DNA of 64,000 nt from a virus, in the IMG/VR virus record IMGVR_UViG_3300047552_002060, positions 1 through 64,000 of that record; one strand, given 5' to 3'. The notes under the pieces were generated by a model. That model made no database searches. It was not told where the DNA came from and saw nothing but the letters and a program-made list of their open reading frames with translations. This document shows positions 1 through 64,000 of the stretch, piece after piece. Both the position numbers and the translations under genes were made by a program. Numbering within the stretch: position 1 is the first letter of the stretch; the number at the start of each line of letters is the position of its first letter.

Positions 1-54
1 TGGGATATAACCCGCAGTACAAACAACGCAGTAAAAAAAGAAAGAAGACAAAAT

Positions 55-513
55 ATGGTTAAGCAGAAAGATGCCGTCTACAGTGCTGTTTGTGAGGTTC
101 GTGGTACCACCGAGTTCAGCGAGGCGGCCGAGCTCACAAAGGAAGAGCGAAGCACTGTTCAGACTGCTCTTCTCGAGGGGTTCAAGAGTGGCGACATCGC
201 GTATCAGGGTGATGTCTCTGACTCGGCCAAGCTGAGCAGCTATGTCAGCGGCTTGGTCAGCAACTGGCTCCGCAAGGATCGCCGCTTGAATGGCAATGTC
301 GCATACGTCGCCAAGAACCCGGGCACGCGCACCGGTGCTGGCGATGAGGCATTGAAGGCGATGCGTCTTCTGCTGTCGGCGACCTCAGAAGATGAGGCAC
401 GCCTGGAAATTCAGGCGGAGATCGACCGGCGTGTTGCTGAGCTGAAGCCCAAGAAGACTATCAATGTCGATGCTCTTCCCGAGAACCTGCGTCATTTTGT
501 CTCAGGCACCTGA
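55..513 (+). CDS. hypothetical protein (152 aa, GC-rich codon usage)
   Basis: Clean ORF followed by a strong hairpin; no family recognised. Confidence 0.75.
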   Translation: MVKQKDAVYSAVCEVRGTTEFSEAAELTKEERSTVQTALLEGFKSGDIAYQGDVSDSAKLSSYVSGLVSNWLRKDRRLNGNVAYVAKNPGTRTGAGDEALKAMRLLLSATSEDEARLEIQAEIDRRVAELKPKKTINVDALPENLRHFVSGT

Positions 514-529
514 CGCTTAAGACAAAATA

Positions 530-567
530 ATAATGTCAGGATGGCCACAACTCCATCCTGACATTAT
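530..567. terminator. 15-bp inverted repeat, likely terminator between convergent genes
   Basis: ATAATGTCAGGATGG-ccacaact-CCATCCTGACATTAT. Confidence 0.7.
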
Positions 568-581
568 ACTGACACTGCTAC

Positions 582-599
582 GGCGGCGCGTGCGCCGCC
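582..599 (-). terminator. GC-rich hairpin just after the reconstructed protease stop
   Basis: GGCGGCG-cgtg-CGCCGCC adjacent to the minus-strand TAA at 602-604. Confidence 0.5.
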
Positions 600-601
600 T
601 A

Positions 602-1289
602 TTAATGAGCCAGCAATGCTTTAATATTTGCTAATGGTACGGCGAGTCCGACGTGGTCATAGTCGACCATTCATGCTTAGAATGCCGACTATCTTGCCAT
701 TATAGAAGACTGGACAACCGCTATTGCCAGAATGAGTTGCAGCACTGATAACCTCAAGATTATCAGACCTGAGACCTGAGAACCAACCTGTTGTTATAAT
801 AGGTACCGAGAAACCATTAGGATGGCCTATCACCATTACGGGAGCGCCTCTAGTTGGCATCTCTGTGGCAATAGGTGCCACGGGACCGATAATACAATCT
901 GCTTCAACTAGAGAGACATCAGAAGCATCGTCTTCTGAGACGAAGTGGGCTGGACACGTCCCTTTAACGCCGTCAACTTTCATATCTAGAGCGACAACAA
1001 TCTTGAGTGGCAGCTCATTCTTTAGTGGCCTACCAATTTGTATCTTGCCTACATGAGTTGCAGTTAAGATCAGTGAATGACCTGCGGGCGTATGTCCAAT
1101 CACTACACCTGAACCATAATAACCGCCTGATTTTGCACCTTCTTCGCGAGTTATAACTGTAAAGTCCACATTGAAGCGAACCACAGAAGCGGTTAAATTA
1201 CTAACAAACTGTTCATTGCCAAAATCTAAATTTTGAACAGTGGCACAGCTGCAACTACAAAAGACAAGAAAAAGAAGTATATATCGCAT
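602..1289 (-). CDS. trypsin-like (S1) serine protease with signal/lipoprotein-like N-terminus; apparent 1-nt frameshift near 667
   Basis: Triad motifs TATHV, DVSL, GNSGCP. The listed ORF stops at 657, but the shifted frame continues VDYDHVGLAVPLANIKALLAH*, a typical S1C C-terminus. Confidence 0.8.
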
Positions 1290-1557
1290 AGTAATAACAT
1301 TATACAATATAGGACACTCGGGCGATGACACCTACTTACAAGATTGTGCAATTCTTTGCTGACCCAGACATAACTTCACAGGTGGTCGCTAAAGGTCTCT
1401 CTCTAGAAAAAAGCCCGTGAATGGTGTAACGATCCCGAGACATCTAGTCGCACAGCAACTTCAAAAGAGGCCCAAGATCTCACTGAGGAAGTTGGGCGAT
1501 GGTTTGACGGGTATGAAGAAGAGTGACCCACTCTTGCTTACAAGTCCATATTGGCAA

Positions 1558-1677
1558 ATGCGGCGTTTCTTTTCAAGAAATAAATTATTCGAAGTAATGT
1601 TTGTATTGAAGTTAATCAGCTATACAACTTATTACAATCTGCATGACAATGATGGCCAGCGTCTTTTTCCCATGTAA
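1558..1677 (+). CDS. microprotein, LKLIS-motif family
   Basis: MRRFFSRNKLFEVMFVLKLISYTTY... Confidence 0.45.
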   Translation: MRRFFSRNKLFEVMFVLKLISYTTYYNLHDNDGQRLFPM

Positions 1678-1714
1678 TCTCATCCGAATCAATATTCGAT
1701 AAAGGAAAAATCCC

Positions 1715-1909
1715 ATGTTGCCAACTAAATTGACTAATGGAAGAATTCCAGCATTTACGGCGTGCCCATTTAAAGCAACTTGCTCAACCTTGCGCGAAGG
1801 AAAGTGCCATCATCGCGATACGGAGCATCCGGTTGCCTTTAGCTGTGCAACTGCTCGAGGATTTGATTTGATGGAGCGATATGATATGGAGAAGATCCGT
1901 GAAGATTAA
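1715..1909 (+). CDS. small Cys/His-rich hypothetical protein
   Basis: AAGGA SD upstream; CPFxxxC...CHH...C pattern. Confidence 0.6.
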   Translation: MLPTKLTNGRIPAFTACPFKATCSTLREGKCHHRDTEHPVAFSCATARGFDLMERYDMEKIRED

Positions 1910-2366
1910 GGTGATGCGAGGCATTCCTGGCAGTGGTAAGTCTACACTTGTCAGTAAGATGGCGCTTGAAGCATACGAAACAAGAAAAGATGACAAGTAC
2001 GGTATCGCAATCTGTTCGGCCGATAAGTTTTTTATGGGCCCGAATGGATACGATTTTAAGCCTAATAAACTTGGAGAAGCGCACAAAGAATGCCTGCGAG
2101 ACTTTATTTTCGCTGTTCAAAATAAGATGTCTCTTATCTTTGTCGATAATACTAATATCAATATTGAGGATGCTAGTCCGTATATTGCTATTGGTGAAGT
2201 CTATGACTACGAAGTTGAAGTGATCCAGGTCAATGTCTCCGATGTGAAGATCGCTGCGGATCGCAATGTTCACGGAGTGCCTTATAGCAAGATCCTCGAG
2301 ATGTATCATCGACTCACCAATATTCCTATTCCTCATCGTTGGAAGTTCACGTTTGTTAACCATTAA
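1899..2366 (+). CDS. P-loop kinase, AAA_33 / polynucleotide-kinase-like
   Basis: MRGIPGSGKST Walker A, CSAD, VDNTN and RNVHGVP motifs. Confidence 0.85.
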   Translation: MKIKVMRGIPGSGKSTLVSKMALEAYETRKDDKYGIAICSADKFFMGPNGYDFKPNKLGEAHKECLRDFIFAVQNKMSLIFVDNTNINIEDASPYIAIGEVYDYEVEVIQVNVSDVKIAADRNVHGVPYSKILEMYHRLTNIPIPHRWKFTFVNH

Positions 2367-2377
2367 GGGAAGAACAC

Positions 2378-2590
2378 ATGCCTACTATCGTTGTTGACAT
2401 TGGACATTATTTTGCTCGTACGAACCGGTTTCCTCCAAAGCGCGGAATGGTCTCTGTACTTTTTCAAGTAGGAGATCAGCCGGTTCGAGCATCTGGATTT
2501 AATTTCGAAGTAGCCGTAAATGTAGTTAAGAAGACTGCTCGAAAGATGAAAGTAAATACTATTACTTTGCTGGACATTAATCCACTTTAA
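2378..2590 (+). CDS. hypothetical protein
   Basis: ORF with AAGGGA SD. Confidence 0.55.
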   Translation: MPTIVVDIGHYFARTNRFPPKRGMVSVLFQVGDQPVRASGFNFEVAVNVVKKTARKMKVNTITLLDINPL

Positions 2591-2599
2591 TTGGTGAAA

Positions 2600-2707
2600 G
2601 GGCGGGACAGGCTAGTCCAACCATAAAGGAATAGGCGTATGGCACCGAAAGGTGACCGACCGAAACGGAGTGGGTTCGTAGGCTGGGTTCGACTCTCGGG
2701 CCGCCCA
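2600..2707 (+). ncRNA. tRNA-like RNA (acceptor + T-arm, expanded non-canonical centre)
   Basis: GGGCGG/CCGCCC-A closing stem; CTGGG-TTCGACT-CTCGG T-arm; internal CACC-GAAA-GGTG hairpin. Confidence 0.6.
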
Positions 2708-2711
2708 AATC

Positions 2712-2819
2712 ATGACTCAAAATGAAAAGTATGAACTTTTAAACTTCTTTGCGCTTATAAGAAGATTAAGGCTGGTCTCAAAAGACGCATATCAATTATT
2801 CGTTCGTAGGTATTTATAA
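2712..2819 (+). CDS. microprotein, LKLIS-motif family
   Basis: MTQNEKYELLNFFALIRRLRLVSKDAYQLFVRRYL*. Confidence 0.5.
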   Translation: MTQNEKYELLNFFALIRRLRLVSKDAYQLFVRRYL

Positions 2820-2830
2820 AGGCAAAATCG

Positions 2831-3067
2831 ATGAGTAAACTTACACCAGAACAGATAAAGTTTAATCAGAGTCTTTGGCACTGGTATCCATTGGGCCAAC
2901 TGGATGCTATTTGGCATCTTTTAGAAAACCTAAATCACCATACTGATACGAAGTATCATAAAGAAATAGATACTGTACTTTGTGCTCTCGAGAAGTTAGA
3001 TCAAAAGGTACGTCAAGACCGATATCCTTTTAAGAAGAAGCAGAATAAGCAAAAGCGAAAATCATGA
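2831..3067 (+). CDS. hypothetical protein
   Basis: ORF with ATGA overlap to the next gene. Confidence 0.6.
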   Translation: MSKLTPEQIKFNQSLWHWYPLGQLDAIWHLLENLNHHTDTKYHKEIDTVLCALEKLDQKVRQDRYPFKKKQNKQKRKS

Positions 3068-3441
3068 TAAATCAATATCACCTCGAGAAGTGGAACGAAT
3101 TACCAAACAAGACTAAAAAAGAGCTACAAGCCTCTAATCCTAAAAAGGAAGTAACTCAGAAGCAATCTGTCTATGCTAGTAAGTTGACAGATATTGTCAA
3201 AGAAGCTAAGGAATTTGCCAAGCATTGGGGAAAGACCATTCAAGATGTTGAGCTCGAGCATTCATCCTATCAGTATGAGTACTCAGAGAGCTATTCATCT
3301 ATGTTAGAGATGTGTGTTCAAGGTTTAGAGACAGACGATCAATACTATGCGCGGCTGAATGAGTATTATGAAGCGAATAAGCTCCGAGAAGAGTATGACC
3401 GTCGAGAATTTGAGCGTCTCAAGACAAAATTCAGCAAATAA
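3064..3441 (+). CDS. hypothetical protein, paralog of 15393-15740
   Basis: Shared KExxxFA..G...DVxL...ET......RL...E(F/Y)ERLKxK(F/Y) pattern. Confidence 0.7.
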   Translation: MINQYHLEKWNELPNKTKKELQASNPKKEVTQKQSVYASKLTDIVKEAKEFAKHWGKTIQDVELEHSSYQYEYSESYSSMLEMCVQGLETDDQYYARLNEYYEANKLREEYDRREFERLKTKFSK

Positions 3442-3718
3442 GTGGCTAATCTCATTAGCTATATTGTTCAATAGCTTAGATGCTCTTTTTACATTCTTTG
3501 CTATAAAGTTTGGAGCTATAGAGAATAACCCACTCATGCGAGTAATACTTGAGATGGACGTAACATACTTCCTGTATGTAAAGTTAATAGCAGTGAATTT
3601 GTTGATCTTGGGCGTTGGATTCTTCTATCATCGTCACGGGGTGAGTAGGATCGGACTTACAATTGTAGCATGCTCATATGCAATTCTGAATATATATCAC
3701 ATGGTCAATCTCAATTAA
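3359..3718 (+). CDS. small membrane protein, DUF5658-like
   Basis: NSLDALFT...GAIENNPLM motif and three hydrophobic segments; start uncertain. Confidence 0.7.
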   Translation: MSIMKRISSEKSMTVENLSVSRQNSANKWLISLAILFNSLDALFTFFAIKFGAIENNPLMRVILEMDVTYFLYVKLIAVNLLILGVGFFYHRHGVSRIGLTIVACSYAILNIYHMVNLN

Positions 3719-3961
3719 TATGGCGATGAAAATAGCTACAACTCAGCTAGAAAGCGCAATAAATTTCTGTATCTTCTGGTCGATTCTCTTTAGAGGTGGT
3801 AGAGTGTATTTCAACCTTACTCATTTGTTTATTTCTTTTAATAAGTGGAATAGTACAACCAAAAAGGAAGGATAACTACATGTACGTTTTTCTGATGGTA
3901 TTGGCTCTCATCGTTGCTGGTGTTGTTTTTAGTGACCAATCAGGTCACGGGTAAGCTGTTC

Positions 3962-4036
3962 GGCAAAAGGTCTGCTAGCGACCACGGTAAAGGATCAGCC
4001 ATCTGATCTAAAGAGGTTCGAATCCTCACTTTGCCA
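3962..4036 (+). ncRNA. tRNA-like RNA with closed anticodon arm
   Basis: GGCAAA/TTTGCC-A acceptor; GAGG-TTCGAAT-CCTC T-arm; GGTC/GACC D-like stem; GGATCAG-CCAT-CTGATCT arm with 4-nt loop. Confidence 0.6.
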
Positions 4037-4037
4037 T

Positions 4038-4241
4038 ATGAATAAAGTCGACATACACATCTTCCTCAAACCCTGTCCATTCTGTAAACAATCACTCTTT
4101 CCCGTGAATAAGACCCACTGTTCATGGCTCGAGTGTCGTAATGAGCAGTGTGATTTTCTAAGGCGCTCATTAGAAGATATTGAGCCGTTCGATGAGACTT
4201 TTGAACCAATACCATACACAGAAGGATACCATAAGAAATGA
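4038..4241 (+). CDS. small zinc-ribbon protein
   Basis: LKPCPFC...ECRNEQC. Confidence 0.55.
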   Translation: MNKVDIHIFLKPCPFCKQSLFPVNKTHCSWLECRNEQCDFLRRSLEDIEPFDETFEPIPYTEGYHKK

Positions 4242-4361
4242 TGATTGACATATTTACAGGAATGTGGTGCTTGCTTGTAGTCATTGGTATTCTTACTTGG
4301 ATTGGGCGCTCTTTACCCAAGGATTAACTTGGTAGAATGGTTCCATAATTAAGGAATTAAT

Positions 4362-4769
4362 ATGGAACTTAAACTTACTAGAAAGTGGCTCACCGCCAAC
4401 AGTACAATCAGCGAACTTACAGTAGATGGCGCCTTTGAGTGCTTCACACTCGAAGATCATTTTCCTACACCATATGTAAAGACGCCCGGCAAGACCTGTA
4501 TTCCGCTTGGTCGATATGAGGTCATTGTCAATATGTCAAATAGGTTCAAGGTAGAGATGCCTCTACTTCTCAATGTTCCTCAGTTTGCTGGTATTCGCAT
4601 TCATCCTGGCAATGTTGCTGGAGATACAGAAGGCTGTCTGTTACCAGGTCGTATTCGTGGAACGGATAAAGTACTTGAGAGTAAGCTTGCTTATGAGACT
4701 CTCTTTACTAAGATTAAAGCAGCGATTGCTAAAGGTGAGAAAGTCTTTATTACTGTGGCTCTTGGATAA
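4362..4769 (+). CDS. DUF5675-family protein (putative L,D-transpeptidase-like cell-wall enzyme)
   Basis: FTLED, CIPxGRY, IRIHPGN...DTEGCLL motifs. Confidence 0.8.
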   Translation: MELKLTRKWLTANSTISELTVDGAFECFTLEDHFPTPYVKTPGKTCIPLGRYEVIVNMSNRFKVEMPLLLNVPQFAGIRIHPGNVAGDTEGCLLPGRIRGTDKVLESKLAYETLFTKIKAAIAKGEKVFITVALG

Positions 4770-4772
4770 CTT

Positions 4773-5024
4773 ATGAGTGAAGACTTAATCTACAGACTAA
4801 AGAAACGAGCAGAGATTCGTAGGCAGATCTCCACTCGTAAGAGTGTCCAAGAAGGGAAGCCTGATCGTATTGCTGATTTGTTAGAAGAAGCAGCGAATGC
4901 TCTTAGTTTTTTAGCAGAACTGGCTGAAGAAGACTGTAGCTATGGAGATAATTGTCCAACTTTTGGAAGTAGACATGGTAAGTGTATATACTGTAAGGCA
5001 AGACAAGCGTTAAAGAAAACATAA
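4773..5024 (+). CDS. hypothetical phage protein
   Basis: RLxKRAEIRRQI...DRIADLLEEAA; C-terminal Cys cluster. Confidence 0.65.
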   Translation: MSEDLIYRLKKRAEIRRQISTRKSVQEGKPDRIADLLEEAANALSFLAELAEEDCSYGDNCPTFGSRHGKCIYCKARQALKKT

Positions 5025-5031
5025 AAATAAC

Positions 5032-5250
5032 GAGCCTTGCCCGATCACCACGGGCTAGTGTGACACGCACGAAATGAAGCCGGATAGTTACCGGAGTGTG
5101 GTTGGGGTCTTACCGAACCCTGGGCTGGCAACGCCCCAAGTACCGTAAGTACTGTTCTACTGTGAAAAGGTGACAGAGGTATACTGAAAGTCAGGTATGA
5201 AACCATGAGGCTGATACCCGGGTTCACCATGTGAACACCGACTACCTGAA
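5032..5250 (+). ncRNA. candidate structured ncRNA upstream of tRNA-Ala
   Basis: GC-rich gap with many hairpins (GCCCG/CGGGC, TTGGGG/CCCCAA, AGTAC/GTACT, GTTCAC/GTGAAC, TCAGGTA/TACCTGA). Confidence 0.5.
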
Positions 5251-5256
5251 GCAGAT

Positions 5257-5329
5257 GGGGTTTTAGCTCAGCTGGGAGAGCGTCGGATTTGCATTCCGAA
5301 GGTCAAGGGTTCGATCCCCTTAAACTCCA
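5257..5329 (+). tRNA. tRNA-Ala(UGC)
   Basis: Canonical cloverleaf, G3:U70, anticodon arm TCGGA-TTTGCAT-TCCGA. Confidence 0.95.
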
Positions 5330-5331
5330 AT

Positions 5332-5438
5332 TGAATGGTAGCTTATGGCGTAGAAGGAATAAGGCATACGCGAGTCGTAAAAGCACCGGTCTCCTTATGC
5401 CCGGGAGAATCTGATGCGGACCTCAGACCATTCGACCA
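5332..5438 (+). ncRNA. tRNA-like RNA with encoded CCA and a 27-nt loop in the anticodon arm
   Basis: TGAATGG/CCATTCG-A-CCA acceptor; TCTGA/TCAGA T-like arm; GGCATA/TATGCC stem. Confidence 0.55.
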
Positions 5439-5441
5439 TAG

Positions 5442-5645
5442 ATGATTAGAAGAATACTTAATAGACTCTTACGTTTATATCGTATAACATCACAACTGCA
5501 TTTAGGAATTTGCTATAGAAATGAACTTCTATATGTGATGGCCCAACTTGAACTGATACCTAAAGTATTAGACATGAAGAACGGTATTTATCTTGGTGTT
5601 GGTATGCCGACGCCTAGGGTCTTAAGAAGGTGGTATTCATGGTAG
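5442..5645 (+). CDS. microprotein, LKLIS-motif family (possibly two motif copies)
   Basis: LYRITSQLHLG and LLYVMAQLELIP. Confidence 0.45.
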   Translation: MIRRILNRLLRLYRITSQLHLGICYRNELLYVMAQLELIPKVLDMKNGIYLGVGMPTPRVLRRWYSW

Positions 5646-5788
5646 ATGAGATAGATCGACTTCATACTGATATCACACGTCGATACAACTTAATCTGTTT
5701 AATGTTAAAATTTAAGTTGATCAAAGAACCTAATTGGTTTGATATTGAATACGCTCTAAAAAAGAGTCTTATGCCTAAATGGAAATGA
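5639..5788 (+). CDS. microprotein, LKLIS-motif family
   Basis: ...RYNLICLMLKFKLIKEPNW... Confidence 0.45.
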   Translation: MVDEIDRLHTDITRRYNLICLMLKFKLIKEPNWFDIEYALKKSLMPKWK

Positions 5789-5819
5789 AAGACCTCGAAG
5801 AAGAAAGCAAATTGAAGTT

Positions 5820-5905
5820 GCTCTTGTCGCATAGTTGGTCGAGTGCACCAGTTTTGTAAACTGGATCCCTAAAGGACATCGTGAGTTCGAATCTCACCGA
5901 GAGCT
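5820..5905 (+). tRNA. tRNA-Thr(UGU) with extended variable arm
   Basis: GCTCTTG/CGAGAGC acceptor, CCAGT-TTTGTAA-ACTGG anticodon arm, 16-nt variable region, GTGAG-TTCGAAT-CTCAC T-arm. Confidence 0.88.
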
Positions 5906-6052
5906 ATGTCGCGACACTATATTCCTCCTGTAACTATGGCAGAGCGCTTCAATAAATTGTGGTTCTTCATTTCTTTCTTGAACCAATTGAGCCTCATCTC
6001 TCGTCTAACGCGAACTAAAGCACATACAAAAATAGTTCATAACTCAACATGA
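5906..6052 (+). CDS. microprotein, LKLIS-motif family
   Basis: ...LWFFISFLNQLSLISRLT... Confidence 0.45.
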   Translation: MSRHYIPPVTMAERFNKLWFFISFLNQLSLISRLTRTKAHTKIVHNST

Positions 6053-6233
6053 AAGTAAAGATTAAGCAGATAAACACGCCTCGAATCAACTCAGACTACT
6101 GGGATGAAGAGTGGTTTATTTCCATAGACAGGAAAACAATTGCTGTAACTTGGACTGAAGAAGATGCCAAACTATTAGTTAAAGCACTTCGACAACTTAA
6201 GAAGAAAAAACTTATCCGAAAATAAAAGATAAT

Positions 6234-6494
6234 ATGCGAATTCTATTGGTTTTGTTTGTGACCTTCTTGATTACAGTAGTTGAAATTGTGCTTACAAGAA
6301 GTTTTTGTAAGGACCCTTTTCCAGGATTGTTGGCGGCTATTCTCTTTGCCCCTCTTTGGTTTTTGATTCTTATCGTGCCAGTCTTAAGGATAAGCTATAA
6401 GGTGAGGACTCAAGAGCCAGACTATATACAAATGCAAGTCGTTAATGATATTGCTGCTATTAGACGTAGCAGTGGGAATAAGCAAACATGGTAA
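6234..6494 (+). CDS. small membrane protein
   Basis: Two hydrophobic segments. Confidence 0.6.
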   Translation: MRILLVLFVTFLITVVEIVLTRSFCKDPFPGLLAAILFAPLWFLILIVPVLRISYKVRTQEPDYIQMQVVNDIAAIRRSSGNKQTW

Positions 6495-6823
6495 AAAAGA
6501 AAGTAAAAGTACCAGTTAAGATACAAGACCCACTCTATTACAACTTTTTCGAAGTAATGCATTATCTTGAGGAAGTTCATAAGAAGAATTTCCGAGATTA
6601 TGCTGGAAAGTTTGGTAAGAATAGTGATATGGAGAAACCATATCAAGATTTCTGGCATTGGATGATTGACATTAATGATGTCCAAAATGGTGGATGGGTT
6701 TGTTTGCCAGATTTGTCTTATTTAGACGATCCTGAGGTTCCCACCTGGAAGAAAGAGATTATCGAATATTTCCATTTATTTCTAGGCAATGAATATGATG
6801 AAAGGATGTTAGCTTCGTGGTAG
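6488..6823 (+). CDS. hypothetical phage protein
   Basis: ORF with PYQDFWHW motif. Confidence 0.7.
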   Translation: MVKKKVKVPVKIQDPLYYNFFEVMHYLEEVHKKNFRDYAGKFGKNSDMEKPYQDFWHWMIDINDVQNGGWVCLPDLSYLDDPEVPTWKKEIIEYFHLFLGNEYDERMLASW

Positions 6824-7200
6824 CTAAATACGACCGACTAGCCACAATTCCTCTGAAAGATGTACTAGATGCTATAGCTAATAAGAAGCCACTTGTTCAC
6901 CAAGGAGTAAAGTGTGATACGTTTGGTATTCGTCTATTGACGTATCGTGTTCACGGTACAAATTGTTGTGTTCTTGGTTGTAAGGTAAAAGGCGAATACT
7001 TCGCTATTGAGACTCTTTCTAATCTTCATACTCCTCTTTATCATCTGAATTTATATGGAGTTGCTGATGGAAGAGAAGTGATGCTTACGTCTGATCATCG
7101 CATTCCTAAGAGTCGAGGTGGAAGCAATAGCATTGATAATAGACAGCCTATGTGTTGTCCACATAATGCTAAAAAGGGTAATAAGCTTATCTATCTTTGA
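6817..7200 (+). CDS. HNH endonuclease domain protein
   Basis: TSDHRIPKSRGGSNSIDNRQPMCCPHNAKKGN. Confidence 0.85.
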   Translation: MVAKYDRLATIPLKDVLDAIANKKPLVHQGVKCDTFGIRLLTYRVHGTNCCVLGCKVKGEYFAIETLSNLHTPLYHLNLYGVADGREVMLTSDHRIPKSRGGSNSIDNRQPMCCPHNAKKGNKLIYL

Positions 7201-7688
7201 AAGAAAATATGGCCAGACATTTATCGATGAGGTTGTCTCAACGTCGAGTCTTTAACGGACTATATGATTTAGCATGTTGTAAAAATGCTGCCCCAAAGAT
7301 TAATATTGCTACATCGTTGGATGAAATTGACTGCCCTAAGTGTAAAGAGATAAGCAAGAATAGATATTGGTTCTATCATTCAAATTGCGGTTGTTGGCAA
7401 CAAGTATTCTACGATCATGAAAATATTCAATGTGAGCAATGTTATTATGCGAACTTGAATGCTAGTAATGAAGTTAAAAAGCAATTAAGTGATTTGTATC
7501 ATTTTTGTATCTTTTGTGGAAAAGAAGGTACGCAACGCTCTTTAAGAGCGTATTTAACTTGCGAAACATGTGACGCTGTATTGACAGATTGGCTTTTAGA
7601 GCATACAGATAAAATTACACAAATAGAAGAACTACAAAAACAAAGAGCAGCATTACAACACACAATTCGACTACACAAATCCAAATGA
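7197..7688 (+). CDS. Cys-rich zinc-finger protein
   Basis: Four CxxC pairs and a C-terminal coiled coil. Confidence 0.6.
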   Translation: MKENMARHLSMRLSQRRVFNGLYDLACCKNAAPKINIATSLDEIDCPKCKEISKNRYWFYHSNCGCWQQVFYDHENIQCEQCYYANLNASNEVKKQLSDLYHFCIFCGKEGTQRSLRAYLTCETCDAVLTDWLLEHTDKITQIEELQKQRAALQHTIRLHKSK

Positions 7689-7987
7689 TACTTCCCAAAC
7701 TACATATTTACGGACAAACCTATTTCCATGAGAAGGCTTTTATTGTAGGAAATAGAGAGGCTCTGGTGCACCTCAGAGATGCTATTGATGCTGCGTTGGC
7801 TAATGAAGCCGGAACAACTTTAGCCTATGTGGCAGATGGTGAAGGCTACGATGTAGAAGTATATCAAGAGAATAGTGATACCTTCTGGGAAGATGCTCTG
7901 CGACCTTATACTGATGAAGTAGCCAGAGATACACGCGAAGAAGCAATTACCCCATGGCATCTACACGCGAAGTTTTATTCGAGATGA
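7685..7987 (+). CDS. hypothetical phage protein
   Basis: LHIYGQ..IVGNREAL..DGEGY. Confidence 0.7.
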   Translation: MILPKLHIYGQTYFHEKAFIVGNREALVHLRDAIDAALANEAGTTLAYVADGEGYDVEVYQENSDTFWEDALRPYTDEVARDTREEAITPWHLHAKFYSR

Positions 7988-8448
7988 ATATCTTTGTATT
8001 AGATTTAAACCCAGCATTGGCTGCGCAATATCAAGCAGATAAACATGTAATTAAAATGACGCTTGAGAGTGCGCAACTCTTATGCTCACCTTTTGAGCCA
8101 GAGGATGGCGCACCATACAAGCGAACTCATTATAATCATCCCTGTGCTAAGTGGGTCAGAGAAGATGAGTTTAATTATACTTGGTTGCTCACACATGCTT
8201 GGGCATTAGGAGTCGAGTACACTTATCGCTATGGCAAGCGGCACAGATGTGTTCCTGTGATCGACTGGTGTTATCAGAACATGTATAAACTTGCTCTACC
8301 GCGAGAGAAACTCTCTCCGTTTGCTCAAGCGATGCCTGACATCTATAAAAATTCAGACCCAGTAGTTGCTTATCGCTCGTATTACATAAATGAGAAGAAG
8401 AGAATGGCGCAATGGAAGGTAAGAGAAAGGCCGGACTGGTATCCATGA
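7984..8448 (+). CDS. pyrimidine-dimer DNA glycosylase (DenV-like family)
   Basis: MNIFVLD...DKHVIKMTLESAQLL, HxNHPCxxW, AYRxYY. Confidence 0.85.
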   Translation: MNIFVLDLNPALAAQYQADKHVIKMTLESAQLLCSPFEPEDGAPYKRTHYNHPCAKWVREDEFNYTWLLTHAWALGVEYTYRYGKRHRCVPVIDWCYQNMYKLALPREKLSPFAQAMPDIYKNSDPVVAYRSYYINEKKRMAQWKVRERPDWYP

Positions 8449-8918
8449 TAGAAGATTGTGAACTCTTAAATAGGCTGTGTTGGCTGCTTAATAAGCGATT
8501 CTTGGCCGAGCAAGAGTATGCCCGAGCCCAATGGCAAGTTGCCTACTACAGAAGGATTAAGGGCAAAATAAAGCATGGGCATGCTGTGTTTGACCCAGAT
8601 ATTGAGGTGTCGCGGTCCTTAGAGTCTATATCCAAGAAGATAGAGATTGTTAGATTGAAGTGCCTTAAGAAGCAGGAACAACTCCTCAAGGCCAAGAAGA
8701 AGCTTGCGGCACCAATAGGTCGTCTAGCTAAGACACTTAAGGCAGATTTTTGCTATAAGGATGGAACCATAAATGCTATTCAAGTCAAAGTTCCTATTCC
8801 ATCTGATCCTTCTCACACTTGGCGCAATTTATACTTAGAAAAAATTGACATAATAGATAGAGCTGAAGAATATATGTTCTCTAAGATCCTAGAGAAGGAA
8901 TTGACCTATGAAGACTAA
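8445..8918 (+). CDS. hypothetical protein
   Basis: ORF, translationally coupled. Confidence 0.6.
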   Translation: MIEDCELLNRLCWLLNKRFLAEQEYARAQWQVAYYRRIKGKIKHGHAVFDPDIEVSRSLESISKKIEIVRLKCLKKQEQLLKAKKKLAAPIGRLAKTLKADFCYKDGTINAIQVKVPIPSDPSHTWRNLYLEKIDIIDRAEEYMFSKILEKELTYED

Positions 8919-9246
8919 GAAAGACCCAGTAGATGCGCTCAAGATCAGTGCAGAGAGCAAGAAGATTCTCAAAGAGATCCGGACTGAGATGTTTAAGGCA
9001 GTGGAAGATCTCGAGAAAGAGAATGAGCAGCTGAAGACTTCTCTTAAGTTTTTGCGTGAAAAGAGTGATAAAGACGTGCTTCGCCTGATCGCTTGGGCTT
9101 TGGGTAAATCTGTCGCAGAGGTAAACAGGATGAAAGTGAATAAGCTTAGGGAGTGCTGGCGTCTTCGTGACCTGCCAGATCTGAATATCGTTTCTATTGA
9201 TCCTGTGACAAAGAAGTCATTTACACTGATTAAGTTGAGCAACTGA
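8908..9246 (+). CDS. hypothetical coiled-coil protein
   Basis: ORF with AAGGA SD. Confidence 0.65.
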   Translation: MKTKKDPVDALKISAESKKILKEIRTEMFKAVEDLEKENEQLKTSLKFLREKSDKDVLRLIAWALGKSVAEVNRMKVNKLRECWRLRDLPDLNIVSIDPVTKKSFTLIKLSN

Positions 9247-9428
9247 CCTACGGTAGAATCGTAGAGAGGCAATTCGTAATGCGACAGAAGTGTGAAGAAT
9301 GTGGTGACTACAAGCATTGTAATGAAGATAGTATTTGTTTTGATTGTGTCCAAGATAGACAAGATCTTCAGGACTGGCTTCCTGAAGATGAAGAAGATGA
9401 ATCAGAAGATAAAGAATAGGCGCTCTTA

Positions 9429-9860
9429 ATGCTTCTTATCTTAGAAAAAGCTCTTGTCTATGGCCATCTAGGTTTTCTTATTGAAATTTGGTTCACGGGC
9501 ATACATAGTTTTTTCTTTAGAAAAGATAAGAGTGCCACCGCAAAGACATACCTTCCGATGTGTTTGGTATATGGTATAGCAGCGTTAATATTAGAGAGTA
9601 TATCTCAAATTCTTCCATGGCCTTTTTATTTAAAGGCTTTTGTTTATGTTTTAGCAATATATGTCATGGAAGGTTTCAGTGGATGGGTGCTTAAAAAGCT
9701 TATAGGCCGGATTCCTTGGGACTATGGTATAAGTCATTGGACACCTTTCGGCCTTATTAATTTAAAGTACGCTCCGTTTTGGCTATTAGTTGCGATGGCC
9801 TTTGATCCTATCACTGATTTTCTTACTAAGTTGTTACGCCACCTATCATCGGTAACTTAA
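9429..9860 (+). CDS. CmpB/TMEM229-like membrane protein
   Basis: YGxLGFxIE, E..SG...PWDY...GLIxLxYxPFW motifs; 4 TM segments. Confidence 0.8.
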   Translation: MLLILEKALVYGHLGFLIEIWFTGIHSFFFRKDKSATAKTYLPMCLVYGIAALILESISQILPWPFYLKAFVYVLAIYVMEGFSGWVLKKLIGRIPWDYGISHWTPFGLINLKYAPFWLLVAMAFDPITDFLTKLLRHLSSVT

Positions 9861-10040
9861 TGTTGATCAAACAAGAATATTCTTTAACTAAAAAACTTTC
9901 GGCTAAAATAATTATGGGCAATTTGTCTATACGTCAAAGGCTATTATTAATTTGGTGGATAATTCTTGGCAAAGTAGTTACTTTTGACGGCGATACAGTG
10001 TTGTCAACTTGTGCTGAACTAATAGAAGATAGCTAAAATA

Positions 10041-10406
10041 ATGCTAATTAAGCAAGTAATTGTAATGAGGAAAGACCTCAAGATGCGCAGGGGAAAAGAG
10101 ATTGCCCAAGGCTCGCATGCTTCCAACCACATCCTGATGGAAGTCGGCTTCTTGGGAAAGAATCCTAGCAAAGAACTCATAGAATGGCTCAATACGGGAA
10201 CAACTAAGGTCTGCGTAAGAGTCGACTCTGAGCAAGAATTAATGGATATCTTTAATGCTGCTAAAAATGCTGACCTAGATGTTCATCTAGTCACTGACGC
10301 TGGTCGTACTGAGTTCAATGGAGTTCCGACTAAGACTTGTCTAGCTATCGGTCCTGATGACGCTGACGAGATCGACAAGATAACTGGACACCTGGCACTG
10401 TACTGA
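10041..10406 (+). CDS. pth2: peptidyl-tRNA hydrolase, Pth2 type
   Basis: KQVIVMRKDLKM..GK..AQ..HA, DAGRTE, TCLAIGP, IDKITGHL. Confidence 0.93.
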   Translation: MLIKQVIVMRKDLKMRRGKEIAQGSHASNHILMEVGFLGKNPSKELIEWLNTGTTKVCVRVDSEQELMDIFNAAKNADLDVHLVTDAGRTEFNGVPTKTCLAIGPDDADEIDKITGHLALY

Positions 10407-10428
10407 AACCACGATTGCGATCGCATTT

Positions 10429-10797
10429 ATGCTTATAACCGCACCAGAGTCTACGCTTACTTATATCGTCTATGGCTATGTCGGTATAGGCATCTTATTG
10501 ATGATAGCGCTGTTGACCGATGAGGAGATGACTAAAGACTGGCTAGATGCTGGCTTTGCTCTAATAGTTGGACCTATCTGGGCTTTTATCCTCGTACTTC
10601 TCTTGACGATAAAGATCATCGAGAATGGAAAAGAGAAGGTCTCTCTCTTTAAGCAAAGAAAACGAGATAAGAAGAGAACGGCCAACTCAAAACAATTATC
10701 ACTCATTCGTCGAATGTACTTATTAAACTTAATCAGCAAAGATACATTTGTAGAATGTAAGAATATAACCGTGAGAAAAAATGATTCTGGTCACTAA
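10429..10797 (+). CDS. membrane protein with C-terminal LKLIS-family motif
   Basis: Two TM segments then LIRRMYLLNLISKDTF. Confidence 0.6.
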   Translation: MLITAPESTLTYIVYGYVGIGILLMIALLTDEEMTKDWLDAGFALIVGPIWAFILVLLLTIKIIENGKEKVSLFKQRKRDKKRTANSKQLSLIRRMYLLNLISKDTFVECKNITVRKNDSGH

Positions 10798-11095
10798 AGA
10801 TATTTTTCTTGATGTTAAGAAGATAGTAGACATACATGTAAACGCCAATATTTTAACAAATATTATCAATGATAAAGTAGTCGAGACACCTCAATATAGA
10901 ATAGATATATGGGCTGATGCCATATTAGCTGGTTCAGCTCAACAGTATTCTATGAATACATATTTTGCTTCAAAAGAAGAAGCTTACGCTTGCTATCGAG
11001 AACTGATACGGCAAATAATTGACTCAGGCGAATATCCCGAGATGAATAATAAATTGTTAGACAACGTATTAACCACAAAGGAAGAGACCAAATGA
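10781..11095 (+). CDS. hypothetical protein, possibly related to 39666-40070
   Basis: LVTK.IFL...EA...ELIRQI.....E....KL matches IVTK.CFL...EA...EIIKEV.....E....KL in 39666. Confidence 0.6.
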   Translation: MILVTKDIFLDVKKIVDIHVNANILTNIINDKVVETPQYRIDIWADAILAGSAQQYSMNTYFASKEEAYACYRELIRQIIDSGEYPEMNNKLLDNVLTTKEETK

Positions 11096-11274
11096 AAGGT
11101 AGTTATCCTCGTACAAAGGCGATTCGTGTTGATAGGCGTGCTCGTGCTGCTGAAGTTCAGGCGGCTAATGAGCGCACACCAGAAGAACAGCTCAGGCATC
11201 TAGACATGCTCGGACTAACGGCAACCAAAGAGCGGGCAAAGATCGCAAAGAAGCTCCAAAAAGAAAAGAATTAA
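11092..11274 (+). CDS. small basic protein
   Basis: RTPEEQL..LD..G..A.KERAK; SD present. Confidence 0.65.
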   Translation: MKGSYPRTKAIRVDRRARAAEVQAANERTPEEQLRHLDMLGLTATKERAKIAKKLQKEKN

Positions 11275-11398
11275 GAATACTAATGTGGTAATGTTTAAGG
11301 ATGTTCTTGAGCATGATCAGACTATTATGGAGAGCTATTAAGTTAGCTCTCCATTTCTGTATTTGGGCTTTTTATCATTTCCGAATCTACACTTACTT

Positions 11399-11761
11399 AT
11401 GAACATCTATGTCATACATACTCTGAGAAGTGACTGGTATCTTGCAGATGTCTGCGACTATATATTTGCCTCTCTAGAGGGAGCAAAGAAGTGGACTGCA
11501 TATTACATAGAGAATAAGACAGAGCGAGATATCTATATCTCTACCTTTGAAGAGTGCCAACGTCTAGTCGAGGACAATGACATGAAGCCAAAGGCTATGC
11601 TTCAAGCGCTGAGTGACCTACATGACACTGCTACGGCGCATCGGGCACCGTTTTTCTCGATGGAGAAGTGGTTCTATGATGGAGTAGGGATCAGGAAGAA
11701 GGCCGTGGAGACAGCATTCGAATTGGTAAGTGGTACATTAAACAGGTTCTTGTCCCCGTGA
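11399..11761 (+). CDS. hypothetical protein
   Basis: ORF. Confidence 0.6.
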   Translation: MNIYVIHTLRSDWYLADVCDYIFASLEGAKKWTAYYIENKTERDIYISTFEECQRLVEDNDMKPKAMLQALSDLHDTATAHRAPFFSMEKWFYDGVGIRKKAVETAFELVSGTLNRFLSP

Positions 11762-11859
11762 TTGATTGGAAGCAGTTAGCCGAAGAGGCCCAAAAATTAG
11801 AGATTGCTATCGCTAGATGCGCAAGAGTGACTGCGTTATTAAAGATGTCTTCAAAGAAA

Positions 11860-11886
11860 AACCCGTACTATCCACTAGTACGGGTT
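11860..11886. terminator. bidirectional intrinsic terminator
   Basis: AACCCGTACTA-tccac-TAGTACGGGTT between convergent genes. Confidence 0.75.
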
Positions 11887-11921
11887 CTCTCTTTACTACA
11901 TGTTGTAGATTGGCCTATGTA

Positions 11922-12551
11922 TTAAACTTGAGCATATTCCCAAGAATATCCTTTATGCTGTTTACGTCCATTCTTACCTAAAATACAAGCTCTAATCATC
12001 GTAGGATCAAACCTGGGATCTTGAGATGTATACTCTAAGAAGATCTTCTCGCCTGTTTTTATATTAGTACCAATTACTGGTTTATATTGAGCTATTTGTT
12101 TTTCATGATGACGTTGTTTTGTCTTATCTGTGTCCATTGCTGCTTTTGTAGCAGCTCGATGTTTTGCGGCCCATTTAGGATCAGCACTGCGTTGCCGCAA
12201 CTTTGCTTTAGTTGCGGCACTATGATGCTTACCAGTATTAATCTTTCTAAGATGCTCTTTTTGAGCTTCAGAACAGATTCTTCCCGATTTCCCTTCACCA
12301 CCAAATGTCTTATTAACCAATTCTTCTCCCCAAATTATTGCTGTCTTAATTAAGAATCGTTCATAGGCCAAGACTACATCTTCATTTTCATGCTGAAAGA
12401 CAATTTCAATCTTTCTTCCACCGGCTTCTGAATAAACTTGACGCCATTCAGCACTTCTATCTTTGATAGAGTAAGCTCTATCGTCTTTTCCTTTACCAAT
12501 ATAGAAAAGATTGTTATTATCTAATCGTCTATGTTCATAGATATAAAACAT
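11922..12551 (-). CDS. free-standing GIY-YIG homing endonuclease with NUMOD3-like repeats
   Basis: FYIYEH...FYIGKG...R, N.T.GGEG, GKHHSAATKAKL; 3 nt downstream of nrdJ. Confidence 0.85.
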   Translation of the reverse strand: MFYIYEHRRLDNNNLFYIGKGKDDRAYSIKDRSAEWRQVYSEAGGRKIEIVFQHENEDVVLAYERFLIKTAIIWGEELVNKTFGGEGKSGRICSEAQKEHLRKINTGKHHSAATKAKLRQRSADPKWAAKHRAATKAAMDTDKTKQRHHEKQIAQYKPVIGTNIKTGEKIFLEYTSQDPRFDPTMIRACILGKNGRKQHKGYSWEYAQV

Positions 12552-12554
12552 AAT

Positions 12555-15017
12555 TTATCCACATTTAGAATAACCGCAATCTAAACAAGATACACATCCT
12601 TGTTGATAACTTAGATTATTAGAAGAGCACTGTGTGCAAACTTTTTCAGTTGTTTTTGTACCATCTGCGATATACGATTTACTAAGTACACGAGCAACTA
12701 CCGTAGAGAAAGAAAACATATCTGAATATTTATCTTTACGTAATTGTTCTACAATATATTGAATCGGCACTCCATGACGAAGTGAAGTAGACAGTGTTCG
12801 ACTTAATGAACCATAGAGTGGATTATCAAAAAGATCCACCACATTTTCAAACGTTTCTTCATCATTCAATATGAGGTTATAAGTGGAAGGTCCGGTCTTA
12901 TTTGAATGCTTAACAAGTTTTCCATGTTTTTCTTTCTTTCCAACTTCAATGTTTGCTGCTAATCCACAAAAAATCTCATATGGTTTTCCATGAAGCAAAC
13001 CAACAAGAATAACGTATTCTTCACCTTTAACTTTAGCTCTATGAATGTCACAAGGTAGAGATTTAGGTCGCTTAGGAGCATGCGTTTCTTGAATAGCTTC
13101 AATAGTGCCTGAACTTGTAGGTTTCTCAATTAGAACTCCTGATCTACTCTTATCGCGATAAATAGTAATTCCCTTACATCCATCCTTCCAACCCTTCATA
13201 TAAATATCTTTTACAGTATCAACAGTTGTATCTGAAGGAACATTGGTCGTATTGGAAATACTATGATCAACCCATCGCTGAGCAGCAGCTTGCATTTCTA
13301 CCTTTTTTAACCAATTGATATCATTAGCAGTGGATCCATAATAAGGACTGTCTTTTATATCAGACTTTGGATCTTTTCCATTAATACGAGCCCATTCTAA
13401 ATGACCATGATGAAAGACTTCAAATTCAGTCCACTTATCGCCTTGAGCATCAACGAAATCAGCTCTATCTGAAGCATTCATGTTTTTCTTGCGACGAGTG
13501 TAATTAAGACGAAACGCCGGCTCACATCCTGATGTTGTCTGACACATAATCGACATAGAACCAGCAGGAGCAATAGTGAGATTCGCTATATTACGTCTTC
13601 CAAACGATTTATACATTTTTTGAATTTCTAAAGGACACTCAGCAAGTACTTTAGAAACAAACGGATGATCCTTCTCTTTTGATAAGGAGAAGACGTTGAA
13701 AGCACCACGTTCTTTTGCCATAATAACAGAAGAAGTGTATGACTGAATTGCGAGTACTTTATGGATTTTCTCAGTCATGAGAATGCTTTCTTCACTGCCG
13801 TAACTCATGCCTAAGGCAGCTAAAGTATCGCCTAGACCTGTTTCGCCTAGACCGGTTCTTCTTCCATTGCTAGTAGTTTTAAGAATATTTTTCCATAAAT
13901 TAAGTTCAATTGCTTTTACTTCGTCTCGCTCAGGATCTTGCTCAATCTTATTGATGATCTTGTGAATCATTTCTAATTCAAGGTCGATCATGTCGTCCAT
14001 AAGACGTTGAGCTGTAATAGTAGTTGCCTTAAACTTTTCAAAATCAAAATAAGCTGTTGATGTGTATGGATTTACCACAAATTTAAAGAGATTTTGAAGA
14101 AGTAAACGGCACGAATCTAAAGGACATAGGGGCAATTCACCACAAGGATTGGTACTGGAAGTTCGATATCCAACATCTGCGTAGCAATCCGCTGGAGAAT
14201 TAGTAATAATTGTATCCCAAAACAATACTCCAGGTTCAGCGCTTTCCCAAGCGGCAAGCATCATTTGGTCCCAAACCGCTTTTGCTTTTACTTCTCTTAC
14301 AATTGAAGGAGTTGCGGAGTCTATGGGCCACTGTTGGGTATACGTAGTGTCGTCACAAACTGCTCGCATGAAAGCATTAGAGACCCTTATAGAAACATTC
14401 GCCCCGGTAACTCGAGTCTTATCTCGCTTAATATTAATAAATGTTTCAACTTCAGGATGGTGGACAGAAATGCTCAACATTAAAGCTCCGCGTCGACCAT
14501 TTTGAGCCACCTCACGAGTGGTATTTGAGAAACGATCCATAAAAACAGCAATACCATCTGTGGTTTTAGCCGCATTTGACGTAGAAACACCCTTTGGACG
14601 AATATTTGAGATATCATGACCTACGCCGCCTCGCCGTTTCATGATTTGAGCTTGTTCTTGATCGGCTCTAAAGATACCACCATAAGAATCTTGCGCCGGT
14701 TCGATAACAAAGCAATTACTAATACTTTGAAGTTGAAAAGGATTTCCGATACCAGACATCGGACTACCTTGCGGAATAATAGTCCAATCTTGAAACAAAT
14801 TAAAAATAGTTTCTTCAGAAAGCGGATTGGGGTATTTACTTTCAATTCTAGCGAATTCTTTTGCTAGTCGTCGATGTGTATCTACAGGTGTTGATTCATA
14901 GAAGATTTCATTGTTTTGAAGAGCATATTTATCAGTAAAAGTATTTGCCGCTAATTCATCTTGTTTGAAGTAAATCAATGAGGCATTTAAAACTTCTTGA
15001 CGCGTAAATTCAATCAT
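12555..15017 (-). CDS. nrdJ: class II (B12-dependent) ribonucleotide reductase
   Basis: SNCF, RGGVG, GRRGA, TNPCGE, TIAPAG, KGITIYRD, C-terminal TSCPD/Zn-ribbon CxxC...CxxCGYSKC. Confidence 0.92.
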   Translation of the reverse strand: MIEFTRQEVLNASLIYFKQDELAANTFTDKYALQNNEIFYESTPVDTHRRLAKEFARIESKYPNPLSEETIFNLFQDWTIIPQGSPMSGIGNPFQLQSISNCFVIEPAQDSYGGIFRADQEQAQIMKRRGGVGHDISNIRPKGVSTSNAAKTTDGIAVFMDRFSNTTREVAQNGRRGALMLSISVHHPEVETFINIKRDKTRVTGANVSIRVSNAFMRAVCDDTTYTQQWPIDSATPSIVREVKAKAVWDQMMLAAWESAEPGVLFWDTIITNSPADCYADVGYRTSSTNPCGELPLCPLDSCRLLLQNLFKFVVNPYTSTAYFDFEKFKATTITAQRLMDDMIDLELEMIHKIINKIEQDPERDEVKAIELNLWKNILKTTSNGRRTGLGETGLGDTLAALGMSYGSEESILMTEKIHKVLAIQSYTSSVIMAKERGAFNVFSLSKEKDHPFVSKVLAECPLEIQKMYKSFGRRNIANLTIAPAGSMSIMCQTTSGCEPAFRLNYTRRKKNMNASDRADFVDAQGDKWTEFEVFHHGHLEWARINGKDPKSDIKDSPYYGSTANDINWLKKVEMQAAAQRWVDHSISNTTNVPSDTTVDTVKDIYMKGWKDGCKGITIYRDKSRSGVLIEKPTSSGTIEAIQETHAPKRPKSLPCDIHRAKVKGEEYVILVGLLHGKPYEIFCGLAANIEVGKKEKHGKLVKHSNKTGPSTYNLILNDEETFENVVDLFDNPLYGSLSRTLSTSLRHGVPIQYIVEQLRKDKYSDMFSFSTVVARVLSKSYIADGTKTTEKVCTQCSSNNLSYQQGCVSCLDCGYSKCG

Positions 15018-15119
15018 TATTTCCTCGTATTTAGTAGAGAGATTTTACCCCGGATGAGATGCTAGAAGCAGGGATTAAATGGAGAAATGTATAATAAAAT
15101 CATGAGATATAAAAATAAG

Positions 15120-15389
15120 ATGAACGAGATCACAATCAAGATAGACAGAGGATTCGGCCTGGATCCTAATGATTCTACAATCTTATGGGAAGAGAAAGAA
15201 AGATTAAGAAAAGAACTTGAAGAGACAAAGGCAATATTGAGTGATTGTCTAGAAGAACAAGGCTCTAAGCCCATGATTGATAAACTGACGGCAGAGATAG
15301 CTCGTCTACAAGATGTAGTTGTATCTCTTCGAGTACAACTTGATTATAACGTCGATGGCGATGCTAGATACACAGCAAATATGGAGTAA
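15120..15389 (+). CDS. hypothetical coiled-coil protein
   Basis: ORF downstream of TGTATAAT. Confidence 0.6.
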   Translation: MNEITIKIDRGFGLDPNDSTILWEEKERLRKELEETKAILSDCLEEQGSKPMIDKLTAEIARLQDVVVSLRVQLDYNVDGDARYTANME

Positions 15390-15392
15390 TTT

Positions 15393-15740
15393 ATGACTAA
15401 ATCTAAAACAGACATTCTTATTACAGAAACCAAAGTTCTTTACAATGATAGCTATATGGCTAGCGATTTTTTAAAAGAAATGACGGATTTTGCTATAGAA
15501 CATGGTGTTGATCTAAAAGATGTGACATTACATTTGTCAGCTTATGACGGAGATCACTCCTATCTTTCTTTAAGTAGGCCAGAGACAGGCGCGGAGAAAG
15601 AGAAACGATTGGCGAGGAATAAGAAGGCTAGAGAATTTAAGCAGAAGTTCAAGCAAAAACAAGAAGAAAAAGAAAAGAAAGAGTATGAACGACTCAAAGC
15701 AAAGTATGCTTGGATGGACAATGAAGCCAATTTTAATTGA
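15393..15740 (+). CDS. hypothetical protein, paralog of 3064-3441
   Basis: RPET..E...RL...EYERLKAKY. Confidence 0.7.
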   Translation: MTKSKTDILITETKVLYNDSYMASDFLKEMTDFAIEHGVDLKDVTLHLSAYDGDHSYLSLSRPETGAEKEKRLARNKKAREFKQKFKQKQEEKEKKEYERLKAKYAWMDNEANFN

Positions 15741-16161
15741 GGTCTATTCAGACGGCTCAGGAAATACCTTTGATTCTGATGGTGGATATGGCTGGCGCAT
15801 CGTCGTAGATGGTGTCTTCTTAGAAGAAGGCAACGGATACTTGTCAAAGGCTACGAATAATACAGCTGAGCTCTCTGCTGCACTCTTTGGACTACAACGA
15901 ACTGAATCCATTATCCTTCAAAATCAATGGCAATTAGCAAAAGTAGTTCTTATATCTGATTCACAGCTTGTCCTTGGGTATGCTTCTAATAAGTGGCGCT
16001 GTAAGGCAGAACATCTTAGGCCTCTTAGAGACGAATTACAACAAGTGTATAACCGTTTAGATGCTGAAACGCGCTGGGTTAAAGGTCACAATGGTGACCC
16101 CAATAACGAAGCTTGCGATAAGCTAGCTAAGACTGCCAGAGAAGGAAAGGGACACGTATGA
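15721..16161 (+). CDS. rnhA: ribonuclease HI
   Basis: YSDGS, TNNTAEL, SDSQL, WVKGHNGDPNNEACDKLA. Confidence 0.92.
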   Translation: MKPILIEVYSDGSGNTFDSDGGYGWRIVVDGVFLEEGNGYLSKATNNTAELSAALFGLQRTESIILQNQWQLAKVVLISDSQLVLGYASNKWRCKAEHLRPLRDELQQVYNRLDAETRWVKGHNGDPNNEACDKLAKTAREGKGHV

Positions 16162-16315
16162 AAAAATGTGAACATGAGTGGGAAGAAGTCTACTATGACA
16201 GTCACAATGGTGTACATGATTATAAGTGTAAAAAGTGTGGAGATTATATTCAGACTACAAGACCTGATCTTCACGGTATTTATAAGTAAAGCTAAGAAGA
16301 ACAAAGGAGACGTTT

Positions 16316-16531
16316 ATGAGTCTACGTACATGTATATATTGTCGAGGTTGCGTATGGGGAGACAAACAAGAGAGTACGAGAGTCTGCGATACTTGTAGGG
16401 AACAGATAAAGAAGTTTGACGAAGATACGATTAATTGGTTGATGACGGTAATCGATGGACGCATTTACGCTGAGCTCGACAACCATACCGACAGATATAG
16501 CCATGAATCAAGTGATAGAGGATATTACTGA
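16316..16531 (+). CDS. small zinc-finger protein
   Basis: AAGGAG SD; CxxC...CxxC. Confidence 0.6.
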   Translation: MSLRTCIYCRGCVWGDKQESTRVCDTCREQIKKFDEDTINWLMTVIDGRIYAELDNHTDRYSHESSDRGYY

Positions 16532-16722
16532 TGAAGATCTGGGCAATAACATATGGTGATGGATTTGAGTTCTCAGGTGTCATCGTGGAAGCTTATGACG
16601 ATGAAACAGTCGCCGATCTCAGATGCATGGAACTTAATAAGAAGTGGACTGAGCGCGGTAGCCAATATGGTGGATACGATGTCCAAGAATATGAACTCAA
16701 TAAGCGCGATGAAACTCTATGA
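16531..16722 (+). CDS. small hypothetical protein
   Basis: Coupled ORF, MKIWAI...YDVQEYEL. Confidence 0.6.
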   Translation: MKIWAITYGDGFEFSGVIVEAYDDETVADLRCMELNKKWTERGSQYGGYDVQEYELNKRDETL

Positions 16723-16884
16723 AAAAATATTTTCTTTTAATAGCTGGTGATCAATACTATCCTTGTAGTGGTACACGAGACTGGAAAGAAACTTTTGAAA
16801 CTTACGCCGAGGCTGAGATCGCTGCTGAAGCTATGTCTTGCGATTGGTATGACATTGTAGATTTACAACAATGGATAGGTAGTG

Positions 16885-17202
16885 ATGAAACTCTATGAAA
16901 TTCTAGTCCCTACAATCTACGGGGATACAATGAAACCTATTCGAACAAAGCATCATAAGAAATGGGATGAGCGCGTTAAAAAGCTCTCTGGTGGACTTAC
17001 GATTCTAACTCCTGGCAAGGGAGTGTGGGTTCACGAAGGAAAAGACTACATCGAACGCGTCATTCCCGTACGAATCATGTGTGAAGAAAAAGTAATAAAG
17101 AAGATCGTTGAGATCACATTGCAACACTATCGCCAAAAGGCAGTAATGTACTATGTCATTTCGAGCGAATGTTTTATCGTCAATGCAAAGGAAGACCAAT
17201 GA
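16885..17202 (+). CDS. hypothetical phage protein
   Basis: LYEILVPT...GGLTI...GVW...E..IPVRI...HYRQ.AVMYY. Confidence 0.75.
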   Translation: MKLYEILVPTIYGDTMKPIRTKHHKKWDERVKKLSGGLTILTPGKGVWVHEGKDYIERVIPVRIMCEEKVIKKIVEITLQHYRQKAVMYYVISSECFIVNAKEDQ

Positions 17203-17861
17203 CAACTGTTAAACTTATCAGCATGACTCAATCTGAAGTGTTTGTAGAAGGTAAACAACTCTCACCAGAACAGCTCATCGAGTATACTGCTCGAGTCTCT
17301 AATCCTGCTGGTCAAGAGAAATATACAGACTCTTTTAAGCTTCTTAAGTATCTTATTGAGAACAACCACATCTCACCATTAGAGATGGTTGACTTCACGG
17401 TAGAAATCGAGACTTCACGAGCTATTGCTGCTCAGATACTTCGGCACTGGTCATTCTCATTTCAGGAATTCAGCCAGCGATATGCGCAGGCAGCTGACTA
17501 TGTCCAGTATCCTGCTCGTAGCCAAGACTCCAAGAACCGCCAGAACTCTATCGACAACATGTCAGATGAAGACAAGCGGTGGTTTTTTGACGCTCAAGTG
17601 AAGGTGTGGTCTACATCAAAGGATCTCTACGATGAGGCCTTGGCCAAGGGGATTGCGAAAGAACAGGCCCGATTCCTACTACCCCTGAATACAAAAACCC
17701 GTCTATATATGAAAGGGAACGTCAGGGATTGGTATTTTTATCTACGTCTACGTTCTGCAAATGGAACACAGAAAGAACACATGGATATTGCGAAAGCAAT
17801 TATTGACCAGGTATTTAAGCCCAACTTCCCGAATATCGCTGCTGTAGCTGGCTGGATTTAA
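17199..17861 (+). CDS. thyX: FAD-dependent thymidylate synthase
   Basis: ARVS, HISPLE, QILRHWSFSFQEFSQRY, EQARFLLP. Confidence 0.93.
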   Translation: MTTVKLISMTQSEVFVEGKQLSPEQLIEYTARVSNPAGQEKYTDSFKLLKYLIENNHISPLEMVDFTVEIETSRAIAAQILRHWSFSFQEFSQRYAQAADYVQYPARSQDSKNRQNSIDNMSDEDKRWFFDAQVKVWSTSKDLYDEALAKGIAKEQARFLLPLNTKTRLYMKGNVRDWYFYLRLRSANGTQKEHMDIAKAIIDQVFKPNFPNIAAVAGWI

Positions 17862-18394
17862 ATTTTAGGTTTCGTCCATGAAAGATCAGGAGTAAGTTTT
17901 CGAATAGCTTCTGATCGTTCATCGCTGGAACCTTTGGTGGGAACATAAACAATGCGATGTGTCGTAACCGGAATATTTTTTGCTCTAAGTTCATGAGCAA
18001 TATTTCCGGTTCCACCTGGATGGTCTGCTTCTCCGACCATAAATACATCGTATGTCGGCTCTTTGGAAGGTCTTTTATTAATATGATCTGTGGCAGAATA
18101 GACAAGACCAACACCAGGTTTGTCAGACCACCAACCCTGATCTTTTAATTTATGAACTATTGTTCCTGTATGGACTCCGCCTGATGGATTAACTTCGACG
18201 CCAAATCGCTTTAAATCTTTGGCTGTAAGTCCATTCATACCACGATATAAAGGGATCCGTGGAGCAGGTTCTGTACTTGGGGTACTTACTGGCTTAGTTC
18301 CAAGTGGAGAATTATTTTGAATACCATATGCCTTAGATGTACTTTTTTCTAAAGTCCATTGACCATTAGAAGCAATTTTAAGAAACTCACTCAT
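17858..18394 (-). CDS. hypothetical protein with N-terminal NGQWxLxKS motif
   Basis: MSEFLKIASNGQWTLEKS; LYRG motif. Confidence 0.7.
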   Translation of the reverse strand: MSEFLKIASNGQWTLEKSTSKAYGIQNNSPLGTKPVSTPSTEPAPRIPLYRGMNGLTAKDLKRFGVEVNPSGGVHTGTIVHKLKDQGWWSDKPGVGLVYSATDHINKRPSKEPTYDVFMVGEADHPGGTGNIAHELRAKNIPVTTHRIVYVPTKGSSDERSEAIRKLTPDLSWTKPKI

Positions 18395-18397
18395 GAC

Positions 18398-19231
18398 TTA
18401 ATCAACCAAAACGCCATCTTTAGTACACTGGCATTTCTTAGCATGGCACTTAGAGCAGAGTTTCTCGCTGCCTGAACGTCCATCTTCGGTCTTATCTAGG
18501 TTCCACTGACCACCTTTATTCAGAGAGACTTTCTCTCCGCAGCTTCGGAGTAATGGAAGGACACTTTGCGACGGCGGTGGCGGAGGTGGAGTGCCATTAA
18601 CCGTCTTTTCAAACGACTGATTGGCGTAATCTTTCTTAGCAGTCTCTTGCTTGAAGATGTCGTTTTTAATAATCGGCTTCTGTGCTTGTGCTTTGATCTT
18701 ATCAATGCCTGTAAGTTTCTTTGCGGGAGCTGCTGGAGTTACTTTTGGCGTCACACTTGGAGTAAAGTCTGCGAGCATGTTCGCTCGAGCAGATCGTTCA
18801 GTTGTACTCGGCATCTTGGGCGCTGGCTCAGCTGCTTTTGGTGCTACTGCCTTGGATGATTCGTACATGGCATGCTGCTGAGCTTGTGCTTTAGGTGAAA
18901 GGAGAGCTTTCTCGAGGTCATCGACAACATCTTCACTTTTAACAACTACATTTGCTGCGCCAGGCTTAAAACCGGCATTAGCAGCAGAATTTAAGTGACT
19001 AGTTAAAGTAGCATGAAGTTGCTTGCCCTGAGGATGGTTGCTCATAGCAGTAATAAAGGGAGCGTGATTCATATGGGCAGTAATAAACTTGCCACGTTCT
19101 GCACTGCCTTTGGGTAGAGCTTTTAAACCACCCATAAAACCTTCAACTGTACCATGTAGACCTGAATCGGCCTTAACAAGCTCTTCTTTGACTTCTTTAA
19201 ACTTCGCAATAAGTAGGTCTAGATTTTCCAT
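18398..19231 (-). CDS. hypothetical Ala/Pro-rich protein, possible internal virion protein
   Basis: EELVKA, DDLEKA, GGQWNLDKT motifs. Confidence 0.7.
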   Translation of the reverse strand: MENLDLLIAKFKEVKEELVKADSGLHGTVEGFMGGLKALPKGSAERGKFITAHMNHAPFITAMSNHPQGKQLHATLTSHLNSAANAGFKPGAANVVVKSEDVVDDLEKALLSPKAQAQQHAMYESSKAVAPKAAEPAPKMPSTTERSARANMLADFTPSVTPKVTPAAPAKKLTGIDKIKAQAQKPIIKNDIFKQETAKKDYANQSFEKTVNGTPPPPPPSQSVLPLLRSCGEKVSLNKGGQWNLDKTEDGRSGSEKLCSKCHAKKCQCTKDGVLVD

Positions 19232-19261
19232 AAAATCATTATAACCTGTCAATAAGTTAGA

Positions 19262-19271
19262 TTTTCCGAAA
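19262..19271 (+). promoter_or_regulatory. TTTTCCGAAA upstream element
   Basis: One of four identical intergenic 10-mers. Confidence 0.55.
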
Positions 19272-19340
19272 TAAATTTGAAATGATTCAATGGATTTAAA
19301 CATTTAACCCACAGCAGCAAAAAGAAAGGCAATAATAAAA

Positions 19341-19688
19341 ATGGCAAATAATAATAATAACAATAGTAATACTGGCGATCTCGAGAACAAGAATTTGGTA
19401 GTTATCACCCCCGAAGACGTTCAAGAGTGTGCGAAGTTCTTCCAATTCTTCGAGATTCCTGTGCCTGCGCCTCTGCAGAGTGCGTTGGACTCCTTCATCA
19501 AGGAGCCTAACTTGCAGAATCAGCAAGAGCTTAAGTTTCAGCTCTCCGACATCATCAAGAACAGCACTCACCCCGTGTTCCAGGATGAAGTGTTTGCACA
19601 GGTAAAGCCAGAGAATGCTCTGGCAAATGATGAGATGGTCTTCGAGCGCCAGCTTGAGGCTCAGCTTACTGGCAAGTCTGATGACTAA
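19341..19688 (+). CDS. hypothetical acidic protein
   Basis: ORF. Confidence 0.75.
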   Translation: MANNNNNNSNTGDLENKNLVVITPEDVQECAKFFQFFEIPVPAPLQSALDSFIKEPNLQNQQELKFQLSDIIKNSTHPVFQDEVFAQVKPENALANDEMVFERQLEAQLTGKSDD

Positions 19689-19854
19689 TACTTGTGGCAT
19701 ATGTTACGACACAGGATGGATCGATAGTCTTGAAAATAGGATTTTCGATCCATGCCTGTGTCGTATCGGTCAAAGCAGAGCAGCACTTGTATTCCTTGAT
19801 AACTTTCTTTTCTTCTACAAGAAGCTTTTCACATCCAAGAACAGGCTTATATGA
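19681..19854 (+). CDS. small zinc-binding protein, tandem paralog 1
   Basis: MTNTCGICYDTGW...CLCRIGQ...FYKKLF. Confidence 0.55.
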   Translation: MTNTCGICYDTGWIDSLENRIFDPCLCRIGQSRAALVFLDNFLFFYKKLFTSKNRLI

Positions 19855-20012
19855 CTAGCATTTGTACACGGTGTGAAAATGGATGGGTAAGAAGTCACCA
19901 TACCGGCGCTTGGAATACATGTTCTTGTAAGAAAGGACAGGCAGTTGTATCAAAGCTCTGCTTTATTCGTTTTTATCGTAGATTGTTTCGAAGCCAAACA
20001 AATAGGTTGTAG
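19851..20012 (+). CDS. small zinc-binding protein, tandem paralog 2
   Basis: MTSICTRCENGW...CSCKKGQ...FYRRLF. Confidence 0.55.
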   Translation: MTSICTRCENGWVRSHHTGAWNTCSCKKGQAVVSKLCFIRFYRRLFRSQTNRL

Positions 20013-20323
20013 ACAATGAAATCTAGAGGTGGCCTTTGGTCTAAAAATGGGCAATTCGCTGACGATGTCTTCGATCTTTTTGTCAACTTATATGCCAAGT
20101 TGTTTAACTATAAGTATTCCACGCGTTATAATTATAACCTCCTTGGCCAAAAAACTCAAGAAGAAGATCGAAGACTTGTGCGGCCTAACCTCATTGGGTT
20201 GGGAGGATAGGCAAGATAAGGCCAACCAGATCCTTTCCTCTAATGAGTGGAAGCAGCGACTTTGCAACGAATTGATAGGCTTATCATTTCGAGAGCTCGA
20301 GAAGGTTCTAATCGGTATCGCCA

Positions 20324-20626
20324 ATGAGCGTCAGAAAAGAGTTGAAAACGATCAAACTGAAGACGGTGAGACCGCAAGGAAGCGTGGGCATTCTGGCAAA
20401 TCCTTGCGGAGAGATCCCATTGGGACCGCCACAGACAAACCGCCTTCGCGACGTACTCTCGCAGAAATCCTGGCGCAAGTATACGCACCAAGACAGGATG
20501 CGAACCATATTTCGCAATTCGAGCGGTCAACTCTACGAGCAAGACCTTCTGTTTGTGAAGAGATACTTCCGAACTCTGCTGATGGAGATGATTGCACCGA
20601 ATAGTGAATGGGCCAAATGGTTATAA
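20324..20626 (+). CDS. small protein carrying RNR-like motifs
   Basis: KTVRPQGSVGILA directly followed by NPCGEIPL; overlaps ORF 20029-20604. Confidence 0.5.
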   Translation: MSVRKELKTIKLKTVRPQGSVGILANPCGEIPLGPPQTNRLRDVLSQKSWRKYTHQDRMRTIFRNSSGQLYEQDLLFVKRYFRTLLMEMIAPNSEWAKWL

Positions 20627-20724
20627 CCGTTGATGTCTGGTGGAAACTTCGTCCTATGTTTACGCTCATATGGAAGCTTGACTTGATAAGTCTTAACACT
20701 TACAATCAATTCATCTGGACTTAA
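20617..20724 (+). CDS. microprotein, LKLIS-motif family
   Basis: MVITVDVWWKLRPMFTLIWKLDLISLNTYNQFIWT*. Confidence 0.5.
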   Translation: MVITVDVWWKLRPMFTLIWKLDLISLNTYNQFIWT

Positions 20725-20829
20725 ATGTACCATCGACAACGATTCTTTACAACTTTATTCTTACTAAAGTTGATCAGTGAAGGAACTCTAATACGTTTTC
20801 TTTTCAAGCACAAATATCTTGAAGGGTAA
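20725..20829 (+). CDS. microprotein, LKLIS-motif family
   Basis: MYHRQRFFTTLFLLKLISEGTLIRFLFKHKYLEG*. Confidence 0.5.
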   Translation: MYHRQRFFTTLFLLKLISEGTLIRFLFKHKYLEG

Positions 20830-20929
20830 AATACACTCGACTCCACAAGATCAGATCTAGTACAGATCTTCTTTTAATTGAGATCAACACAGTCAATTCC
20901 TGATCTCCCTAACCATAAGGCTAAATAAA

Positions 20930-22036
20930 ATGAAGCTTCCTAAGCTGTTCAAGATATCCTCAACAGGAGCAAAGCAAGAGTGGGAGATATCAACCGAAGG
21001 TAATGTAATTGTGACGCGTTGGGGTCAAGTTAACGGAAAGATCCAAGAGACTCGGGACGAGATCAAAGAAGGTAAGAATCAAGGTCGCAGCAATGAGACC
21101 ACCGCGTCACAGCAGGCAGAAGCGGAAGCCACCAGTCAATGGGAAAAGAAGCTCAAGAAGGGATATGTAAAGTCGCTTGATGCTGCGGAAGCTGGTGAGA
21201 TTGATGATGTTATCACGGGCGGTGTCGAACCCATGCTGGCTAAGCGATTCGATGAGCATGGAGATAAGGTCGTCTATCCTGCTTATGTTCAACCTAAGCT
21301 GGACGGTCATAGGTGTATTGCCATAGTTGATAAGAATGGACACTGTACTCTATGGAGTCGTACTCGTAAGCCAATCACCGGTCTTCCACATATCGTCAAG
21401 GCTATTGAGAACTCTGGCGCTAAGTATACCGTACTTGATGGAGAACTCTATAATCACAAGTACAAGTCTAATTTTGAAGAGTTGACTAGCTTTATCCGCA
21501 ATCCTGAGCCAAAGGAAGGACATGAAGTAGTCGAATATCATATCTATGATATAGCAGTAAATACTCTATCTTTCAAAGAGCGGCTGGCAGAACTTTACAA
21601 GCTATCTGTCTATTCGCCACTTGTGTTAGTACAGACTCAGAAGGTTGTAGATGAAGAAGAACTCATGATCATGTTCGAGAACTTTCTTAGTCAAGGATAT
21701 GAGGGTGCTATGGTCCGCAATATGGCCGGTAAATACGTCAATAAGCGCTCTACTGATCTTCTGAAGATTAAAGAGTTTCAGGATGCTGAGTTCAAGATTG
21801 TGGATGTTGAAGAGGGGCGAGGTAAGCTAGCAGGCAAGGCTATCTTTGTATGTGCCAATGAGCAGGGCACTAAGTTCAAGGCCAAGATGAAAGGTGATCA
21901 GGATGAGCTGGCGAAGTACTGGAAGAAGCCCTCTCTCGCTATAGGTCGTATGCTCACTGTACAGTTTCAAGGTCTGACGGGAAAGAACGGTGTCCCTAGG
22001 TTCCCTGTGGGTCTGCGATTTCGCGATGACATGTAG
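20930..22036 (+). CDS. lig: ATP-dependent DNA ligase with N-terminal WGR-like domain
   Basis: QPKLDGHR (motif I), LDGELY, YDI, EGAMVR, LLKIK, PRFP. Confidence 0.93.
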   Translation: MKLPKLFKISSTGAKQEWEISTEGNVIVTRWGQVNGKIQETRDEIKEGKNQGRSNETTASQQAEAEATSQWEKKLKKGYVKSLDAAEAGEIDDVITGGVEPMLAKRFDEHGDKVVYPAYVQPKLDGHRCIAIVDKNGHCTLWSRTRKPITGLPHIVKAIENSGAKYTVLDGELYNHKYKSNFEELTSFIRNPEPKEGHEVVEYHIYDIAVNTLSFKERLAELYKLSVYSPLVLVQTQKVVDEEELMIMFENFLSQGYEGAMVRNMAGKYVNKRSTDLLKIKEFQDAEFKIVDVEEGRGKLAGKAIFVCANEQGTKFKAKMKGDQDELAKYWKKPSLAIGRMLTVQFQGLTGKNGVPRFPVGLRFRDDM

Positions 22037-22072
22037 GTTGATTATCTGGGATAATAGATATCAAGGACCTAT

Positions 22073-22315
22073 ATGAACATCAAATACCCACTAAATCGTT
22101 ACACTATAAAGTTTGACTCAGAAAAGAAGCTATTCTTGTTGGTAGATAAAGAAGGAAATGTGGTTGGAGAGAATACTAATGGCCGAGAGCTAGGGCGAGA
22201 TGCTTGGGGTTGGGGAGCACAAGAAGTCTGTTATGACTATGATCTAAACCTAGATGAAAAACTGCCATTGATGTCTACCTATGAGAAATTCAAAGCGCGA
22301 AGTCGAATGTCTTAA
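22073..22315 (+). CDS. hypothetical protein
   Basis: AAGGA SD. Confidence 0.65.
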   Translation: MNIKYPLNRYTIKFDSEKKLFLLVDKEGNVVGENTNGRELGRDAWGWGAQEVCYDYDLNLDEKLPLMSTYEKFKARSRMS

Positions 22316-22577
22316 ACGTTTACAGGAGCTCTCTCCTGTATATGACGAACTACTCCAGTTCCTAGATCAAGAGTTCCTTATATCTAAGGAAGAACTGAAG
22401 GTTATCAAGAATTCACCTGAAAAGAGTAAGCTGCTACAGGCAAAACTTGCTCTTCTTTCTGATGAACGCAAGCTTCAACTTGTCGAATATATTTGGCAAG
22501 TTTTGCCTGTAGAGAGAATTTCTGTAACAATTGTGTCTGAACGCGCTATGAAAGAATTTGCGTATGGAGATACTTAA
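22281..22577 (+). CDS. hypothetical protein
   Basis: ORF; start uncertain. Confidence 0.55.
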   Translation: MRNSKREVECLKRLQELSPVYDELLQFLDQEFLISKEELKVIKNSPEKSKLLQAKLALLSDERKLQLVEYIWQVLPVERISVTIVSERAMKEFAYGDT

Positions 22578-23202
22578 TGAAATCTAAAGCTGAACAGCAA
22601 AAAGAGTGGGCCAAAATAATCCAGAAAAGTATAAGGCGGCCCAGCGTCGGCATTATTTAAAACATAAAGAAAAAATACTTCTTAAGACAAAAGAGTATGT
22701 AAAAAACTTGTCACTTGAAGAATTAAATAATCTTAAAGAAAAGAAGAAAATTCTTTGTGCTGCCTGGTATAAACAAAATCAATCTAAAATCTTAGAAAAA
22801 GCTAAAGTTTATCAAACTCAGCGACGACAAGTTGACCTTAATTTTAAATTAAGGTGTTATTTACGCAGTCGTTTAAGTCATGCTATCAAGAATGGCCAAA
22901 AAATCGGTTCTGCTGTTGAAGATTTAGGTTATTCTTTAGATGACCTAAAGAAACACTTAGAATCTCAGTTTTATCCTAATTCAATTACGGGAGAGGTAAT
23001 GAGTTGGGATAACTATGGTAGGGACGGTTGGGAAATTGATCACATTGAGCCATTGGCTAAATTTGACTTATCTATAAGAGAGCATTTTTTAAATGCTTGT
23101 AATTATAGAAATCTTCAACCACTCTGGTGGCAAGATAATGCTCAAAAAAGTGACAATATCGTAACTGATAGAGGTTTTAAAGAGTTCGTTGCGGAGATAT
23201 AA
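22577..23202 (+). CDS. HNH-type endonuclease with basic helical N-terminus; apparent 1-nt deletion at 22613-22616
   Basis: HLESQF..MSWDNYG..WEIDHIEPL..NLQPLW..DN..K; ATG at 22577 gives MKSKAEQQKEWAK, which joins NNPEKYK if one A is added. Confidence 0.8.
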
Positions 23203-23204
23203 TC

Positions 23205-23837
23205 GTGGAATATTCGAGTGATCTAGAGGCAAAGCTAGCTGCTTATTTTATAGAGAACTATCCCTTTTTTACTGGGGATATCATTAGGATCAATGAAGAT
23301 GTAGATGATGTCATTGAGGCTAGTGATCTTTATTTACCTCTCAATTTAAATAGTCTTAATCAATATAAAGCAAAGCATAATTATGCGGCTTTTCATCTAA
23401 AAGTCGACTACGTCAAGTTGATCAATCGTTCTACTCCAATGAGAGATATTATTCAACTTAGAGGAGATATACATTACGTAATAGAGGAATTTCGACCAGT
23501 GATTCAAGACATGGCGACTTATTACAGTGACAAACCAATGCTCGCTGATGAAGTTTCTGAGTCACCTCTCTATGTGTGGTCAGGTGAAACACCAGCCGAT
23601 TCCATTAGGAAAAAGCAGGCACTTAGTAAATTTAAGTATTTCACTGTAATCGCATTCATCTCAAGCTCAGTCACCTTCGCCAAGATTCCTCCGTCTCTCG
23701 TAAAAGAGATGGATATGATGTTTGATGTGATGGCCGATCGTCTTAAAGAGACATTGGACGAGAAACTAGCCTCTAATATCCTTTCGATTTTGAAGAAATC
23801 TAGATCGGAAATTCGAAATAAGTATATTTCTCCATGA
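23205..23837 (+). CDS. hypothetical protein
   Basis: 210-aa ORF. Confidence 0.7.
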   Translation: MEYSSDLEAKLAAYFIENYPFFTGDIIRINEDVDDVIEASDLYLPLNLNSLNQYKAKHNYAAFHLKVDYVKLINRSTPMRDIIQLRGDIHYVIEEFRPVIQDMATYYSDKPMLADEVSESPLYVWSGETPADSIRKKQALSKFKYFTVIAFISSSVTFAKIPPSLVKEMDMMFDVMADRLKETLDEKLASNILSILKKSRSEIRNKYISP

Positions 23838-24043
23838 GCGAATCAAAAATTCGAAGTCGAGTTACTTCTTCTGATGATGAATCTTTTAGTTCTATGGGAA
23901 GTAAAAGACTTAGTAGATTGTGGTGGCGCGTTTTACGCAAAACTTATGGGGATATTAGAAGCGAAGAATTTAAACTTATCAAAAAGGCATATTTCATAAA
24001 TAATTTTGAGTCAGGTCTACACGTCTACTCCACTGAGGAATAA
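23834..24043 (+). CDS. small hypothetical protein
   Basis: Coupled ORF. Confidence 0.5.
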   Translation: MSESKIRSRVTSSDDESFSSMGSKRLSRLWWRVLRKTYGDIRSEEFKLIKKAYFINNFESGLHVYSTEE

Positions 24044-25039
24044 ATGGCAAAAAATGGAAAGTTTGAAGTAAAAAATATCACATCGTTTAGTGATCTGGTC
24101 AGTGGCAAAGTATCCATTCTTAACGAGAGTGATCTGTGCTTTCAGAATTCGACCGATATCGTCCAGCTAGCTTACAAGGAACCAGAGAATGGAACCAAGT
24201 ACGAGGTTAAGCCAGGTTTTTACACACTTGCTTCGACTGCTGCGGGTATTCAGACTTCTAAGATTGAGTTCCGTAAGCGTGACCTCCTCGAGGATGTCAC
24301 TAGCACTAGAAGCATTATTTCTGAAGCACGGCTATTCTTTAATAAGCTTGAAGTATACGAGAAGCTCAATCGACCCAAGAAACGTGGAGTATTGCTTTAC
24401 AGTGCTCCCGGTTGCGGAAAGTCTTCTTCCATTGAGAAATTTTGTGTCGATTTCTCAGTTGAAGATCCTGGTACCGTTGTGATCGTGTGGCCAACGTCAG
24501 AGATCGAGGCTGACTCAATTGCTCACTTCTTTGGCCACAGCATTGAATACACGTCTTCATGTACTCGCTTGATTCTCATCATCGAAGACATCGGCGGGAA
24601 GGAACCAGGCGAGTATCGAGGCAGTCAAGGAATTGATGCGGGTCTATTGAACCTACTGGATGGTATCGGTGTCACTTTTAAGCTTCCTACTTTTATTGTC
24701 GCGACTACGAATCATCCAGAAAGCTTGCTACAGGCGCTTGCTGACCGACCTGGCCGGTTCGACCGCCTTATTAAGCTCAATCCCCCGACACACGAGGAGA
24801 AAGTACGGCTACTAACTTTCATCGCAAAGCGTGAGCTCACGGACGAAGAAAAGGAATCAATCGGTAGAAAGGGAACAGAAGATTTTTCCGTTGCTCATCT
24901 TGAAGAGATCGCGATTCGTTCGCTTCTTCACGATAAGACATATATGGAAGTAATTCAAGAAATGATTGACCACACAAAGCTCTTCAAGAAGAATTTTGAA
25001 GAGAAGGGTAGTGCTGGTTTTGGCTTTGGCAGAGATTAA
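24044..25039 (+). CDS. AAA+ ATPase
   Basis: RGVLLYSAPGCGKS, IIIEDI-type Walker B, LLNLLDG, TTN, RPGRFD. Confidence 0.9.
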   Translation: MAKNGKFEVKNITSFSDLVSGKVSILNESDLCFQNSTDIVQLAYKEPENGTKYEVKPGFYTLASTAAGIQTSKIEFRKRDLLEDVTSTRSIISEARLFFNKLEVYEKLNRPKKRGVLLYSAPGCGKSSSIEKFCVDFSVEDPGTVVIVWPTSEIEADSIAHFFGHSIEYTSSCTRLILIIEDIGGKEPGEYRGSQGIDAGLLNLLDGIGVTFKLPTFIVATTNHPESLLQALADRPGRFDRLIKLNPPTHEEKVRLLTFIAKRELTDEEKESIGRKGTEDFSVAHLEEIAIRSLLHDKTYMEVIQEMIDHTKLFKKNFEEKGSAGFGFGRD

Positions 25040-25046
25040 GTCGATC

Positions 25047-25124
25047 GAGTAGAGCTGGATATCCGGAAACGCCTAGAAGCACACTAGGACCCTCTAGCGA
25101 GAGTTCGATTCTCTCGTCTACTCT
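25047..25124 (+). ncRNA. non-canonical tRNA-like RNA, Cys-like (GCA, U73)
   Basis: GAGTAGA/TCTACTC-T acceptor; CGAGAG-TTCGATT-CTCTCG T-arm; CCTAG-AAGCACA-CTAGG arm. Confidence 0.65.
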
Positions 25125-25146
25125 TGTAGTACACTTCAAACAAGGA

Positions 25147-25389
25147 ATGAACAAAATGACCACAACTTTAAACAACGCTATTCTTCGTGTAACCCGTCGT
25201 ACCGTAAAGGGCTTCACTGTTGGTGAGATCTTTGATCGTCTATCGAGCAGTGATGATCGCAACACTCCATACAACAGCGTTCGCGCTCGTGTATATGAGC
25301 TTGCGGCAGCTGGTAAGCTAGCTCATGTCGGTGAGCGTCGCGATCCCGTCTCCGGTCGGGAGAGCAAGGTGTTCGTTCGCGCGTTCTAA
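25147..25389 (+). CDS. small winged-helix-like DNA-binding protein
   Basis: GFTVGEI...NSVRARVYEL...G.L...R....SGR...VF. Confidence 0.7.
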   Translation: MNKMTTTLNNAILRVTRRTVKGFTVGEIFDRLSSSDDRNTPYNSVRARVYELAAAGKLAHVGERRDPVSGRESKVFVRAF

Positions 25390-25398
25390 TAAGCGCCA

Positions 25399-25472
25399 TT
25401 CCTTGTAGCTCAAATTTGGAAGAGCGGCTGCTGTGAGGCAGTGGGTTACAGGTTCGAGTCCTGTCAAGGATT
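25399..25472 (+). tRNA. atypical tRNA with 6-nt anticodon loop (GUG, His-like)
   Basis: TCCTTG/CAAGGA acceptor, canonical D and T arms, GCTGC-TGTGAG-GCAGT anticodon arm. Confidence 0.7.
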
Positions 25473-25607
25473 TTAATAGGAGAGGAGTGTGATTCCTACA
25501 GAAATCAAAGAAAAGATTAAAAGTGAACTTAGCTTTGTTGGTTTTCTCTGTGGATTAGCGATCATCGCAGGAGTAGTGCTCTATGAGCACTATAAGCATC
25601 GTAAGCC

Positions 25608-26375
25608 ATGAAAGCCTATCCTGTTCTCAGTCAGTTCCCGCTTCCTCCAATCCAAGGTTGGACACCTCCGAGACAATTCTCTACAGAATCGACTACATGT
25701 AAGTTCTGTCAAGAGCCGGATTTATATTGGCAATGGAGCTTCTATCTTAAGAAGTCTATACTAATAAATCCCGCAAGAAGAACATTTCATCGTTGTACGG
25801 CTTCTGGACAGAAAGATGTATTTCCCGGCTGGTGTGATAAGTGTCAAGCTGCCGATCTATTGTGGATTCGTAAGACGAATGGATTTGAGCTCACTGAGAG
25901 CTACGGATTGCCACATTCATGTGAAGTCGATCCTCCAGAAGATATATCTCATACAACTTGTAAACATTGTTCACAGAAAGATCTCCTTTGGACCTTAAGA
26001 GGTGCTCGCTATACCCTCGTTGATACTAGGGGAATCAAGCACAACTGTCCCGCTTATCCTTCCTATATGAAGGACTGGGCAGAAGCCCTACGCATGAACT
26101 ATGCTGCTGAAAAGGCATGGCTGAAAGCTATACCAGACGACACACCTTGTAAAAAATGTAAAGGCTTTGGTGTTATTATCTACACCTCTAAGAGCAAGAA
26201 AAACCTTCAAAAGTACAACTCCTCCGAACCGATACGGATGTCTCGCCCATGTGTTAAATGTAAGCAATTAGGGACCTTTACAGCATTAAAGAAGAAGGCA
26301 TATCTAAAAGACCTTAGAAAGAAATATTGGCCCTTCAGGATTGGATTCCACAAGTGGAAGAAACACAAGCCATGA
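25608..26375 (+). CDS. multi-zinc-finger protein
   Basis: Three CxxC..xLxW...HxC repeats plus a DnaJ-like CxxCxGxG pair. Confidence 0.7.
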   Translation: MKAYPVLSQFPLPPIQGWTPPRQFSTESTTCKFCQEPDLYWQWSFYLKKSILINPARRTFHRCTASGQKDVFPGWCDKCQAADLLWIRKTNGFELTESYGLPHSCEVDPPEDISHTTCKHCSQKDLLWTLRGARYTLVDTRGIKHNCPAYPSYMKDWAEALRMNYAAEKAWLKAIPDDTPCKKCKGFGVIIYTSKSKKNLQKYNSSEPIRMSRPCVKCKQLGTFTALKKKAYLKDLRKKYWPFRIGFHKWKKHKP

Positions 26376-26647
26376 GCAAGTCAAAGAAAAAGATCCCGTA
26401 TAATGGTCGAGATGAGAACATCGTCAAGATCATCAAAGGTGCTACCAAGAGTGGAATCCATAAAGACTTGAAGAAGGAAGAGAATAAATATGCTTCTCGT
26501 TCCAAGGTGAAAGCGGAAGATGATTGCTGCCTACAGTGTGGCTTTCCATATCGTGAGCATCGAGGCTTGGACGCAAACGAACTAGCCGCTATGGAATGTG
26601 GATTCTGCTCTGTATCATGTATGGACTACTATAAGACCCAAGAATAA
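26372..26647 (+). CDS. hypothetical protein with Cys cluster
   Basis: CLQCG...FCSVSC. Confidence 0.6.
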   Translation: MSKSKKKIPYNGRDENIVKIIKGATKSGIHKDLKKEENKYASRSKVKAEDDCCLQCGFPYREHRGLDANELAAMECGFCSVSCMDYYKTQE

Positions 26648-26655
26648 GGAAATTT

Positions 26656-26898
26656 ATGCATACACGACCATCCGAAGCATCAGTATTACGAGATCTTCTA
26701 AAGAAAGAGATGAAGGATAGCAGCAAATTTAAGGAGCTTCTCGCTGAGCTTGATGTAGAATGCGATGTGTCTAGGGATAGTGTGTGGAATGACCAATTTC
26801 ATTGTTCCATTCACGCAGTAACATTCCGCGACCATGAAGAGTCTTATATATGTCCGGTTGGGCAATTTGCCCGAGAATTGAAGAGTAGGTATGAGTAA
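26656..26898 (+). CDS. hypothetical protein
   Basis: AAGGA SD. Confidence 0.6.
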   Translation: MHTRPSEASVLRDLLKKEMKDSSKFKELLAELDVECDVSRDSVWNDQFHCSIHAVTFRDHEESYICPVGQFARELKSRYE

Positions 26899-27253
26899 GC
26901 GACTTGAGAAACTTAAAGAAGCAGCTTATAAGGAAGCACTCAAAAGCGATGGACGCCAGCGTCATGGTGCTGTAGTCATTGGTACTGGTGGTCGTATCTT
27001 GGCCAAGGCATGTAACAACTATGACAATGGCTGCCATGCTGAAGTTCGAGCGATCAAGCGTGTTCCTCATGATGCTAAGAAGGATATAGAAGAACTCATG
27101 GTTGTCAGGGCTCGCAAGAGTCAGAAGTATGGAATGAGCAAGCCATGCCCTGAGTGCCAGGCTGCTATCAAAGCAGCAAAGATTAAGGTAGTCTACTATT
27201 CGACGAACGGAGAAGTTCTTGGATATGACACATACGACGAAGACAACATATGA
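26891..27253 (+). CDS. zinc-dependent cytidine/dCMP deaminase-fold protein
   Basis: HGAVV, CHAE, SKPCPEC, VYYST. Confidence 0.85.
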   Translation: MSKRLEKLKEAAYKEALKSDGRQRHGAVVIGTGGRILAKACNNYDNGCHAEVRAIKRVPHDAKKDIEELMVVRARKSQKYGMSKPCPECQAAIKAAKIKVVYYSTNGEVLGYDTYDEDNI

Positions 27254-27391
27254 CAGCTTGATGAACAAGTACGAGTTTGCTAAAGAATCAGCTACTCGCT
27301 TTGGCTCATGGAGCGAGATGGATAAGTTTGTAAAGGAGATCTTGCGAGAGATCTCACAAGAGACAGAAAGTTGGCAGCCTGAGTATCAAGC

Positions 27392-27904
27392 ATGAAATAC
27401 CTGTCAATTCTCCTATTGCTCGCCTGTAGTCCAGTTCCCTGCTATCCAGAGAGTGGCCTGAGTAACTTTACGTCATATCAGACACCCAAAGAAGAACCTT
27501 CTCTTGAGATAATGGCCCAACTCAGGCAGGTAGAAGCATGTCTAGCTCCACTCAAGACAACATGGCTCTCTGATGAAGAAGCAAAAGCCGCAGAATGCTA
27601 CGGTAGGTCTGCTGCTTCTTTAGAGCTCAGGGCATGTATGCGGGTCGCAGTAGCACCAGATTGGTACACAAGTACGTGTACCGGCGAGCAAGTTTTCAAT
27701 TGCAGTATTGGTAACGCTCGTTGCTTAGAAAAGGGAATTACTCCTACTGCTGAATGTCCATGTAGTTGTCGGGCTCAGATTCAAGATACAACTACTATCT
27801 GGATCACGCCTAATCGCAAGCTGTTGTCTGCTTATGCAGTTACTCTTCTAACAGGCTGTCTCAGTCCATGGACACCTACTCTCGTTAAATGTTCTAACAT
27901 CTAG
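27392..27904 (+). CDS. Cys-rich putative lipoprotein
   Basis: MKYLSILLLLAC lipobox-like N-terminus; many Cys. Confidence 0.65.
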   Translation: MKYLSILLLLACSPVPCYPESGLSNFTSYQTPKEEPSLEIMAQLRQVEACLAPLKTTWLSDEEAKAAECYGRSAASLELRACMRVAVAPDWYTSTCTGEQVFNCSIGNARCLEKGITPTAECPCSCRAQIQDTTTIWITPNRKLLSAYAVTLLTGCLSPWTPTLVKCSNI

Positions 27905-27908
27905 ATAT

Positions 27909-27981
27909 TCCCGAGTAGCTCAATTGGTAGAGCGTCGCACTGTTAATGCGAAAGTCGTAGGTTCGAAACCTACCTCGGGAG
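27909..27981 (+). tRNA. tRNA-Asn(GUU)
   Basis: TCCCGAG/CTCGGGA-G acceptor; TCGCA-CTGTTAA-TGCGA anticodon arm. Confidence 0.95.
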
Positions 27982-28090
27982 CTGTTGAGTATGTGAGCCA
28001 TCTTAGATGGCATAAGAAAAAAGACCACGACATTGACCGAATCGCACGTTACCAACTGTCTTTACTTCTTTTATCATATCCTCAATCTTT

Positions 28091-28345
28091 ATGCCGATAC
28101 GTATATTCTTTTTAAGCCAATTGAATAATCGAGTCCAACGTGGAGAATTGTCTCAAGGATGGCATTCGTGTTGGGCATTACTTAAATTCTTAACCTCTCT
28201 TAAACAGATTAAGTTGATAACTCCATCAACTTGGGATTCTGCTTATAGAGATGTTTGTGCTGTTTGGCAGGATTCAAAGCGAGCATTTAAATATGAAACA
28301 AAACAAAAAGAAATCTTACACACCACCTTCGAAACCTCTTCGTGA
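28091..28345 (+). CDS. small protein, LKLIS-motif family
   Basis: LLKFLTSLKQIKLITPSTW. Confidence 0.45.
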   Translation: MPIRIFFLSQLNNRVQRGELSQGWHSCWALLKFLTSLKQIKLITPSTWDSAYRDVCAVWQDSKRAFKYETKQKEILHTTFETSS

Positions 28346-28625
28346 CCCTGACCATATCAGTAAGAGAGGTGTATATTACTGGTGGAGTACGGAATGGCTC
28401 CGAGGCACCAATTCTGCCAACACTTCTTTTGGTCGAATTAAGGCCATTAAAGAGCGCGGAACAGTGAATCTATATATGGTAAGTAAAGATGGCAACCTTA
28501 CTTACATTCAAGGCAGCATCCAGCAAGAATTTAAGGATTGGCATCTGCAGAGAAAGATAGACTATTTCTTTCTAGCTGATGACCCAGAAGCACTGGACGA
28601 TATCATTCTTGCGTCCGATCCGTGA
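28293..28625 (+). CDS. hypothetical protein
   Basis: ORF. Confidence 0.65.
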   Translation: MKQNKKKSYTPPSKPLRDPDHISKRGVYYWWSTEWLRGTNSANTSFGRIKAIKERGTVNLYMVSKDGNLTYIQGSIQQEFKDWHLQRKIDYFFLADDPEALDDIILASDP

Positions 28626-28633
28626 GTAAGTAG

Positions 28634-29443
28634 CTATACTCCTGCTCCTGGAACACCTGTCAGCATCGGTTTCGGTACGACGACTTCCTCGTCAATCTTA
28701 ACATTCGGGTCACTCTCTTCTTTAACATGTTTATTTAGTTCAAGCTTAGGAACATTGTGACGATTAACTCTGCTGTACAGCTTGTGAACTAAGACTTCCA
28801 TATCAGCATGTGCTGGAGTTTTCTTCAGCTGCGACGATCGCAGTTTACGAAGGTTTCCTCGCTTCTTAGGTTCAACGACTTTATCTGCCAAGCCCAACTT
28901 AATAGTTTCTTCTGCAGAGAGATATAAGTCGCGCTGACACACATCTTCCCAAAAGCTCTTAGGCATCCTAGAATTGGCTGCATACACGTCATAGAGCATA
29001 TCCTGAAGACGCTTTGCCTCTTCCATCGCGATCTTCGCATCTGTATGTGTACCTTCGAAATATTCAGTGCCGTCATGAATCATAACAGTCGTGTTTGGAT
29101 AAAGATAGCGTTCGTCACAGATGGCCATAATCCATGTAGCACTACTCTGAACAATCCCACCGCCGAAAAACTTGACTTGACATGGACAAGCTAAGATCTC
29201 ATCACATAGCCGTAGCATCGAGTAGGGATCACCGCCGGCACTATTCATATATAGTTCTATGGGTTTTCCAGGGGCTTCATTCACAAGTCGATGAAGAGCT
29301 CTCACTGCGAGTTCGATCGAACGTTGAGTCACTTCTCCACACTCTTCATCGGCTTGACCTGTGTAGTCTCCGAAGTAGATACGACGGTTCTTGGTATCTA
29401 TACCGTAATCTAGAAAGTCACCTAATTCCGTTTTAAGGGCCAT
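28634..29443 (-). CDS. clpP: ClpP-like serine protease 1
   Basis: NSAGG, QSSA (Ser), MIHDG (His), RDLYLSAEE (Asp), GLADKV. Confidence 0.88.
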   Translation of the reverse strand: MALKTELGDFLDYGIDTKNRRIYFGDYTGQADEECGEVTQRSIELAVRALHRLVNEAPGKPIELYMNSAGGDPYSMLRLCDEILACPCQVKFFGGGIVQSSATWIMAICDERYLYPNTTVMIHDGTEYFEGTHTDAKIAMEEAKRLQDMLYDVYAANSRMPKSFWEDVCQRDLYLSAEETIKLGLADKVVEPKKRGNLRKLRSSQLKKTPAHADMEVLVHKLYSRVNRHNVPKLELNKHVKEESDPNVKIDEEVVVPKPMLTGVPGAGV

Positions 29444-29504
29444 AATTTAGTATTCTACCCCGTTTATAAGTGTTTAAAAAAGCAACAATAACCAAAAGGA
29501 CAAC

Positions 29505-29771
29505 ATGTCTAAGAAAGAAACCGTGGAAGAATTTTTGAAGCGTGGTGGGACTATAACTAAAATCCCGCCAGTAGCACCCGCAGAAGACAGCAGCAATGAC
29601 CACATTGTACCCACTACCAATGGCGGCGGAACAACTATGTTTACCCTAGGTGAGGGCGCCCTATATTATTCTGAATCTAAAGCTAAGCCCAAGAAACTCA
29701 AGAAACTTGATGAAGTTATCAATAAGTCTGCTCTTCCTGCTTCTCTATTGAAATACATGTCCAAAAATTAA
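29505..29771 (+). CDS. SutA-like RNA-polymerase-binding motif protein
   Basis: VEEFLKRGGTITKIP resembles the SutA RNAP-binding motif. Confidence 0.6.
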   Translation: MSKKETVEEFLKRGGTITKIPPVAPAEDSSNDHIVPTTNGGGTTMFTLGEGALYYSESKAKPKKLKKLDEVINKSALPASLLKYMSKN

Positions 29772-31456
29772 GTAGGATTTACCTTAGACACTAAGATTCC
29801 ATCGACGAATGTTAATGATCCAGCAGCTCCAGGAGTGGTTAGTTTGGCGAGAGAAGCAGTGTCATTATTATTTGTTGTTGGAAACACACCGGGAATGTTA
29901 AGTGCAACCATGGCAGCAGCAGCCAAATCTTTGAATATGAGCTTCAATTGACTCTGCTGCAGTGGTAGCAGAGTATTGTAATCTTGTAGTGGAGCTATCA
30001 GATCAGGGTCGACTCCTCCTTGGACTCCGTATAGGTAAGCCAATTGTAGTGCTTCGTCAAGATTCATAAATGTATTGGCTTGACGCTGAGTAACAGACAA
30101 TGGATCAACAATGGGCGTCGAACTTGTTATGGTTGGAGTTCCAATGTTGATTATTTGCTCTATGCCTGTTGCAACAATTTGATTGCTTATTGCAGGTACA
30201 CCCAGCTCTATAGATTGTTCGCTGCCCACTCCAACAACATTTGAAACTATCCCGGTTATTGGGGTGCCGATTAGAATATCTTGTTGGATGCCAGCTTCAA
30301 CAGCGAATATTGAAGTATTGTTAGTGGGTACACCGACAGAGATATCTTGCTGAATGCCTATTGCAGTATGTGATGTTATTGAACTGACAAGTGACAATCC
30401 TGTGTCAATCGTCTGATCAATGCCTATACCAATCGCGGGTATATAAACAGCTGCTATTGGAGTTCCAATAGTGATGTCTTGTTGAATACCAACACTCAAA
30501 AATTCTCGATCTAGAGCACGCACTGCAGATGGCGTACCGACGTTGATAACTTGTCCAAAACCACTTCCAATTACTGAAGCCGGTCCAGCAACCACCGGCG
30601 CTCCTACACTGATAGGCTCCAAGATTCCTACGCCAATAGTCGTGAGTGGATTAATATCAGCAGTAGGTGTACCGACAGCTATAGTCTGTGCGATACCTAC
30701 GCCCTGAGGTTCCTGTTGTTGAATAATTGCAGGTGTACCAATACTGATATTTTGTGCGACACCGACAGCTATAGTAGAAGCAAACAATCCAGAGGCTGGA
30801 TCACCGACAGTAATAGTTTGATCAACACCTATGCTCGTTGAGGAGAGAGAAGTTGATGTGACTGGCGTTCCGATATCTATTGTTTGATCAATACCAACAG
30901 ATTGAGCATCACCCTGCGACTGCATAGATGGAGTTCCAACAACGATATCTTGTTGGATACCAACGTTTACACATGCAATTTGAGCAGGTTGAATAACGTC
31001 AACGACTAATCCTGGCCAATTGTAGGTTCCACTGCGCGGAATTACCCAAGAACTTCCAGTAAAGACAGCATTATTCCTGATGCTAAGAGTGTAAGTATTT
31101 GTGCTGATTAATGGCCCAGAAAGCGCCAAAAGAATACTTCTTGCTCCAGCATTCCAAGTTACACTATTAATCGTCGGCGGAGTAGGTCCAGAGAGAGAGT
31201 AATCTGAGACAGTAGTGCTTACTGATTGCAGTGGAGCGGTGAATTGTATAGTAATAGTATTTACAGCTGATTCACCATAGTGCGCTGACCACAATGCTCC
31301 TTGCACGACTTCTCTATCACCGGTGATAGAAAATTGACCGCGTTTGCCCGAATTTCCATTGAAGTTTGGAGCAACATCAAAAGCCGAAGAAACTCTTTTC
31401 CAAGTATCTTGCTCCGTACTTGGCAATGCAAAATCATTGGATGCATAGGCAGTCAT
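29768..31456 (-). CDS. repeat-containing putative virion fibre/surface protein
   Basis: 13 GxxQxIxxGxP-type repeats; C-terminal LAKLT..G..G.LTF.DGILV domain. Confidence 0.7.
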   Translation of the reverse strand: MTAYASNDFALPSTEQDTWKRVSSAFDVAPNFNGNSGKRGQFSITGDREVVQGALWSAHYGESAVNTITIQFTAPLQSVSTTVSDYSLSGPTPPTINSVTWNAGARSILLALSGPLISTNTYTLSIRNNAVFTGSSWVIPRSGTYNWPGLVVDVIQPAQIACVNVGIQQDIVVGTPSMQSQGDAQSVGIDQTIDIGTPVTSTSLSSTSIGVDQTITVGDPASGLFASTIAVGVAQNISIGTPAIIQQQEPQGVGIAQTIAVGTPTADINPLTTIGVGILEPISVGAPVVAGPASVIGSGFGQVINVGTPSAVRALDREFLSVGIQQDITIGTPIAAVYIPAIGIGIDQTIDTGLSLVSSITSHTAIGIQQDISVGVPTNNTSIFAVEAGIQQDILIGTPITGIVSNVVGVGSEQSIELGVPAISNQIVATGIEQIINIGTPTITSSTPIVDPLSVTQRQANTFMNLDEALQLAYLYGVQGGVDPDLIAPLQDYNTLLPLQQSQLKLIFKDLAAAAMVALNIPGVFPTTNNNDTASLAKLTTPGAAGSLTFVDGILVSKVNPT

Positions 31457-31920
31457 TATGTCACCACCGGAGTTCCAATGTCAACTGTTTCAGTAACACC
31501 TGATTGAGTTGAAGCTAAATCTACATAGATTGGAATTGATGAAGCAATATTGGTAAAATATCCGTCGTAAAAAGTGTTATCGGCGACTTTTACAGTATAT
31601 GAATTTTCTATGGCCAAAGTGCTGGATAGTGTCAATCGTATGTACGACTTTCCAGATATGAAAGACACTGATGTAACTGTAGGTGCAGATGTACCATTAA
31701 TTATATAGTTACCAGCAACAGTCATGCTGCCACTAGTCAATAAAACTCGATCTGTCTGTATGTATAAAAAGGCCACACTTCCCGATGGCGAATATCGGGC
31801 ACAGAATGGAATGGGTCCAGTATTATTGCTTAATAACCAGGGTGCTAAATATACACGATGTGCGTAAGTATTTTGTTCTGTATTTGGCTGAGCAAAATCA
31901 TTTGGAGTATAAGAGGCCAC
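31456..31920 (-). CDS. putative virion protein (Ig-like), related to the N-terminus of 29768-31456
   Basis: Shared MxxYxxNDFAxPxTEQxT start. Confidence 0.65.
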   Translation of the reverse strand: MASYTPNDFAQPNTEQNTYAHRVYLAPWLLSNNTGPIPFCARYSPSGSVAFLYIQTDRVLLTSGSMTVAGNYIINGTSAPTVTSVSFISGKSYIRLTLSSTLAIENSYTVKVADNTFYDGYFTNIASSIPIYVDLASTQSGVTETVDIGTPVVT

Positions 31921-31936
31921 AAGTCAGTGTCTCCTA

Positions 31937-32941
31937 TTACAGACTCGGCGCCACTGATCCCACTGTTAACCAATGTCCAGAAACCATTCGCTCCGGATTG
32001 CCGGTTCCAGGAACCGTGCTTCCTGGAACAACTTGCGCCCCAATTGCCCAAAGATCGGGAATCCTGCCGCGTATCCCTTTATGGGAAGTCGTCGTATCCA
32101 TTACATAAGCAATAGGCAATGCATCTACAGTGGAATCTAAGTTATTAGTGGTTGTCAATACGGCCATTGACTGACCACTAGGTTTAAAGTTTGTCGTCAT
32201 GATCTGCATTGATGAAGTGGCTGCAGAATTATCTTGGGCTTTTCCACGTATTGTCCACGTACTAGATTCAGATAATGCACCGACGCCCGAATCTAAAAAC
32301 GTTGTCCACATTATGGTGCGAGCCGCATCAGATGAATGATATTCTGTTAGTGGTTCAATACAAATTGATGTAGAAAAATATCCAGTGCCATTGCGTGAGA
32401 TGAAAAATCGAAACCCGCCATTTGCATCAGTAGAAAAATGAGTTTTACCGGCGCCAGCAGTAGTAGAGATAAATTGAAATGATGTAAAAGCTGACTCATT
32501 AGTCGCTGTGGGTCTAGCTGTAGTTGAACCGCCGGTGAAAGCATTATTAGCAACTATGATAGAACCAGTCTGATCATTCGTGGGGCCGATATAATCAAAG
32601 CAAACATACCAAGGACCATCTAACAGACCAGATGGCGATTGAAGTACAAACCATGTGTGTGCAGAAGCCGCAGCAGCACGCGTCCAGTTGCTCGCCGTGT
32701 AAGAGCCTGCAAAGTTAAGTCGATCTGTAGAATCCATGCCGGCTGTTGAAGCATTGCTGCTACCAACTAGGGTCCAATAAGCACCCGAAGGTCGTGCACC
32801 CTCCGAACCATCAGTTCCAGAAACGCTTCCGGTCAGTGTAGCTCCAAAGGCCCATAACGCGCTACTAGCCGCTCTAGACGCAGTACTGGTATCGTCCAGT
32901 GCTCGATTTATCGTTGAATACCATGTTTTGCTTAAAGTCAT
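31937..32941 (-). CDS. putative virion/tail protein
   Basis: Ser/Thr/Gly-rich beta composition in the structural cassette. Confidence 0.65.
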   Translation of the reverse strand: MTLSKTWYSTINRALDDTSTASRAASSALWAFGATLTGSVSGTDGSEGARPSGAYWTLVGSSNASTAGMDSTDRLNFAGSYTASNWTRAAAASAHTWFVLQSPSGLLDGPWYVCFDYIGPTNDQTGSIIVANNAFTGGSTTARPTATNESAFTSFQFISTTAGAGKTHFSTDANGGFRFFISRNGTGYFSTSICIEPLTEYHSSDAARTIMWTTFLDSGVGALSESSTWTIRGKAQDNSAATSSMQIMTTNFKPSGQSMAVLTTTNNLDSTVDALPIAYVMDTTTSHKGIRGRIPDLWAIGAQVVPGSTVPGTGNPERMVSGHWLTVGSVAPSL

Positions 32942-33045
32942 GAAATTATACCTCTTTTTCTAAATATTTAAAGTGTGACCACGAATAGAATGAGCTTGCC
33001 TAATTACTATTTAAACAGTAGTTGGAGTGACTACAATACTAACAA

Positions 33046-33459
33046 TTACGTCAACTTGAAGATCTTATTAGTTCCTGAGTCGGGACTCCACGTGATATCG
33101 CCGCCGTTCGTGCTGAACGGTAAGGTGACACCGGTCGTGGTATCAATGAGTACAAGAAGTGGAGAGGTAGCCGCCGTTCCTGTGTCTTTATAGATTACGA
33201 AATATCGTACAGTCGATCCACCAGCAACGGCTGTAAAAGTAACTGAAGAGCTATTAAAGACGCCGTTGACAATTGTGACACCGCTAAGTGCCTGTGGAAC
33301 ATCAATAACATTCGCGTTGACGTCCGTCCAATACTGATGTGTTGCAAGGTTGGGAGTATAGGAGCTAGACACTAGAGCAATCTTGATCGTGTCTGAGTCA
33401 AGCACGAAACTACCATGTAGAAGACCCTGCTTGCCTAGAGTATAAAGTGCATTTGCCAT
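33046..33459 (-). CDS. phage tail-associated protein
   Basis: MANALY...DTIKIALV...NGGDIT...KIFKL pattern common in phage tail loci. Confidence 0.7.
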   Translation of the reverse strand: MANALYTLGKQGLLHGSFVLDSDTIKIALVSSSYTPNLATHQYWTDVNANVIDVPQALSGVTIVNGVFNSSSVTFTAVAGGSTVRYFVIYKDTGTAATSPLLVLIDTTTGVTLPFSTNGGDITWSPDSGTNKIFKLT

Positions 33460-33486
33460 TTTTTCAATTTCCTTTTGTATAAATAT

Positions 33487-33825
33487 TTACGACGGATCCG
33501 TTTTTGCTACTAAAATTCCATCAATGAATGTTAACAATCCAGTTGTTCCAGACGGCGTCAATTTTGCCAATGTAACGGTGGTTGATAGACCTGTAGGTAA
33601 AGCTCTCTTAATATTTAAAGCTACCATCATGGCAGCTATTAAAGACTTGAAGGGGTCCTTAACGCCTTGTTTTACCGCTTGTACCGCAGGAGTACTATAC
33701 AAGGGCATAGGATCAAGTACTGGCTGAGATATCTGGTTTTCAACACCAAATGCGAATGCTGCTTCTAGATCGCCCTCTAGAGCCACAATCCCCGTCTCCT
33801 GATCTGCTGTAATTATCAATTTCAT
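33487..33825 (-). CDS. stand-alone copy of the C-terminal domain of 29768-31456
   Basis: FKSLIAAMMVALNI...LAKLTPSGTTGLLTFIDGILV. Confidence 0.7.
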   Translation of the reverse strand: MKLIITADQETGIVALEGDLEAAFAFGVENQISQPVLDPMPLYSTPAVQAVKQGVKDPFKSLIAAMMVALNIKRALPTGLSTTVTLAKLTPSGTTGLLTFIDGILVAKTDPS

Positions 33826-33869
33826 AACTATTAATATATTCTACTTCGGCTGGAGTTAACTAAGACCTC

Positions 33870-33879
33870 TTTTCCGAAA
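33870..33879 (+). promoter_or_regulatory. TTTTCCGAAA upstream element
   Basis: 53 nt upstream of 33933. Confidence 0.55.
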
Positions 33880-33932
33880 CAATTAATAGACAAGGGAATA
33901 ATTCCCTATTGAGCAGGTAAAGAAAGGCACAA

Positions 33933-34265
33933 ATGAGTAATACACCTAATTTCGAAGATGTAGTGATTGGCACACTCGGTCGTACGCTGTCTCAGCATGA
34001 TTTGATGTATCATTACGATAGTTTACACACTGAGTTGACCAGTGAGTGGAATGTCGCTTATCGTGTCCAGGATAACTTCACGACGGCTGTTCTCTTTAAG
34101 ACTGTCGGGCGTGATTCAGGAGAGTTGCGTACGGAAGATATGTTTGTAGGTGTCTCAAAGCGAAACACTCAGGACCGGAACCTTCCCATTCGTGGACGGT
34201 CACTGGCTCTCTCACGAGCAGTGCACGCATTCCTAATGGATAGACTCCAAAGTTTCAAGAGCTAA
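33933..34265 (+). CDS. hypothetical phage protein
   Basis: VGVS.....D......GR..AL.RA. Confidence 0.7.
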   Translation: MSNTPNFEDVVIGTLGRTLSQHDLMYHYDSLHTELTSEWNVAYRVQDNFTTAVLFKTVGRDSGELRTEDMFVGVSKRNTQDRNLPIRGRSLALSRAVHAFLMDRLQSFKS

Positions 34266-34403
34266 ACATGACTCTCTTAGAGTTTGTAGGTGATCATCCT
34301 ATAGTAACTATACTGATTGCGATGATCGTCTGTAATACTGTTGTAGACATTGTACGCCTCATGACTCAGACTGTTGAACAAAAACACCACGAAGACTAAT
34401 CTC

Positions 34404-34413
34404 TTTTCCGAAA
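34404..34413 (+). promoter_or_regulatory. TTTTCCGAAA upstream element
   Basis: 47 nt upstream of the MoxR gene. Confidence 0.55.
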
Positions 34414-34460
34414 TCATCATAATTCGATTCACCCACAATGCAGCTAGGAGCAAATTATAA

Positions 34461-35603
34461 ATGAAGCCATCCAATATCACCGCAGTTCTTGACCTCGCTC
34501 TGAAGGCCAATCAGATCGGCGAGATTGTTAACCCGATGTTCACCGGCGATGCTGGACTTGGCAAGTCTCAGATCGTTCAGCAGTGGGTCGAAAAGCAGCG
34601 CGAAGTCGATCCCGAGTTTGGATTCGTTGATCTCCGCATCGCCTATCTGGAAGCGCCAGACCTTATCGGCTTTCCTGATACGGCCAAGGATGAGAATGGT
34701 CTCGAGCGGACAATGCATCGTCTGCCTGAGTTCTGGCCGACCTCGGGTCGTGGACTGATTCTTCTTGAGGAGCCCAATCGTGGTACGACGGGCGTCATGA
34801 ACTGCCTCATGCAGCTCCTGACTGATCGCAAGGTACACAACTATACTCTTCCACCAGGCTGGATGATTGCTGCAGCGGTCAACCCCGACTCATCCGAGTA
34901 TGATGTCAACGCGATGGATGCTGCCCTTAAGGATCGCTTTGAGGAATTCGAGGTTGAGTATGATGCCCTCACCTTCATGGAGTTCATGGAGAACAGGGGT
35001 TGGGACGCAAACATCCAGCGGTTCGTTGGCAACGGCGTCTGGGTCTACAAGACGCCAAAGGAGCTTGGCCAGAACGGCAAGTACATCAGCCCACGTACTT
35101 GGAGCAAGGTCAATGCTGCTGAGCGTGCTGGACTCAGTCAGAGCAATCGAATGCTCCACCGAATCACCGTGTGCGGCATTCTGGGCAAGGACATCGGCAA
35201 CGAGTATCATTCGTACTGCTTTGATCAGGCGCCAGTGACCGCTCAGGAGATCTTGAAGGACAAGAAGGGAGCATTCAAGCGACTCAAGGAGCACTGCGCA
35301 ACGGATACCTATCGCGGCGACATGATTCCAGTCACGGTCGACAGTATTATCAAGGCTTACGGCGGCAAGAAGGCCGTCTGTAAGGACGATCAGATCGATG
35401 AAGATACGATGGTCGAAGTCGCCAAGATTATCCCGGCTGACCAGACTGCTAACCTCATCAAGGGTTGCGGGTACGCAATCGCCAAGGGTCGTATGTCTGA
35501 CTTCTTGAATCAATTCGTTAAGGATCACCCCGAACTCATCAACATCATGAAGAGCAATATCAAGCTCAATCGCGCAACAGGTGTTGATAAGGATAAGAAG
35601 TAA
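34461..35603 (+). CDS. MoxR-family AAA+ ATPase
   Basis: GDAGLGKS, DLIGFP, LLEEPNR, AAVNP, ALKDRF, SPRTW. Confidence 0.88.
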   Translation: MKPSNITAVLDLALKANQIGEIVNPMFTGDAGLGKSQIVQQWVEKQREVDPEFGFVDLRIAYLEAPDLIGFPDTAKDENGLERTMHRLPEFWPTSGRGLILLEEPNRGTTGVMNCLMQLLTDRKVHNYTLPPGWMIAAAVNPDSSEYDVNAMDAALKDRFEEFEVEYDALTFMEFMENRGWDANIQRFVGNGVWVYKTPKELGQNGKYISPRTWSKVNAAERAGLSQSNRMLHRITVCGILGKDIGNEYHSYCFDQAPVTAQEILKDKKGAFKRLKEHCATDTYRGDMIPVTVDSIIKAYGGKKAVCKDDQIDEDTMVEVAKIIPADQTANLIKGCGYAIAKGRMSDFLNQFVKDHPELINIMKSNIKLNRATGVDKDKK

Positions 35604-35637
35604 GAGTTTCCACCGAAAAACGTTCTTTTCAGATTGT

Positions 35638-35714
35638 TTGACTTGGTTCTATCTTAAGAATAGAGAGAGCAGCTAAAGAGCTGCTAAGTTCTGGTTCAAG
35701 TCCAGAGAGTCGAG
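35638..35714 (+). ncRNA. tRNA-like RNA with closed anticodon arm
   Basis: TTGACTT/GAGTCGA acceptor; TTCTAT/ATAGAG D-like stem; AGCAGCT-AAAG-AGCTGCT arm; TCTGG-TTCAAGT-CCAGA T-arm. Confidence 0.65.
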
Positions 35715-36014
35715 TCAGTTCAATCACAGACGAATGGGTGACACAGAGTTGCACCCTACGGTGGGTCTTAATGGAGCATATATGCAAGGTTTGTTGTATG
35801 GCTGGATAGCTCTAATCGTACTAGCGGCGCTTTTCGCTTCTGTAGGATTAGGAGTATTGATTGCTATGTTGTTCTATCGTAAGAAGTAAAAAAAACTGGA
35901 ATGTTCCAAGAGTTGGCGTCCAGTACTGGGTTGATCTACGACGCGGGCAGATCGACAAATGGAAAAGAGAGGCTATAAAGGCCGAACGAGATCGTTCGAA
36001 TCGATTACCAGTTT

Positions 36015-36146
36015 ATGTATGGAGAGAAAATAGTCATCTATTTCTTTAGAACTTTAAGATTATTAAAGTTGTCTGAGTACAGAGTTGAAGGTCTGGTGCC
36101 CACGCGGTTAATTCTGCAGTACATGCTAGAAAAAAGAGGAAGATAA
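36015..36146 (+). CDS. microprotein, LKLIS-motif family
   Basis: MYGEKIVIYFFRTLRLLKLSEY...; stop overlaps the next ATG. Confidence 0.5.
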   Translation: MYGEKIVIYFFRTLRLLKLSEYRVEGLVPTRLILQYMLEKRGR

Positions 36147-36748
36147 TGAAGCGAAACTTAATTCAACTTGATAACGAGATGCTTGAGATCAAGCGAGATG
36201 CGAAGGGAAATCTCACTGTAAAGCGGCTCACACCTGAAGAACTTGTCGAGGTGCATGTACTTGAAGATAGTGTAGCAACTTTACTAGACAATGACTTCAA
36301 TAAGATCGCCAACGATACCATGGAAGGGCTTCGCAAGGAATTTAAGGCTTCTCTGCGAGAAAACATTCTGCGAGTGGTTGGTTTTACAAATAATTGGGGC
36401 AAGTGGGAAGTTGACAATTGTAACGGCCGGAATTCGCTCATCACAGAATACATTGCGCAAAAGATCAGGCAGGATATTAAGGGAGAGTTCGACAGTCTCC
36501 TCAAGGAAGACATCGAAAAGATGCTCGTCCCCATGCGAAAGCAACTCGCCGCAGAGTATAAAGAAGTCTTTGCGAGGACCGTCCGCGAATCCATGCGCTA
36601 CCAAGCACAAGAAGCGGCAAAAGAGTTCTTGACCAGTCTTCTCACTAAGGAAATCACCAAGGTACAAAAGCAAGCCATCGCAAAAGCAGAGGCTTGCTTT
36701 CTTGCCAAGAAGAAAAATGAAGACGCAGATGTAGATGCAGATGAATAA
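36146..36748 (+). CDS. hypothetical helical protein
   Basis: 200-aa ORF with GAGG SD. Confidence 0.75.
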   Translation: MKRNLIQLDNEMLEIKRDAKGNLTVKRLTPEELVEVHVLEDSVATLLDNDFNKIANDTMEGLRKEFKASLRENILRVVGFTNNWGKWEVDNCNGRNSLITEYIAQKIRQDIKGEFDSLLKEDIEKMLVPMRKQLAAEYKEVFARTVRESMRYQAQEAAKEFLTSLLTKEITKVQKQAIAKAEACFLAKKKNEDADVDADE

Positions 36749-36840
36749 CTTTTACAAATATCCTTCGACTATTTAAAAGTTATCGACTTCAAAAACAAGT
36801 TGATAAACTATTAAAACAAATAGCGGCCAGAAAAAGTAAC

Positions 36841-36850
36841 TTTTCCGAAA
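36841..36850 (+). promoter_or_regulatory. TTTTCCGAAA upstream element
   Basis: 49 nt upstream of the vWA-peptidase gene. Confidence 0.55.
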
Positions 36851-36899
36851 TTAGACGGATTCGTTCAAAGAATATTATTGAAGTTTCAATGGAGAGATA

Positions 36900-38303
36900 A
36901 TGTCATCTAGACTTCGCAGCAAGTTGGAAAAAGACCTCTTGGACAAGGAATTTGTCTCGGTTGAAGTTAAGTCACAGTGTTTGTCAACTGTGATTTACGA
37001 GTGTTGTACTAAGACACACCAGTTCATGGGTGCCGTTCTTCAGAGTCTTACTATCAATTACTCTCATCAACTTCCAACTGCTGGTATTTTGTTCAATACC
37101 GATGCTAAGCACTGGGAGATGCTGATTAATCCGTATTTCTTCTGTAAGAAGCTCAATGCTGAGCAGCGCAAGGCCGTGCTGCTTCATGAGCTTAGTCACA
37201 TTCTTCATAAGCACCCATTGCGAGTACCTTTTCTGAAGATTTCGCCACGCAAGCGAGTATTGATGAATATTGCTGCCGACATGGCGATTAACCAGTTCAT
37301 CAAGAATATCCCCGATGGCTGTCCACAATGTACACCATATGACCCCGACCATCCAACTCCATGCCCCAATGAGATGTGTCCCGGTCGCGGCATCTTCCTG
37401 CGTGACTTCTACGACATCGATGACAAGACAAAGGCTCGTATTCCATGGAAGGCCAATCAGACCATGGAGCATTATTACGAGAAGCTTCTGACTCGCTTCG
37501 AAGATCCTGACGATGGCGACGGAGATGGCGATGGCAATGCCGGTGGTGGAGCGTCAACGGGCGACCTACCCCAGACCATCGATGAGCATCTTTGGGATAA
37601 TGGCGCCGTTGAAGAAAAGGACATGCTGGACGCTACTGAGGAATTGGCCAAGCGTGCGATGGTAAAGGCTCGTCTTGATTACGATTCTCTTCCTGGCTCA
37701 GTGAAGGAACTTCTCGAGGATATCAAGGCACGGCGCGCCGAACTTAACTATAAGCAGCTCATTATGTCGGCTATGAAGCGTCACGCCAGCGGCCACGATC
37801 GCAATCATACGTGGACTCGTCCCTCTAAGCGATACGGCAATAAGGCTCGTGGAACGAAGGTAGGTGAGCTGCCGAAGCTCGACATCTATCTCGATTCCTC
37901 AGGAAGTATCAGCATCGAAGAGCTGAATGGCTTCTTAGAAGTTGTAGACCAGTTCCTTCGGGTTGGATCTCGTAAGTGTAATCTGAGTTTCTTCCATACA
38001 GCTCTCTACAAGACCGATAAATACAAGATGGGGACTAAGATTGCCCGAGAAGACATTCAGAGTGGAGGCACCGATCTCACTCCCGTATTGGCCAATATTC
38101 TCAAGAATAAAGCGGATATGGCGATCATCGTGACCGATGGTTGTTATGGGGATGTTCCGGCCGAACAGTGGATGAAGCCTGGCGAGAAGTTTCCACAAAC
38201 ATTGTTCGTCATCTCTAAAGACGGCACGGCGGATCATCCGTTGAAGCGTTTCGGGTCTGAGACGGTCAAGATTCCTGATAGCGCTACGTTTAAGAAGCAA
38301 TAA
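36900..38303 (+). CDS. DUF2201-type HExxH metallopeptidase + vWA domain protein (MoxR partner)
   Basis: LLHELSH, NIAADMAIN, acidic DG linker, LDSSGS MIDAS, GGTD, TDG. Confidence 0.88.
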   Translation: MSSRLRSKLEKDLLDKEFVSVEVKSQCLSTVIYECCTKTHQFMGAVLQSLTINYSHQLPTAGILFNTDAKHWEMLINPYFFCKKLNAEQRKAVLLHELSHILHKHPLRVPFLKISPRKRVLMNIAADMAINQFIKNIPDGCPQCTPYDPDHPTPCPNEMCPGRGIFLRDFYDIDDKTKARIPWKANQTMEHYYEKLLTRFEDPDDGDGDGDGNAGGGASTGDLPQTIDEHLWDNGAVEEKDMLDATEELAKRAMVKARLDYDSLPGSVKELLEDIKARRAELNYKQLIMSAMKRHASGHDRNHTWTRPSKRYGNKARGTKVGELPKLDIYLDSSGSISIEELNGFLEVVDQFLRVGSRKCNLSFFHTALYKTDKYKMGTKIAREDIQSGGTDLTPVLANILKNKADMAIIVTDGCYGDVPAEQWMKPGEKFPQTLFVISKDGTADHPLKRFGSETVKIPDSATFKKQ

Positions 38304-38324
38304 TCTAACCTAAAGGAATAAACT

Positions 38325-38564
38325 ATGAACAAGAATAAGACGTTAAATGATTATTTTTTAGAAAATTGGTATTGGGGAGTCGTACTTGTTATCATCTGCG
38401 GCATTGTGACCCACTGGATCTGGCCAGAAATTAAGGCGCAAGACGCTGCTCTCACGAGTGCTATGTATTTTATCTGGTATCGTATCTACTCTGCCCTAGA
38501 ACTTATGTGGGATACGGTGCAAAAACTTGCGCCGGAGGACAGTGAAGTAAAGGATCTTGAATAA
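38325..38564 (+). CDS. small membrane protein
   Basis: AAGGA SD; TM segment. Confidence 0.6.
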   Translation: MNKNKTLNDYFLENWYWGVVLVIICGIVTHWIWPEIKAQDAALTSAMYFIWYRIYSALELMWDTVQKLAPEDSEVKDLE

Positions 38565-39210
38565 ACTTGATGATATAATTGAGTTTATGATTAAGCCAGA
38601 GACCGACATATTAGAAAAGTTTGAACAACTACTTAAATTTGCTAAAGAAGTTGCTCAAACTGAAGAGCTGGAAGAACTAGTCAAGAGTTGTCCACGCTGT
38701 GGTAAGGCCTCTGCCAATAAGTCTAATCCTTCTGGTCGGTGTTCTAGTTGCCTCAAAAAGTTAGCAGCCAATAAAAAGAAGCCAGGTCACTATCTCCATG
38801 AGCATAAAGTGGCAGACGATGCACTCCGTAGACAGAAGGGGAAAAACGGTACCGCTTCTAAGAAGTCTTCTGGTCTTGGGTCTCGTAAAGAAATCATCAA
38901 TAAAGTGCATTCTGCTGAAAAACGCACTGGACAAGTTTTGTCTCCAGACCGGAAGGACAACTCAAAAGGTTACTCCTCATCTAATGTCCGTATGGTCCCA
39001 CCGCATCTCAATAGAGGTCGACACCATGTTGACGGAAAGAAGTTAGCAGCCTGGAAAAAGAAACTCAAGAAGAACGACATCTCTGATGAAGAATTGTATA
39101 CTTACGTCTTAGCGAAAGCTACAGAGAATCAAACCGAATTAGTATCTGAACTTGAAAAGATGTCTCCCGCTGATTTGATCGCATACTTTTTCGATTCAGA
39201 TGTAGAATAA
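38557..39210 (+). CDS. hypothetical basic protein, possibly degenerate HNH-like
   Basis: EELVKS, CxxC pairs, SPDRKDNSKGY..SNV....N. Confidence 0.65.
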   Translation: MNKLDDIIEFMIKPETDILEKFEQLLKFAKEVAQTEELEELVKSCPRCGKASANKSNPSGRCSSCLKKLAANKKKPGHYLHEHKVADDALRRQKGKNGTASKKSSGLGSRKEIINKVHSAEKRTGQVLSPDRKDNSKGYSSSNVRMVPPHLNRGRHHVDGKKLAAWKKKLKKNDISDEELYTYVLAKATENQTELVSELEKMSPADLIAYFFDSDVE

Positions 39211-39246
39211 CCTTATAAATTCATATTAAATATCTCAAAGGAGCAG

Positions 39247-39663
39247 GTGATGCTTGCTAATGTTTTGTCTTTTGTTTTTGGAGTGGTAGTTACTCTTACT
39301 GGTCTCACATTGCTGTCTCAATTTCTCCTGAAGAAGAGGAGCCAGGCATTAGCACCGACCGAATATGAAGCAGTGTCACAGACATCCTCGCCTCCTCCTG
39401 TTGAACAACCCACCACCAAGCTCTCTGTAAAAGATCGCCTCAAGAAGGCAGTTGATATTACAGCTAAACAGAGTCTACTTGATGCCCGCAAGGGACCCGA
39501 GTTCGTCATGCAGTTTAATGAGTTAGAACTCGAAAAACTTTCTGTATTGAAGACCATTCTAGCCGATGGATTTGATCCACTCATCGTCATTCGCTACAAC
39601 ACTGGTGATCAAGAGATGCTGCTGAGCAGCTATGTTCAGACGATCACCAAGGGGTTGGCTTAG
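39247..39663 (+). CDS. membrane-anchored hypothetical protein
   Basis: N-terminal TM segment. Confidence 0.65.
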   Translation: MMLANVLSFVFGVVVTLTGLTLLSQFLLKKRSQALAPTEYEAVSQTSSPPPVEQPTTKLSVKDRLKKAVDITAKQSLLDARKGPEFVMQFNELELEKLSVLKTILADGFDPLIVIRYNTGDQEMLLSSYVQTITKGLA

Positions 39664-39665
39664 TC

Positions 39666-40070
39666 ATGGCGTTTCACATCGTCACCAAAAATTGCTTTCT
39701 TGTCTGCGAAAAGGTCACCTCAGTGATTCTAGAAGAAGTTTTTCCAGATGGAAAACCAGTTCGTAAGACTAAAAAGAAGCCCGGTCCAAAGAAGAAAGAA
39801 TCAGAAGAAGATAAGCAATTTTCAATTAACATCGCTTATTATCCAGTTAATACATCGCGCTCACAGTCATCTTCTTATAACAGCTCTTCTGGGGCAGAGG
39901 AACAATCGGTAGAATTTCGAATTATAGGAAGAAAAGAGGCAACCGCTCTCTTTAATGAGATCATTAAGGAAGTACAGGAACAGCATCCTAATGAAGCTTA
40001 TTTAGATAAGCTTGTAACTAAGATACTCTCTGAAGATGAGCTCAAAGAGAACTCAATTGAAGAAGCGTAA
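39666..40070 (+). CDS. hypothetical protein
   Basis: ORF; resembles 10781-11095. Confidence 0.65.
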   Translation: MAFHIVTKNCFLVCEKVTSVILEEVFPDGKPVRKTKKKPGPKKKESEEDKQFSINIAYYPVNTSRSQSSSYNSSSGAEEQSVEFRIIGRKEATALFNEIIKEVQEQHPNEAYLDKLVTKILSEDELKENSIEEA

Positions 40071-40299
40071 ACTTATCAAAGAGAAACGAGGTTACATTAA
40101 TCTAATGCGTCATCGAGTTTTATTCGACTCTATATTAATAAATATAGAGCCCAGACTCAATCAGTATGTAGAGCAGGTCGATAACTCGCGCAAGGATTAT
40201 GAAGCTTATTTGTCGCCGAGTGTTCCAATAAAGACATTGAATGTCGCTCCATAATCCTTTCCGAATCCAAAAGAATTTGAAAAATTAATTTGTATCGAG

Positions 40300-41034
40300 G
40301 TGATAATGGGTACATTGCGGGACGAAAAGTATGAAAAATTAGATTATCTGTCACAACTCACTGAGATCGTTGTTAGTCCCCAAAATGAAATTTTGGGCAA
40401 TTTGCCCGAGCGGCTAAAAATTGATTTTGAGCTGTTTAGTAAGGTAAAAACGCGAGCGTGGAATCTATCACTTGGTTTTGAGGTGAATGTAACTCAAATC
40501 TTGATAGAGATTCTCTCTCTAAGAGAGAGAGAGTATATTGAAGACATAAGGAAGTGTTTCACGCTTGAAGCGTCAGAAGATTTAGAAGTTGATTTTGATA
40601 CTCAAAAGATGACTGGAACATTAGTACTAGTAAAAATCGACAATCAGCTAGATGAAAAAAAGTTGTTGGAGATGGCAATCGAAAAGGCTAAACGTCACTT
40701 GTCTTATTATTGTTGGCCTGCGAAGCGCCTTCGAGAGAAGATCTCTACGGTGTTGGATGTCTTTGAGACAGGAAGTGGAAGTGAGTGGGCTAAGACAGCA
40801 TACGGTAGATCAGGATATGAGGGAGAGCGCAAGATATGTGAAGCTCTCACTTCTGTGATTCTTGATAATAAGTGGCGTATTCGCGACACATCAATTATTA
40901 TCAAGATGGGCTCTTGGATACAAGGTTATCTCAAAGACGAAGATGAGTCAAATACTGGTCTTGTGAATCTTATTAAGCTCAAGATTATGGTCGATAAAGA
41001 CCTTCCCATTTACTCTATCGACGAGGTCAAATAA
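40300..41034 (+). CDS. hypothetical protein
   Basis: 244-aa ORF. Confidence 0.7.
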   Translation: MIMGTLRDEKYEKLDYLSQLTEIVVSPQNEILGNLPERLKIDFELFSKVKTRAWNLSLGFEVNVTQILIEILSLREREYIEDIRKCFTLEASEDLEVDFDTQKMTGTLVLVKIDNQLDEKKLLEMAIEKAKRHLSYYCWPAKRLREKISTVLDVFETGSGSEWAKTAYGRSGYEGERKICEALTSVILDNKWRIRDTSIIIKMGSWIQGYLKDEDESNTGLVNLIKLKIMVDKDLPIYSIDEVK

Positions 41035-41531
41035 TGCCATCTGTGTCAGAAAGATTAGCAAAAATTATAGCATCGCATATACCACAGAAGATTGTCTTTA
41101 AAGCGTATATTACTCCTAATGAGAATAGAAGGAGCAGTGTTGTTTTTGAGCCTAAAGTCGTAAAAAGTAGGGAGGTCGTTGAGGACGGTCACGATCCAGA
41201 ATTACATAAGGCTCTTTCTCATAATGTCACCGAGACATGGGACTATGGCGAAAATCGCTTCATGGTATCTACAGAGGTAGATGGTCTCTGGCGCACTATG
41301 AAATATGATGTTATTAGTAAGTATGATCAGATCAGTACGAGAAGCGATGCCACTAAGCGAAAGACAAGTAGATTTATTGATGGCATCAAACTCAGTGATA
41401 AGTATCTACCTGATTTTATCGCACAGATCTTCTTAAAGATAAATAGCGAAGCTTACAAAAAAATGTCACAAGCTGAAAAACAGGCTCTTTTCGAGCAATT
41501 TGAACCACTCCGGAGAATGTATGCTAAGTGA
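41034..41531 (+). CDS. hypothetical protein
   Basis: Coupled ORF. Confidence 0.7.
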   Translation: MPSVSERLAKIIASHIPQKIVFKAYITPNENRRSSVVFEPKVVKSREVVEDGHDPELHKALSHNVTETWDYGENRFMVSTEVDGLWRTMKYDVISKYDQISTRSDATKRKTSRFIDGIKLSDKYLPDFIAQIFLKINSEAYKKMSQAEKQALFEQFEPLRRMYAK

Positions 41532-42057
41532 GCAAGACGACACAGAAGAGATTGTTGAGAAGATTGTGGTGCGACGCAAGCTCACCAATGAAGATGTCAT
41601 CAAATATGAAGCCATGGTCGAAAAGTTTATTCGCGACAGCTGCGTGAAGAATTGGAATGAGGCTCGCACTGGTGGACCTGATGCTCCTCTGGGTGCTTCT
41701 GGCTATACGATCAATGATTTGAAGCAGCACTTGCGTGCTGAAGTATGTGTGGCACTTCAAAACTTTGACCCCAACTACCGAACTAAGGAAGGTCGGACAG
41801 TCAAAGAGAGTACATTCGTCTATCAGCATCTGACGTTTAGAGTTGGTCAACTGATGAAGCGACTCACCAAGAAGCGCTGTGGATACGGTGTGCGCCACAA
41901 TCCAGTTCATCTGGTCATTGAAGATGGAGCAGATGAGTCTGCTCACTATGACGTAGACCTTGGACTCGCTATTGATAAGCGAATCGAACTTACGTATGCG
42001 CAGAAGAGTCAAGTCCAGAAGTTCTTAGACGCGAAGAGATCACGAGGCTTTCGATGA
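41521..42057 (+). CDS. sigma-70 region-2-like protein (no evident region 4)
   Basis: Y..MVEK...DLKQ......AL..FDP...STFVY..L pattern. Confidence 0.6.
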   Translation: MLSEQDDTEEIVEKIVVRRKLTNEDVIKYEAMVEKFIRDSCVKNWNEARTGGPDAPLGASGYTINDLKQHLRAEVCVALQNFDPNYRTKEGRTVKESTFVYQHLTFRVGQLMKRLTKKRCGYGVRHNPVHLVIEDGADESAHYDVDLGLAIDKRIELTYAQKSQVQKFLDAKRSRGFR

Positions 42058-42704
42058 AAATAGTAACAATCTCGGATACCCATAACGCCCACAGCAAGCT
42101 TACTATTCCTGATTGCGACATTCTCATTCATGCCGGGGATGAGTCTTTTCGCGGCAGGAGAGACGAGATCGAAGCATTTGTGAAGTGGTTCGATATTCAA
42201 CCGGCCAAACATCTAGTCTGGATTCCTGGTAACCACTCTCTAGGTGTAGAGGCACACTGGCCAGGTTCTGCTAATTGGATCAAGGATATAAGCCCAAGAA
42301 CTAACATCCTGATGAACTCCGATGTTACCTTAGAAGGTTTAAAGATTTGGGGAAGTCCAGTTACGCCGTGGTTTTGCGACTGGGCATGGAATGTTCAGCG
42401 GGGAGCCGATATCAAAAAGTACTGGGATAAAATCCCAAGTGATGCTTCTATCGTAGTAACACATGGTCCACCACATGGAATCTTAGATGTAGTTGAGCCC
42501 AATTCCCATTCCGCGTATCCTCGACATGCTGGATGTGAAGAGCTGATGAAGGCAATGGTACGAGTCAAGCCTAAGCTTCATGTATTTGGCCATATCCATG
42601 AAGGATACGGCGTTCATGTTACGCCTGATACTACATACGTTAACGCATCTATCATGGATGTGGGTTATGATCCTGTCAATCTGCCACTAGAGTTTAACTT
42701 ATGA
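42054..42704 (+). CDS. calcineurin-like metallophosphoesterase
   Basis: SDTH, HAGD, PGNH, THGPP, FGHIHE. Confidence 0.92.
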   Translation: MKIVTISDTHNAHSKLTIPDCDILIHAGDESFRGRRDEIEAFVKWFDIQPAKHLVWIPGNHSLGVEAHWPGSANWIKDISPRTNILMNSDVTLEGLKIWGSPVTPWFCDWAWNVQRGADIKKYWDKIPSDASIVVTHGPPHGILDVVEPNSHSAYPRHAGCEELMKAMVRVKPKLHVFGHIHEGYGVHVTPDTTYVNASIMDVGYDPVNLPLEFNL

Positions 42705-43084
42705 TGATTTATCTTGATGACATGAGATCAACTCCAGAGGGTTGGCATCGATGCTTCAAGATTGAAGAAGTTCAGGAGTTGATGCAGACGAATGTCGTCA
42801 CACATCTGAGCTTAGACCACGATCTCGGAGCTTCTTACCTATGTAAGAATTGTTTTGACTTTGATCGCACTATGTGTGACGAAGAAAGTTGTACATGTAT
42901 GTGCCACAGCGTCGAGTTCTTCACTTGTCCCACTGGGTATGATCTGTGTAAGTGGATGGCCGAACTTGACTGTTGGCCGATCAATAAACCAATGGTTCAT
43001 TCTGCTAATCCAGTCGGTGCTCGCAATATGCGCGAATGCATTGAGAGGTACTGGCATGCACCAGGAACTTCGAGGAGATATTGA
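42701..43084 (+). CDS. cyclic-phosphate-processing receiver-like domain protein
   Basis: IYLDDxR, LSLDHDLG, TGYD, HSANPVG. Confidence 0.8.
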   Translation: MMIYLDDMRSTPEGWHRCFKIEEVQELMQTNVVTHLSLDHDLGASYLCKNCFDFDRTMCDEESCTCMCHSVEFFTCPTGYDLCKWMAELDCWPINKPMVHSANPVGARNMRECIERYWHAPGTSRRY

Positions 43085-43305
43085 TGGATGACTTCACTCT
43101 AATACCTTTCGATACAACGAACGAGCACAAAGTACTCGAGAAGGCGCTAATTAAGGCATTATTAGAATTTCATCAACAATACGGAAGAACGGCTAGAAAA
43201 CGTTTAGACATATCGATTGCGCTTTCAGCAGTGAAGATACTTGTTCATTTGAACAATGCACTTAATGAAGCCGGGTTGAAAATCGTAAAAAACAATGGCA
43301 AATAA
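43081..43305 (+). CDS. hypothetical protein
   Basis: GAGGAG SD. Confidence 0.5.
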   Translation: MMDDFTLIPFDTTNEHKVLEKALIKALLEFHQQYGRTARKRLDISIALSAVKILVHLNNALNEAGLKIVKNNGK

Positions 43306-43501
43306 CTGTTCGTGTGGACATCCATGGGGCGATCACTATGATGCATCATACTGCCTTCACGATGATTGCTACTGTGGAGTGTGTCTCCTATGTGGAGAAC
43401 AGTTTATTGAGAGACCGTTGAACTTCGGTTTTTGTCCGCATTGTAAAAGATTAAAGATGACGCTTGATCAGCTCTTAAAAAAGGAACCCACCGATGCCTA
43501 A
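43295..43501 (+). CDS. small Cys/His-rich protein
   Basis: CSCGH...H...C..CxxC. Confidence 0.55.
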   Translation: MANNCSCGHPWGDHYDASYCLHDDCYCGVCLLCGEQFIERPLNFGFCPHCKRLKMTLDQLLKKEPTDA

Positions 43502-44156
43502 ACATGAACACGAATTTGCGGATGACGAACAGACGAACCAGGTCCAAGAACCGGTAGACGAAGATGGACCCATCTGGGTCAATACTGTCACCGAAGACTC
43601 AGCGCGCGCTTTTGTCAAGCAGCTACAGATACAGTCACGTAAGGATCTCAGCGCTCCAATTATCATCTATATCGACTCACTGGGCGGTGATGCCTATTCG
43701 CTGCTGACCATGATTGGGGCCATGGAATGCATTCCCAATCAGATCATTACCTGCGCGATGGGCAAAGCAATGAGTGCAGGTGCGATTCTTCTGGCCTGTG
43801 GCGATGTCAGATATGCAAGCCAGCACGCGACAATCATGGTCCATGAAGCTACAGCTATGATCGGTGGACATATCGATGACATGAATATTCAGCATTCTAA
43901 TCTAACTAAGCTCAACGAGAAGCTGATGAAGCTTCTAGTTAAGAAGTGCGACTTCCGAGGCGGTGTCAGTGCACTCAAGAAGCAGCTGGCCAACTCTCGA
44001 GACTGGTATCTCGATGCCGAAGAAGCCGCTAAATTTGGCCTAATTCACCATGTGGGTGTTCCTACGTTGTATAAGAATCTTTCAATGCAATATCTTTTAT
44101 CGTCTAACCCAAGGGGAAACAATGATCAAGGATCTGGAAAGAAAGCTAAAGATTAA
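43494..44156 (+). CDS. clpP: ClpP-like serine protease 2
   Basis: IDSLGG, AMSAG, MVHE, RDWYLDAEEA..FGL. Confidence 0.88.
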   Translation: MPKHEHEFADDEQTNQVQEPVDEDGPIWVNTVTEDSARAFVKQLQIQSRKDLSAPIIIYIDSLGGDAYSLLTMIGAMECIPNQIITCAMGKAMSAGAILLACGDVRYASQHATIMVHEATAMIGGHIDDMNIQHSNLTKLNEKLMKLLVKKCDFRGGVSALKKQLANSRDWYLDAEEAAKFGLIHHVGVPTLYKNLSMQYLLSSNPRGNNDQGSGKKAKD

Positions 44157-44260
44157 CGGAAAGCCAGTACAAGTAATCTGTAATCAAATCGCCTACGAAT
44201 CATTGAGTAAATTAGTTGTTTTGCCAGAGCTGCTAAAGCAATTAGAAAGCAAGGAAAACC

Positions 44261-45457
44261 ATGAGCACGCACAGAGTTGAAGTAGTCAAAATTGATGAGA
44301 TTCTTGTTCATCCGGGAGCCGATCGCCTCGAGCTCGCAAAGATCAGCGGCTGGCAAGTTGTCACCGGAAAGGGCAATTTTCAAGTTGGGAACTTAGTGCT
44401 CTATATTCCAGTTGACTCTATCCTCCCCAACTCACTCGAGATGCGCCTATTCCCGCCTGGGTCAAAGATTACCTTGAAGAAGGGTCGCGTGCGCTCAATC
44501 AAGATCCGCGGACAGATGTCACAGGGAATGATTGTCTCTCTTCAGGTAGTTAAGGAGGAGCTGATTGCTCTTGGTAAGTTTGAACAACTGCCAAATTATC
44601 GTCACGGTGATGATTTTACTAATACGCAGGGTGAAGCCTTCATTGCTGAAGGCGATGATTTTGCAGAACTACTTGGCGTAACTAAGTATGAGCCACCCGA
44701 GCCTGAGTTTGCAGGTGGACCGACTAAGGGTGCCAAGAAGGCAAGTAAGAACCAAATCAATCCTAACTTCAAGAAATATACAGACATTGAGAATATCAAG
44801 TGGTACACTAATGTCTTTAAGGAAGGCGAACAGGTGTATATCAGCGAGAAACTACATGGGACATCTGCGCGCTACGGATATGTCCCTCGTCACTATGAGG
44901 GATTCTTGGCTCCACTTAGGACAGCGGTGATGGATTTTCTCTCTAAGTGGGGTGTCGTCAAGACACACCAGTTCGTGTATGGCTCGCGAAATTGTCAACT
45001 TCACACGGGCTCAAATCAGAGCTGGTACAAGGAAGATGTCTACTCGAAGATTCTTCACCAGGAAGATATCAAGAGCAAACTACAACCTGGTGAGTGTGTT
45101 TATGGCGAGATCGTTGGCCACAATATCCAGAAGAACTATGCCTATGGCTGTAAGGAAGGAGAGCATAAGTTCTATGTCTATGATGTGATGGTAGACGGCA
45201 AGTGGCTCGATTATCCTGCCTTTGCTCGATGGTGTAGTCAACGTGGCTTCGCGCCTGTTCCTAAGCTCTATGTCGGTCCTTGGAGTCAAGAGGTTCATAT
45301 GAAGCACCGCGACGGCGAGTCCACTATCGGCGGACAGAAGATCCGCGAAGGTGTGGTAGTTAAGTCTGTCGTAGACGAAGAGTCTATCTGCGGGCGTAAG
45401 GTACTAAAGAGCATCAGTGATGCTTACTATCTAGAGGATAATAGTTCTTATCACTAG
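44261..45457 (+). CDS. ATP-dependent RNA ligase (DRB0094/Rnl5-like) with N-terminal OB domain
   Basis: HPGADRLE..GWQVV, SEKLHGTS, YGEIVG, YDV, REGVVVK, LKSIS. Confidence 0.88.
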   Translation: MSTHRVEVVKIDEILVHPGADRLELAKISGWQVVTGKGNFQVGNLVLYIPVDSILPNSLEMRLFPPGSKITLKKGRVRSIKIRGQMSQGMIVSLQVVKEELIALGKFEQLPNYRHGDDFTNTQGEAFIAEGDDFAELLGVTKYEPPEPEFAGGPTKGAKKASKNQINPNFKKYTDIENIKWYTNVFKEGEQVYISEKLHGTSARYGYVPRHYEGFLAPLRTAVMDFLSKWGVVKTHQFVYGSRNCQLHTGSNQSWYKEDVYSKILHQEDIKSKLQPGECVYGEIVGHNIQKNYAYGCKEGEHKFYVYDVMVDGKWLDYPAFARWCSQRGFAPVPKLYVGPWSQEVHMKHRDGESTIGGQKIREGVVVKSVVDEESICGRKVLKSISDAYYLEDNSSYH

Positions 45458-45459
45458 TT

Positions 45460-45930
45460 ATGAAAGAAATTGTATTAAATGGCAAGTATGCTAATGGTCG
45501 AAAGGCCCTAATAGATGATCAAGATTATGACAATCTAACCGACCATTCGTGGTCTGTTGGTAGCAATGGTTATCCACGGTGTACTCATGAACAAAAACAA
45601 TTTCTTATGCATGACTTCATCATGCCGCCGGTTCCCGGCATGATGGTTGATCACATTAACCAAAATAAGCTAGACAATCGTCGAGATAATTTACGGTATG
45701 TGACTAAGTCGCAGAATATGACCAATCGCCCGAAGCAAAAGAATAATACGTCTGGAAATAAGGGAGTTTATTACCTTAAATCAGGCAATAGGAGTAGGCG
45801 TTGGTTCGCTAAATTCAAGTTTAATGGAAGGTTTTATCAGTCTGAATATGTAGCTACAAAGGACGAAGCAGTTAAACTTTATGAGCAATTGGCTTCTAAA
45901 TATCAAGGTCAATACAAATCGACGGTATGA
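45460..45930 (+). CDS. HNH endonuclease with AP2-like C-terminus
   Basis: VDHINQNKLDNRRDNLR..T..QN..N; NNTSG.KGV. Confidence 0.88.
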   Translation: MKEIVLNGKYANGRKALIDDQDYDNLTDHSWSVGSNGYPRCTHEQKQFLMHDFIMPPVPGMMVDHINQNKLDNRRDNLRYVTKSQNMTNRPKQKNNTSGNKGVYYLKSGNRSRRWFAKFKFNGRFYQSEYVATKDEAVKLYEQLASKYQGQYKSTV

Positions 45931-46133
45931 CATATCGTAATATTTACTATATTCAAGATAATACAAAAAATCATAAAGAAGATGAAGTCTATGTACACAT
46001 GGCACGCTTCTTTTGTTTGTGCGACTCTCTGTTCTCGACTCAATGCAAATCTTGGAATTTTTATGTAAGTGATCTTTTAAAGTTCGCTAAACGATATAGC
46101 AGAAGACCTGCAAGGCAGGAACATCAACTATGA
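45927..46133 (+). CDS. small protein, tandem paralog A
   Basis: KSWNFYVSDLLKFAKRY. Confidence 0.55.
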   Translation: MTYRNIYYIQDNTKNHKEDEVYVHMARFFCLCDSLFSTQCKSWNFYVSDLLKFAKRYSRRPARQEHQL

Positions 46134-46348
46134 TCAAACTTGCGGATATGATTAAACTTACAGATATAAGGTCTTTGCTGCCTCTCTCCCACAAAGAAAA
46201 ATGGGAGAGAGTTCATGGTGCAATTTGTGGGTTATTTACTGTAGGTGCCCATCTATTTCCAGAAATAAAGGCATGGGACACATACTTGTCTGATCTCAGT
46301 GTTTTTACGCAGAGGTGGACCCCATATGCCCGTATCAAACAAAGGTGA
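46130..46348 (+). CDS. small protein, tandem paralog B
   Basis: KAWDTYLSDLSVFTQRW. Confidence 0.55.
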   Translation: MIKLADMIKLTDIRSLLPLSHKEKWERVHGAICGLFTVGAHLFPEIKAWDTYLSDLSVFTQRWTPYARIKQR

Positions 46349-46490
46349 AACACCAGAGCTTAAAGCTGCATGGAGATTCTTTAAAGTGGTTAATGACCTC
46401 AAGTTAGCTAATATCTTTGGCATGCTTTGGAATGTTTATCCTGTTTTAACTTTTATGGAACGTCGCAATCATGCCAGACTGCAGACTTAG
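46326..46490 (+). CDS. microprotein, LKLIS-motif family
   Basis: AWRFFKVVNDLKLAN. Confidence 0.5.
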   Translation: MPVSNKGETPELKAAWRFFKVVNDLKLANIFGMLWNVYPVLTFMERRNHARLQT

Positions 46491-46695
46491 TGATTGCCTT
46501 TACCGAAATAAAAAGAAAAATGGCGGCATGCGCGCCGTGGGTGGATGTAAGTGTGATAAATGTCCACAATGTGGGTCTTACATAAGACCTACAAGACCGG
46601 AATATCACAGAGATTGGTGCTCTTATCAGTGGTGGATTCCTCCACACCATAGGGGCAAGATGACCTCTAGACCAAGTCCTCTTTTTAAAAGATAG
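46471..46695 (+). CDS. small Cys-rich protein
   Basis: GGCKCDKCPQCG...H..WC. Confidence 0.5.
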   Translation: MPDCRLSDCLYRNKKKNGGMRAVGGCKCDKCPQCGSYIRPTRPEYHRDWCSYQWWIPPHHRGKMTSRPSPLFKR

Positions 46696-46706
46696 GAGTA
46701 TTAGGT

Positions 46707-46862
46707 TTGATAAATAGGGAAAGAGCCTGTCTCTTAATCACTCGGCGCTTAATAATAGTCCTATCTAGATTAGACTTGGTTTTATATGCCACTGCGGTCA
46801 ATTTAATCTTGAGCACAATCCCACTACAAAAGTTCAGTGAATCGTGGGTAAAGAAAAATTGA
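46707..46862 (+). CDS. microprotein, LKLIS-motif family
   Basis: AGGAG SD + TTG start; RRLIIVLSRLDLVL. Confidence 0.45.
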   Translation: MINRERACLLITRRLIIVLSRLDLVLYATAVNLILSTIPLQKFSESWVKKN

Positions 46863-47032
46863 TGAAAGGTTTAACAGCGATAGACATCGATGTTGCTGTT
46901 TTTAATTTTTTCAATATGATTTACTTGTTAAAACTTGCACCTAAGAGTTTAGCGACGAAAACAGATGTTCGCGTAGCAACAATAACAATGCGCTCGATAA
47001 ATCTATTATTCCTTATGAAGGGGTTCTCTTGA
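46862..47032 (+). CDS. microprotein, LKLIS-motif family
   Basis: VFNFFNMIYLLKLAP. Confidence 0.5.
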   Translation: MKGLTAIDIDVAVFNFFNMIYLLKLAPKSLATKTDVRVATITMRSINLLFLMKGFS

Positions 47033-47676
47033 AAATCTTAGTCGATATGGATGGAATCATAGTAGATACGCTGCCAACCTGGCTTCAGCGTATCTACTGG
47101 TGGACTGGTGTCAAAGTAAACCCAGACGATATTACTCAATGGGACCTCATCAAAGATCCAGCTTTGAGTAAGTTACAGCCGAGTCAGATATTTGACATCC
47201 TAGATGAGAAGCATTTTACGCTCCAGTTGCCAGAGATGCCTGAGGCCACTCGATTTCTCGAAAAGTTACATGATGCCGGCCATGAGATTAACGTTGTTAC
47301 TGCTAGGTTTGGCATGAACTGTATGCCCGAGACGATCTCCTGGCTACAAGAGATGATGCCGTGGTTCAATGCTAAAAAGAAGACGTTCTTCTGCTACGAC
47401 AAGCATCGAATCACAGGAGACATCCTTATCGATGACAAGGCAGAGAATCTCGTCCGGTATAATCAAGAATATCCCAACGCCAAATTGATCACGATAGACT
47501 ATCCCTTTAATAAGGATACTCCCGCAGGAACCTTTCGGGCTCGTAAGGACGGATGCGAATGGGAGCAGATCGAATTTTATATCAGAAAGAAGTTGGCGAA
47601 GCCAACCTGTTCTTGGTGTGGTGATTCAGAAGAAATGCATGGTGGAATGGGACACTCTCACCACTTTGAGGAATAA
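47029..47676 (+). CDS. 5'(3')-deoxyribonucleotidase (HAD, NT5C-like)
   Basis: ILVDMDG, VTAR, DILIDD, PFN. Confidence 0.88.
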   Translation: MKILVDMDGIIVDTLPTWLQRIYWWTGVKVNPDDITQWDLIKDPALSKLQPSQIFDILDEKHFTLQLPEMPEATRFLEKLHDAGHEINVVTARFGMNCMPETISWLQEMMPWFNAKKKTFFCYDKHRITGDILIDDKAENLVRYNQEYPNAKLITIDYPFNKDTPAGTFRARKDGCEWEQIEFYIRKKLAKPTCSWCGDSEEMHGGMGHSHHFEE

Positions 47677-48405
47677 ATGAACAACTATCAAACGACACAT
47701 GAAGCTTATCTAGGTACGCTGCGGGACATCTGGAACAATCCAGACTATAAGACCGCACCTCGTGGGTTGCCCATTCGAGAGAAGGTCGATTATTCTTTTA
47801 AGGTGGAAAACCCAACGTCTGAGCCAATCAAGACAGCCAATCTAGAGAGGAATAAGGTCATTGAAGACTACACACGACAAGAGGTCATACTATACAACTC
47901 AGGCACTAATAAAACTGCTGACTTTGCTAAAGCTAGTAAGTTTTGGGAAAAGTTATCGAATCCGGACGGGACTATCAATTCGGCTTATGGATTCTTAATC
48001 TGGAGGAACTACAGTTGTACGAGTAAATTTAGTGATCGAGCTATGACTCCATGGGAGTGGGCATGTGAATCACTATTGGCCGATAAGGATACACGTCAAG
48101 CTGTGATGCATTTTGCTAAGGACGAGCATAAGTGGCTAGGTAATAAAGATCAGGTCTGTACCCTTACAGGCAATTGGCTGATTCGAGACAACAAGTTAAA
48201 TTTAACAATTGTGATGAGGTCGAACGACGTAGTCAAAGGACTCGTGTACGATCTTCCTTGGTTCTGCAGTTTGATGGATAAGATGCTAGAAGACCTAAAG
48301 CCTCAATATCCTGACTTACAAAAGGGTAAGTATACGCATATTGCCCACTCTATGCATGCATACGAGAAGGATGCGGATGGCATCTTGAAGATGCTAGGAG
48401 ACTAG
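47677..48405 (+). CDS. thymidylate-synthase-fold enzyme, probable dCMP (hydroxy)methylase
   Basis: NSAYG, DTRQA, DQVCT, MRSND..GLVYD, SMHAYE. Confidence 0.8.
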   Translation: MNNYQTTHEAYLGTLRDIWNNPDYKTAPRGLPIREKVDYSFKVENPTSEPIKTANLERNKVIEDYTRQEVILYNSGTNKTADFAKASKFWEKLSNPDGTINSAYGFLIWRNYSCTSKFSDRAMTPWEWACESLLADKDTRQAVMHFAKDEHKWLGNKDQVCTLTGNWLIRDNKLNLTIVMRSNDVVKGLVYDLPWFCSLMDKMLEDLKPQYPDLQKGKYTHIAHSMHAYEKDADGILKMLGD

Positions 48406-49128
48406 ATGAGTCAAGAAAAAATAGAATTAGATATCTTTCAACAAGACATTGTCAGAGGCACCGATCTAGAGTTTAAACAACTGCTAGATATTCAAAAAGA
48501 ATTAGAGCAGTTTAAGATCGGGGACATCTACATACGAGAAGTTTTCTACAAATATGCCGGGTCATCTGAGATAGAAAAGACGAACCACAACGTAGTAGCG
48601 AAATACAAAGTCATTCACGTATCTCCGCTCGGCATTCCTTGGCTTAGGAAGATTGGTAGTAATGGTAAACTGACAGGGAATATATGTACTATACAGCACA
48701 TCAACGATCTTATCAACGGAATGAAGCGTGACCATAGTCCATATGGTTCAGAAGACAAATTTGTGCCCGATCCTGCCCAATTAGATGCGATTCTTTTACA
48801 GCAAGACTTTAATCCGGTTGAGGAGGCTCAAATTAAAGCAAAACTGTTCAATGAGATCAACAAACACAATAAGAGGGTGGCAATTAATACCAGACCTAAC
48901 AAACCTGATGTAGCTGATTTTTTTAAGAACTCGAAGCCAGGTGACAAATTCTGGACCTCACCTGATGTCTTTTTCGTGATTCAATCGGTAGTCAAGGGTG
49001 CTGGTCAGTGGATCATCACCGTACTTGACGTAAATCAAACTACTGTAACATTTAACTTTAGCAGCTTCAACTTTAAACGTCTATATAGAGAGCAGCCACG
49101 ATCATTCGCAAAAGAAAATAAGATATGA
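48406..49128 (+). CDS. hypothetical protein, paralog of 53172-53906
   Basis: FxIGD..IRE, G...R....NG, FVxDP, KxGDxFW shared. Confidence 0.75.
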   Translation: MSQEKIELDIFQQDIVRGTDLEFKQLLDIQKELEQFKIGDIYIREVFYKYAGSSEIEKTNHNVVAKYKVIHVSPLGIPWLRKIGSNGKLTGNICTIQHINDLINGMKRDHSPYGSEDKFVPDPAQLDAILLQQDFNPVEEAQIKAKLFNEINKHNKRVAINTRPNKPDVADFFKNSKPGDKFWTSPDVFFVIQSVVKGAGQWIITVLDVNQTTVTFNFSSFNFKRLYREQPRSFAKENKI

Positions 49129-49363
49129 ATAAGTGCCACTTAACAATTCAAAGTTGCTATGGCAAACGCAAGATAGGACGCAAAATTTGGTATCTTCGTC
49201 ATCACGGCCCAAGTCCATACTGTAATGACCCCGAAAATAAAAAAGCCAATAAGACAACTTGGCGTATTTTTTGGCATGCCTTACAAACTCAAACTCTCTA
49301 AACAACTTTATTTTTATTGAAGCAGACAAATCCGAATTAATATATTCTCACAAGGAGATGTGC

Positions 49364-49813
49364 ATGTCAACTGTTCCAAATGTGACCCCAGCGTTGCCAG
49401 TGAACGAAGTATCAGCCGAAGAGAAGGAGTTTCTCGCGGAAGCTGAGGTGATGGATCTTAGTCCGATTAAGGGAAAGACCTATATGGTTGCAGTGGGTAC
49501 AGGTGATCCCAATAAGGTCAAATTTCTCTGTTCGACGGTACATGGACCATACGACTTCACTGAGATGTGTCAGGAGGTTGGCGAGACTTGGGTTCAGCAC
49601 CAGCATCACGCTAAGGTCGTAATTCTTGAGAAGGACCCAAAGAAGAAGGTCCTCCTACTTGATGCTAACACCATTGACTACATTGAAGCTCACTATGTTG
49701 ACATCATCATGGAAGAGACTCTAGCCTCATTTGAGGACAAGGAATTTACTTGTGTGGCAGGAACTATTACAGATGCTGAAGTTGATCCGACGACCGGTCA
49801 GCAGGTAAAATAA
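49364..49813 (+). CDS. hypothetical protein
   Basis: AAGGAG SD. Confidence 0.7.
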   Translation: MSTVPNVTPALPVNEVSAEEKEFLAEAEVMDLSPIKGKTYMVAVGTGDPNKVKFLCSTVHGPYDFTEMCQEVGETWVQHQHHAKVVILEKDPKKKVLLLDANTIDYIEAHYVDIIMEETLASFEDKEFTCVAGTITDAEVDPTTGQQVK

Positions 49814-49815
49814 TT

Positions 49816-50712
49816 ATGCTTAAGCATTTAGCATCTAGTCTCATTGCTCGCATTAATTCTAGTGGACGAATCAGAAAGATTGAGACGGAGCACAACGCAA
49901 CTCTTAAGGAAGTTGAGCGACTACGTTGGGAGAATCGACAACTCCATAAGAACGCTTCTGAATACATGGAAGCGCGAAAAGAGGTCGAGCGGCTTACAAC
50001 CCTCGTGTCAGTACTTGAGCGAGACTGCGAAGATCTCACATGTCATGCCTGCTCAAAGTGTTGTGATGCTGCCCTTGCTGATATCGAGCGTTGGAAACGC
50101 GCTGCCGTAAGCCAGAACCGTCAGTGGTCGGTGAAATGCGTGGAGGCTACAGAATTGCGTGCCGAAGTCGAGCGACTTCAGACCGAACGCCATATGCTTG
50201 AGTTACAATTTGAGTCAGCGAAAAAAGCGACTGAGGCATGGGCGGACAAATTCGAACTTAGCGAACGAGAGCGGCTTACAGCGGAGCGCGACGAAGCCTT
50301 AGCCATGGTCGAGCGTCTGCGCGAGATTCTCAAGAACGAGATGCACGAGAGTTCGTTGGCACAGGAGCGCGACGAAGCCCGTGCCGAGGTCGAGCGGCTC
50401 ACGAAGGAGGTTGGCAGAGTCATGAACGAGAAGGCGATTCAACTTGGCGCCTTGGAGGCGGAAATTACCGGCGCCCATGCCGAGATAGAGGCGCTGCTTG
50501 ACGCAGTGAAAGCTTCGCATGAGACTGGGTGCTGGGGTCCGGCTGAAGACGCCTACGCTGCGTCGGGGCGTCCAGCCCTACGGCATCGGAGCGAGGTCGA
50601 GCGACTCTGCAATATCGTGAAGAACGGAGTGATTGGACCCATCAAGACTTCAGGTGAAGGAAAGACGTTAAACAATCTGTCTACTGATAGTATTATCAAA
50701 GTTGGCCAATAG
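49816..50712 (+). CDS. coiled-coil protein with repeated (A)EVERL units
   Basis: At least six (E)VERL copies; ERDEA twice; GC-rich. Confidence 0.7.
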   Translation: MLKHLASSLIARINSSGRIRKIETEHNATLKEVERLRWENRQLHKNASEYMEARKEVERLTTLVSVLERDCEDLTCHACSKCCDAALADIERWKRAAVSQNRQWSVKCVEATELRAEVERLQTERHMLELQFESAKKATEAWADKFELSERERLTAERDEALAMVERLREILKNEMHESSLAQERDEARAEVERLTKEVGRVMNEKAIQLGALEAEITGAHAEIEALLDAVKASHETGCWGPAEDAYAASGRPALRHRSEVERLCNIVKNGVIGPIKTSGEGKTLNNLSTDSIIKVGQ

Positions 50713-50735
50713 AAGTTAATGATCTTGAACATCGT

Positions 50736-50939
50736 ATGGATTGCAAAGATAATTCTCTAGTCCCTGGTCTCAAGAAAGCGATTAAAATTGTCGACAACAG
50801 ATTAGCTACCGCCAAAGCCTTAGACTGTGGCGAAGAGTTTACAGGTGCTATGGAACAGATTCAAGTCTTCTTGAAAGCCGAACTTTGGCGTCAAGAAAAC
50901 CCTGAAGAAGCTAAGAAATCATCGACTGTCCTAGATTAG
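50736..50939 (+). CDS. hypothetical protein
   Basis: ORF. Confidence 0.55.
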   Translation: MDCKDNSLVPGLKKAIKIVDNRLATAKALDCGEEFTGAMEQIQVFLKAELWRQENPEEAKKSSTVLD

Positions 50940-50944
50940 CAGTT

Positions 50945-51017
50945 GGGACCGTAGCTCAGTTGGTAGAGCAGGAAACTTTTAATTTCAAGGTCGTGGGTTC
51001 AAGTCCCACCGGTCCCA
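50945..51017 (+). tRNA. tRNA-Lys(UUU)
   Basis: GGGACCG/CGGTCCC-A acceptor; CTTTTAA loop; G:A mismatch at the top of the anticodon stem. Confidence 0.93.
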
Positions 51018-51121
51018 TTATGTTTAAAATATCTTCCACTACGCGTTCGTCGAACTCGCGGTCTAAATGATTTCACTATGACTGTTTTTCGTTTCTTTAC
51101 CTTTCTAAATTGGCTTGGACT

Positions 51122-51373
51122 ATGCTCAAAAAGACACCTAATGTAGAGTATGATATCAACAAGCGTTGGGAACGCGGAACGACCCACCATCCTAAGTCTA
51201 TCGCCTTGTTGAAGCGTGTTGATGAGCTTGACTGGGAACTACTTAAGGGACATTTCGACTTCAAGACTGGCGGCGATGGGGATAATGGTGAGACGTTGAT
51301 GTATCTGCTGGATATTTACTTCGAGGAGCAAGATGCCACCAAAGAAAAAGAAAGCAAGAAGCGAAAAACCTGA
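51122..51373 (+). CDS. hypothetical phage protein
   Basis: FKTGGDGDNGETLMYLLD. Confidence 0.7.
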   Translation: MLKKTPNVEYDINKRWERGTTHHPKSIALLKRVDELDWELLKGHFDFKTGGDGDNGETLMYLLDIYFEEQDATKEKESKKRKT

Positions 51374-51524
51374 GCCGCAACAAGTTGAAGTGATCATTAA
51401 GGTTGTTCACGAATATAAGCCAGTTGAACACGATAATCAATACAAGCAAAGTCATCCAGACGAATATGAGTGGTCAAATTTCTGGAATGATTGGGTTCCG
51501 AAGTCTTATTTCTCTGGACGATAA
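51333..51524 (+). CDS. small hypothetical protein
   Basis: GAGGAG SD. Confidence 0.5.
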   Translation: MPPKKKKARSEKPEPQQVEVIIKVVHEYKPVEHDNQYKQSHPDEYEWSNFWNDWVPKSYFSGR

Positions 51525-51526
51525 AT

Positions 51527-51730
51527 ATGAAGATAACACAATGGATTCGCTGTTACAACTCTAAAAATGACGAACTAGTGGATGAATGGCTCCTACATGA
51601 ATTTGAGGATCTTCCTGAATATTGGGAAGAGTGTCTTCCTATTGAGCATCCAGTGGCCTGTGTCCTCTTAGGTAAGTGCTTGAATGAGCGATTTCGTAAA
51701 TACTTTCTAGAAATGGAAGCTGAACGATAG
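51527..51730 (+). CDS. small hypothetical protein
   Basis: ORF. Confidence 0.55.
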   Translation: MKITQWIRCYNSKNDELVDEWLLHEFEDLPEYWEECLPIEHPVACVLLGKCLNERFRKYFLEMEAER

Positions 51731-52204
51731 ATGACTAGTCTGATAACATATCTGATCTGCCTCATTCCTTACGATACTAAAGTCTCTACATGGCCACTCA
51801 GTGGCCTAAATAGGGAATTGATGGGTATCGCTCGCTTAGAGTCATATTATGGAACTTACACTGACCATGAACCTCATATTCGTGGTCCATTCCATACAGC
51901 TTTTGGGTCATTAGGATTAAAGCCGATTACGGCCCATGATCAGTATATGAAGTCACCTAAGCTACAGAAGCAATTTCCTGGTCTACAAGATGAACAAGTA
52001 TTTCTGCGAGAATTCTGGCGTAATCGAACGCTCTACACCCAGTGTGCGAACTTCCATTGGTGGTATTTGCGACACGTAACTCCAACACTCGAGCGAGCAG
52101 TCTACTCTTGGCGCTGGGGACTTACAGCAAGTAATCAAGCCGCGGATGAGCAGATTGCCGCAGATACTTATACAATTCAATATATAGAATTGGATAAGCA
52201 CTGA
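51731..52204 (+). CDS. putative lytic transglycosylase (SLT/lysozyme-like fold)
   Basis: IARLES (catalytic Glu-like) and AFGSLGLKPITA resemble SLT motifs I/II. Confidence 0.5.
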   Translation: MTSLITYLICLIPYDTKVSTWPLSGLNRELMGIARLESYYGTYTDHEPHIRGPFHTAFGSLGLKPITAHDQYMKSPKLQKQFPGLQDEQVFLREFWRNRTLYTQCANFHWWYLRHVTPTLERAVYSWRWGLTASNQAADEQIAADTYTIQYIELDKH

Positions 52205-52422
52205 TGCACATTACGGACATACATAAAGCTTGTTGGCGATTTTGGTATACTATAGGTGAATTAAAGTTGGGCAACATGGCTGACTTTATTTATCGCGTTG
52301 ATATTAGAGGCCGTCATCGCCTTCACCATCCTAATTATGATTATGTAATAAACTTCGATATACGACATTATAGGACAACTATTCACTATGCCCCTCTTAA
52401 ATCGTATTCCAGTATTAGATAA
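52204..52422 (+). CDS. small protein, LKLIS-motif family
   Basis: CWRFWYTIGELKLGN. Confidence 0.45.
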   Translation: MHITDIHKACWRFWYTIGELKLGNMADFIYRVDIRGRHRLHHPNYDYVINFDIRHYRTTIHYAPLKSYSSIR

Positions 52423-52930
52423 AGGTTTCGTAGCGACCTACGATACCTCCTGTAACAGCGACAAGTTGAATGAGCTTGCTGTCGAGTTCTATAAACGACT
52501 CGATGGCAAGTTTTTATGTGAAAATAGTACACTGACGGTGATGATGAAATGCCCACTGTTCATTCAACTTAATCTTTCGCAGTTCAACTTACGAATCACC
52601 AACCTGCCGAATGTCGGCTCTGATGAACTCGAGAGCTACTATCCCAATGTCGGAGAGATCGGCTCCAGTGATCTACGTGTCTGTCAGGATATCTCGGACG
52701 ACATGAAACGCACATCCATTGCCCTACTGATGAATCACAAAGCTTATCAAGCAGATGGATGTAATCGCTTCATGTCTCAAATTCTAACGCCTATCAACAC
52801 TTATACGACCATTCTCGTTCATGGAATGTATAATGATTGGAGCAGGTTTGTATCGCAGGGAAATGCACCAGCTCCGATTGCTGCATATATGCAAGCAGTG
52901 GACCAATTAATTAAAGCAGAGTGGCGATGA
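52388..52930 (+). CDS. degenerate ThyX-fold protein
   Basis: IPVLDKGFV, KCPLFI, Y...G.......P.NTYT, W..F; lacks the RHR/SxRY signature. Confidence 0.6.
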   Translation: MPLLNRIPVLDKGFVATYDTSCNSDKLNELAVEFYKRLDGKFLCENSTLTVMMKCPLFIQLNLSQFNLRITNLPNVGSDELESYYPNVGEIGSSDLRVCQDISDDMKRTSIALLMNHKAYQADGCNRFMSQILTPINTYTTILVHGMYNDWSRFVSQGNAPAPIAAYMQAVDQLIKAEWR

Positions 52931-53172
52931 AAAAAAATAAAGACCCAAAAGAACCAGAACTATCAGAAGTATATGAGACCGAGATTGAGTTCACGTGTCC
53001 AGTCCGTGGGCTAGTCAAGCAGAAAGTTAAAGTGAAGAGATATAAGAGCGTATCTAATCAGCCAGTCGAGGATATCTTGCCTAGCAAAAACATAGCAGAC
53101 AAGCTCGATCAAAAATATTCAGGCTTAATACTCGAGGATGAGAGTGTGGACTTATTAGACGGAGAGGGCTAA
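52927..53172 (+). CDS. hypothetical protein
   Basis: EFTCPVRGLVKQKVKVKRY. Confidence 0.65.
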   Translation: MKKNKDPKEPELSEVYETEIEFTCPVRGLVKQKVKVKRYKSVSNQPVEDILPSKNIADKLDQKYSGLILEDESVDLLDGEG

Positions 53173-53906
53173 TGAAGTACGACATTACGCAAGATGACAA
53201 AGATATAATGGAGTTCGACTTTAAACATGATCGCACTCTCAAGCACCTCCGCAACTTATCATTTTACAAGTTCTCGATTGGTGATGTTTTGATCCGCGAA
53301 GAAAAATACCGCACAGATGGAAAGGATCAGTGGAGAGTGAAGGTAGCCGATTGCGGATTACCCAATAAATATCTCTACGCATATGAAAATTCTCTTGGAG
53401 TTGGATACATCAGAAGATTGAGCATAAATGGAAGAAAGTTTGTCGACAAGGCGACCTGTGTGACACAGTTTGACCCCGATCAAACACGCTTTGTCCTAGA
53501 TCCTGAGTATGCCGACCACATGCTTCTAGCGTCAGAGAATGATGACTTCGATGCTAAGTCGCGCTACGACGATATTAAGAAGAAGAAAGAGAAGGTCAAT
53601 CGCCAAAACAAAAAGATGCGTACCACTTTTGTGGATGAGGCAGCAGTCAAGAATTGGATGAAGACTTTGAAGAGGGGAGATCAGTTTTGGTTTAGTCATT
53701 CTCTAAGTCGAATCTCCAAGAATCCATATGTCATCGACGCAATTCACCTTGATATCCGGCGGCAGAGTCTATGGAATAACACCGAGACCATATCCTACGT
53801 GTCGGTAACAGGCGGGAATTATAATACGCAGCTGTATCCATCATCGTTTATAACAGGCTATCTCTTTCTCTCGAGACCTACTTTTGCCGATGAGGTCATA
53901 TCTTGA
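53172..53906 (+). CDS. hypothetical protein, paralog of 48406-49128
   Basis: Shared blocks listed for 48406-49128. Confidence 0.75.
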   Translation: MKYDITQDDKDIMEFDFKHDRTLKHLRNLSFYKFSIGDVLIREEKYRTDGKDQWRVKVADCGLPNKYLYAYENSLGVGYIRRLSINGRKFVDKATCVTQFDPDQTRFVLDPEYADHMLLASENDDFDAKSRYDDIKKKKEKVNRQNKKMRTTFVDEAAVKNWMKTLKRGDQFWFSHSLSRISKNPYVIDAIHLDIRRQSLWNNTETISYVSVTGGNYNTQLYPSSFITGYLFLSRPTFADEVIS

Positions 53907-54364
53907 CAAGGCTACCTACAAAAAAGCTTATTCACTTAAACAATCGTGCGATTGCTATCGCAGAACAGTCGCATGATATTCATACTAAAGTAGCAGCACT
54001 ATTGGTTAATCCACAAACTCTAGCAGTGTCATCTGATGGCTTCAATGGCTTTGTTAGAGAAGCTCCAGATACGATTCTTCCTACTGAGAGACCAGAAAAG
54101 TATGATTACCTTATTCACGCAGAAGAAAATCTGCTCTGTAATGCTGTAAGGAATGGGGTGAAGACCGATGGCTGTTTTATCTATGTGAGTATTTCGCCCT
54201 GTACAAAATGCCTGCGACTGATGTGGCAAGCAGGAATTAGGGAGTTCTACTTTAAAGAGAAGTATAGAGATTTCGATAAATGTACTTCTATGCTTGACCT
54301 ACAAGTTGATTTAAGCTTAGAAGATGGCTTCTATCATATGCTAGTAAGTAGTCGCAAACCATGA
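53903..54364 (+). CDS. dCMP deaminase
   Basis: S.D..TKV, GFNG, HAEEN, SPCTKC, QAGI. Confidence 0.88.
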   Translation: MTRLPTKKLIHLNNRAIAIAEQSHDIHTKVAALLVNPQTLAVSSDGFNGFVREAPDTILPTERPEKYDYLIHAEENLLCNAVRNGVKTDGCFIYVSISPCTKCLRLMWQAGIREFYFKEKYRDFDKCTSMLDLQVDLSLEDGFYHMLVSSRKP

Positions 54365-54690
54365 GACCTCTTAGAGAACGACAGATAGTCAACGGAAGAA
54401 GGTCCTCTAAGGAAGAACGAGAAAGAGCCGAGCAATCGAGGCTCTTTCTAGAAGAGAAATACCGCTGTGCTCGTAAGATCTTCTGGGTATTATGGCGTCT
54501 TATGCTATATAGCCATTCAGAGAATGTGCTATTCGGACCAACTTATTTAGCCGACCGACTCACTCAAAAACACACATTTGGAACTTATGACCAATATAGG
54601 CCAGAGAGAGGCTCGAGGATGCTTGACCCGAATAGCGTATGTGATTGTCCGACTTGGTTTAGCAAATCCATGGAAGTGGACAGCCATTGA
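54361..54690 (+). CDS. hypothetical protein with LKLIS-like motif
   Basis: RKIFWVLWRLMLYS. Confidence 0.5.
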   Translation: MRPLRERQIVNGRRSSKEERERAEQSRLFLEEKYRCARKIFWVLWRLMLYSHSENVLFGPTYLADRLTQKHTFGTYDQYRPERGSRMLDPNSVCDCPTWFSKSMEVDSH

Positions 54691-54903
54691 TAGATATGAA
54701 AGACAGAGTATTTTTTTGGAAAGACATCTTAAGGTGCTTCGAAATGTCACAAGACCTCACTACTAGACGCCAGATGCTCTTAAGAGCAAGTGCCGGACTC
54801 ATCAATGTATTCGCGCAGATCCTGTTGTCAGTAGGAGTAGCGTCGTGGTCCGCCGTGAGTGGATATTGGAGCTTATGCGATTTTGTAGATAGAAATGACA
54901 AAT

Positions 54904-55356
54904 ATGTCACTAAGAATATTATTAATAGGAAGTAATCCGTCGACCGCGTCATCAACAGACGAGGCGTTCTCTGCAGATACGGTCTCGGGAAGAGTGGTTA
55001 GATCGTGGATTCAGGGGATAGATGGCACGATCTTATTCGATAATATCGTATCCCAGATCACGAAAAACAACCGCCCTCTGCATCCAAATGAAATAATGTG
55101 TGCATCGGAATCCCTCTTAGAGAGAATCAATAGGATTGATCCTGATCGTTTGATCGCTCTCGGAAAGAGCGCTGCTTGGGCTCTCAATGAGCTAAAGCTT
55201 AATTTTTTAGAGATGCCACATCCGTCGGGACTCAACAGAAAGTTGAATGATAAGGCTTATGTCACTGAGAAACTTGAGTTACTTAGAGCGTATTGCAAAT
55301 CAGAGAAGATACCACTTCTTCATCACCGTACTAGCACAATTAGAACTTATAAGTGA
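54904..55356 (+). CDS. uracil-DNA-glycosylase superfamily protein
   Basis: LLIGSNPS, IALGKSA, MPHPSGLNR. Confidence 0.75.
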   Translation: MSLRILLIGSNPSTASSTDEAFSADTVSGRVVRSWIQGIDGTILFDNIVSQITKNNRPLHPNEIMCASESLLERINRIDPDRLIALGKSAAWALNELKLNFLEMPHPSGLNRKLNDKAYVTEKLELLRAYCKSEKIPLLHHRTSTIRTYK

Positions 55357-55407
55357 CCCTACATATTTGTCAGTCACAGACAATTTCTTCAAATTTATGT
55401 TCAAAAA

Positions 55408-55548
55408 ATGACCAGCTTATATGACCGGCGTTACTTAGCTATATCTAGCTTCTATAGATGCTTGGCCCTATTGAAGTTAGGCGATAACAATACTCTCTGG
55501 GGGAGTTATAGTCGTTTCTATGGCAAGTATCGACAAATACTCTACTGA
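55408..55548 (+). CDS. microprotein, LKLIS-motif family
   Basis: ISSFYRCLALLKLGD. Confidence 0.45.
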   Translation: MTSLYDRRYLAISSFYRCLALLKLGDNNTLWGSYSRFYGKYRQILY

Positions 55549-55943
55549 AGATTCTGTAGAACGAGGCGAATTGCTGCGCCAATAGCACCTAATGCCGTGA
55601 CTGCGCCACCCAATTTGCCAATAAAGATGACACGTGACTTTAGCCATTCACTCACTGCTTTCTTGCGGATGAGCTCTAATTCAACTGGAGTGAAACGGTC
55701 ATCGATTGCTTTCACGTAGCGCTCAAGAATCTCTGTACGCTTCATATGATCTTTTAGCGACGCCGTATTCTCATTAAGAACATCTGTATTACGAATTAGG
55801 TGTGCCCTATCTTCTTCCTCACGTACAACATGTGATTCAAATTTCGCGACATGCGTGGTCAGTGTGGTGCGCAGATCATCTACCTTCTCAGCGACGTTGT
55901 CAAGTCGATCAGCGATATAGTCTATTTTAGTATTGTCGGCCAT
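55542..55943 (-). CDS. coiled-coil protein with C-terminal TM segment
   Basis: Heptad-rich body and hydrophobic tail; lysis-accessory-like position. Confidence 0.7.
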   Translation of the reverse strand: MADNTKIDYIADRLDNVAEKVDDLRTTLTTHVAKFESHVVREEEDRAHLIRNTDVLNENTASLKDHMKRTEILERYVKAIDDRFTPVELELIRKKAVSEWLKSRVIFIGKLGGAVTALGAIGAAIRLVLQNLQ

Positions 55944-55955
55944 GGTCTATCCGAG

Positions 55956-56291
55956 TTATTTTGTAGGAGGTGGATCATCAAGATTATCTATCTTCGATTG
56001 CCCACTCTTAGGATCTTCCTTAGTAGTTGCACCAGTACGCCAGTTACGGCCAAAGTAGAGGAATGAGGAAGCATAAAAGAACTCTAGAGCGTTGTTTATG
56101 TCTACAACACCCAATTTCCCACTCCACTTGCCGACCAACCCAAGAATAACGGTTATCGATGAGATGAAGACCAGAGTGAGAGAGACAGAGCCCAGTCCAG
56201 TCTTTGGATCTTTTACCATCGGTAAAGACAGTCCATACACATTCATGCTCCTTGTCAGAGCAAGAAATTTATTCCATAGGTCATTAAACAT
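55956..56291 (-). CDS. two-TM membrane protein, holin-like
   Basis: Two hydrophobic segments, YFGR, charged C-terminus. Confidence 0.6.
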   Translation of the reverse strand: MFNDLWNKFLALTRSMNVYGLSLPMVKDPKTGLGSVSLTLVFISSITVILGLVGKWSGKLGVVDINNALEFFYASSFLYFGRNWRTGATTKEDPKSGQSKIDNLDDPPPTK

Positions 56292-56377
56292 TTGAGTAGT
56301 CGCCTTGCGAAATACTAAGTAAGTATAATCTTATCATCATAATAGGTCTAACATATTACCATTTTAAAGGATAAAAC

Positions 56378-56755
56378 ATGAAACTCGCTAAACTCACAGA
56401 TGCCCGATTTCACGCCGCCTTGCAGAAACTCAATGCTCAATCTTTACCTCTTCGTGTGGCTTTTAAGCTAAAGAGTATACAGTTAAGGATCGATGAGGAG
56501 TTAAAGAAGTTTGAAGAGTGCCGACAGAGCGCTCTCAATAAGTTCGGTAAGAAGGATGCGGAAGGCAAGCTCATACTACAAGAAGATAACTCGGTCGAAT
56601 TTGAACCTGGACAGCTTCAAGCATTTGCTCACGAGCTCAATGACTTAGGTCAGATAGATATCGATCTTCCCACAGTAAAGTTAGATGATTTAGGCGACAA
56701 ATTGGAGCTCTCGATCAATGAGCTTGTCCTTCTTGATGGCATCATTGTAGAGTAA
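56378..56755 (+). CDS. hypothetical phage protein (DUF1617-like)
   Basis: L....LP...AFKL......EE...FE..R.....FG.KD..G. Confidence 0.7.
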   Translation: MKLAKLTDARFHAALQKLNAQSLPLRVAFKLKSIQLRIDEELKKFEECRQSALNKFGKKDAEGKLILQEDNSVEFEPGQLQAFAHELNDLGQIDIDLPTVKLDDLGDKLELSINELVLLDGIIVE

Positions 56756-56768
56756 TATTCAGTTTAAT

Positions 56769-58166
56769 TTACTCGTAGACGAGCGTCCCATAGATGTTCG
56801 GGGTAGTCGGGAAGGTCTTTGGAGAGGCAGCTCTGAGAGCCGCCAAAGTTCCCACTACACCGTCAACACTGAGCTCGTTAGTGGCTCCGAGCACAGCAGT
56901 CGAGATAATGGCACAAGTCCCGCCACGGGATAACACCACACCGTTCGTATTTCCAGAGGGCGGGACATGTGTATATGGTGTCGAAATAGAGCCCCAGCAG
57001 TCGCCACGCAAAGCGCTTAGAACTGTGGTGCAGTTGACCCAAGAGCCACTAAGCGAAAGCCCAGCAGGCATATTGGCTGTACCAGACACAAACTGGACAT
57101 CTCCTGCCACGGCGAAATTTTCAAAATAAGACAGCGTCGCGGATATTCTGCCTCCGTTAACACGAAGAGCTACACCGTTCACGGTAGCATTCTTAAAATA
57201 GCACTGGGACACCTGAAGAGCTGCTGTGGTTGTGGTCGTACCAGTCGAGATAATAGCAGCTGTGGTTGTAAAAGCAGACGTGAATTTACAGCCTGTAAAT
57301 GACACACTTCCGTCAAGAGTAATAAACCCTACGTTCGTGCTGGTCCCGTTGAATGTACACCTAGAAAAAGCAGCCAAGGCGGACGGCGAGGTGGTATAGA
57401 CGCATCTCCCGCTCGACACGGACGCAGCCAGATTCTGTAGCCTGATTTGGGAGTTACCAAAACAGCTAATATGACCCAGAATAATAGCACTTGAAGTCGA
57501 TGCGCTCGCAGTCGACCCCGGAAACCCTTTGTTCCCAGTGATATTTGTAGCTGGCAAGTAGAACGAATAAGCCAGACCGGTACTCGGTGTAGAGGTGGTT
57601 GACAATACAGCCTGAGTGGCTGTATTAGAAATCACCACCGCATAAAATACGGTAGTAGAGACCATGAATTCGCATATTTGACCGGCTAAACCGTTGACAG
57701 GCCAGTTCTGAGTCGTATCATTCAAGACCCCTGACGTACTGGCAGTGGTCACTCCAGAAGCGGTGCCGCTTGCCAGTGTGGGAGCCACAGTGGCTCCTTG
57801 AATCAACAGTCCGGGACTAGCCGTAGCTGAGGTGGTAGCATAAGTAAACTTTAACCCGGCCAGATAGAACCCGTCATAGGTCCCAGCAGCCACAGAAATA
57901 GTAACTATAGCCCTGATTTCATAGTCTTGCAAGAAGTTAATAGCCGTCTGGATTTGAGCCCATGGCTTTGCTTGACTACCATCTCCAGTTGTATCGTTGC
58001 CCAATGCCACATCAATGTAATAAGTCGTGTCAGTCGTAATAACTTTAGCTGGAACCTTGACAGTGCCATCTGTGATACCATCGACAAGATCAGTGAGTTC
58101 GTTAGCTGAACTCTTATCCGTGAAAGCAGTTATGACGCGCTTCTTCGTCTTATTTGATAGTGCCAT
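56769..58166 (-). CDS. putative tail fibre/spike, beta-helix (pectin-lyase-like)
   Basis: YYIDVALGND..GDGSQAKPW..IQ.A, VAAGTY; Ser/Thr-rich. Confidence 0.7.
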   Translation of the reverse strand: MALSNKTKKRVITAFTDKSSANELTDLVDGITDGTVKVPAKVITTDTTYYIDVALGNDTTGDGSQAKPWAQIQTAINFLQDYEIRAIVTISVAAGTYDGFYLAGLKFTYATTSATASPGLLIQGATVAPTLASGTASGVTTASTSGVLNDTTQNWPVNGLAGQICEFMVSTTVFYAVVISNTATQAVLSTTSTPSTGLAYSFYLPATNITGNKGFPGSTASASTSSAIILGHISCFGNSQIRLQNLAASVSSGRCVYTTSPSALAAFSRCTFNGTSTNVGFITLDGSVSFTGCKFTSAFTTTAAIISTGTTTTTAALQVSQCYFKNATVNGVALRVNGGRISATLSYFENFAVAGDVQFVSGTANMPAGLSLSGSWVNCTTVLSALRGDCWGSISTPYTHVPPSGNTNGVVLSRGGTCAIISTAVLGATNELSVDGVVGTLAALRAASPKTFPTTPNIYGTLVYE

Positions 58167-58185
58167 TGGAGTTGTTCTCCAAATA

Positions 58186-58458
58186 TTATAGCATTAAGCC
58201 AGCAGTAACAAGAGCGGCGAGGAGAGCATCTACCTTAGCCTCAATCGCATCAAGACGCGCTTCAGTGCCGACAAGCGGAGCAGCGTTGCTGCCAGTACCA
58301 TCCACACCGACAAGGTTTGTTGTGGTCCCAAGAGCAGCAATATGTGCCGCGGGAATTGCGTTGAAACCTGTGTCAATCGCGTCCGCTAGTTCGGTTGCTT
58401 CTGCTCGGCGAGCCATTGCTACTTCGAGACGCTTACGTGTTTTAGTTGATAGAGCCAT
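58186..58458 (-). CDS. small virion protein (head-fibre-like)
   Basis: C-terminal KVDALLAALVTAGLM; N-terminus shared with 56769-58166. Confidence 0.65.
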   Translation of the reverse strand: MALSTKTRKRLEVAMARRAEATELADAIDTGFNAIPAAHIAALGTTTNLVGVDGTGSNAAPLVGTEARLDAIEAKVDALLAALVTAGLML

Positions 58459-58535
58459 ATGTATCTTTCCTTTAGATATATAGGTGCCACTGGAGTCCAG
58501 GGAACCATCTACAGCTATACTATCAGACTAAGTTG

Positions 58536-58997
58536 TTAAAATAAGTTCTTTAAGTCTTGTGGAGTTGTAGCTGGAGGATCGAGCTTCCACGCTCCTTGAA
58601 TATCAGCTTCTTGTAGAGCTAACGTGACAAACTCAGAGCATATCGTGGCTTTTGGATTGGCAAATGGATTCTTCCACTTTCTCTTGAACCAACGACCAAC
58701 TTGCGGAAATATCGCTCCAAAGAGACCACCATAGTCATAGGCCTCACCTAGATAACTCTCCATGATAGTTGATATATGAGTATCAGTTAGCCCTATAACA
58801 GGATAGATAAAGACAGTATTCTTCTTCTCATATCTAGACATCGGGAGCATAACAATACCTTGAGCTTCAGCTCCCAGATACCAAAGTTTTCCATATTGTT
58901 CGATTACAAGAAAGGCATGACTGACTTCTGCATTAGTAATCCAACGCAGAAGTCGAGAAAGTAGGGTCTCTGTACGACTAAAGCCAACATAATTCAT
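58536..58997 (-). CDS. permuted papain-like NlpC/P60 (YiiX/YebB-like) enzyme
   Basis: VSHAF (His), G..YDY, ICSEFV (Cys), TTPQDL. Confidence 0.8.
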   Translation of the reverse strand: MNYVGFSRTETLLSRLLRWITNAEVSHAFLVIEQYGKLWYLGAEAQGIVMLPMSRYEKKNTVFIYPVIGLTDTHISTIMESYLGEAYDYGGLFGAIFPQVGRWFKRKWKNPFANPKATICSEFVTLALQEADIQGAWKLDPPATTPQDLKNLF

Positions 58998-59858
58998 TTA
59001 TTCGTCCTCTGATAGACAATAAAAAGCTGCCGTGGCTGCCGTTCCGATAAAAGCACTATCGTGCTCTAATTTAATTCGTATTTCCATTCCTGCTGAGGAT
59101 TTTAATTCAGTGACAGCTTGATAATTCCAAGGAAAAGTGACTGTGCTTACAGCCATGCCACGCCATGAAGTACCTCCCATTGCCGAAATTTCAGGATAAG
59201 CGCCGTTAGCTTCATTGATATAATCCATGAGAGTTTTATAAATGACTGGGTTGCCGAGTGGAATTAAAGTACCAGAAGGTACACCAGGCATAAGTTGAGG
59301 CGCAAAAACATCCACAAAGCCATAAAGCTGGAATTTAATACTATCAGTAATCACAATGTCTTTAGTAAATTGGACCTCAGCCGACTTAATTTTCAATTTT
59401 TTACCTAGTTCGGGCTTTATGACGTATTCGCTACCATTTTGGCAATAATACGTCACTTCTACTACATCTTCAGGCTGAAGCCCTAAAAAAAAGTTAATAA
59501 TACCAGAAACATAATCAACAGTGTAATCGCCACCAGTTCCATAGTGTGGATCTTGTTCTATTTTTTCTATATTGTTAACTTTCACTATAACTCGAAAATG
59601 ATTTCCGTCAATGTCTGTAAGAAAATCTTCTTGAGAAATTTTGCCGTGATAAGTATCAATAATACAATTGTTGTTAATAGCATACTGTGTATATGATGGG
59701 GAATTAATGCAAACAGCTACTTCATCTACTATTCGTATGGCTAATTGATACCAAGTTGTTTTATCACACCAATTGCCCGTAATAAAAGTCTTTCGAGTAC
59801 CTTCGGTTGGCCAAAGACTAAAAATCTGCTTTCCATCCGATGTTTTTGGAACACCCAT
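58998..59858 (-). CDS. putative virion protein
   Basis: DYTVDY.SG.I.F...VEVTY beta-sandwich motif. Confidence 0.7.
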   Translation of the reverse strand: MGVPKTSDGKQIFSLWPTEGTRKTFITGNWCDKTTWYQLAIRIVDEVAVCINSPSYTQYAINNNCIIDTYHGKISQEDFLTDIDGNHFRVIVKVNNIEKIEQDPHYGTGGDYTVDYVSGIINFFLGLQPEDVVEVTYYCQNGSEYVIKPELGKKLKIKSAEVQFTKDIVITDSIKFQLYGFVDVFAPQLMPGVPSGTLIPLGNPVIYKTLMDYINEANGAYPEISAMGGTSWRGMAVSTVTFPWNYQAVTELKSSAGMEIRIKLEHDSAFIGTAATAAFYCLSEDE

Positions 59859-59862
59859 GTCA

Positions 59863-60537
59863 TTACACCTTTGTAAAAATAAAAATTACATCAAAACTAC
59901 CCGCAGTAGAGTTGGTTGTAAATTTCAAATGTAGGCCTTCTCCGGAGCGGGCAAAAAAGGGTTTAACCAAACCATCACGTTTTGCTCTAGCAGGAAGATA
60001 GTTAGCAATCGATTGTTGATTTGCTTCAACGTCCAGTGTTCCGGGTCCCCATTCATCCGTTGATATAATCATTTTGTCTAGCGGTGTCACAATTTCTCCG
60101 GTGATTGTCGCACCCGTTTTGGCTACCATTCCTGTAGGAATAGCGTCCACAGAATCATGAGCAATTGGGGTAAGTGTTGTTCCTACTGCAGGAGCCGACG
60201 CTGAAGCAAATCTATGAAGTTGAAAGATACCTGCCACGCCAGTAACAGCAGCAGTTTGGCTATTTCGAATATAAAACTCTCTTAATTTAAGAATATATCC
60301 ACTTCCGGTTGGGTTGTAAATTGACAGTAGAGATTTATTATTTCCGACTACTGTTATAGGCGAGATAACTGTATATGTTGCCTCTTCCGCGCCCGTTGTT
60401 GTTACAGGAATTGCGACCTGATCTGCAGGCAGGACAACAGGTATAGAGGAAGATGTTGGCTGAGAACCAATAAGTAAGTTTCCATTCTCGTCATAAAGAA
60501 TTACTGCTTTAACTGGAGTACCAATTCGAAAAGACAT
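59863..60537 (-). CDS. putative virion protein
   Basis: SIPVVLPADQ motif; structural cassette. Confidence 0.7.
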   Translation of the reverse strand: MSFRIGTPVKAVILYDENGNLLIGSQPTSSSIPVVLPADQVAIPVTTTGAEEATYTVISPITVVGNNKSLLSIYNPTGSGYILKLREFYIRNSQTAAVTGVAGIFQLHRFASASAPAVGTTLTPIAHDSVDAIPTGMVAKTGATITGEIVTPLDKMIISTDEWGPGTLDVEANQQSIANYLPARAKRDGLVKPFFARSGEGLHLKFTTNSTAGSFDVIFIFTKV

Positions 60538-60538
60538 C

Positions 60539-61951
60539 TTATGTCACCTCCAGCCAATTTAAACTACCATAAAAATCTTCTGAAACACCTGAAAAACACT
60601 GAACAGCTAAAATCAATTCATCGCGAACACCATCAACATCAGCTGCCACGCCCAAAAAAGTCGTTAAAGGTGTTTGTATAGAGTCTATCCGGGCCGATGT
60701 ATATCCTGATGCTATAAGATGCCCACCTGAAACAGTACCAGTTCGACTTATATCATATTCAGCAATGCTATCATTAACGGCGGTCCAAGATGCTGCAGTT
60801 CCACCAGTTATAGTTGGGTTGAGTACTAATTCCCATCGAAAATTGGCACTTGTAGAAGCAAGAGCACTTAGAAAAGTGGGAAATAGGGTTGCTCGAGTGG
60901 AGACCGACTTAAGGCGTAATGAAATTAACGGCCGTTTAGTATTATTAGTAGCAAGAAGAGTTACACCTCTGTCCGCTGCTCGCGTTACACCGGTTGGTTG
61001 ATAACCTCCTTCTGAAGCAATTGAACAACAAATTGCCAACATATCTGTAGCTAAACCAGAAGCAGTACCAACTAATTCCCAGCGAACTGGCAACGCTGGC
61101 GTTCTCATATATGGTTCTGTTACAATATTAGCATGATCGAAAGCATGAACATAAGTCAATCTACCATTCAACACGAAGCCTACAAGAACAATACCAACCC
61201 CCAACCATTGAAAGTCAATGACAAGAATGTTTGCTTTTGCAACATCTAAGGCAGATAAAGTATTTAGACTCCAACTACTGCGCACTACAGTAGTTGTGAC
61301 TACGAAGCCGCTAGTATTAGATCTTTTAATTAAATTAAAATTTGTGCCATCGTGTTCTAAAAAAATGCCGTTATTATCATCATAAAATCCAACTCTTTTT
61401 TTTCGATTTGCAGAAGCTCCATTAAAATTATAAGTTATAAAAACACGTTGCCCCTTGCCAGGTTGGTAAGGAAGGTAACGTTTCGTTTGACGAATTGCTT
61501 GATCAGATGCTCCGGTAGAAACCGCCAACGTCATGCAAGATTTGTTAGAATTAAAGGTAACAGTGCCGCCGCTAACTACTTTATTAGAAAATAATAAAGC
61601 CTGATCATCATAAAGTGTCTTACCATCAAAAATTGTATATGGTTCACTGACGCGCAAACGACCAAAAGCATCAGAAGCACTGCTTTCAATCGCAGAAATA
61701 GCTATATTAACTGGATTCAAAGTAGTTACAGGTGCACTTGCAACTCGAAGATCAACTGGTTGTGAGGTAGTACCGGTTGGATCAATACGAACAGGATGGG
61801 TGCCTGTTCCAAGAACGTTTGTACCATCAGTAATCTGACTCAATACAGAGCCATCGCTATTAATAACAAGTGGATTCGTTTCTGCGCCACCTGTGTCAGA
61901 ACCCACTATCTTTGTGATTCCTGCTGCCTGTATATCAGTCAAATCAGCCAT
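60539..61951 (-). CDS. putative virion protein with lectin-like domain
   Basis: DAFGRLRVSEP, YQPGK, IDFQWLGVG, SEGG motifs seen in large-phage structural proteins. Confidence 0.75.
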   Translation of the reverse strand: MADLTDIQAAGITKIVGSDTGGAETNPLVINSDGSVLSQITDGTNVLGTGTHPVRIDPTGTTSQPVDLRVASAPVTTLNPVNIAISAIESSASDAFGRLRVSEPYTIFDGKTLYDDQALLFSNKVVSGGTVTFNSNKSCMTLAVSTGASDQAIRQTKRYLPYQPGKGQRVFITYNFNGASANRKKRVGFYDDNNGIFLEHDGTNFNLIKRSNTSGFVVTTTVVRSSWSLNTLSALDVAKANILVIDFQWLGVGIVLVGFVLNGRLTYVHAFDHANIVTEPYMRTPALPVRWELVGTASGLATDMLAICCSIASEGGYQPTGVTRAADRGVTLLATNNTKRPLISLRLKSVSTRATLFPTFLSALASTSANFRWELVLNPTITGGTAASWTAVNDSIAEYDISRTGTVSGGHLIASGYTSARIDSIQTPLTTFLGVAADVDGVRDELILAVQCFSGVSEDFYGSLNWLEVT

Positions 61952-61971
61952 TTTTATATATTACCATAAAT

Positions 61972-62009
61972 AAACGAGGAGTACACGTGTGAAAGTGTAC
62001 TCCTCGTTT
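61972..62009 (-). terminator. 15-bp hairpin terminator
   Basis: AAACGAGGAGTACAC-gtgtgaaa-GTGTACTCCTCGTTT just after the stop at 62020. Confidence 0.8.
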
Positions 62010-62019
62010 TTATTCATCA

Positions 62020-63039
62020 TTAATTTTCGACGCCTTCAATGGTGCTATAAAGATCTTGAGCCTGATTGTCTTTATTGGTTCGAATAACTAAAATTGACTC
62101 TGTGTCCGCTATTGCTTGAGGAGCAGCGAAGGTATATGCAACATTGGGATTAGCAGTGGAATTAAAGAGAACCGCTTTAGTAACTTCAGAACCGGTAGGT
62201 CCTATCTTAATCTCAATCTTCATCTTGCCAGAAGCTGACGCTACAACTTGCTGAAGCGTCAAGGTGGTGCCCGTAGTTGGAGTATAAGTGTGAGTACTTG
62301 ATGCGTTCGCGGCAACCGCGGTTGCTTGATTGAAAGCGAGCACTTCAGAACCCGGAGTCGCATTTACAACTGATACAGGAAGAGGGTTACCAGCTGAGAA
62401 CGCGGTGCCAGTTGCATCGAATAGATCAACCTTTACTTTACCCGAGGTGTCAACGCTGATTGCCTGAAGGTTCGTACCATCAGTACCACCAACCTGCATC
62501 GTGCCAAATGGAACTGCTGAGCCATCGACGCCGTTGGCAGACGTCTGAACATCCAAGCTCTGTTTTGAGTTAACGAGAGTAGAAGTAAGCGACGTACCAG
62601 CGCCGTCGCGCATATTGGCATCGACATCACCAATATTATTATTGCCAGCGGGAAGTGCAGAAGTAACGACAACTGATGCTTCACCAGTTGCGCTAATTGC
62701 TAGAGTATCTGTTCCATCAGTAACCTTAGTAAACCAACCGTTGGCCGCCGTGCCAGGAGCACCTTGCTCAGCAGTAACTACATCGGCGTTCGTTAGGGCG
62801 CGAATTGAACGAGGATCGATCTGTGCGCCAGCAACGTTAATACCAACATCAAGAGCTTGCTGACCACCGTTTGCCTGCGATGTAAGCGCATTGCCAGCGC
62901 CATCGGCATTTTTTACTGTAACTCGCCCTGAAGCGTCAACCGCAAGCGCTTGAGCAGGCGTAGTTCCATCTACGACTTTGACCGCAGCGTCGCCGTTATT
63001 CTCTGTTCTAATTGGAAGCGATGAATTGTAATCCGACAT
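62020..63039 (-). CDS. putative virion protein
   Basis: Repeated VTDGTDTLAI / AVDxSG motifs; AGAGGAG SD. Confidence 0.75.
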   Translation of the reverse strand: MSDYNSSLPIRTENNGDAAVKVVDGTTPAQALAVDASGRVTVKNADGAGNALTSQANGGQQALDVGINVAGAQIDPRSIRALTNADVVTAEQGAPGTAANGWFTKVTDGTDTLAISATGEASVVVTSALPAGNNNIGDVDANMRDGAGTSLTSTLVNSKQSLDVQTSANGVDGSAVPFGTMQVGGTDGTNLQAISVDTSGKVKVDLFDATGTAFSAGNPLPVSVVNATPGSEVLAFNQATAVAANASSTHTYTPTTGTTLTLQQVVASASGKMKIEIKIGPTGSEVTKAVLFNSTANPNVAYTFAAPQAIADTESILVIRTNKDNQAQDLYSTIEGVEN

Positions 63040-63062
63040 GTTATAACTCCTCTAAATATAAT

Positions 63063-63251
63063 TTAGACTGATTTTTCAGCCTCAGTAATTTTGCCTTGTA
63101 ACTCTGCTTCTTTATCTAATTGAATTTTTATATTATCTTTAATACGTTGGATTTCATCTAACCGCTCTTCAATCCGAAACTCTAGATCTGCACGCGCTGC
63201 AGCAACCTTAACCAACTCTAATTTAATTCTCTTCAATTCTAATCCAGTCAT
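63063..63251 (-). CDS. small coiled-coil protein
   Basis: AGGAG SD; heptad pattern. Confidence 0.65.
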   Translation of the reverse strand: MTGLELKRIKLELVKVAAARADLEFRIEERLDEIQRIKDNIKIQLDKEAELQGKITEAEKSV

Positions 63252-63282
63252 AATTATCTCCTATATTACAATACTAAATCAC

Positions 63283-64000
63283 TTAAACTGACATAAGTGT
63301 TGCTTCAAATGAACCTAAAAATGGCCTCGCATGTAAGACAGTTACGGTTATAATCTGGCCTGCACCGAGCTGCAATCCATTTATAAAATCTTGAAAATCA
63401 AAAGTTTGATTGAATGATGTCCACCAAGATCGTTTGTTAAATATGGTAGTTCCGTCTACTTTTACGCGAAAATGGGCTACAGTGTCTCCGGATACTTCTA
63501 TCTTAGATACACGCATACCATTCAGTGGAGAGATAACAGTCATCACGGTGGTTTCTACGCCAGAAGCAACACTAGTTATCTCATTATGAGTTATTGATAG
63601 GCCTGGAGTACTAGTAGCTCCGCTGATGCTGACGTTGAGTGAACCATCAGGATTGATGGCTAATGTATCTGTTCCATCGGTGATCTTGACTGGCCAACTA
63701 TTGGCGACAGTATTAGGTATACCCTGATCTACCTCTCCAACAGAAATAGAACCTGAAAAAGTAGCACTAGTTGGAAGGGGGTTATCATCGTCATACTTAG
63801 CACCAAATTGGTCTACAAGTATGACTCGCTTAGCTACAGTGGGCTCTTCTTCATATACGGCGCGCTCAAAGTCGTCCCCAGTGATAGTGGGACGTTTCTG
63901 TTCATTGGCAAATATTGCTGCAGAAGCCGCAGTGGTATAAGCTGAAAGATTTGTAAAGGTGTTGATGCTGCCAGAGATAGGCCCAACAATCATTACAGTT
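63283..64000 (-). CDS. putative virion protein, probably 5'-truncated by the window edge
   Basis: EQG.P....WPVKITDGTDTLAINPDGS-type motif shared with 62020 and 60539. Confidence 0.7.
   Translation of the reverse strand, partial: TVMIVGPISGSINTFTNLSAYTTAASAAIFANEQKRPTITGDDFERAVYEEEPTVAKRVILVDQFGAKYDDDNPLPTSATFSGSISVGEVDQGIPNTVANSWPVKITDGTDTLAINPDGSLNVSISGATSTPGLSITHNEITSVASGVETTVMTVISPLNGMRVSKIEVSGDTVAHFRVKVDGTTIFNKRSWWTSFNQTFDFQDFINGLQLGAGQIITVTVLHARPFLGSFEATLMSV

Follow-up and report, generated by a model that had tools for sequence, protein, structure and literature searches.

Lambda Kil and T7 Gp0.4 are helical microproteins of phages, each present as a single copy, and inhibit proteins of the host. 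To our knowledge, the small early host-takeover genes of SPO1 are not paralogs with one common motif. The canonical helix-turn-helix (for example, of the excisionase or MerR type) has a hydrophobic helix end, a Gly/Lys turn in which Ser comes after a hydrophobic residue, an x-x-Thr sequence, and a second helix. Octotricopeptide repeat (OPR) units, as outlined in PMC8635915, are antiparallel helix pairs of 38–40 residues that bind RNA.

The window analysed here, a stretch of 64,000 nucleotides, covered the initial 64 kb of a freshwater phage contig that was 84.8 kb long. This large phage contained about 20 copies of a previously undescribed family of tiny, basic, predicted two-helix microproteins with one common motif. 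The family genes were located in a + strand block with nucleotide-metabolism, ligase, and tRNA genes, and the ClpP gene (28634–29443) was on the − strand. The major capsid protein was about 30% identical to those of SPO1-like Bacillus phages, and a relative, G002, had direct terminal repeats. When compared with SPO1-like host-takeover blocks, the family likewise belonged to a large phage with such repeats and consisted of many very small lineage-specific genes tightly packed on one strand, whereas its copies were scattered among metabolic and tRNA genes and not in the terminal repeat. Going by the general descriptions of lambda Kil and T7 Gp0.4, the proteins shared with them a length of about 45–55 residues, predicted helicity, presumed early production, and a basic or hydrophobic character, but those are single genes without a common motif, whereas 10–27 paralogs per genome were present here. 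The order of helix end, turn, Ser, x-x-Thr, and second helix was the same as in the helix-turn-helix. However, the turn was one residue longer, the model had two helices instead of three, and none of 20 members matched Pfam helix-turn-helix families at E values up to 1 or 10.

The initial annotation had listed 17 short ORFs sharing the motif, all on the + strand. All 17 motifs were found at their positions on that strand, and an 18th, unlisted copy was present in ORF 55247–55411 (Table 1). The ORFs had been described as mostly shorter than 60 residues and often absent from the ORF list, and indeed 12 of the 17 were below this length and nine were missing from the 60-aa ORF list. Each window member occupied a gap between genes on the coding strand, as had been described, and translational coupling to neighbours was borne out by junctions of −4, −1, 0, or 3 nt, which 10 or more of the 18 ORFs had.

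Table 1. Family members in the window, with scores of the relatives-only profile and ranks in the leave-one-out test
Positions	Strand	Assignment	Length	Motif	Relatives-only HMM (bits)	Leave-one-out rank	Context and other evidence
1513..1677	+	member	54 aa from ATG 1513 or 39 aa from ATG 1558	1585	23.2 (2nd of 3242)	2	no clear SD; start choice uncertain
2712..2819	+	member	35 aa	2745	15.0	3	after tRNA-like 3' end; no SD; next ORF begins 11 nt downstream
5442..5645	+	weakly supported member	67 aa	5526	5.4	3 (10.7 bits)	7-nt overlap with next member
5639..5788	+	member	49 aa	5690	10.3	740	SD-like AAGAAGGTGG upstream
5906..6052	+	member	48 aa	5966	14.3	3	ATG is first base past tRNA-Thr (5820–5905); stop overlaps next ORF by 4 nt
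10429..10797	+	longer member	122 aa	10702	10.7		hydrophobic N-terminal part, basic linker, motif near C-terminus; residues 10–76 match phrog_4955 and phrog_14512 (membrane-protein PHROGs); ortholog of same layout in G002, BLAST E 4.8e-7
20608..20724	+	member	38 aa (35 aa from ATG 20617)	20656	17.1	2	starts 3 nt past 191-aa ORF 20029–20604
20725..20829	+	member	34 aa	20743	15.4	1 (20.7 bits)	directly after stop of member 20608..20724
28091..28345	+	weakly supported member	84 aa	28187	outside top 40	114	108 nt past tRNA-Asn; high score only in iterated HMM containing it
36015..36146	+	probable member	43 aa	36042	8.7	3	after tRNA-like element; stop overlaps start of 200-aa ORF by 1 nt; upstream fold z −2.5
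46326..46490	+	sub-group member	54 aa	46377	outside top 40		BLAST to G002 member 33572–33748 over motif, 78.6% over 14 aa, E 2e-4; to paralog 52204, E 3e-5
46707..46862	+	member	51 aa from TTG 46707	46749	10.8		TAGGAG SD-like upstream; 1-nt overlap with next member
46862..47032	+	member	56 aa	46907	12.7	3	stop overlaps 215-aa ORF 47029–47676 by 4 nt
51078..51146	+	very short member or remnant	22 aa	51093	11.0	4	59 nt past tRNA-Lys; overlaps ORF 51110–51373
52204..52422	+	sub-group member	72 aa	52240	5.3	81	start overlaps stop of 157-aa ORF 51731–52204 by 1 nt; BLAST to 46326, E 3e-5
54361..54690	+	longer member	109 aa	54478	10.8	255	4-nt overlaps with dCMP deaminase gene 53903–54364 and next ORF
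55247..55411	+	member, not in the initial list	54 aa	55319	22.6	1 (21.1 bits)	protein used for folding
55408..55548	+	probable member	46 aa	55450	7.1	28	4-nt overlap with 55247..55411; last gene of + strand block; BLAST to G001 member 20353–20469, E 1.9e-4

A loose regular expression of the bare motif was equally common on both strands (47 matches in + frames and 50 in − frames), and therefore the 11-residue pattern by itself proves nothing. Profiles, in contrast, separated the set. When a 24-residue HMM made from the 18 sites was run on the 3242 six-frame ORFs of the contig, the members scored 19.5–28.8 bits; the best other ORFs, both on the − strand and outside the window, scored 15.4 and 13.1 bits, and the rest at most 9.1 bits. 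With each member left out in turn, 10 of the 18 were recovered at rank 4 or better and five failed (motifs 55450, 52240, 28187, 54478, and 5690), although the last two of these exceeded 10 bits with an HMM built only from members of two related phages. The top 13 of the 3242 ORFs with this relatives-only HMM, at 10.3–28.4 bits, were all family members, 11 of them among the 17 listed, and the best score on reversed sequence was 7.8. Fifteen Markov-1 random contigs yielded seven ORFs of at least 10 bits in total (maximum 12.3), or about 0.47 expected per contig, compared with 14 in the real contig. Five of the 17 (5442, 52204, 55408, 28091, and 46326) were missed by the relatives-only HMM and 36015 was marginal. 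The missed ORFs were partly rescued by BLAST, which linked 46326 to a G002 member, 52204 to 46326, and 55408 to a G001 member. Support was weak for two to five of the ORFs in the initial list.

Six rounds of iterated profile search gave 56–58 matches across three genomes (21 in G000, 10 in G001, and 25–27 in G002) and none in the reversed database, with some drift of the profile, which took in a probably spurious ORF (29182–29433) antisense to the ClpP gene. In a search of 1.84 billion proteins, the family was confined to a small phage clade, and the G002 protein 33572–33748 (P0009) gave a significant family match. No relative of the family was found in Pfam, PHROG, or PDB; 10 members gave no PHROG match, and the PHROG matches of 10429 lay on its residues 10–76. 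What is treated as demonstrated is that the genes are protein-coding and form one family, together with its copy number and its limitation to this clade.

The initial annotation had proposed a family that is expanded and conserved as protein, and the codons agreed with this. Motif position 10 was Leu in 51 of 52 members, with all six codons in use (20 TTR and 31 CTN), which confirmed the synonymous variation noted initially. Ser at position 12 was encoded by both codon families (AGY in 11 members, TCN in 18), and a Thr residue three residues past the motif, absent from the initial pattern, was present in 29 of 52. In an ortholog pair, the copy at 75.5 kb and its G002 counterpart, pS was 0.74 and pN was 0.19 over 42 codons. 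G002 also contained seven tandem ORFs of 42–55 aa with overlapping or adjacent stop and start signals, followed by a hairpin. The mean codon-usage score of the family was 0.02, compared with 0.36 for long genes and −0.11 to −0.25 for control ORFs inside genes; the odd amino-acid composition may account for part of this low score. The SD-like sequence typical of the long genes of this phage was missing in many members. While ligase identity among these genomes was 78–83%, only a few family members could be paired with recognisable orthologs; identity in these pairs was 67% at most, and the positions differed. The family has probably grown via tandem duplication, and its turnover between related phages is rapid. 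The motif almost certainly marks a real multigene protein family limited to a narrow phage lineage.

The family had a median length of 49 aa, a median pI of 9.8, a median net charge of +4, and a median hydropathy near zero, and its aromatic content was 14%, compared with 8.2% in long ORFs. One AlphaFold2 run on the 55247–55411 protein with a 48-row alignment predicted helices at residues 12–31 and 37–52 (mean pLDDT 83.6; pTM 0.59, amphipathic helices being easily over-predicted). The motif, the most confident region (pLDDT 93–96), was placed so that it covered the two final turns of helix 1, a turn of five residues, and the cap with which helix 2 begins. Its three parts would be a stripe of hydrophobic residues closing helix 1 (F, F/L, x, x, L, x, x, L), then the tight turn K/G-L-I-S, and then an x-x-T cap opening helix 2. 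The 51078 copy lacks helix 2, because its ORF stops six residues past the motif. A single hairpin of two helices per protein is the likely fold on this model. The motif had been described as one docking helix with variable flanks. The residues around it did vary, but in the model it is not a single helix, and since it spans the helix 1 end, the turn, and the helix 2 cap, it is read as mainly a constant fold core, which is fairly probable. Helix 1 was hydrophobic on more than one face, which leaves room for a binding or oligomerisation surface.

Chance could in principle produce a loose hydrophobic pattern from about 64,000 codons per strand, together with spurious short ORFs, and the strand-neutral regular expression, the leave-one-out failures, and codon-usage scores just slightly above the non-coding controls are in line with this. 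It may explain 5442 and 28091, but it is contradicted for a core set of about 13 members, and as a general account it is extremely improbable in view of the all-family top ranks of the relatives-only profile, the excess over random contigs, the empty reversed database, the tandem arrays and orthologs of other genomes, and the placement of all window members in coding-strand gaps. There is just as little room for a conserved signal in DNA or RNA, be it a promoter, a binding site, or a piece of some repeated tRNA-linked cassette, with the ORFs as incidental. The core in the window was often TT(R) AAG TT(R) ATC, five of six Phe-Phe pairs were TTCTTT, many ORFs had no SD sequence, and several came after tRNA or tRNA-like elements. 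This reading is already contradicted by the information, which lay in codon positions 1 and 2 with T at position 2, by the six Leu codons and two unlinked Ser codon families of the 52 members, and by the in-frame Thr and aromatic residues conserved downstream. G002 copies retained the peptide while their DNA differed, and the next gene start was anywhere between overlapping and about 190 nt away. The initial annotation had offered a DNA site, with TTRAAGTTRATC as its example, as a possible source of the conservation; this was rejected on the codon variation and the differing DNA of the G002 copies.

As possible roles, the initial annotation had put forward adaptors or decoys for the ClpP/AAA machinery, membrane targeting, and anti-defence. 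The two remaining alternatives accept the proteins and differ in what they would do. Each microprotein may be a stand-alone OPR/FASTK-like RNA-binding hairpin, one unit of a helical-repeat binder, and such units, especially those of tandem genes, would assemble non-covalently on tRNAs, tRNA-like transcripts, or mRNAs. The sole match outside the clade among the 1.84 billion proteins was P0008, which has 38-aa repeats and Pfam DUF1601 and FAST_1, and whose repeat core aligned with the family motif; in both, the helix A end plus the turn carried a similar pattern (a hydrophobic residue, Trp, Leu, Lys/Gly, and Leu). Against the P0008 repeats, hhalign scored 18.2 for the family (probability 34%) and 22.7 for a Trp-rich sub-group (probability 60%), compared with 3.8–9.7 for reversed or column-shuffled controls; the P-value is not independent, because P0008 was chosen as the best match. 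The unit size of about 38–40 aa and the predicted antiparallel helix pairing agree with the RNA-binding units outlined in PMC8635915, the proteins were basic and aromatic-rich, and several genes lay immediately 3' of tRNA genes. However, the likeness was short (13–22 columns) and statistically weak per unit, each P0008 repeat adding only about 0–4 bits, and the total was significant only because 13 near-identical repeats sum up. No other helical-repeat protein was matched in that search, and a scan of 20 members at E values up to 1 or 10 gave no match to DUF1601, to FAST_1, or to Pfam repeats of any kind. OPR proteins, in the same outline, are long single-chain arrays of algae, apicomplexans, and a few bacteria, and one unit per phage gene differs from every OPR protein described. 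This reading is unlikely. Membrane-active or membrane-targeting peptides, with the hydrophobic helix 1 inserted into or lying on the inner membrane, are less likely again. Helix 1 contained 8–12 mostly hydrophobic or aromatic residues, the positive net charge fits anionic membrane binding, and 10429 and its G002 ortholog place the domain behind a membrane-protein-like N-terminus. Nevertheless, the hydrophobic run was too short for a membrane span, positions 10 and 12 were mostly charged, and the median hydropathy was close to zero; in the 10429 type, the linker ahead of the domain was strongly basic, and this points to a soluble module in the cytoplasm.

The explanation preferred here, a family of helical hairpins acting as small binding modules, is moderately likely as a whole. 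The proteins would be cytoplasmic and would probably form dimers or oligomers through the additional hydrophobic face on helix 1. The macromolecule, of host or phage, that is bound and blocked or redirected would differ from paralog to paralog. A host-directed binder is a tentative assignment with somewhat less than an even chance, and such binding may be part of host takeover or counter-defence.

The microproteins carrying the FFxxLxxLKL(I)S-type motif were shown to form a real family, which was confined to its clade, was present in high copy and had undergone tandem duplication and fast divergence. The peptides of all 17 ORFs cited in the initial annotation were reproduced by translation, and all of them lay on the plus strand. 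An extra copy was found at ORF 55247–55411. The family ORFs had been described as short, often absent from the ORF track and translationally coupled to their neighbours, and this description held: 12 of the 17 were under 60 aa, nine were missing from the 60-aa ORF list, and at least 10 of the 18 ORFs showed a 1- or 4-nt stop/start overlap or a gap of 0–3 nt on at least one side. The coupled partners included the dCMP deaminase gene, a 200-aa ORF and a 215-aa ORF, and the junctions are typical of packed phage operons. The GGAG-type sequence of the long genes of this phage was absent before many family copies, and the mean codon-usage score of the family was 0.02, compared with 0.36 for long genes and −0.11 and −0.25 for control ORFs. 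The missing GGAG-type sequence and the in-between score speak against confident gene status, and as a coding test the codon-usage score was ambiguous.

The sites had originally been picked by eye, from translations, and therefore the three-base periodicity of conservation and the leave-one-out recovery were partly built in. The plus-strand restriction did not extend to a loose regular expression of the motif, which matched 47 times in plus frames and 50 times in minus frames; the bare motif was unusable as a test because of this lack of strand enrichment. Weight was put on four tests that were independent of the choice of sites, one of which, the presence of the family in related phages, is described further below. 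When a 24-aa profile of the 18 sites was compared with the 3242 six-frame ORFs of the contig, members scored at least 19.5 bits, whereas two ORFs outside the window scored 15.4 and 13.1 bits and the remaining non-members 9.1 bits or less; no minus-strand ORF within the window exceeded 9.1 bits. A second profile was built from 33 rows of two related phages that carry the family, G001 and G002, with none from this contig. With this relatives-only profile, 13 family ORFs occupied the top ranks of the 3242 ORFs at 10.3–28.4 bits, and the best score among reversed sequences was 7.8. Across fifteen random contigs matched in dinucleotide composition, seven ORFs altogether reached 10 bits, compared with 14 in the real contig. 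In addition, a threonine three positions past the motif was conserved in 29 of the 52 anchored members, often with Tyr, Phe or Arg after it, and gave independent support since this residue is outside the pattern originally described. An iterated profile over three genomes (12,281 ORFs) converged on 56–58 ORFs, and none of the six rounds gave a match in the reversed database.

Five of the 17 ORFs (5442, 28091, 46326, 52204 and 55408) were missed by the relatives-only profile; three of these were linked by BLAST to members elsewhere, and the membership of 5442 and 28091 is doubtful. Two further ORFs were treated as false: 29182–29433, found by the iterated profile, was antisense in the ClpP gene, and 38765–39043 (10.1 bits) lay in another frame inside the endonuclease VII gene. 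The match at 72.5 kb had no start codon ahead of the motif.

Conservation of a DNA site, rather than of a peptide, which the initial annotation had named as a refuting alternative, was ruled out by the codon evidence. The near-invariant leucine (51 of 52 members) was spelled by all six codons, 20 TTR and 31 CTN; synonymous variation of the leucine codons had been noted in the initial annotation in favour of protein-level conservation. The motif serine was encoded by 11 AGY and 18 TCN codons, two sets that no single substitution joins, and in G002 the peptide was kept while the DNA differed throughout. Substitution rates were in agreement: one clear ortholog group, at 75.5 kb just outside the window, was also present in G001, G002 and a fourth contig, and its pair from this contig and G002 (67% amino acid identity) had a pS of 0.74 and a pN of 0.19, close to the 0.74 and 0.15 of the ligase. 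Among the differences listed for variant contigs, which covered only conserved genes, none was inside the micro-ORFs.

When relatives were scanned, two phages found through their ligase, with 83% and 78% identity in this protein, carried the motif 5 and 15 times, respectively. The motif was in none of three more distant phages, and neither profile matched the more distant relatives G003–G006. The stretch directly upstream of the ligase was unconserved in the 83% and 78% relatives and held no family match there, so that the copies at 20.6–20.8 kb were without positional orthologs. In G002 (172.6 kb), seven motif ORFs of 42–55 aa were arranged head to tail on one strand as separate ORFs in different frames, with overlapping or adjoining stop and start codons at the junctions. 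At the end of this array was a GC-rich hairpin, a C/T-rich then G/A-rich inverted repeat, which looks like a terminator. A HMMER pass over 1.84 billion representative proteins gave 10 matches, nine of which were microproteins of G001, G002 or near copies, and a search for homologous proteins added only one further ortholog.

The source contig, from a freshwater metagenome, contained 84,774 bases and was 49% complete by CheckV; the window was its first 64 kb. Its genes included ribonucleotide reductase, DNA ligase, RNA ligase, AAA ATPases, dCMP deaminase and endonuclease VII. The major capsid protein was ~30% identical to the counterparts of SPO1-like Bacillus phages, and megablast of 8 kb against 50,697 phage records gave no match. 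Six tRNA genes were called by ARAGORN, five of which were confirmed by Rfam. Features of the tRNA neighbourhood and the genome setting are listed in the table.

Features near the family ORFs and in the surrounding genome. L015, L031, L035 and L037 are stretches of phage genomes; L037 position + 64000 = contig position, and L015 = G002 55000–63000.
Feature	Location	Coordinates	Strand	Remark
tRNA-Thr and ATG of family ORF 5906	window	5820–5908	+	0 nt between
tRNA-Ser, then start of Trp-rich family ortholog	three genomes	L037 11548–11627 (contig 75548–75627); L035 19840–19918; L031 1923–2007	− (contig)	start after 1, 1 and 2 nt
tRNA-Lys, then ATG of 16-codon non-family ORF	window	50944–51070		ATG after 1 nt
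tRNA-like element	window	2620–2711		acceptor and T-arm sequence; just upstream of 2712
tRNA-like element	window	5331–5441		acceptor and T-arm sequence; just upstream of 5442
tRNA-like element	window	35925–36014		acceptor and T-arm sequence; just upstream of 36015
tRNA with four-base anticodon (aaag)	window	35642–35716		ARAGORN; unreported by Rfam tRNA model at E up to 0.1
RNA hairpin	window	20520–20610		−27.6 kcal/mol, z −3.0; covers end of 191-aa ORF 20029–20604, just before 20608
Raised contig depth	window	50634–51295		around tRNA-Lys; many loose ends at 50943–50983
ClpP-type protease	window	28634–29443	−	within plus-strand block; Pfam CLP_protease, E 3.9e-26; PHROGs also ties to head maturation proteases
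496-aa ORF	L037	12026–13516	−	adjoins major capsid gene; PHROG matches to HNH endonuclease and resolvase-like endonuclease
GC-rich hairpin at end of array	L015	below 60727	−

The start codons located 0–2 nt past tRNA 3′ ends suggest that leaderless mRNAs may arise from tRNA processing. The three tRNA-like elements were called by neither ARAGORN nor Rfam; the fold of the element upstream of 36015 had a z of −2.5, and those of the other two were no better than shuffles. The rise in contig depth around tRNA-Lys was five- to twenty-fold in both metagenome runs and most likely represents tRNA-Lys genes of other organisms mapping onto the contig.

The family proteins were small and basic, with medians of 49 aa, a pI of 9.8 and a net charge of +4; the pI was above 9 in 45 of 55. 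Aromatic residues made up 14% of the family, compared with 8.2% of long ORFs. The fold is predicted to be a two-helix hairpin. In an AlphaFold2 model of one member, the extra copy (ORF 55247–55408 as modelled), calculated with a 48-row family alignment, helices at residues 12–31 and 37–52 formed a 41-residue hairpin, with a mean pLDDT of 83.6 and values of 93–96 across the motif. The motif (residues 25–36) is predicted to comprise the final seven residues of helix 1 together with a five-residue turn, and Asp-Pro-Thr would open helix 2. Since the motif spans the end of helix 1 and the turn in this model, the conserved residues are best interpreted as hairpin core and turn. Motif positions 6, 7 and 9 were often also Trp, Tyr, Val or Leu. 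The hydrophobic surface of helix 1 exceeds the need of a lone hairpin, which suggests pairing with another copy or with a partner. In 10429 and its G002 ortholog, the domain was preceded by an N-terminus resembling membrane proteins and by a very basic linker.

When ten members were compared with PHROGs, nothing was found below an E of 0.1, with the exception of membrane-protein PHROGs for the N-terminus of 10429; Pfam gave nothing below an E of 0.07, and a second set of ten members was likewise without a Pfam match worth naming at an E of up to 10. The best E value of a PDB sequence profile search was 0.25, and Foldseek against the PDB gave no match at an E of 0.001 or better, with only generic helical matches at an E of 3 or more. 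A canonical helix-turn-helix DNA-binding domain was rejected, with none of 20 members matching any Pfam family of this type at an E of up to 1 or 10, and with two helices in the AlphaFold2 model compared with the three-helix core of such domains. No description of the family was found in Pfam, PHROGs, the PDB or the literature searches, in which an unnamed family is hardly findable by words. Large phages are known to have expanded families of small accessory genes; the present family has a new sequence and is unusual in its small size and high copy number.

The microproteins would be small cytoplasmic binding modules, made alongside early or middle metabolic genes, in which surfaces that vary around a constant core may be presented to targets in the host or phage. 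The main rival is a role in RNA binding, which is hinted at indirectly by the basic, aromatic composition and by the tRNA neighbourhood of the family ORFs. The tenth match of the 1.84-billion-protein search, P0008, bears on this role. This 1256-aa protein contained 38-aa repeats with Pfam DUF1601 and FAST_1, and its repeat core aligned with the family motif. According to the description in PMC8635915, octotricopeptide repeats (OPRs) bind organellar RNA, and each is made up of two antiparallel helices in 38–40 aa. The predicted 41-residue hairpin fits an OPR/FASTK-like unit of about 38–40 aa with an antiparallel helix pair; however, several tandem units are present per polypeptide in those proteins, whereas all 55 family members had one unit per ORF. 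In hhalign comparisons with the P0008 repeats, the family scored 18.2 (probability 34%) and its Trp-rich sub-group 22.7 (probability 60%), over a match of only 13–22 columns, and reversed and shuffled controls scored 3.8–9.7. P0008 gave only 0–4 bits per repeat, no other helical-repeat protein was found in the search, and none of 20 members matched DUF1601, FAST_1 or other repeats in Pfam at an E of up to 1 or 10. The relation to OPRs was taken as one of general likeness and not of family membership. It is quite improbable that the family is a split alpha-solenoid, in which free single OPR-like RNA-binding units would assemble noncovalently, in mixed combinations, on mRNAs, tRNAs or tRNA-like RNAs, with some units made from leaderless mRNAs after excision of the upstream tRNA. 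If the RNA-binding reading were true, the family would provide the first example of a helical-repeat unit that stands alone, and tRNA processing would be linked to translation of the next gene.

A single undescribed family accounts for roughly twenty genes in 85 kb, the majority of which would escape routine gene callers on account of their shortness; the coding content missed in large environmental phages can be substantial, as this family shows. A constant hairpin core with variable surfaces, tandem duplication and quick replacement among close relatives is the pattern expected of proteins in a host arms race. The family is therefore a compact set of candidates in which new inhibitors of host defences or other host processes might be sought.

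What the first reader, a model, noticed from the sequence alone, without database searches (positions are those of the whole stretch)
2600..35714. Dispersed set of six tRNA-mimic RNAs with intact acceptor/T-arm but non-decoding anticodon domains
Seen: six intergenic + strand elements (2600-2707, 3962-4036, 5332-5438, 25047-25124, 25399-25472, 35638-35714) hand-fold into a 6-7 bp acceptor stem stacked on a T-like arm. Five have a TTCRA loop. Each has a different non-canonical anticodon region: extra GAAA-capped hairpins, a 7-bp stem closed by 4 nt (twice), a 27-nt loop, A33, or a 6-nt loop. They differ in sequence, so pairing rather than sequence is preserved, which argues against simple decay. 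Known: anti-phage effectors attack tRNA anticodon loops (PrrC, RloC, PARIS AriB) or 3' ends (CapRel toxSAS), and bacterial YrlA Y RNAs are tRNA mimics. Inference: this may be an undescribed phage system of tRNA-shaped decoys or scaffolds working with the RNA-repair genes in this window.
Basis: partly seen in the sequence, partly recalled or inferred. Interest (0 to 1): 0.85.

Follow-up and report, generated by a model that had tools for sequence, protein, structure and literature searches.

The report
Phage tRNA look-alikes that cannot decode
An uncultured freshwater phage carries, beside normal tRNA genes, several tRNA-shaped genes with a rebuilt anticodon part; three are conserved in sister phages, so they seem to be kept for something other than reading codons.

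Summary
The window is part of an 84.8-kb IMG/VR phage record. The six elements are not one family.

E5 and E6 are true tRNA bodies. E5 scores 43 bits on Rfam tRNA. E6 scores 26 bits, E 4e-5, on a body-only model. E4 is a conserved tRNA-like RNA.

All three have homologues at the same positions in sister phages, with compensatory changes in their stems. Third codon positions of the neighbouring gene are saturated. This excludes simple decay. The anticodon loop differs in almost every relative.

E2 folds as a cloverleaf with a consensus T arm. E1 and E3 are weak. None of these three has a homologue in the 1.83 Mb of loci held when nhmmer was run.

I found no evidence for a decoy role or for a link to the RNA-repair-like genes. 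My best reading, at about 0.4, is that host tRNA-processing enzymes cut these elements out, as with plant-mitochondrial t-elements. The start codon of the next ORF lies 1-4 nt behind E1, E2 and E3.

This scan has already reported anticodon-less tRNA look-alikes in other phages, beside four-base-codon tRNA/Pth2 cassettes. A matching cassette lies just outside this window.

The parts
2600..2707 (+). E1: 108-nt GC-rich element. It has a 6-bp terminal stem, two GAAA/AAA-capped hairpins and a weak T-like arm (CTGGG/CTCGG, loop TTCGACT). tRNA ancestry is plausible; the structure is not supported statistically.
   Evidence: sequence. (z -0.88; the minimum-energy fold keeps the terminal stem only). 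(acceptor+T scan hit, 6 of 7 acceptor pairs). (GGTTCGACTC). No Rfam hit at E<=10. No homologue.
2712..2819 (+). 35-codon ORF whose ATG lies 4 nt behind E1's discriminator base. No SD-like motif. The product carries the FFxxLxxLxLxS motif.
3962..4036 (+). E2: cloverleaf-folding tRNA-like element. The T arm is GAGG-TTCGAAT-CCTC. The D loop lacks GG. The anticodon position is a 7-bp stem closed by CCAU.
   Evidence: cloverleaf minimum-energy fold, 45% of the ensemble, z -2.72.. (15.6 bits on tRNA-Sec, E 0.57 in 101 nt). (T arm only, 9.7 bits). No homologue.
4038..4241 (+). 67-codon Cys-rich ORF whose ATG lies 1 nt behind E2's discriminator base. No SD-like motif.
5332..5438 (+). E3: 107-nt element 2 nt behind tRNA-Ala. 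It has a 7-8-bp terminal stem followed by an encoded ACCA. It has no TTCRA loop, and the fold is not better than shuffles.
   Evidence: (z -0.15). No Rfam hit. No homologue, and G002 has an ORF at this place.
5442..5645 (+). 67-codon ORF whose ATG lies 3 nt behind E3's encoded CCA.
25047..25124 (+). E4: conserved tRNA-like RNA. It has a 7-bp acceptor stacked on a 6-bp T stem (13 bp in all), T loop TTCGATT and a non-canonical D hairpin. The anticodon-position hairpin has loop AAGCACA (A33, C37).
   Evidence: cloverleaf, z -2.06. (94% identity over 71 nt to G002; acceptor and T arm kept in G003). (39 of 39 cells paired, 4 of 13 pairs changed on both sides). (19.0 bits on tRNA-Sec). (Logan contig of run X1 covers it with 0 differences).
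25398..25473 (+). E5: tRNA body with canonical D and T arms and a mismatch at pair 1-72. Its anticodon arm prefers a 5-6-bp stem with a 6- or 4-nt loop. A canonical GAG loop needs a register that is 3.9 kcal/mol weaker. The body has a short variable region, unlike bacterial tRNA-Leu (recalled).
   Evidence: (43.3 bits). (Logan contig of X1, 0 differences).
35626..35729 (+). E6 with its conserved flanks. The cloverleaf (core 35638-35716) sits on a long, imperfect closing stem that includes the invariant GATT/AATC. The anticodon position is a 7-bp stem closed by AAAG, or a 5-bp stem with the 8-nt loop CUAAAGAG.
   Evidence: '??? aaag'.. (7 homologues, 94.1% of cells paired, 20 of 32 pairs changed on both sides, 0 of 500 shuffles). 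(26.1 bits, E 4e-5 on the body-only model). (homologues L096 at 45.8 and L099 at 33.2 bits on Rfam tRNA).
35894..36013 (+). Candidate seventh element, 'E7' (not in the finding). It is an acceptor+T-arm hit at the position where relatives carry a second tRNA-like gene. The evidence is weak.
   Evidence: 6 of 7 acceptor pairs, 5-bp T stem, TTCGAAT. (no tRNA-clan hit). (aligns with the relatives' family only around the T loop). An ATG lies 1 nt behind it.
5256..5330 (+). Canonical tRNA-Ala(TGC), part of the same dispersed + strand tRNA set.
   Evidence: 69 bits.
5820..5905 (+). tRNA with a long variable arm but a UGU (Thr) anticodon. It is conserved in G002. The ATG of a 48-codon FFxxxLxxLxLIS ORF follows directly.
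   Evidence: (57.4 bits).
27909..27982 (+). Canonical tRNA-Asn(GTT).
   Evidence: 73.4 bits.
50944..51018 (+). Canonical tRNA-Lys(TTT).
   Evidence: 73.6 bits.

Best explanation
The elements are tRNA-derived genes that belong to the phage's dispersed set of + strand tRNA genes. They are not one family.

Shown:
- E4, E5 and E6 are kept by selection as tRNA-shaped RNAs.
- In E5 and E6 the body is constrained (acceptor, T arm, D arm, and the stem at the anticodon position). The anticodon loop is free and differs in nearly every sister phage.
- In E4 the whole sequence is constrained.

Inferred:
- The elements are transcribed with the flanking genes.
- The host's tRNA-processing enzymes cut them out. 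RNase P cuts at the 5' end. RNase Z or another endonuclease cuts behind the discriminator base, because no CCA is encoded except in E3.
- They therefore work like the t-elements of plant mitochondria, as punctuation that separates the neighbouring mRNAs.
- For E1, E2, E3 and the candidate E7, the 3' cut would leave the downstream ORF with a leader of only 1-4 nt, which makes it a near-leaderless mRNA.
- A tRNA gene that has lost decoding could then persist because the cut is still needed.

Whether the released tRNA-shaped RNA also acts in trans is open. E4's fully conserved sequence suggests that it may.
For: Selection, not decay:
- E4 is 94.4% identical over 71 nt between the window and G002. 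The adjacent AAA gene is 37% identical at third codon positions.
- Acceptor and T stems: E4 has 39 of 39 cells paired and 4 of 13 pairs changed on both sides. E5 has 92.5% paired and 7 of 16.
- E6 family of 7 sequences: 94.1% paired and 20 of 32 pairs changed on both sides. All 6 pairs of the anticodon-position stem are among them. 0 of 500 shuffles reach this, and slid controls give 25-43% paired.

The body rather than the anticodon is kept:
- E6-family loops read CTTTAAC, TTCCAAA, TTTGTCA, CTTGTTA, CTTTCAA and TTTTGTG, and CTAAAGAG in the window.
- The E5 family has a different anticodon arm in each of 5 copies.

Position:
- All elements lie 4-34 nt behind the stop codon of a + strand ORF, or behind a tRNA.
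- An ATG that opens an ORF follows at +4 (E1), +1 (E2), +3 (E3), +1 (E7) and 0 (the Thr-anticodon tRNA).
- All 6 relatives' copies of the second tRNA-like gene keep an ATG 2-4 nt behind their 3' end.
- Across clade loci, 15 of 55 ARAGORN tRNAs have such an ATG within 0-5 nt. Random positions give 3.5-3.8%, and positions after stops of long ORFs give 7.8-12.1%. The binomial p against 12.1% is 0.0018. Homologous loci are counted more than once.
- 5 of the 6 adjacent starts have no SD-like motif.

Precedent: plant-mitochondrial t-elements are non-canonical cloverleaves. They were found with the motif GGTTCRANYCC and are cut by RNase P and RNase Z at mRNA ends (PMC1920247, passages read).
Against: - No transcript ends are known. 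Processing is inferred only.
- E4's middle part, including its odd loop, is as conserved as its top half between the window and G002, with 2 changes in 44 nt. A pure processing signal would not need that.
- In G002 the ORF between E4 and E5 is absent, yet both elements are kept 10 nt apart. One cut site would suffice there.
- The E6 family's closing stem runs on for about 16 bp into the flanks. That is not a typical RNase P or RNase Z substrate.
- G002 has lost E6 down to 33 nt, so it is dispensable there.
- E4, E5 and E6 are followed by ORFs with a spacer and, by eye, SD-like sequences. The leaderless argument therefore covers only E1-E3 and E7, the elements with the weakest structural support.
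- SD-like motifs are missing from 55 of 109 long ORFs anyway. Their absence behind the elements is not significant.
- Close packing of genes is general in this genome, so it explains part of the ATG adjacency.
Confidence: 0.4

Rival explanations
1. Trans-acting tRNA mimics. After maturation the tRNA-shaped RNAs would bind or absorb a protein that recognises the acceptor end or elbow of tRNAs. Candidates are a host defence toxin, or a host or phage tRNA enzyme. Because the RNAs cannot decode, they would not disturb translation.
For: - E4 is conserved over its whole length, and both E4 and E5 are kept in G002 although the ORF between them is absent.
- The anticodon loops change between close relatives while the stems are kept, as in an arms race.
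- The anticodon arms of E2, E5 and E6 close into tight 4-nt-loop hairpins. This would keep them from decoding and, I infer, from anticodon nucleases.
- The record encodes an Rnl-type RNA ligase, an AAA_33 kinase-like protein and a metallophosphoesterase. A Pth2-like gene lies outside the window.
- Earlier notes of this scan report conserved anticodon-less tRNA look-alikes in other phages. Those notes are unchecked.
Against: - No partner protein is identified, and I have not shown co-occurrence with any gene.
- A sponge would have to compete with the very large cellular tRNA pool (my own reasoning).
- Decoys for anticodon nucleases should mimic real anticodon loops, and these do not.
- E2, E4 and E6 lack the GG of the D loop that builds the tRNA elbow.
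- In two full-text searches I found no paper describing a phage tRNA decoy.
Confidence: 0.2
2. Some elements are working decoders with unusual anticodon arms. E5 would be a GAG reader in ARAGORN's register. E6 would be a four-base (AAAG) reader that shifts the frame at CUUU. E4 would be a GCA reader with A33.
For: - ARAGORN models E5 with a 7-nt loop that has U33, GAG and G37. It models E6 with a four-base anticodon.
- E5 scores 43 bits on Rfam tRNA.
- Two E6 homologues (L096, L099) pass Rfam's tRNA threshold with normal 7-nt loops.
- The same record seems to hold a four-base-codon device just outside the window. The loop of the tRNA at 75552-75627(-) contains GCUC. The 9-codon leader ORF before the Pth2-like gene contains GAG-C. 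Reading GAGC as one codon enters the Pth2 frame. The same GAGCAC is present in the G002 and G003 leaders. This follows a lead from earlier notes of the scan.
Against: - E5's canonical register costs 3.9 kcal/mol. Its body has a short variable region, which does not fit bacterial tRNA-Leu (recalled).
- The would-be anticodon differs in each relative: GAG, AAA, AUC, and GAG with A33.
- E6's 8-nt loop is unique to the window. Its six relatives have 7-nt loops of six different sequences.
- CUUU does not occur in the Pth2 leader ORF, and I found no other site that needs it.
- A33 and C37 in E4 break two near-universal tRNA rules (recalled).
- E1-E4 are not called by ARAGORN.
Confidence: 0.12
3. The elements are dead tRNA genes or chance folds without function. 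This applies mainly to E1, E2 and E3.
For: - E1 and E3 fold no better than shuffles.
- E1-E3 have no homologue in the complete sister genome G002 or in the other loci held when nhmmer was run (1.83 Mb).
- Exact 21-22-nt patterns of E1 and E2 find nothing in IMG/VR.
- At E1's position G002 has a normal tRNA-Arg(TCT). At E3's position it has an ORF.
- G001's copy of E4 keeps only a T-arm motif.
- The acceptor+T scan yields about 1 chance hit per strand in this record.
Against: - E4-E6 are excluded by conservation against saturated neutral sites and by compensatory changes.
- E2 has a consensus T arm and a cloverleaf minimum-energy fold with z -2.72.
- All GGTTCRANYC motifs are on the coding strand, in gaps between genes.
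- Phage genomes rarely keep useless DNA (general knowledge).
Confidence: 0.15

Closest known systems
t-elements of plant mitochondria (tRNA-like processing signals; Forner et al. 2007, PMC1920247, passages read)
   Same: Both are non-canonical cloverleaves that keep the acceptor stem and the GGTTCRANYCC-type T arm. Both are dispersed between genes and lie at the ends of mRNAs. In mitochondria they are cut by RNase P and RNase Z and can persist as stable small RNAs.
   Different: The t-elements are organellar, not phage. Cleavage has been mapped there and is only inferred here. E4-E6 show more constraint (D arm, anticodon-position stem, whole sequence of E4) than a cleavage signal should need.
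Phage T4 RNA C and RNA D (small RNAs from the T4 tRNA region)
   Same: These are phage-encoded small RNAs made from the tRNA gene region, and their biological role is unknown (PMC3014915, one passage read). That they have tRNA-like ends and are RNase P substrates is recalled, not checked here.
   Different: The T4 RNAs sit in one tRNA cluster, whereas these elements are dispersed among early-type genes.
Canonical phage tRNA genes and tRNA pseudogenes
   Same: E5 and E6 are homologous to tRNA bodies. They share strand and genomic style with the window's normal tRNAs, Ala, Asn and Lys.
   Different: The anticodon loop is wrong in size or composition, or is closed into a hairpin. The anticodon is not conserved between orthologous copies. 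Yet the stems are kept by compensatory changes, unlike pseudogenes.
Frameshift-suppressor / four-base-codon tRNAs
   Same: E6 can be drawn with an 8-nt loop that has U33 and a four-base anticodon, AAAG. A likely four-base codon-anticodon match (GAGC/GCUC) exists elsewhere in the record.
   Different: E6's 8-nt loop is not conserved, no matching CUUU site was found, and the loop prefers to close into a 7-bp stem.
Bacterial tRNA mimics: YrlA-type Y RNAs and the tRNA-like domain of tmRNA
   Same: Both have an acceptor stem plus T arm without a decoding anticodon.
   Different: No Rfam family other than tRNA-clan models matched any element, at gathering score or at E<=10. ARAGORN called no tmRNA in the window. 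None of the 40 proteins I scanned matched a Ro60-type family. That Rfam holds YrlA and tmRNA models is recalled.

Membership tests
Canonical tRNA (Rfam RF00005) | Score at or above Rfam's gathering threshold (29 bits) | tested here: not met
   Met by 1 of 6 (E5, 43.3 bits). E1-E4 and E6 get no RF00005 hit even at E<=10. E6 does match a body-only model built from the E5 family (26.1 bits, E 4e-5).
Canonical tRNA (Rfam RF00005) | 5-bp anticodon stem with a 7-nt loop, U33 and a purine at 37 (recalled rule) | tested here: not met
   E4 has loop AAGCACA (A33, C37). E2 and E6 have a 7-bp stem with a 4-nt loop. E5 can form a canonical loop only in a register 3.9 kcal/mol weaker. E1 and E3 have no such arm.
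Canonical tRNA (Rfam RF00005) | Anticodon conserved between orthologous copies | tested here: not met
   The E5 family has 5 copies with 5 different anticodon arms. The E6 family has 7 copies with 7 different loops. E4's loop is conserved between the window and G002 only.
t-element-like processing signal | Non-canonical cloverleaf that keeps the acceptor stem and a GGTTCRANYCC-type T arm | tested here: met
   GGTTCRANYC is present in E1, E2, E5 and E6. E4 has AGTTCGATTC. Acceptor+T stacking is found for E1, E4, E5 and E6. E2 forms a cloverleaf minimum-energy fold. E3 does not meet this feature.
t-element-like processing signal | Element borders coincide with mRNA ends | tested here: inconclusive
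   Only the gene layout could be read. An ATG lies 0-4 nt behind E1, E2, E3, E7 and the Thr-anticodon tRNA. Across the clade the count is 15 of 55, against an 8-12% background. No transcript data are available.
t-element-like processing signal | Cleavage by RNase P and RNase Z | not testable with these tools
   This needs in-vitro cleavage or end mapping.
Four-base-codon (frameshift-suppressor) tRNA | 8-nt anticodon loop conserved in relatives, with a matching four-base codon at a site that needs the shift | tested here: not met
   E6 is drawn with anticodon aaag by ARAGORN. But 6 of 6 relatives have 7-nt loops, and CUUU is absent from the Pth2 leader ORF.
Neutral tRNA pseudogene | No conservation beyond that of neutral sites, and stems decay | tested here: not met
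   This holds for E4-E6. For E1-E3 it could not be tested, because no homologue was found.
tmRNA / Y RNA (YrlA) type mimic | Match to the family's covariance model. For Y RNA, also a Ro60-type partner gene. | tested here: not met
   There is no Rfam hit outside the tRNA clan on any element. ARAGORN finds no tmRNA in the window. No TROVE-type family appears among the 40 proteins scanned.

The most novel reading that the evidence does not exclude
A clade of large freshwater and soil phages keeps a set of anticodon-less tRNA bodies under purifying selection. The anticodon loop of these bodies is free or diversifying. They would serve a role not described for phages. One possibility is a genome-wide tRNA-punctuation system, in which RNase P and RNase Z cuts release near-leaderless mRNAs for small ORFs. 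The other is that they act as trans-acting tRNA mimics against host enzymes that work on the tRNA acceptor end. In either case they would work alongside the four-base-codon tRNA/Pth2 device of the same genome.
Probability: 0.3. Interest if true: 0.85.

Novelty: new variant of a known kind. Interest (0 to 1): 0.6.

Why it matters
Phage tRNA genes are usually explained by codon supply, or by replacing tRNAs that the host cuts. Here orthologous tRNA bodies are kept while their anticodons are scrambled or sealed. That points to a use of the tRNA shape itself.

If the elements are processing marks, phages would share the tRNA-punctuation logic of mitochondria. That would explain how small ORFs lying directly behind tRNAs get translated.

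If they act in trans, they would be a new class of phage counter-measure or host-takeover RNA.

Either way they are a warning for annotation. tRNA finders name E5 'Leu' and E6 'undetermined', and they miss the other four elements.

Tried and rejected
- Rfam: no element matched a family outside the tRNA clan. I dropped the YrlA and tmRNA readings.
- E6 as a four-base reader was rejected. Its relatives have 7-nt loops, CUUU is not in the Pth2 leader, and the constant flank motif TCTTTTMAGATT does not vary with the loop.
- That flank motif is not a general promoter. It occurs once in G000 and 1-3 times in G002 and G003.
- Sigma-70 promoter-like and terminator-like sites are not enriched around the elements: 8 found against 9.7 expected, 26 against 22.6, 4 against 3.1 and 10 against 8.4. 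This says nothing either way.
- The absence of SD-like motifs behind the elements is not significant: 1 of 6 adjacent starts have one, against 54 of 109 long ORFs.
- The window's 'E7' could not be shown to be homologous to the relatives' second tRNA-like gene.
- Sequencing runs: no RNA holder is listed. Two runs of one freshwater sample, perhaps the source of this DNA, hold the stretch. The X1 contigs laid on E4 and E5 show 0 differences. The bin that holds E6 is almost uncovered. Short soil-metagenome contigs align to the E4 area at under 90% likeness, but I could not read their letters.
- Wider homologue hunts that added nothing for E1-E5:
  - the DUF5675 neighbour found only G002 as a close relative;
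  - a profile of the 80-aa ORF found only G001 and G003 in IMG/VR;
- I asked for no supplementary files of papers.

Full report
WHAT THE WINDOW IS

The window is bases 1-64000 of an 84,774-base IMG/VR virus record that CheckV rates as about 49% complete. No cultured phage is close. A megablast of the first 20 kb finds only about 60-nt matches in cyanophage thymidylate synthase genes. The best tblastn identity of a conserved ATPase to GenBank phages is under 30%.

Sister records exist:
- G002, 172,623 bases, with terminal repeats, rated 100% complete;
- G003, 67 kb;
- G001, 13 kb;
- G004, 23 kb.

Metagenome contigs with a 90-94% identical ATPase also exist. Gene order is shared along the whole window. 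Logan contigs of two runs from one freshwater sample hold the E4-E5 stretch.

CHECK OF THE OBSERVATION

The six stretches are as described, on the + strand and in gaps between + strand ORFs.

- ARAGORN finds six genes in the window: Ala, a Thr-anticodon tRNA with a long variable arm, Asn, Lys, E5 (as Leu-gag) and E6 (as '??? aaag'). It of the 6 elements.
- Rfam at gathering score finds five tRNAs, of which only E5 (43.3 bits) is one of the six.
- More permissive searches of the three regions give no tRNA hit for E1-E4 or E6.
- In 101-nt searches E2 and E4 reach 15.6 and 19.0 bits on the tRNA-Sec model, far under its threshold of 47.
- Minimum-energy folds are cloverleaves for E2, E4 and E6 (z -2.72, -2.06, -2.39). 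E5 has z -2.75 with another fold. E1 (z -0.88) and E3 (z -0.15) are not distinguishable from shuffles.
- A model of the tRNA body without an anticodon stem, built from the E5 family, finds the four normal tRNAs, E5 and E6 (26.1 bits, E 4e-5). It finds only the T arms of E4 (11 bits) and E2 (9.7 bits), and nothing for E1 and E3.

CHANCE

- GGTTCRANYC occurs six times, always on the + strand and always in a tRNA or in E1, E2, E5 or E6. The shuffle expectation is 1.58, and 1 of 100 shuffles reaches six.
- My scan for a 5-bp T stem with a TTCRA loop, stacked on a 7-nt acceptor with at most one mismatch, gives 11 + strand and 2 - strand hits in the record. Shuffles give 2.35 on both strands together.
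- That scan finds E1, E4, E5 and E6, the five normal tRNAs of the record, and four hits inside ORFs that I take for chance.
- By this measure E1 stands out from chance only because it lies in a gap between genes.

HOMOLOGUES AND COVARIATION

nhmmer ran over the 254 loci then held (1.83 Mb). It found homologues for E4, E5 and E6, and none for E1, E2, E3 or the GC-rich stretch 5025-5255.

E4 lies directly behind the AAA-ATPase gene.
- It is present in the window, in G002 (94.4% identical over 71 nt) and in G003, where only the acceptor and T arm are kept.
- G001 has a longer stretch that keeps little more than a T-arm motif.
- In the three-way alignment all 39 cells of the 13 acceptor and T pairs are paired. 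Four pairs changed on both sides and none changed on one side only.
- The adjacent gene is 77% identical in protein but only 37% identical at third codon positions. Neutral sites are therefore saturated, and E4's conservation reflects selection. This includes its middle part, which has 2 changes in 44 nt.

E5 has a copy in G001, one in G002 and two in G003.
- The second G003 copy is a normal tRNA-Gly(CCC).
- 92.5% of cells are paired, and 7 of 16 pairs changed on both sides.
- The D arm and T loop are nearly invariant. The anticodon arm is different in every copy.

E6 has six further distinct homologues behind the MoxR/CobS-like ATPase gene.
- RNAalifold gives a cloverleaf whose closing stem runs on for about 16 bp into the conserved flanks.
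- 94.1% of 222 cells are paired, and 20 of 32 pairs changed on both sides, among them all six pairs of the anticodon-position stem.
- No shuffle of 500 reaches this, and slid partners give 25-43% paired. The structure was derived from the same sequences, which favours it somewhat.
- The loop is different in all seven copies. In six it is 7 nt long with U33. Only the window has 8 nt.
- Two homologues pass Rfam's tRNA threshold (L096 at 45.8 bits, L099 at 33.2 bits).
- G002 has only 33 nt left between the same flanks.

THE ANTICODON ARMS IN THE WINDOW

- E2 and E6 prefer a 7-bp stem closed by four bases. The values are -6.6 and -9.6 kcal/mol, against -3.5 and -4.8 for the 5-bp stem with an 8-nt loop.
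- E5 as a cloverleaf scores -21.7 kcal/mol with a 6-nt loop, against -17.8 in ARAGORN's register with a canonical loop. In its minimum-energy fold the arm is a 6-bp stem closed by GUGA.
- Logan contigs of run X1 reproduce E4 and E5 without a difference. That sample may be the source of the record, so this is weak support.

E1-E3

In G002, the only relative that covers this region:
- E1's place holds a normal tRNA-Arg(TCT);
- E3's place holds an ORF;
- E2's neighbourhood holds another long tRNA-like stretch of different sequence.

Exact 21- and 22-nt patterns of E2 and E1 find nothing in IMG/VR.

What E1-E3 share is layout. An ATG that opens an ORF of 35, 67 and 67 codons lies 4, 1 and 3 nt behind their 3' ends. 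The same holds for:
- the Thr-anticodon tRNA (0 nt);
- the candidate element at 35894-36013 (1 nt);
- four tRNAs of G002 and three of G003;
- all six copies of the relatives' second tRNA-like gene.

Across clade loci, 15 of 55 ARAGORN tRNAs have such an ATG within 0-5 nt. Random positions give 3.5-3.8%, and positions after stops of long ORFs give 7.8-12.1%. The p value against 12.1% is 0.0018. It weakens to 0.014-0.04 if I assume that 3-5 positives and 5-10 loci are redundant. I did not carry out that de-duplication.

Three of these ORFs share the motif FFxxLxxLxLxS, which other first-stage notes on this genome had listed.

CONTEXT

The window encodes:
- nucleotide-metabolism enzymes (RNR, ThyX, ThyA-like, dCMP deaminase, NT5C);
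- DNA ligase;
- two ClpP-like proteins;
- HNH endonucleases;
- an Rnl-type RNA ligase (44261-45454);
- a metallophosphoesterase (42054-42701);
- an AAA_33 kinase-like protein (1881-2363).

The last three could form an RNA-repair set, but nothing ties them to the elements.

Earlier follow-up notes of this scan describe, in other phages, a tRNA with a four-base anticodon. It reads a four-base codon in a tiny leader ORF and so opens a Pth2-like gene. Beside it lie unexplained anticodon-less tRNA look-alikes.

I tested that lead on this record, outside the window:
- The tRNA at 75552-75627(-) has loop UCGCUCA.
- The leader ORF reads ATG AAT TCG TAC GAG CAC CTG CAG CGA TAA.
- Reading GAGC, the complement of GCUC, as one codon runs on into the Pth2-like frame.
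- The leaders of G002 and G003 keep GAGCAC, and their tRNAs keep GCUC.

E6's AAAG would need CUUU, which is not in that leader.

HOW IT MOST LIKELY WORKS

It is shown that E4-E6 are selected tRNA-shaped RNAs whose anticodon is not the selected part. The rest is inference.

The features common to all elements are the acceptor stem stacked on a T arm with a consensus loop. Those are what RNase P, RNase Z and the CCA-adding enzyme read (established knowledge). The elements sit between co-directional genes, and no promoter-like sites stand out beside them.

I therefore think they are cut out like tRNAs and act as punctuation, as t-elements do in plant mitochondria (PMC1920247). For E1-E3 the 3' cut would create a near-leaderless mRNA. 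I put this reading at about 0.4.

Against it as the whole story:
- E4 is conserved over its full length.
- E4 and E5 are kept side by side in G002.
- E6 has a long closing stem.

I put it at about 0.2 and could not test it. Decoding with odd loops gets about 0.12. Dead genes or chance folds get about 0.15, mainly for E1-E3.

COMPARISON WITH WHAT IS KNOWN, AND NOVELTY

- The closest known mechanism is the plant-mitochondrial t-element.
- The closest phage precedent is T4's RNA C and RNA D, whose roles are still unknown (PMC3014915; one passage read).
- I found no paper on phage tRNA-like punctuation, on phage tRNA decoys or on conserved anticodon-less phage tRNA bodies. This rests on five full-text searches, for which I read listings and abstracts only.
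- The scan itself has met anticodon-less look-alikes in other phages.

I rate this a new variant of a known kind.

LIMITS

- There are no transcript data.
- There are only 3-7 homologues per family.
- E1-E3 are untested by comparison.

Noticed in passing
G000:C1 74600-75640, minus strand (outside the window; locus L257): The layout is a tRNA with anticodon-position loop UCGCUCA (ARAGORN 'Ser gct', but with a short variable region), then two small ORFs, a TGGTATAAT box, a 9-codon ORF and a Pth2-like frame without a start codon. The ORF contains GAG-C, and reading GAGC as one codon enters the Pth2 frame. GCUC in the tRNA loop is its complement. G002 and G003 keep both GAGCAC and GCUC. In G003 another gene follows the leader instead of Pth2.
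   Followed up: partly
window 5820-5905: This tRNA has a 13-nt variable arm (type II body) but a UGU (Thr) anticodon. It is conserved in G002 (c31325-31411). Body and anticodon identity seem uncoupled.
   Followed up: no
window 2712-2819, 5906-6052, 36015-36146; also relatives L095, L099, L101, G003: Small ORFs that start 0-4 nt behind a tRNA or tRNA-like element share an FFxxLxxLKLS-type motif. Their coding DNA in part resembles the conserved 5' flank of the E6 family (CTTT(T)AAGATT). The motif could therefore be a nucleic-acid signal rather than a peptide.
   Followed up: partly
window 5025-5255: A 230-nt GC-rich gap lies before tRNA-Ala. It has no Rfam hit and no homologue. The fold of its first 126 nt is no better than shuffles (z 0.01).
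   Followed up: partly
loci L026-L041, L055, just behind the MoxR/CobS-like gene: At least 12 more distant relatives carry a GC-rich hairpin at E6's place. Its loop contains (T/C)(T/C)CCTCC, which is complementary to a Shine-Dalgarno sequence, and a T-rich run mostly follows. It looks like a terminator with an anti-SD-like loop.
   Followed up: no
G002 c42544-42692: ARAGORN calls this 147-nt element a tmRNA (tag ASQKGQCWVTA). It has a perfect 7-bp acceptor stem and a CCGGG-TTCGAGT-CCCGG T arm. It is probably another long tRNA-like element rather than a tmRNA.
   Followed up: no
L095 4190-4380 and L096 9260-9390, 9497-9660: Between the ATPase gene and the E6 homologue, and behind it, these contigs carry further tRNA-like units with a TTAGTTTAATG-type D arm. 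They form arrays of three or four look-alikes.
   Followed up: no
G002 about 32850-32990 (minus strand), upstream of the DUF5675 gene: The 5' half looks like a normal tRNA (GGGGTCATAGTTCAACCTGGTAAGAAC...). About 60 extra nt follow before a T-like arm and a 6-bp acceptor partner.
   Followed up: no
L064 about 2510-2600 (= L172), behind the AAA-ATPase gene of a 60%-identical relative: Another tRNA-like element lies at E4's position. It has T arm CTGGG-TTCGAGT-CCCAG, a 7-bp acceptor and an encoded ACCA. ARAGORN did not call it. My fold cut off its 3' end.
   Followed up: no
G000 75628-76070 minus strand (L257 1818-2270): The ORF before the odd tRNA ends in ...HEIEHLDG..., which I recall as the peptide deformylase motif. 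I did not scan it against Pfam.
   Followed up: no
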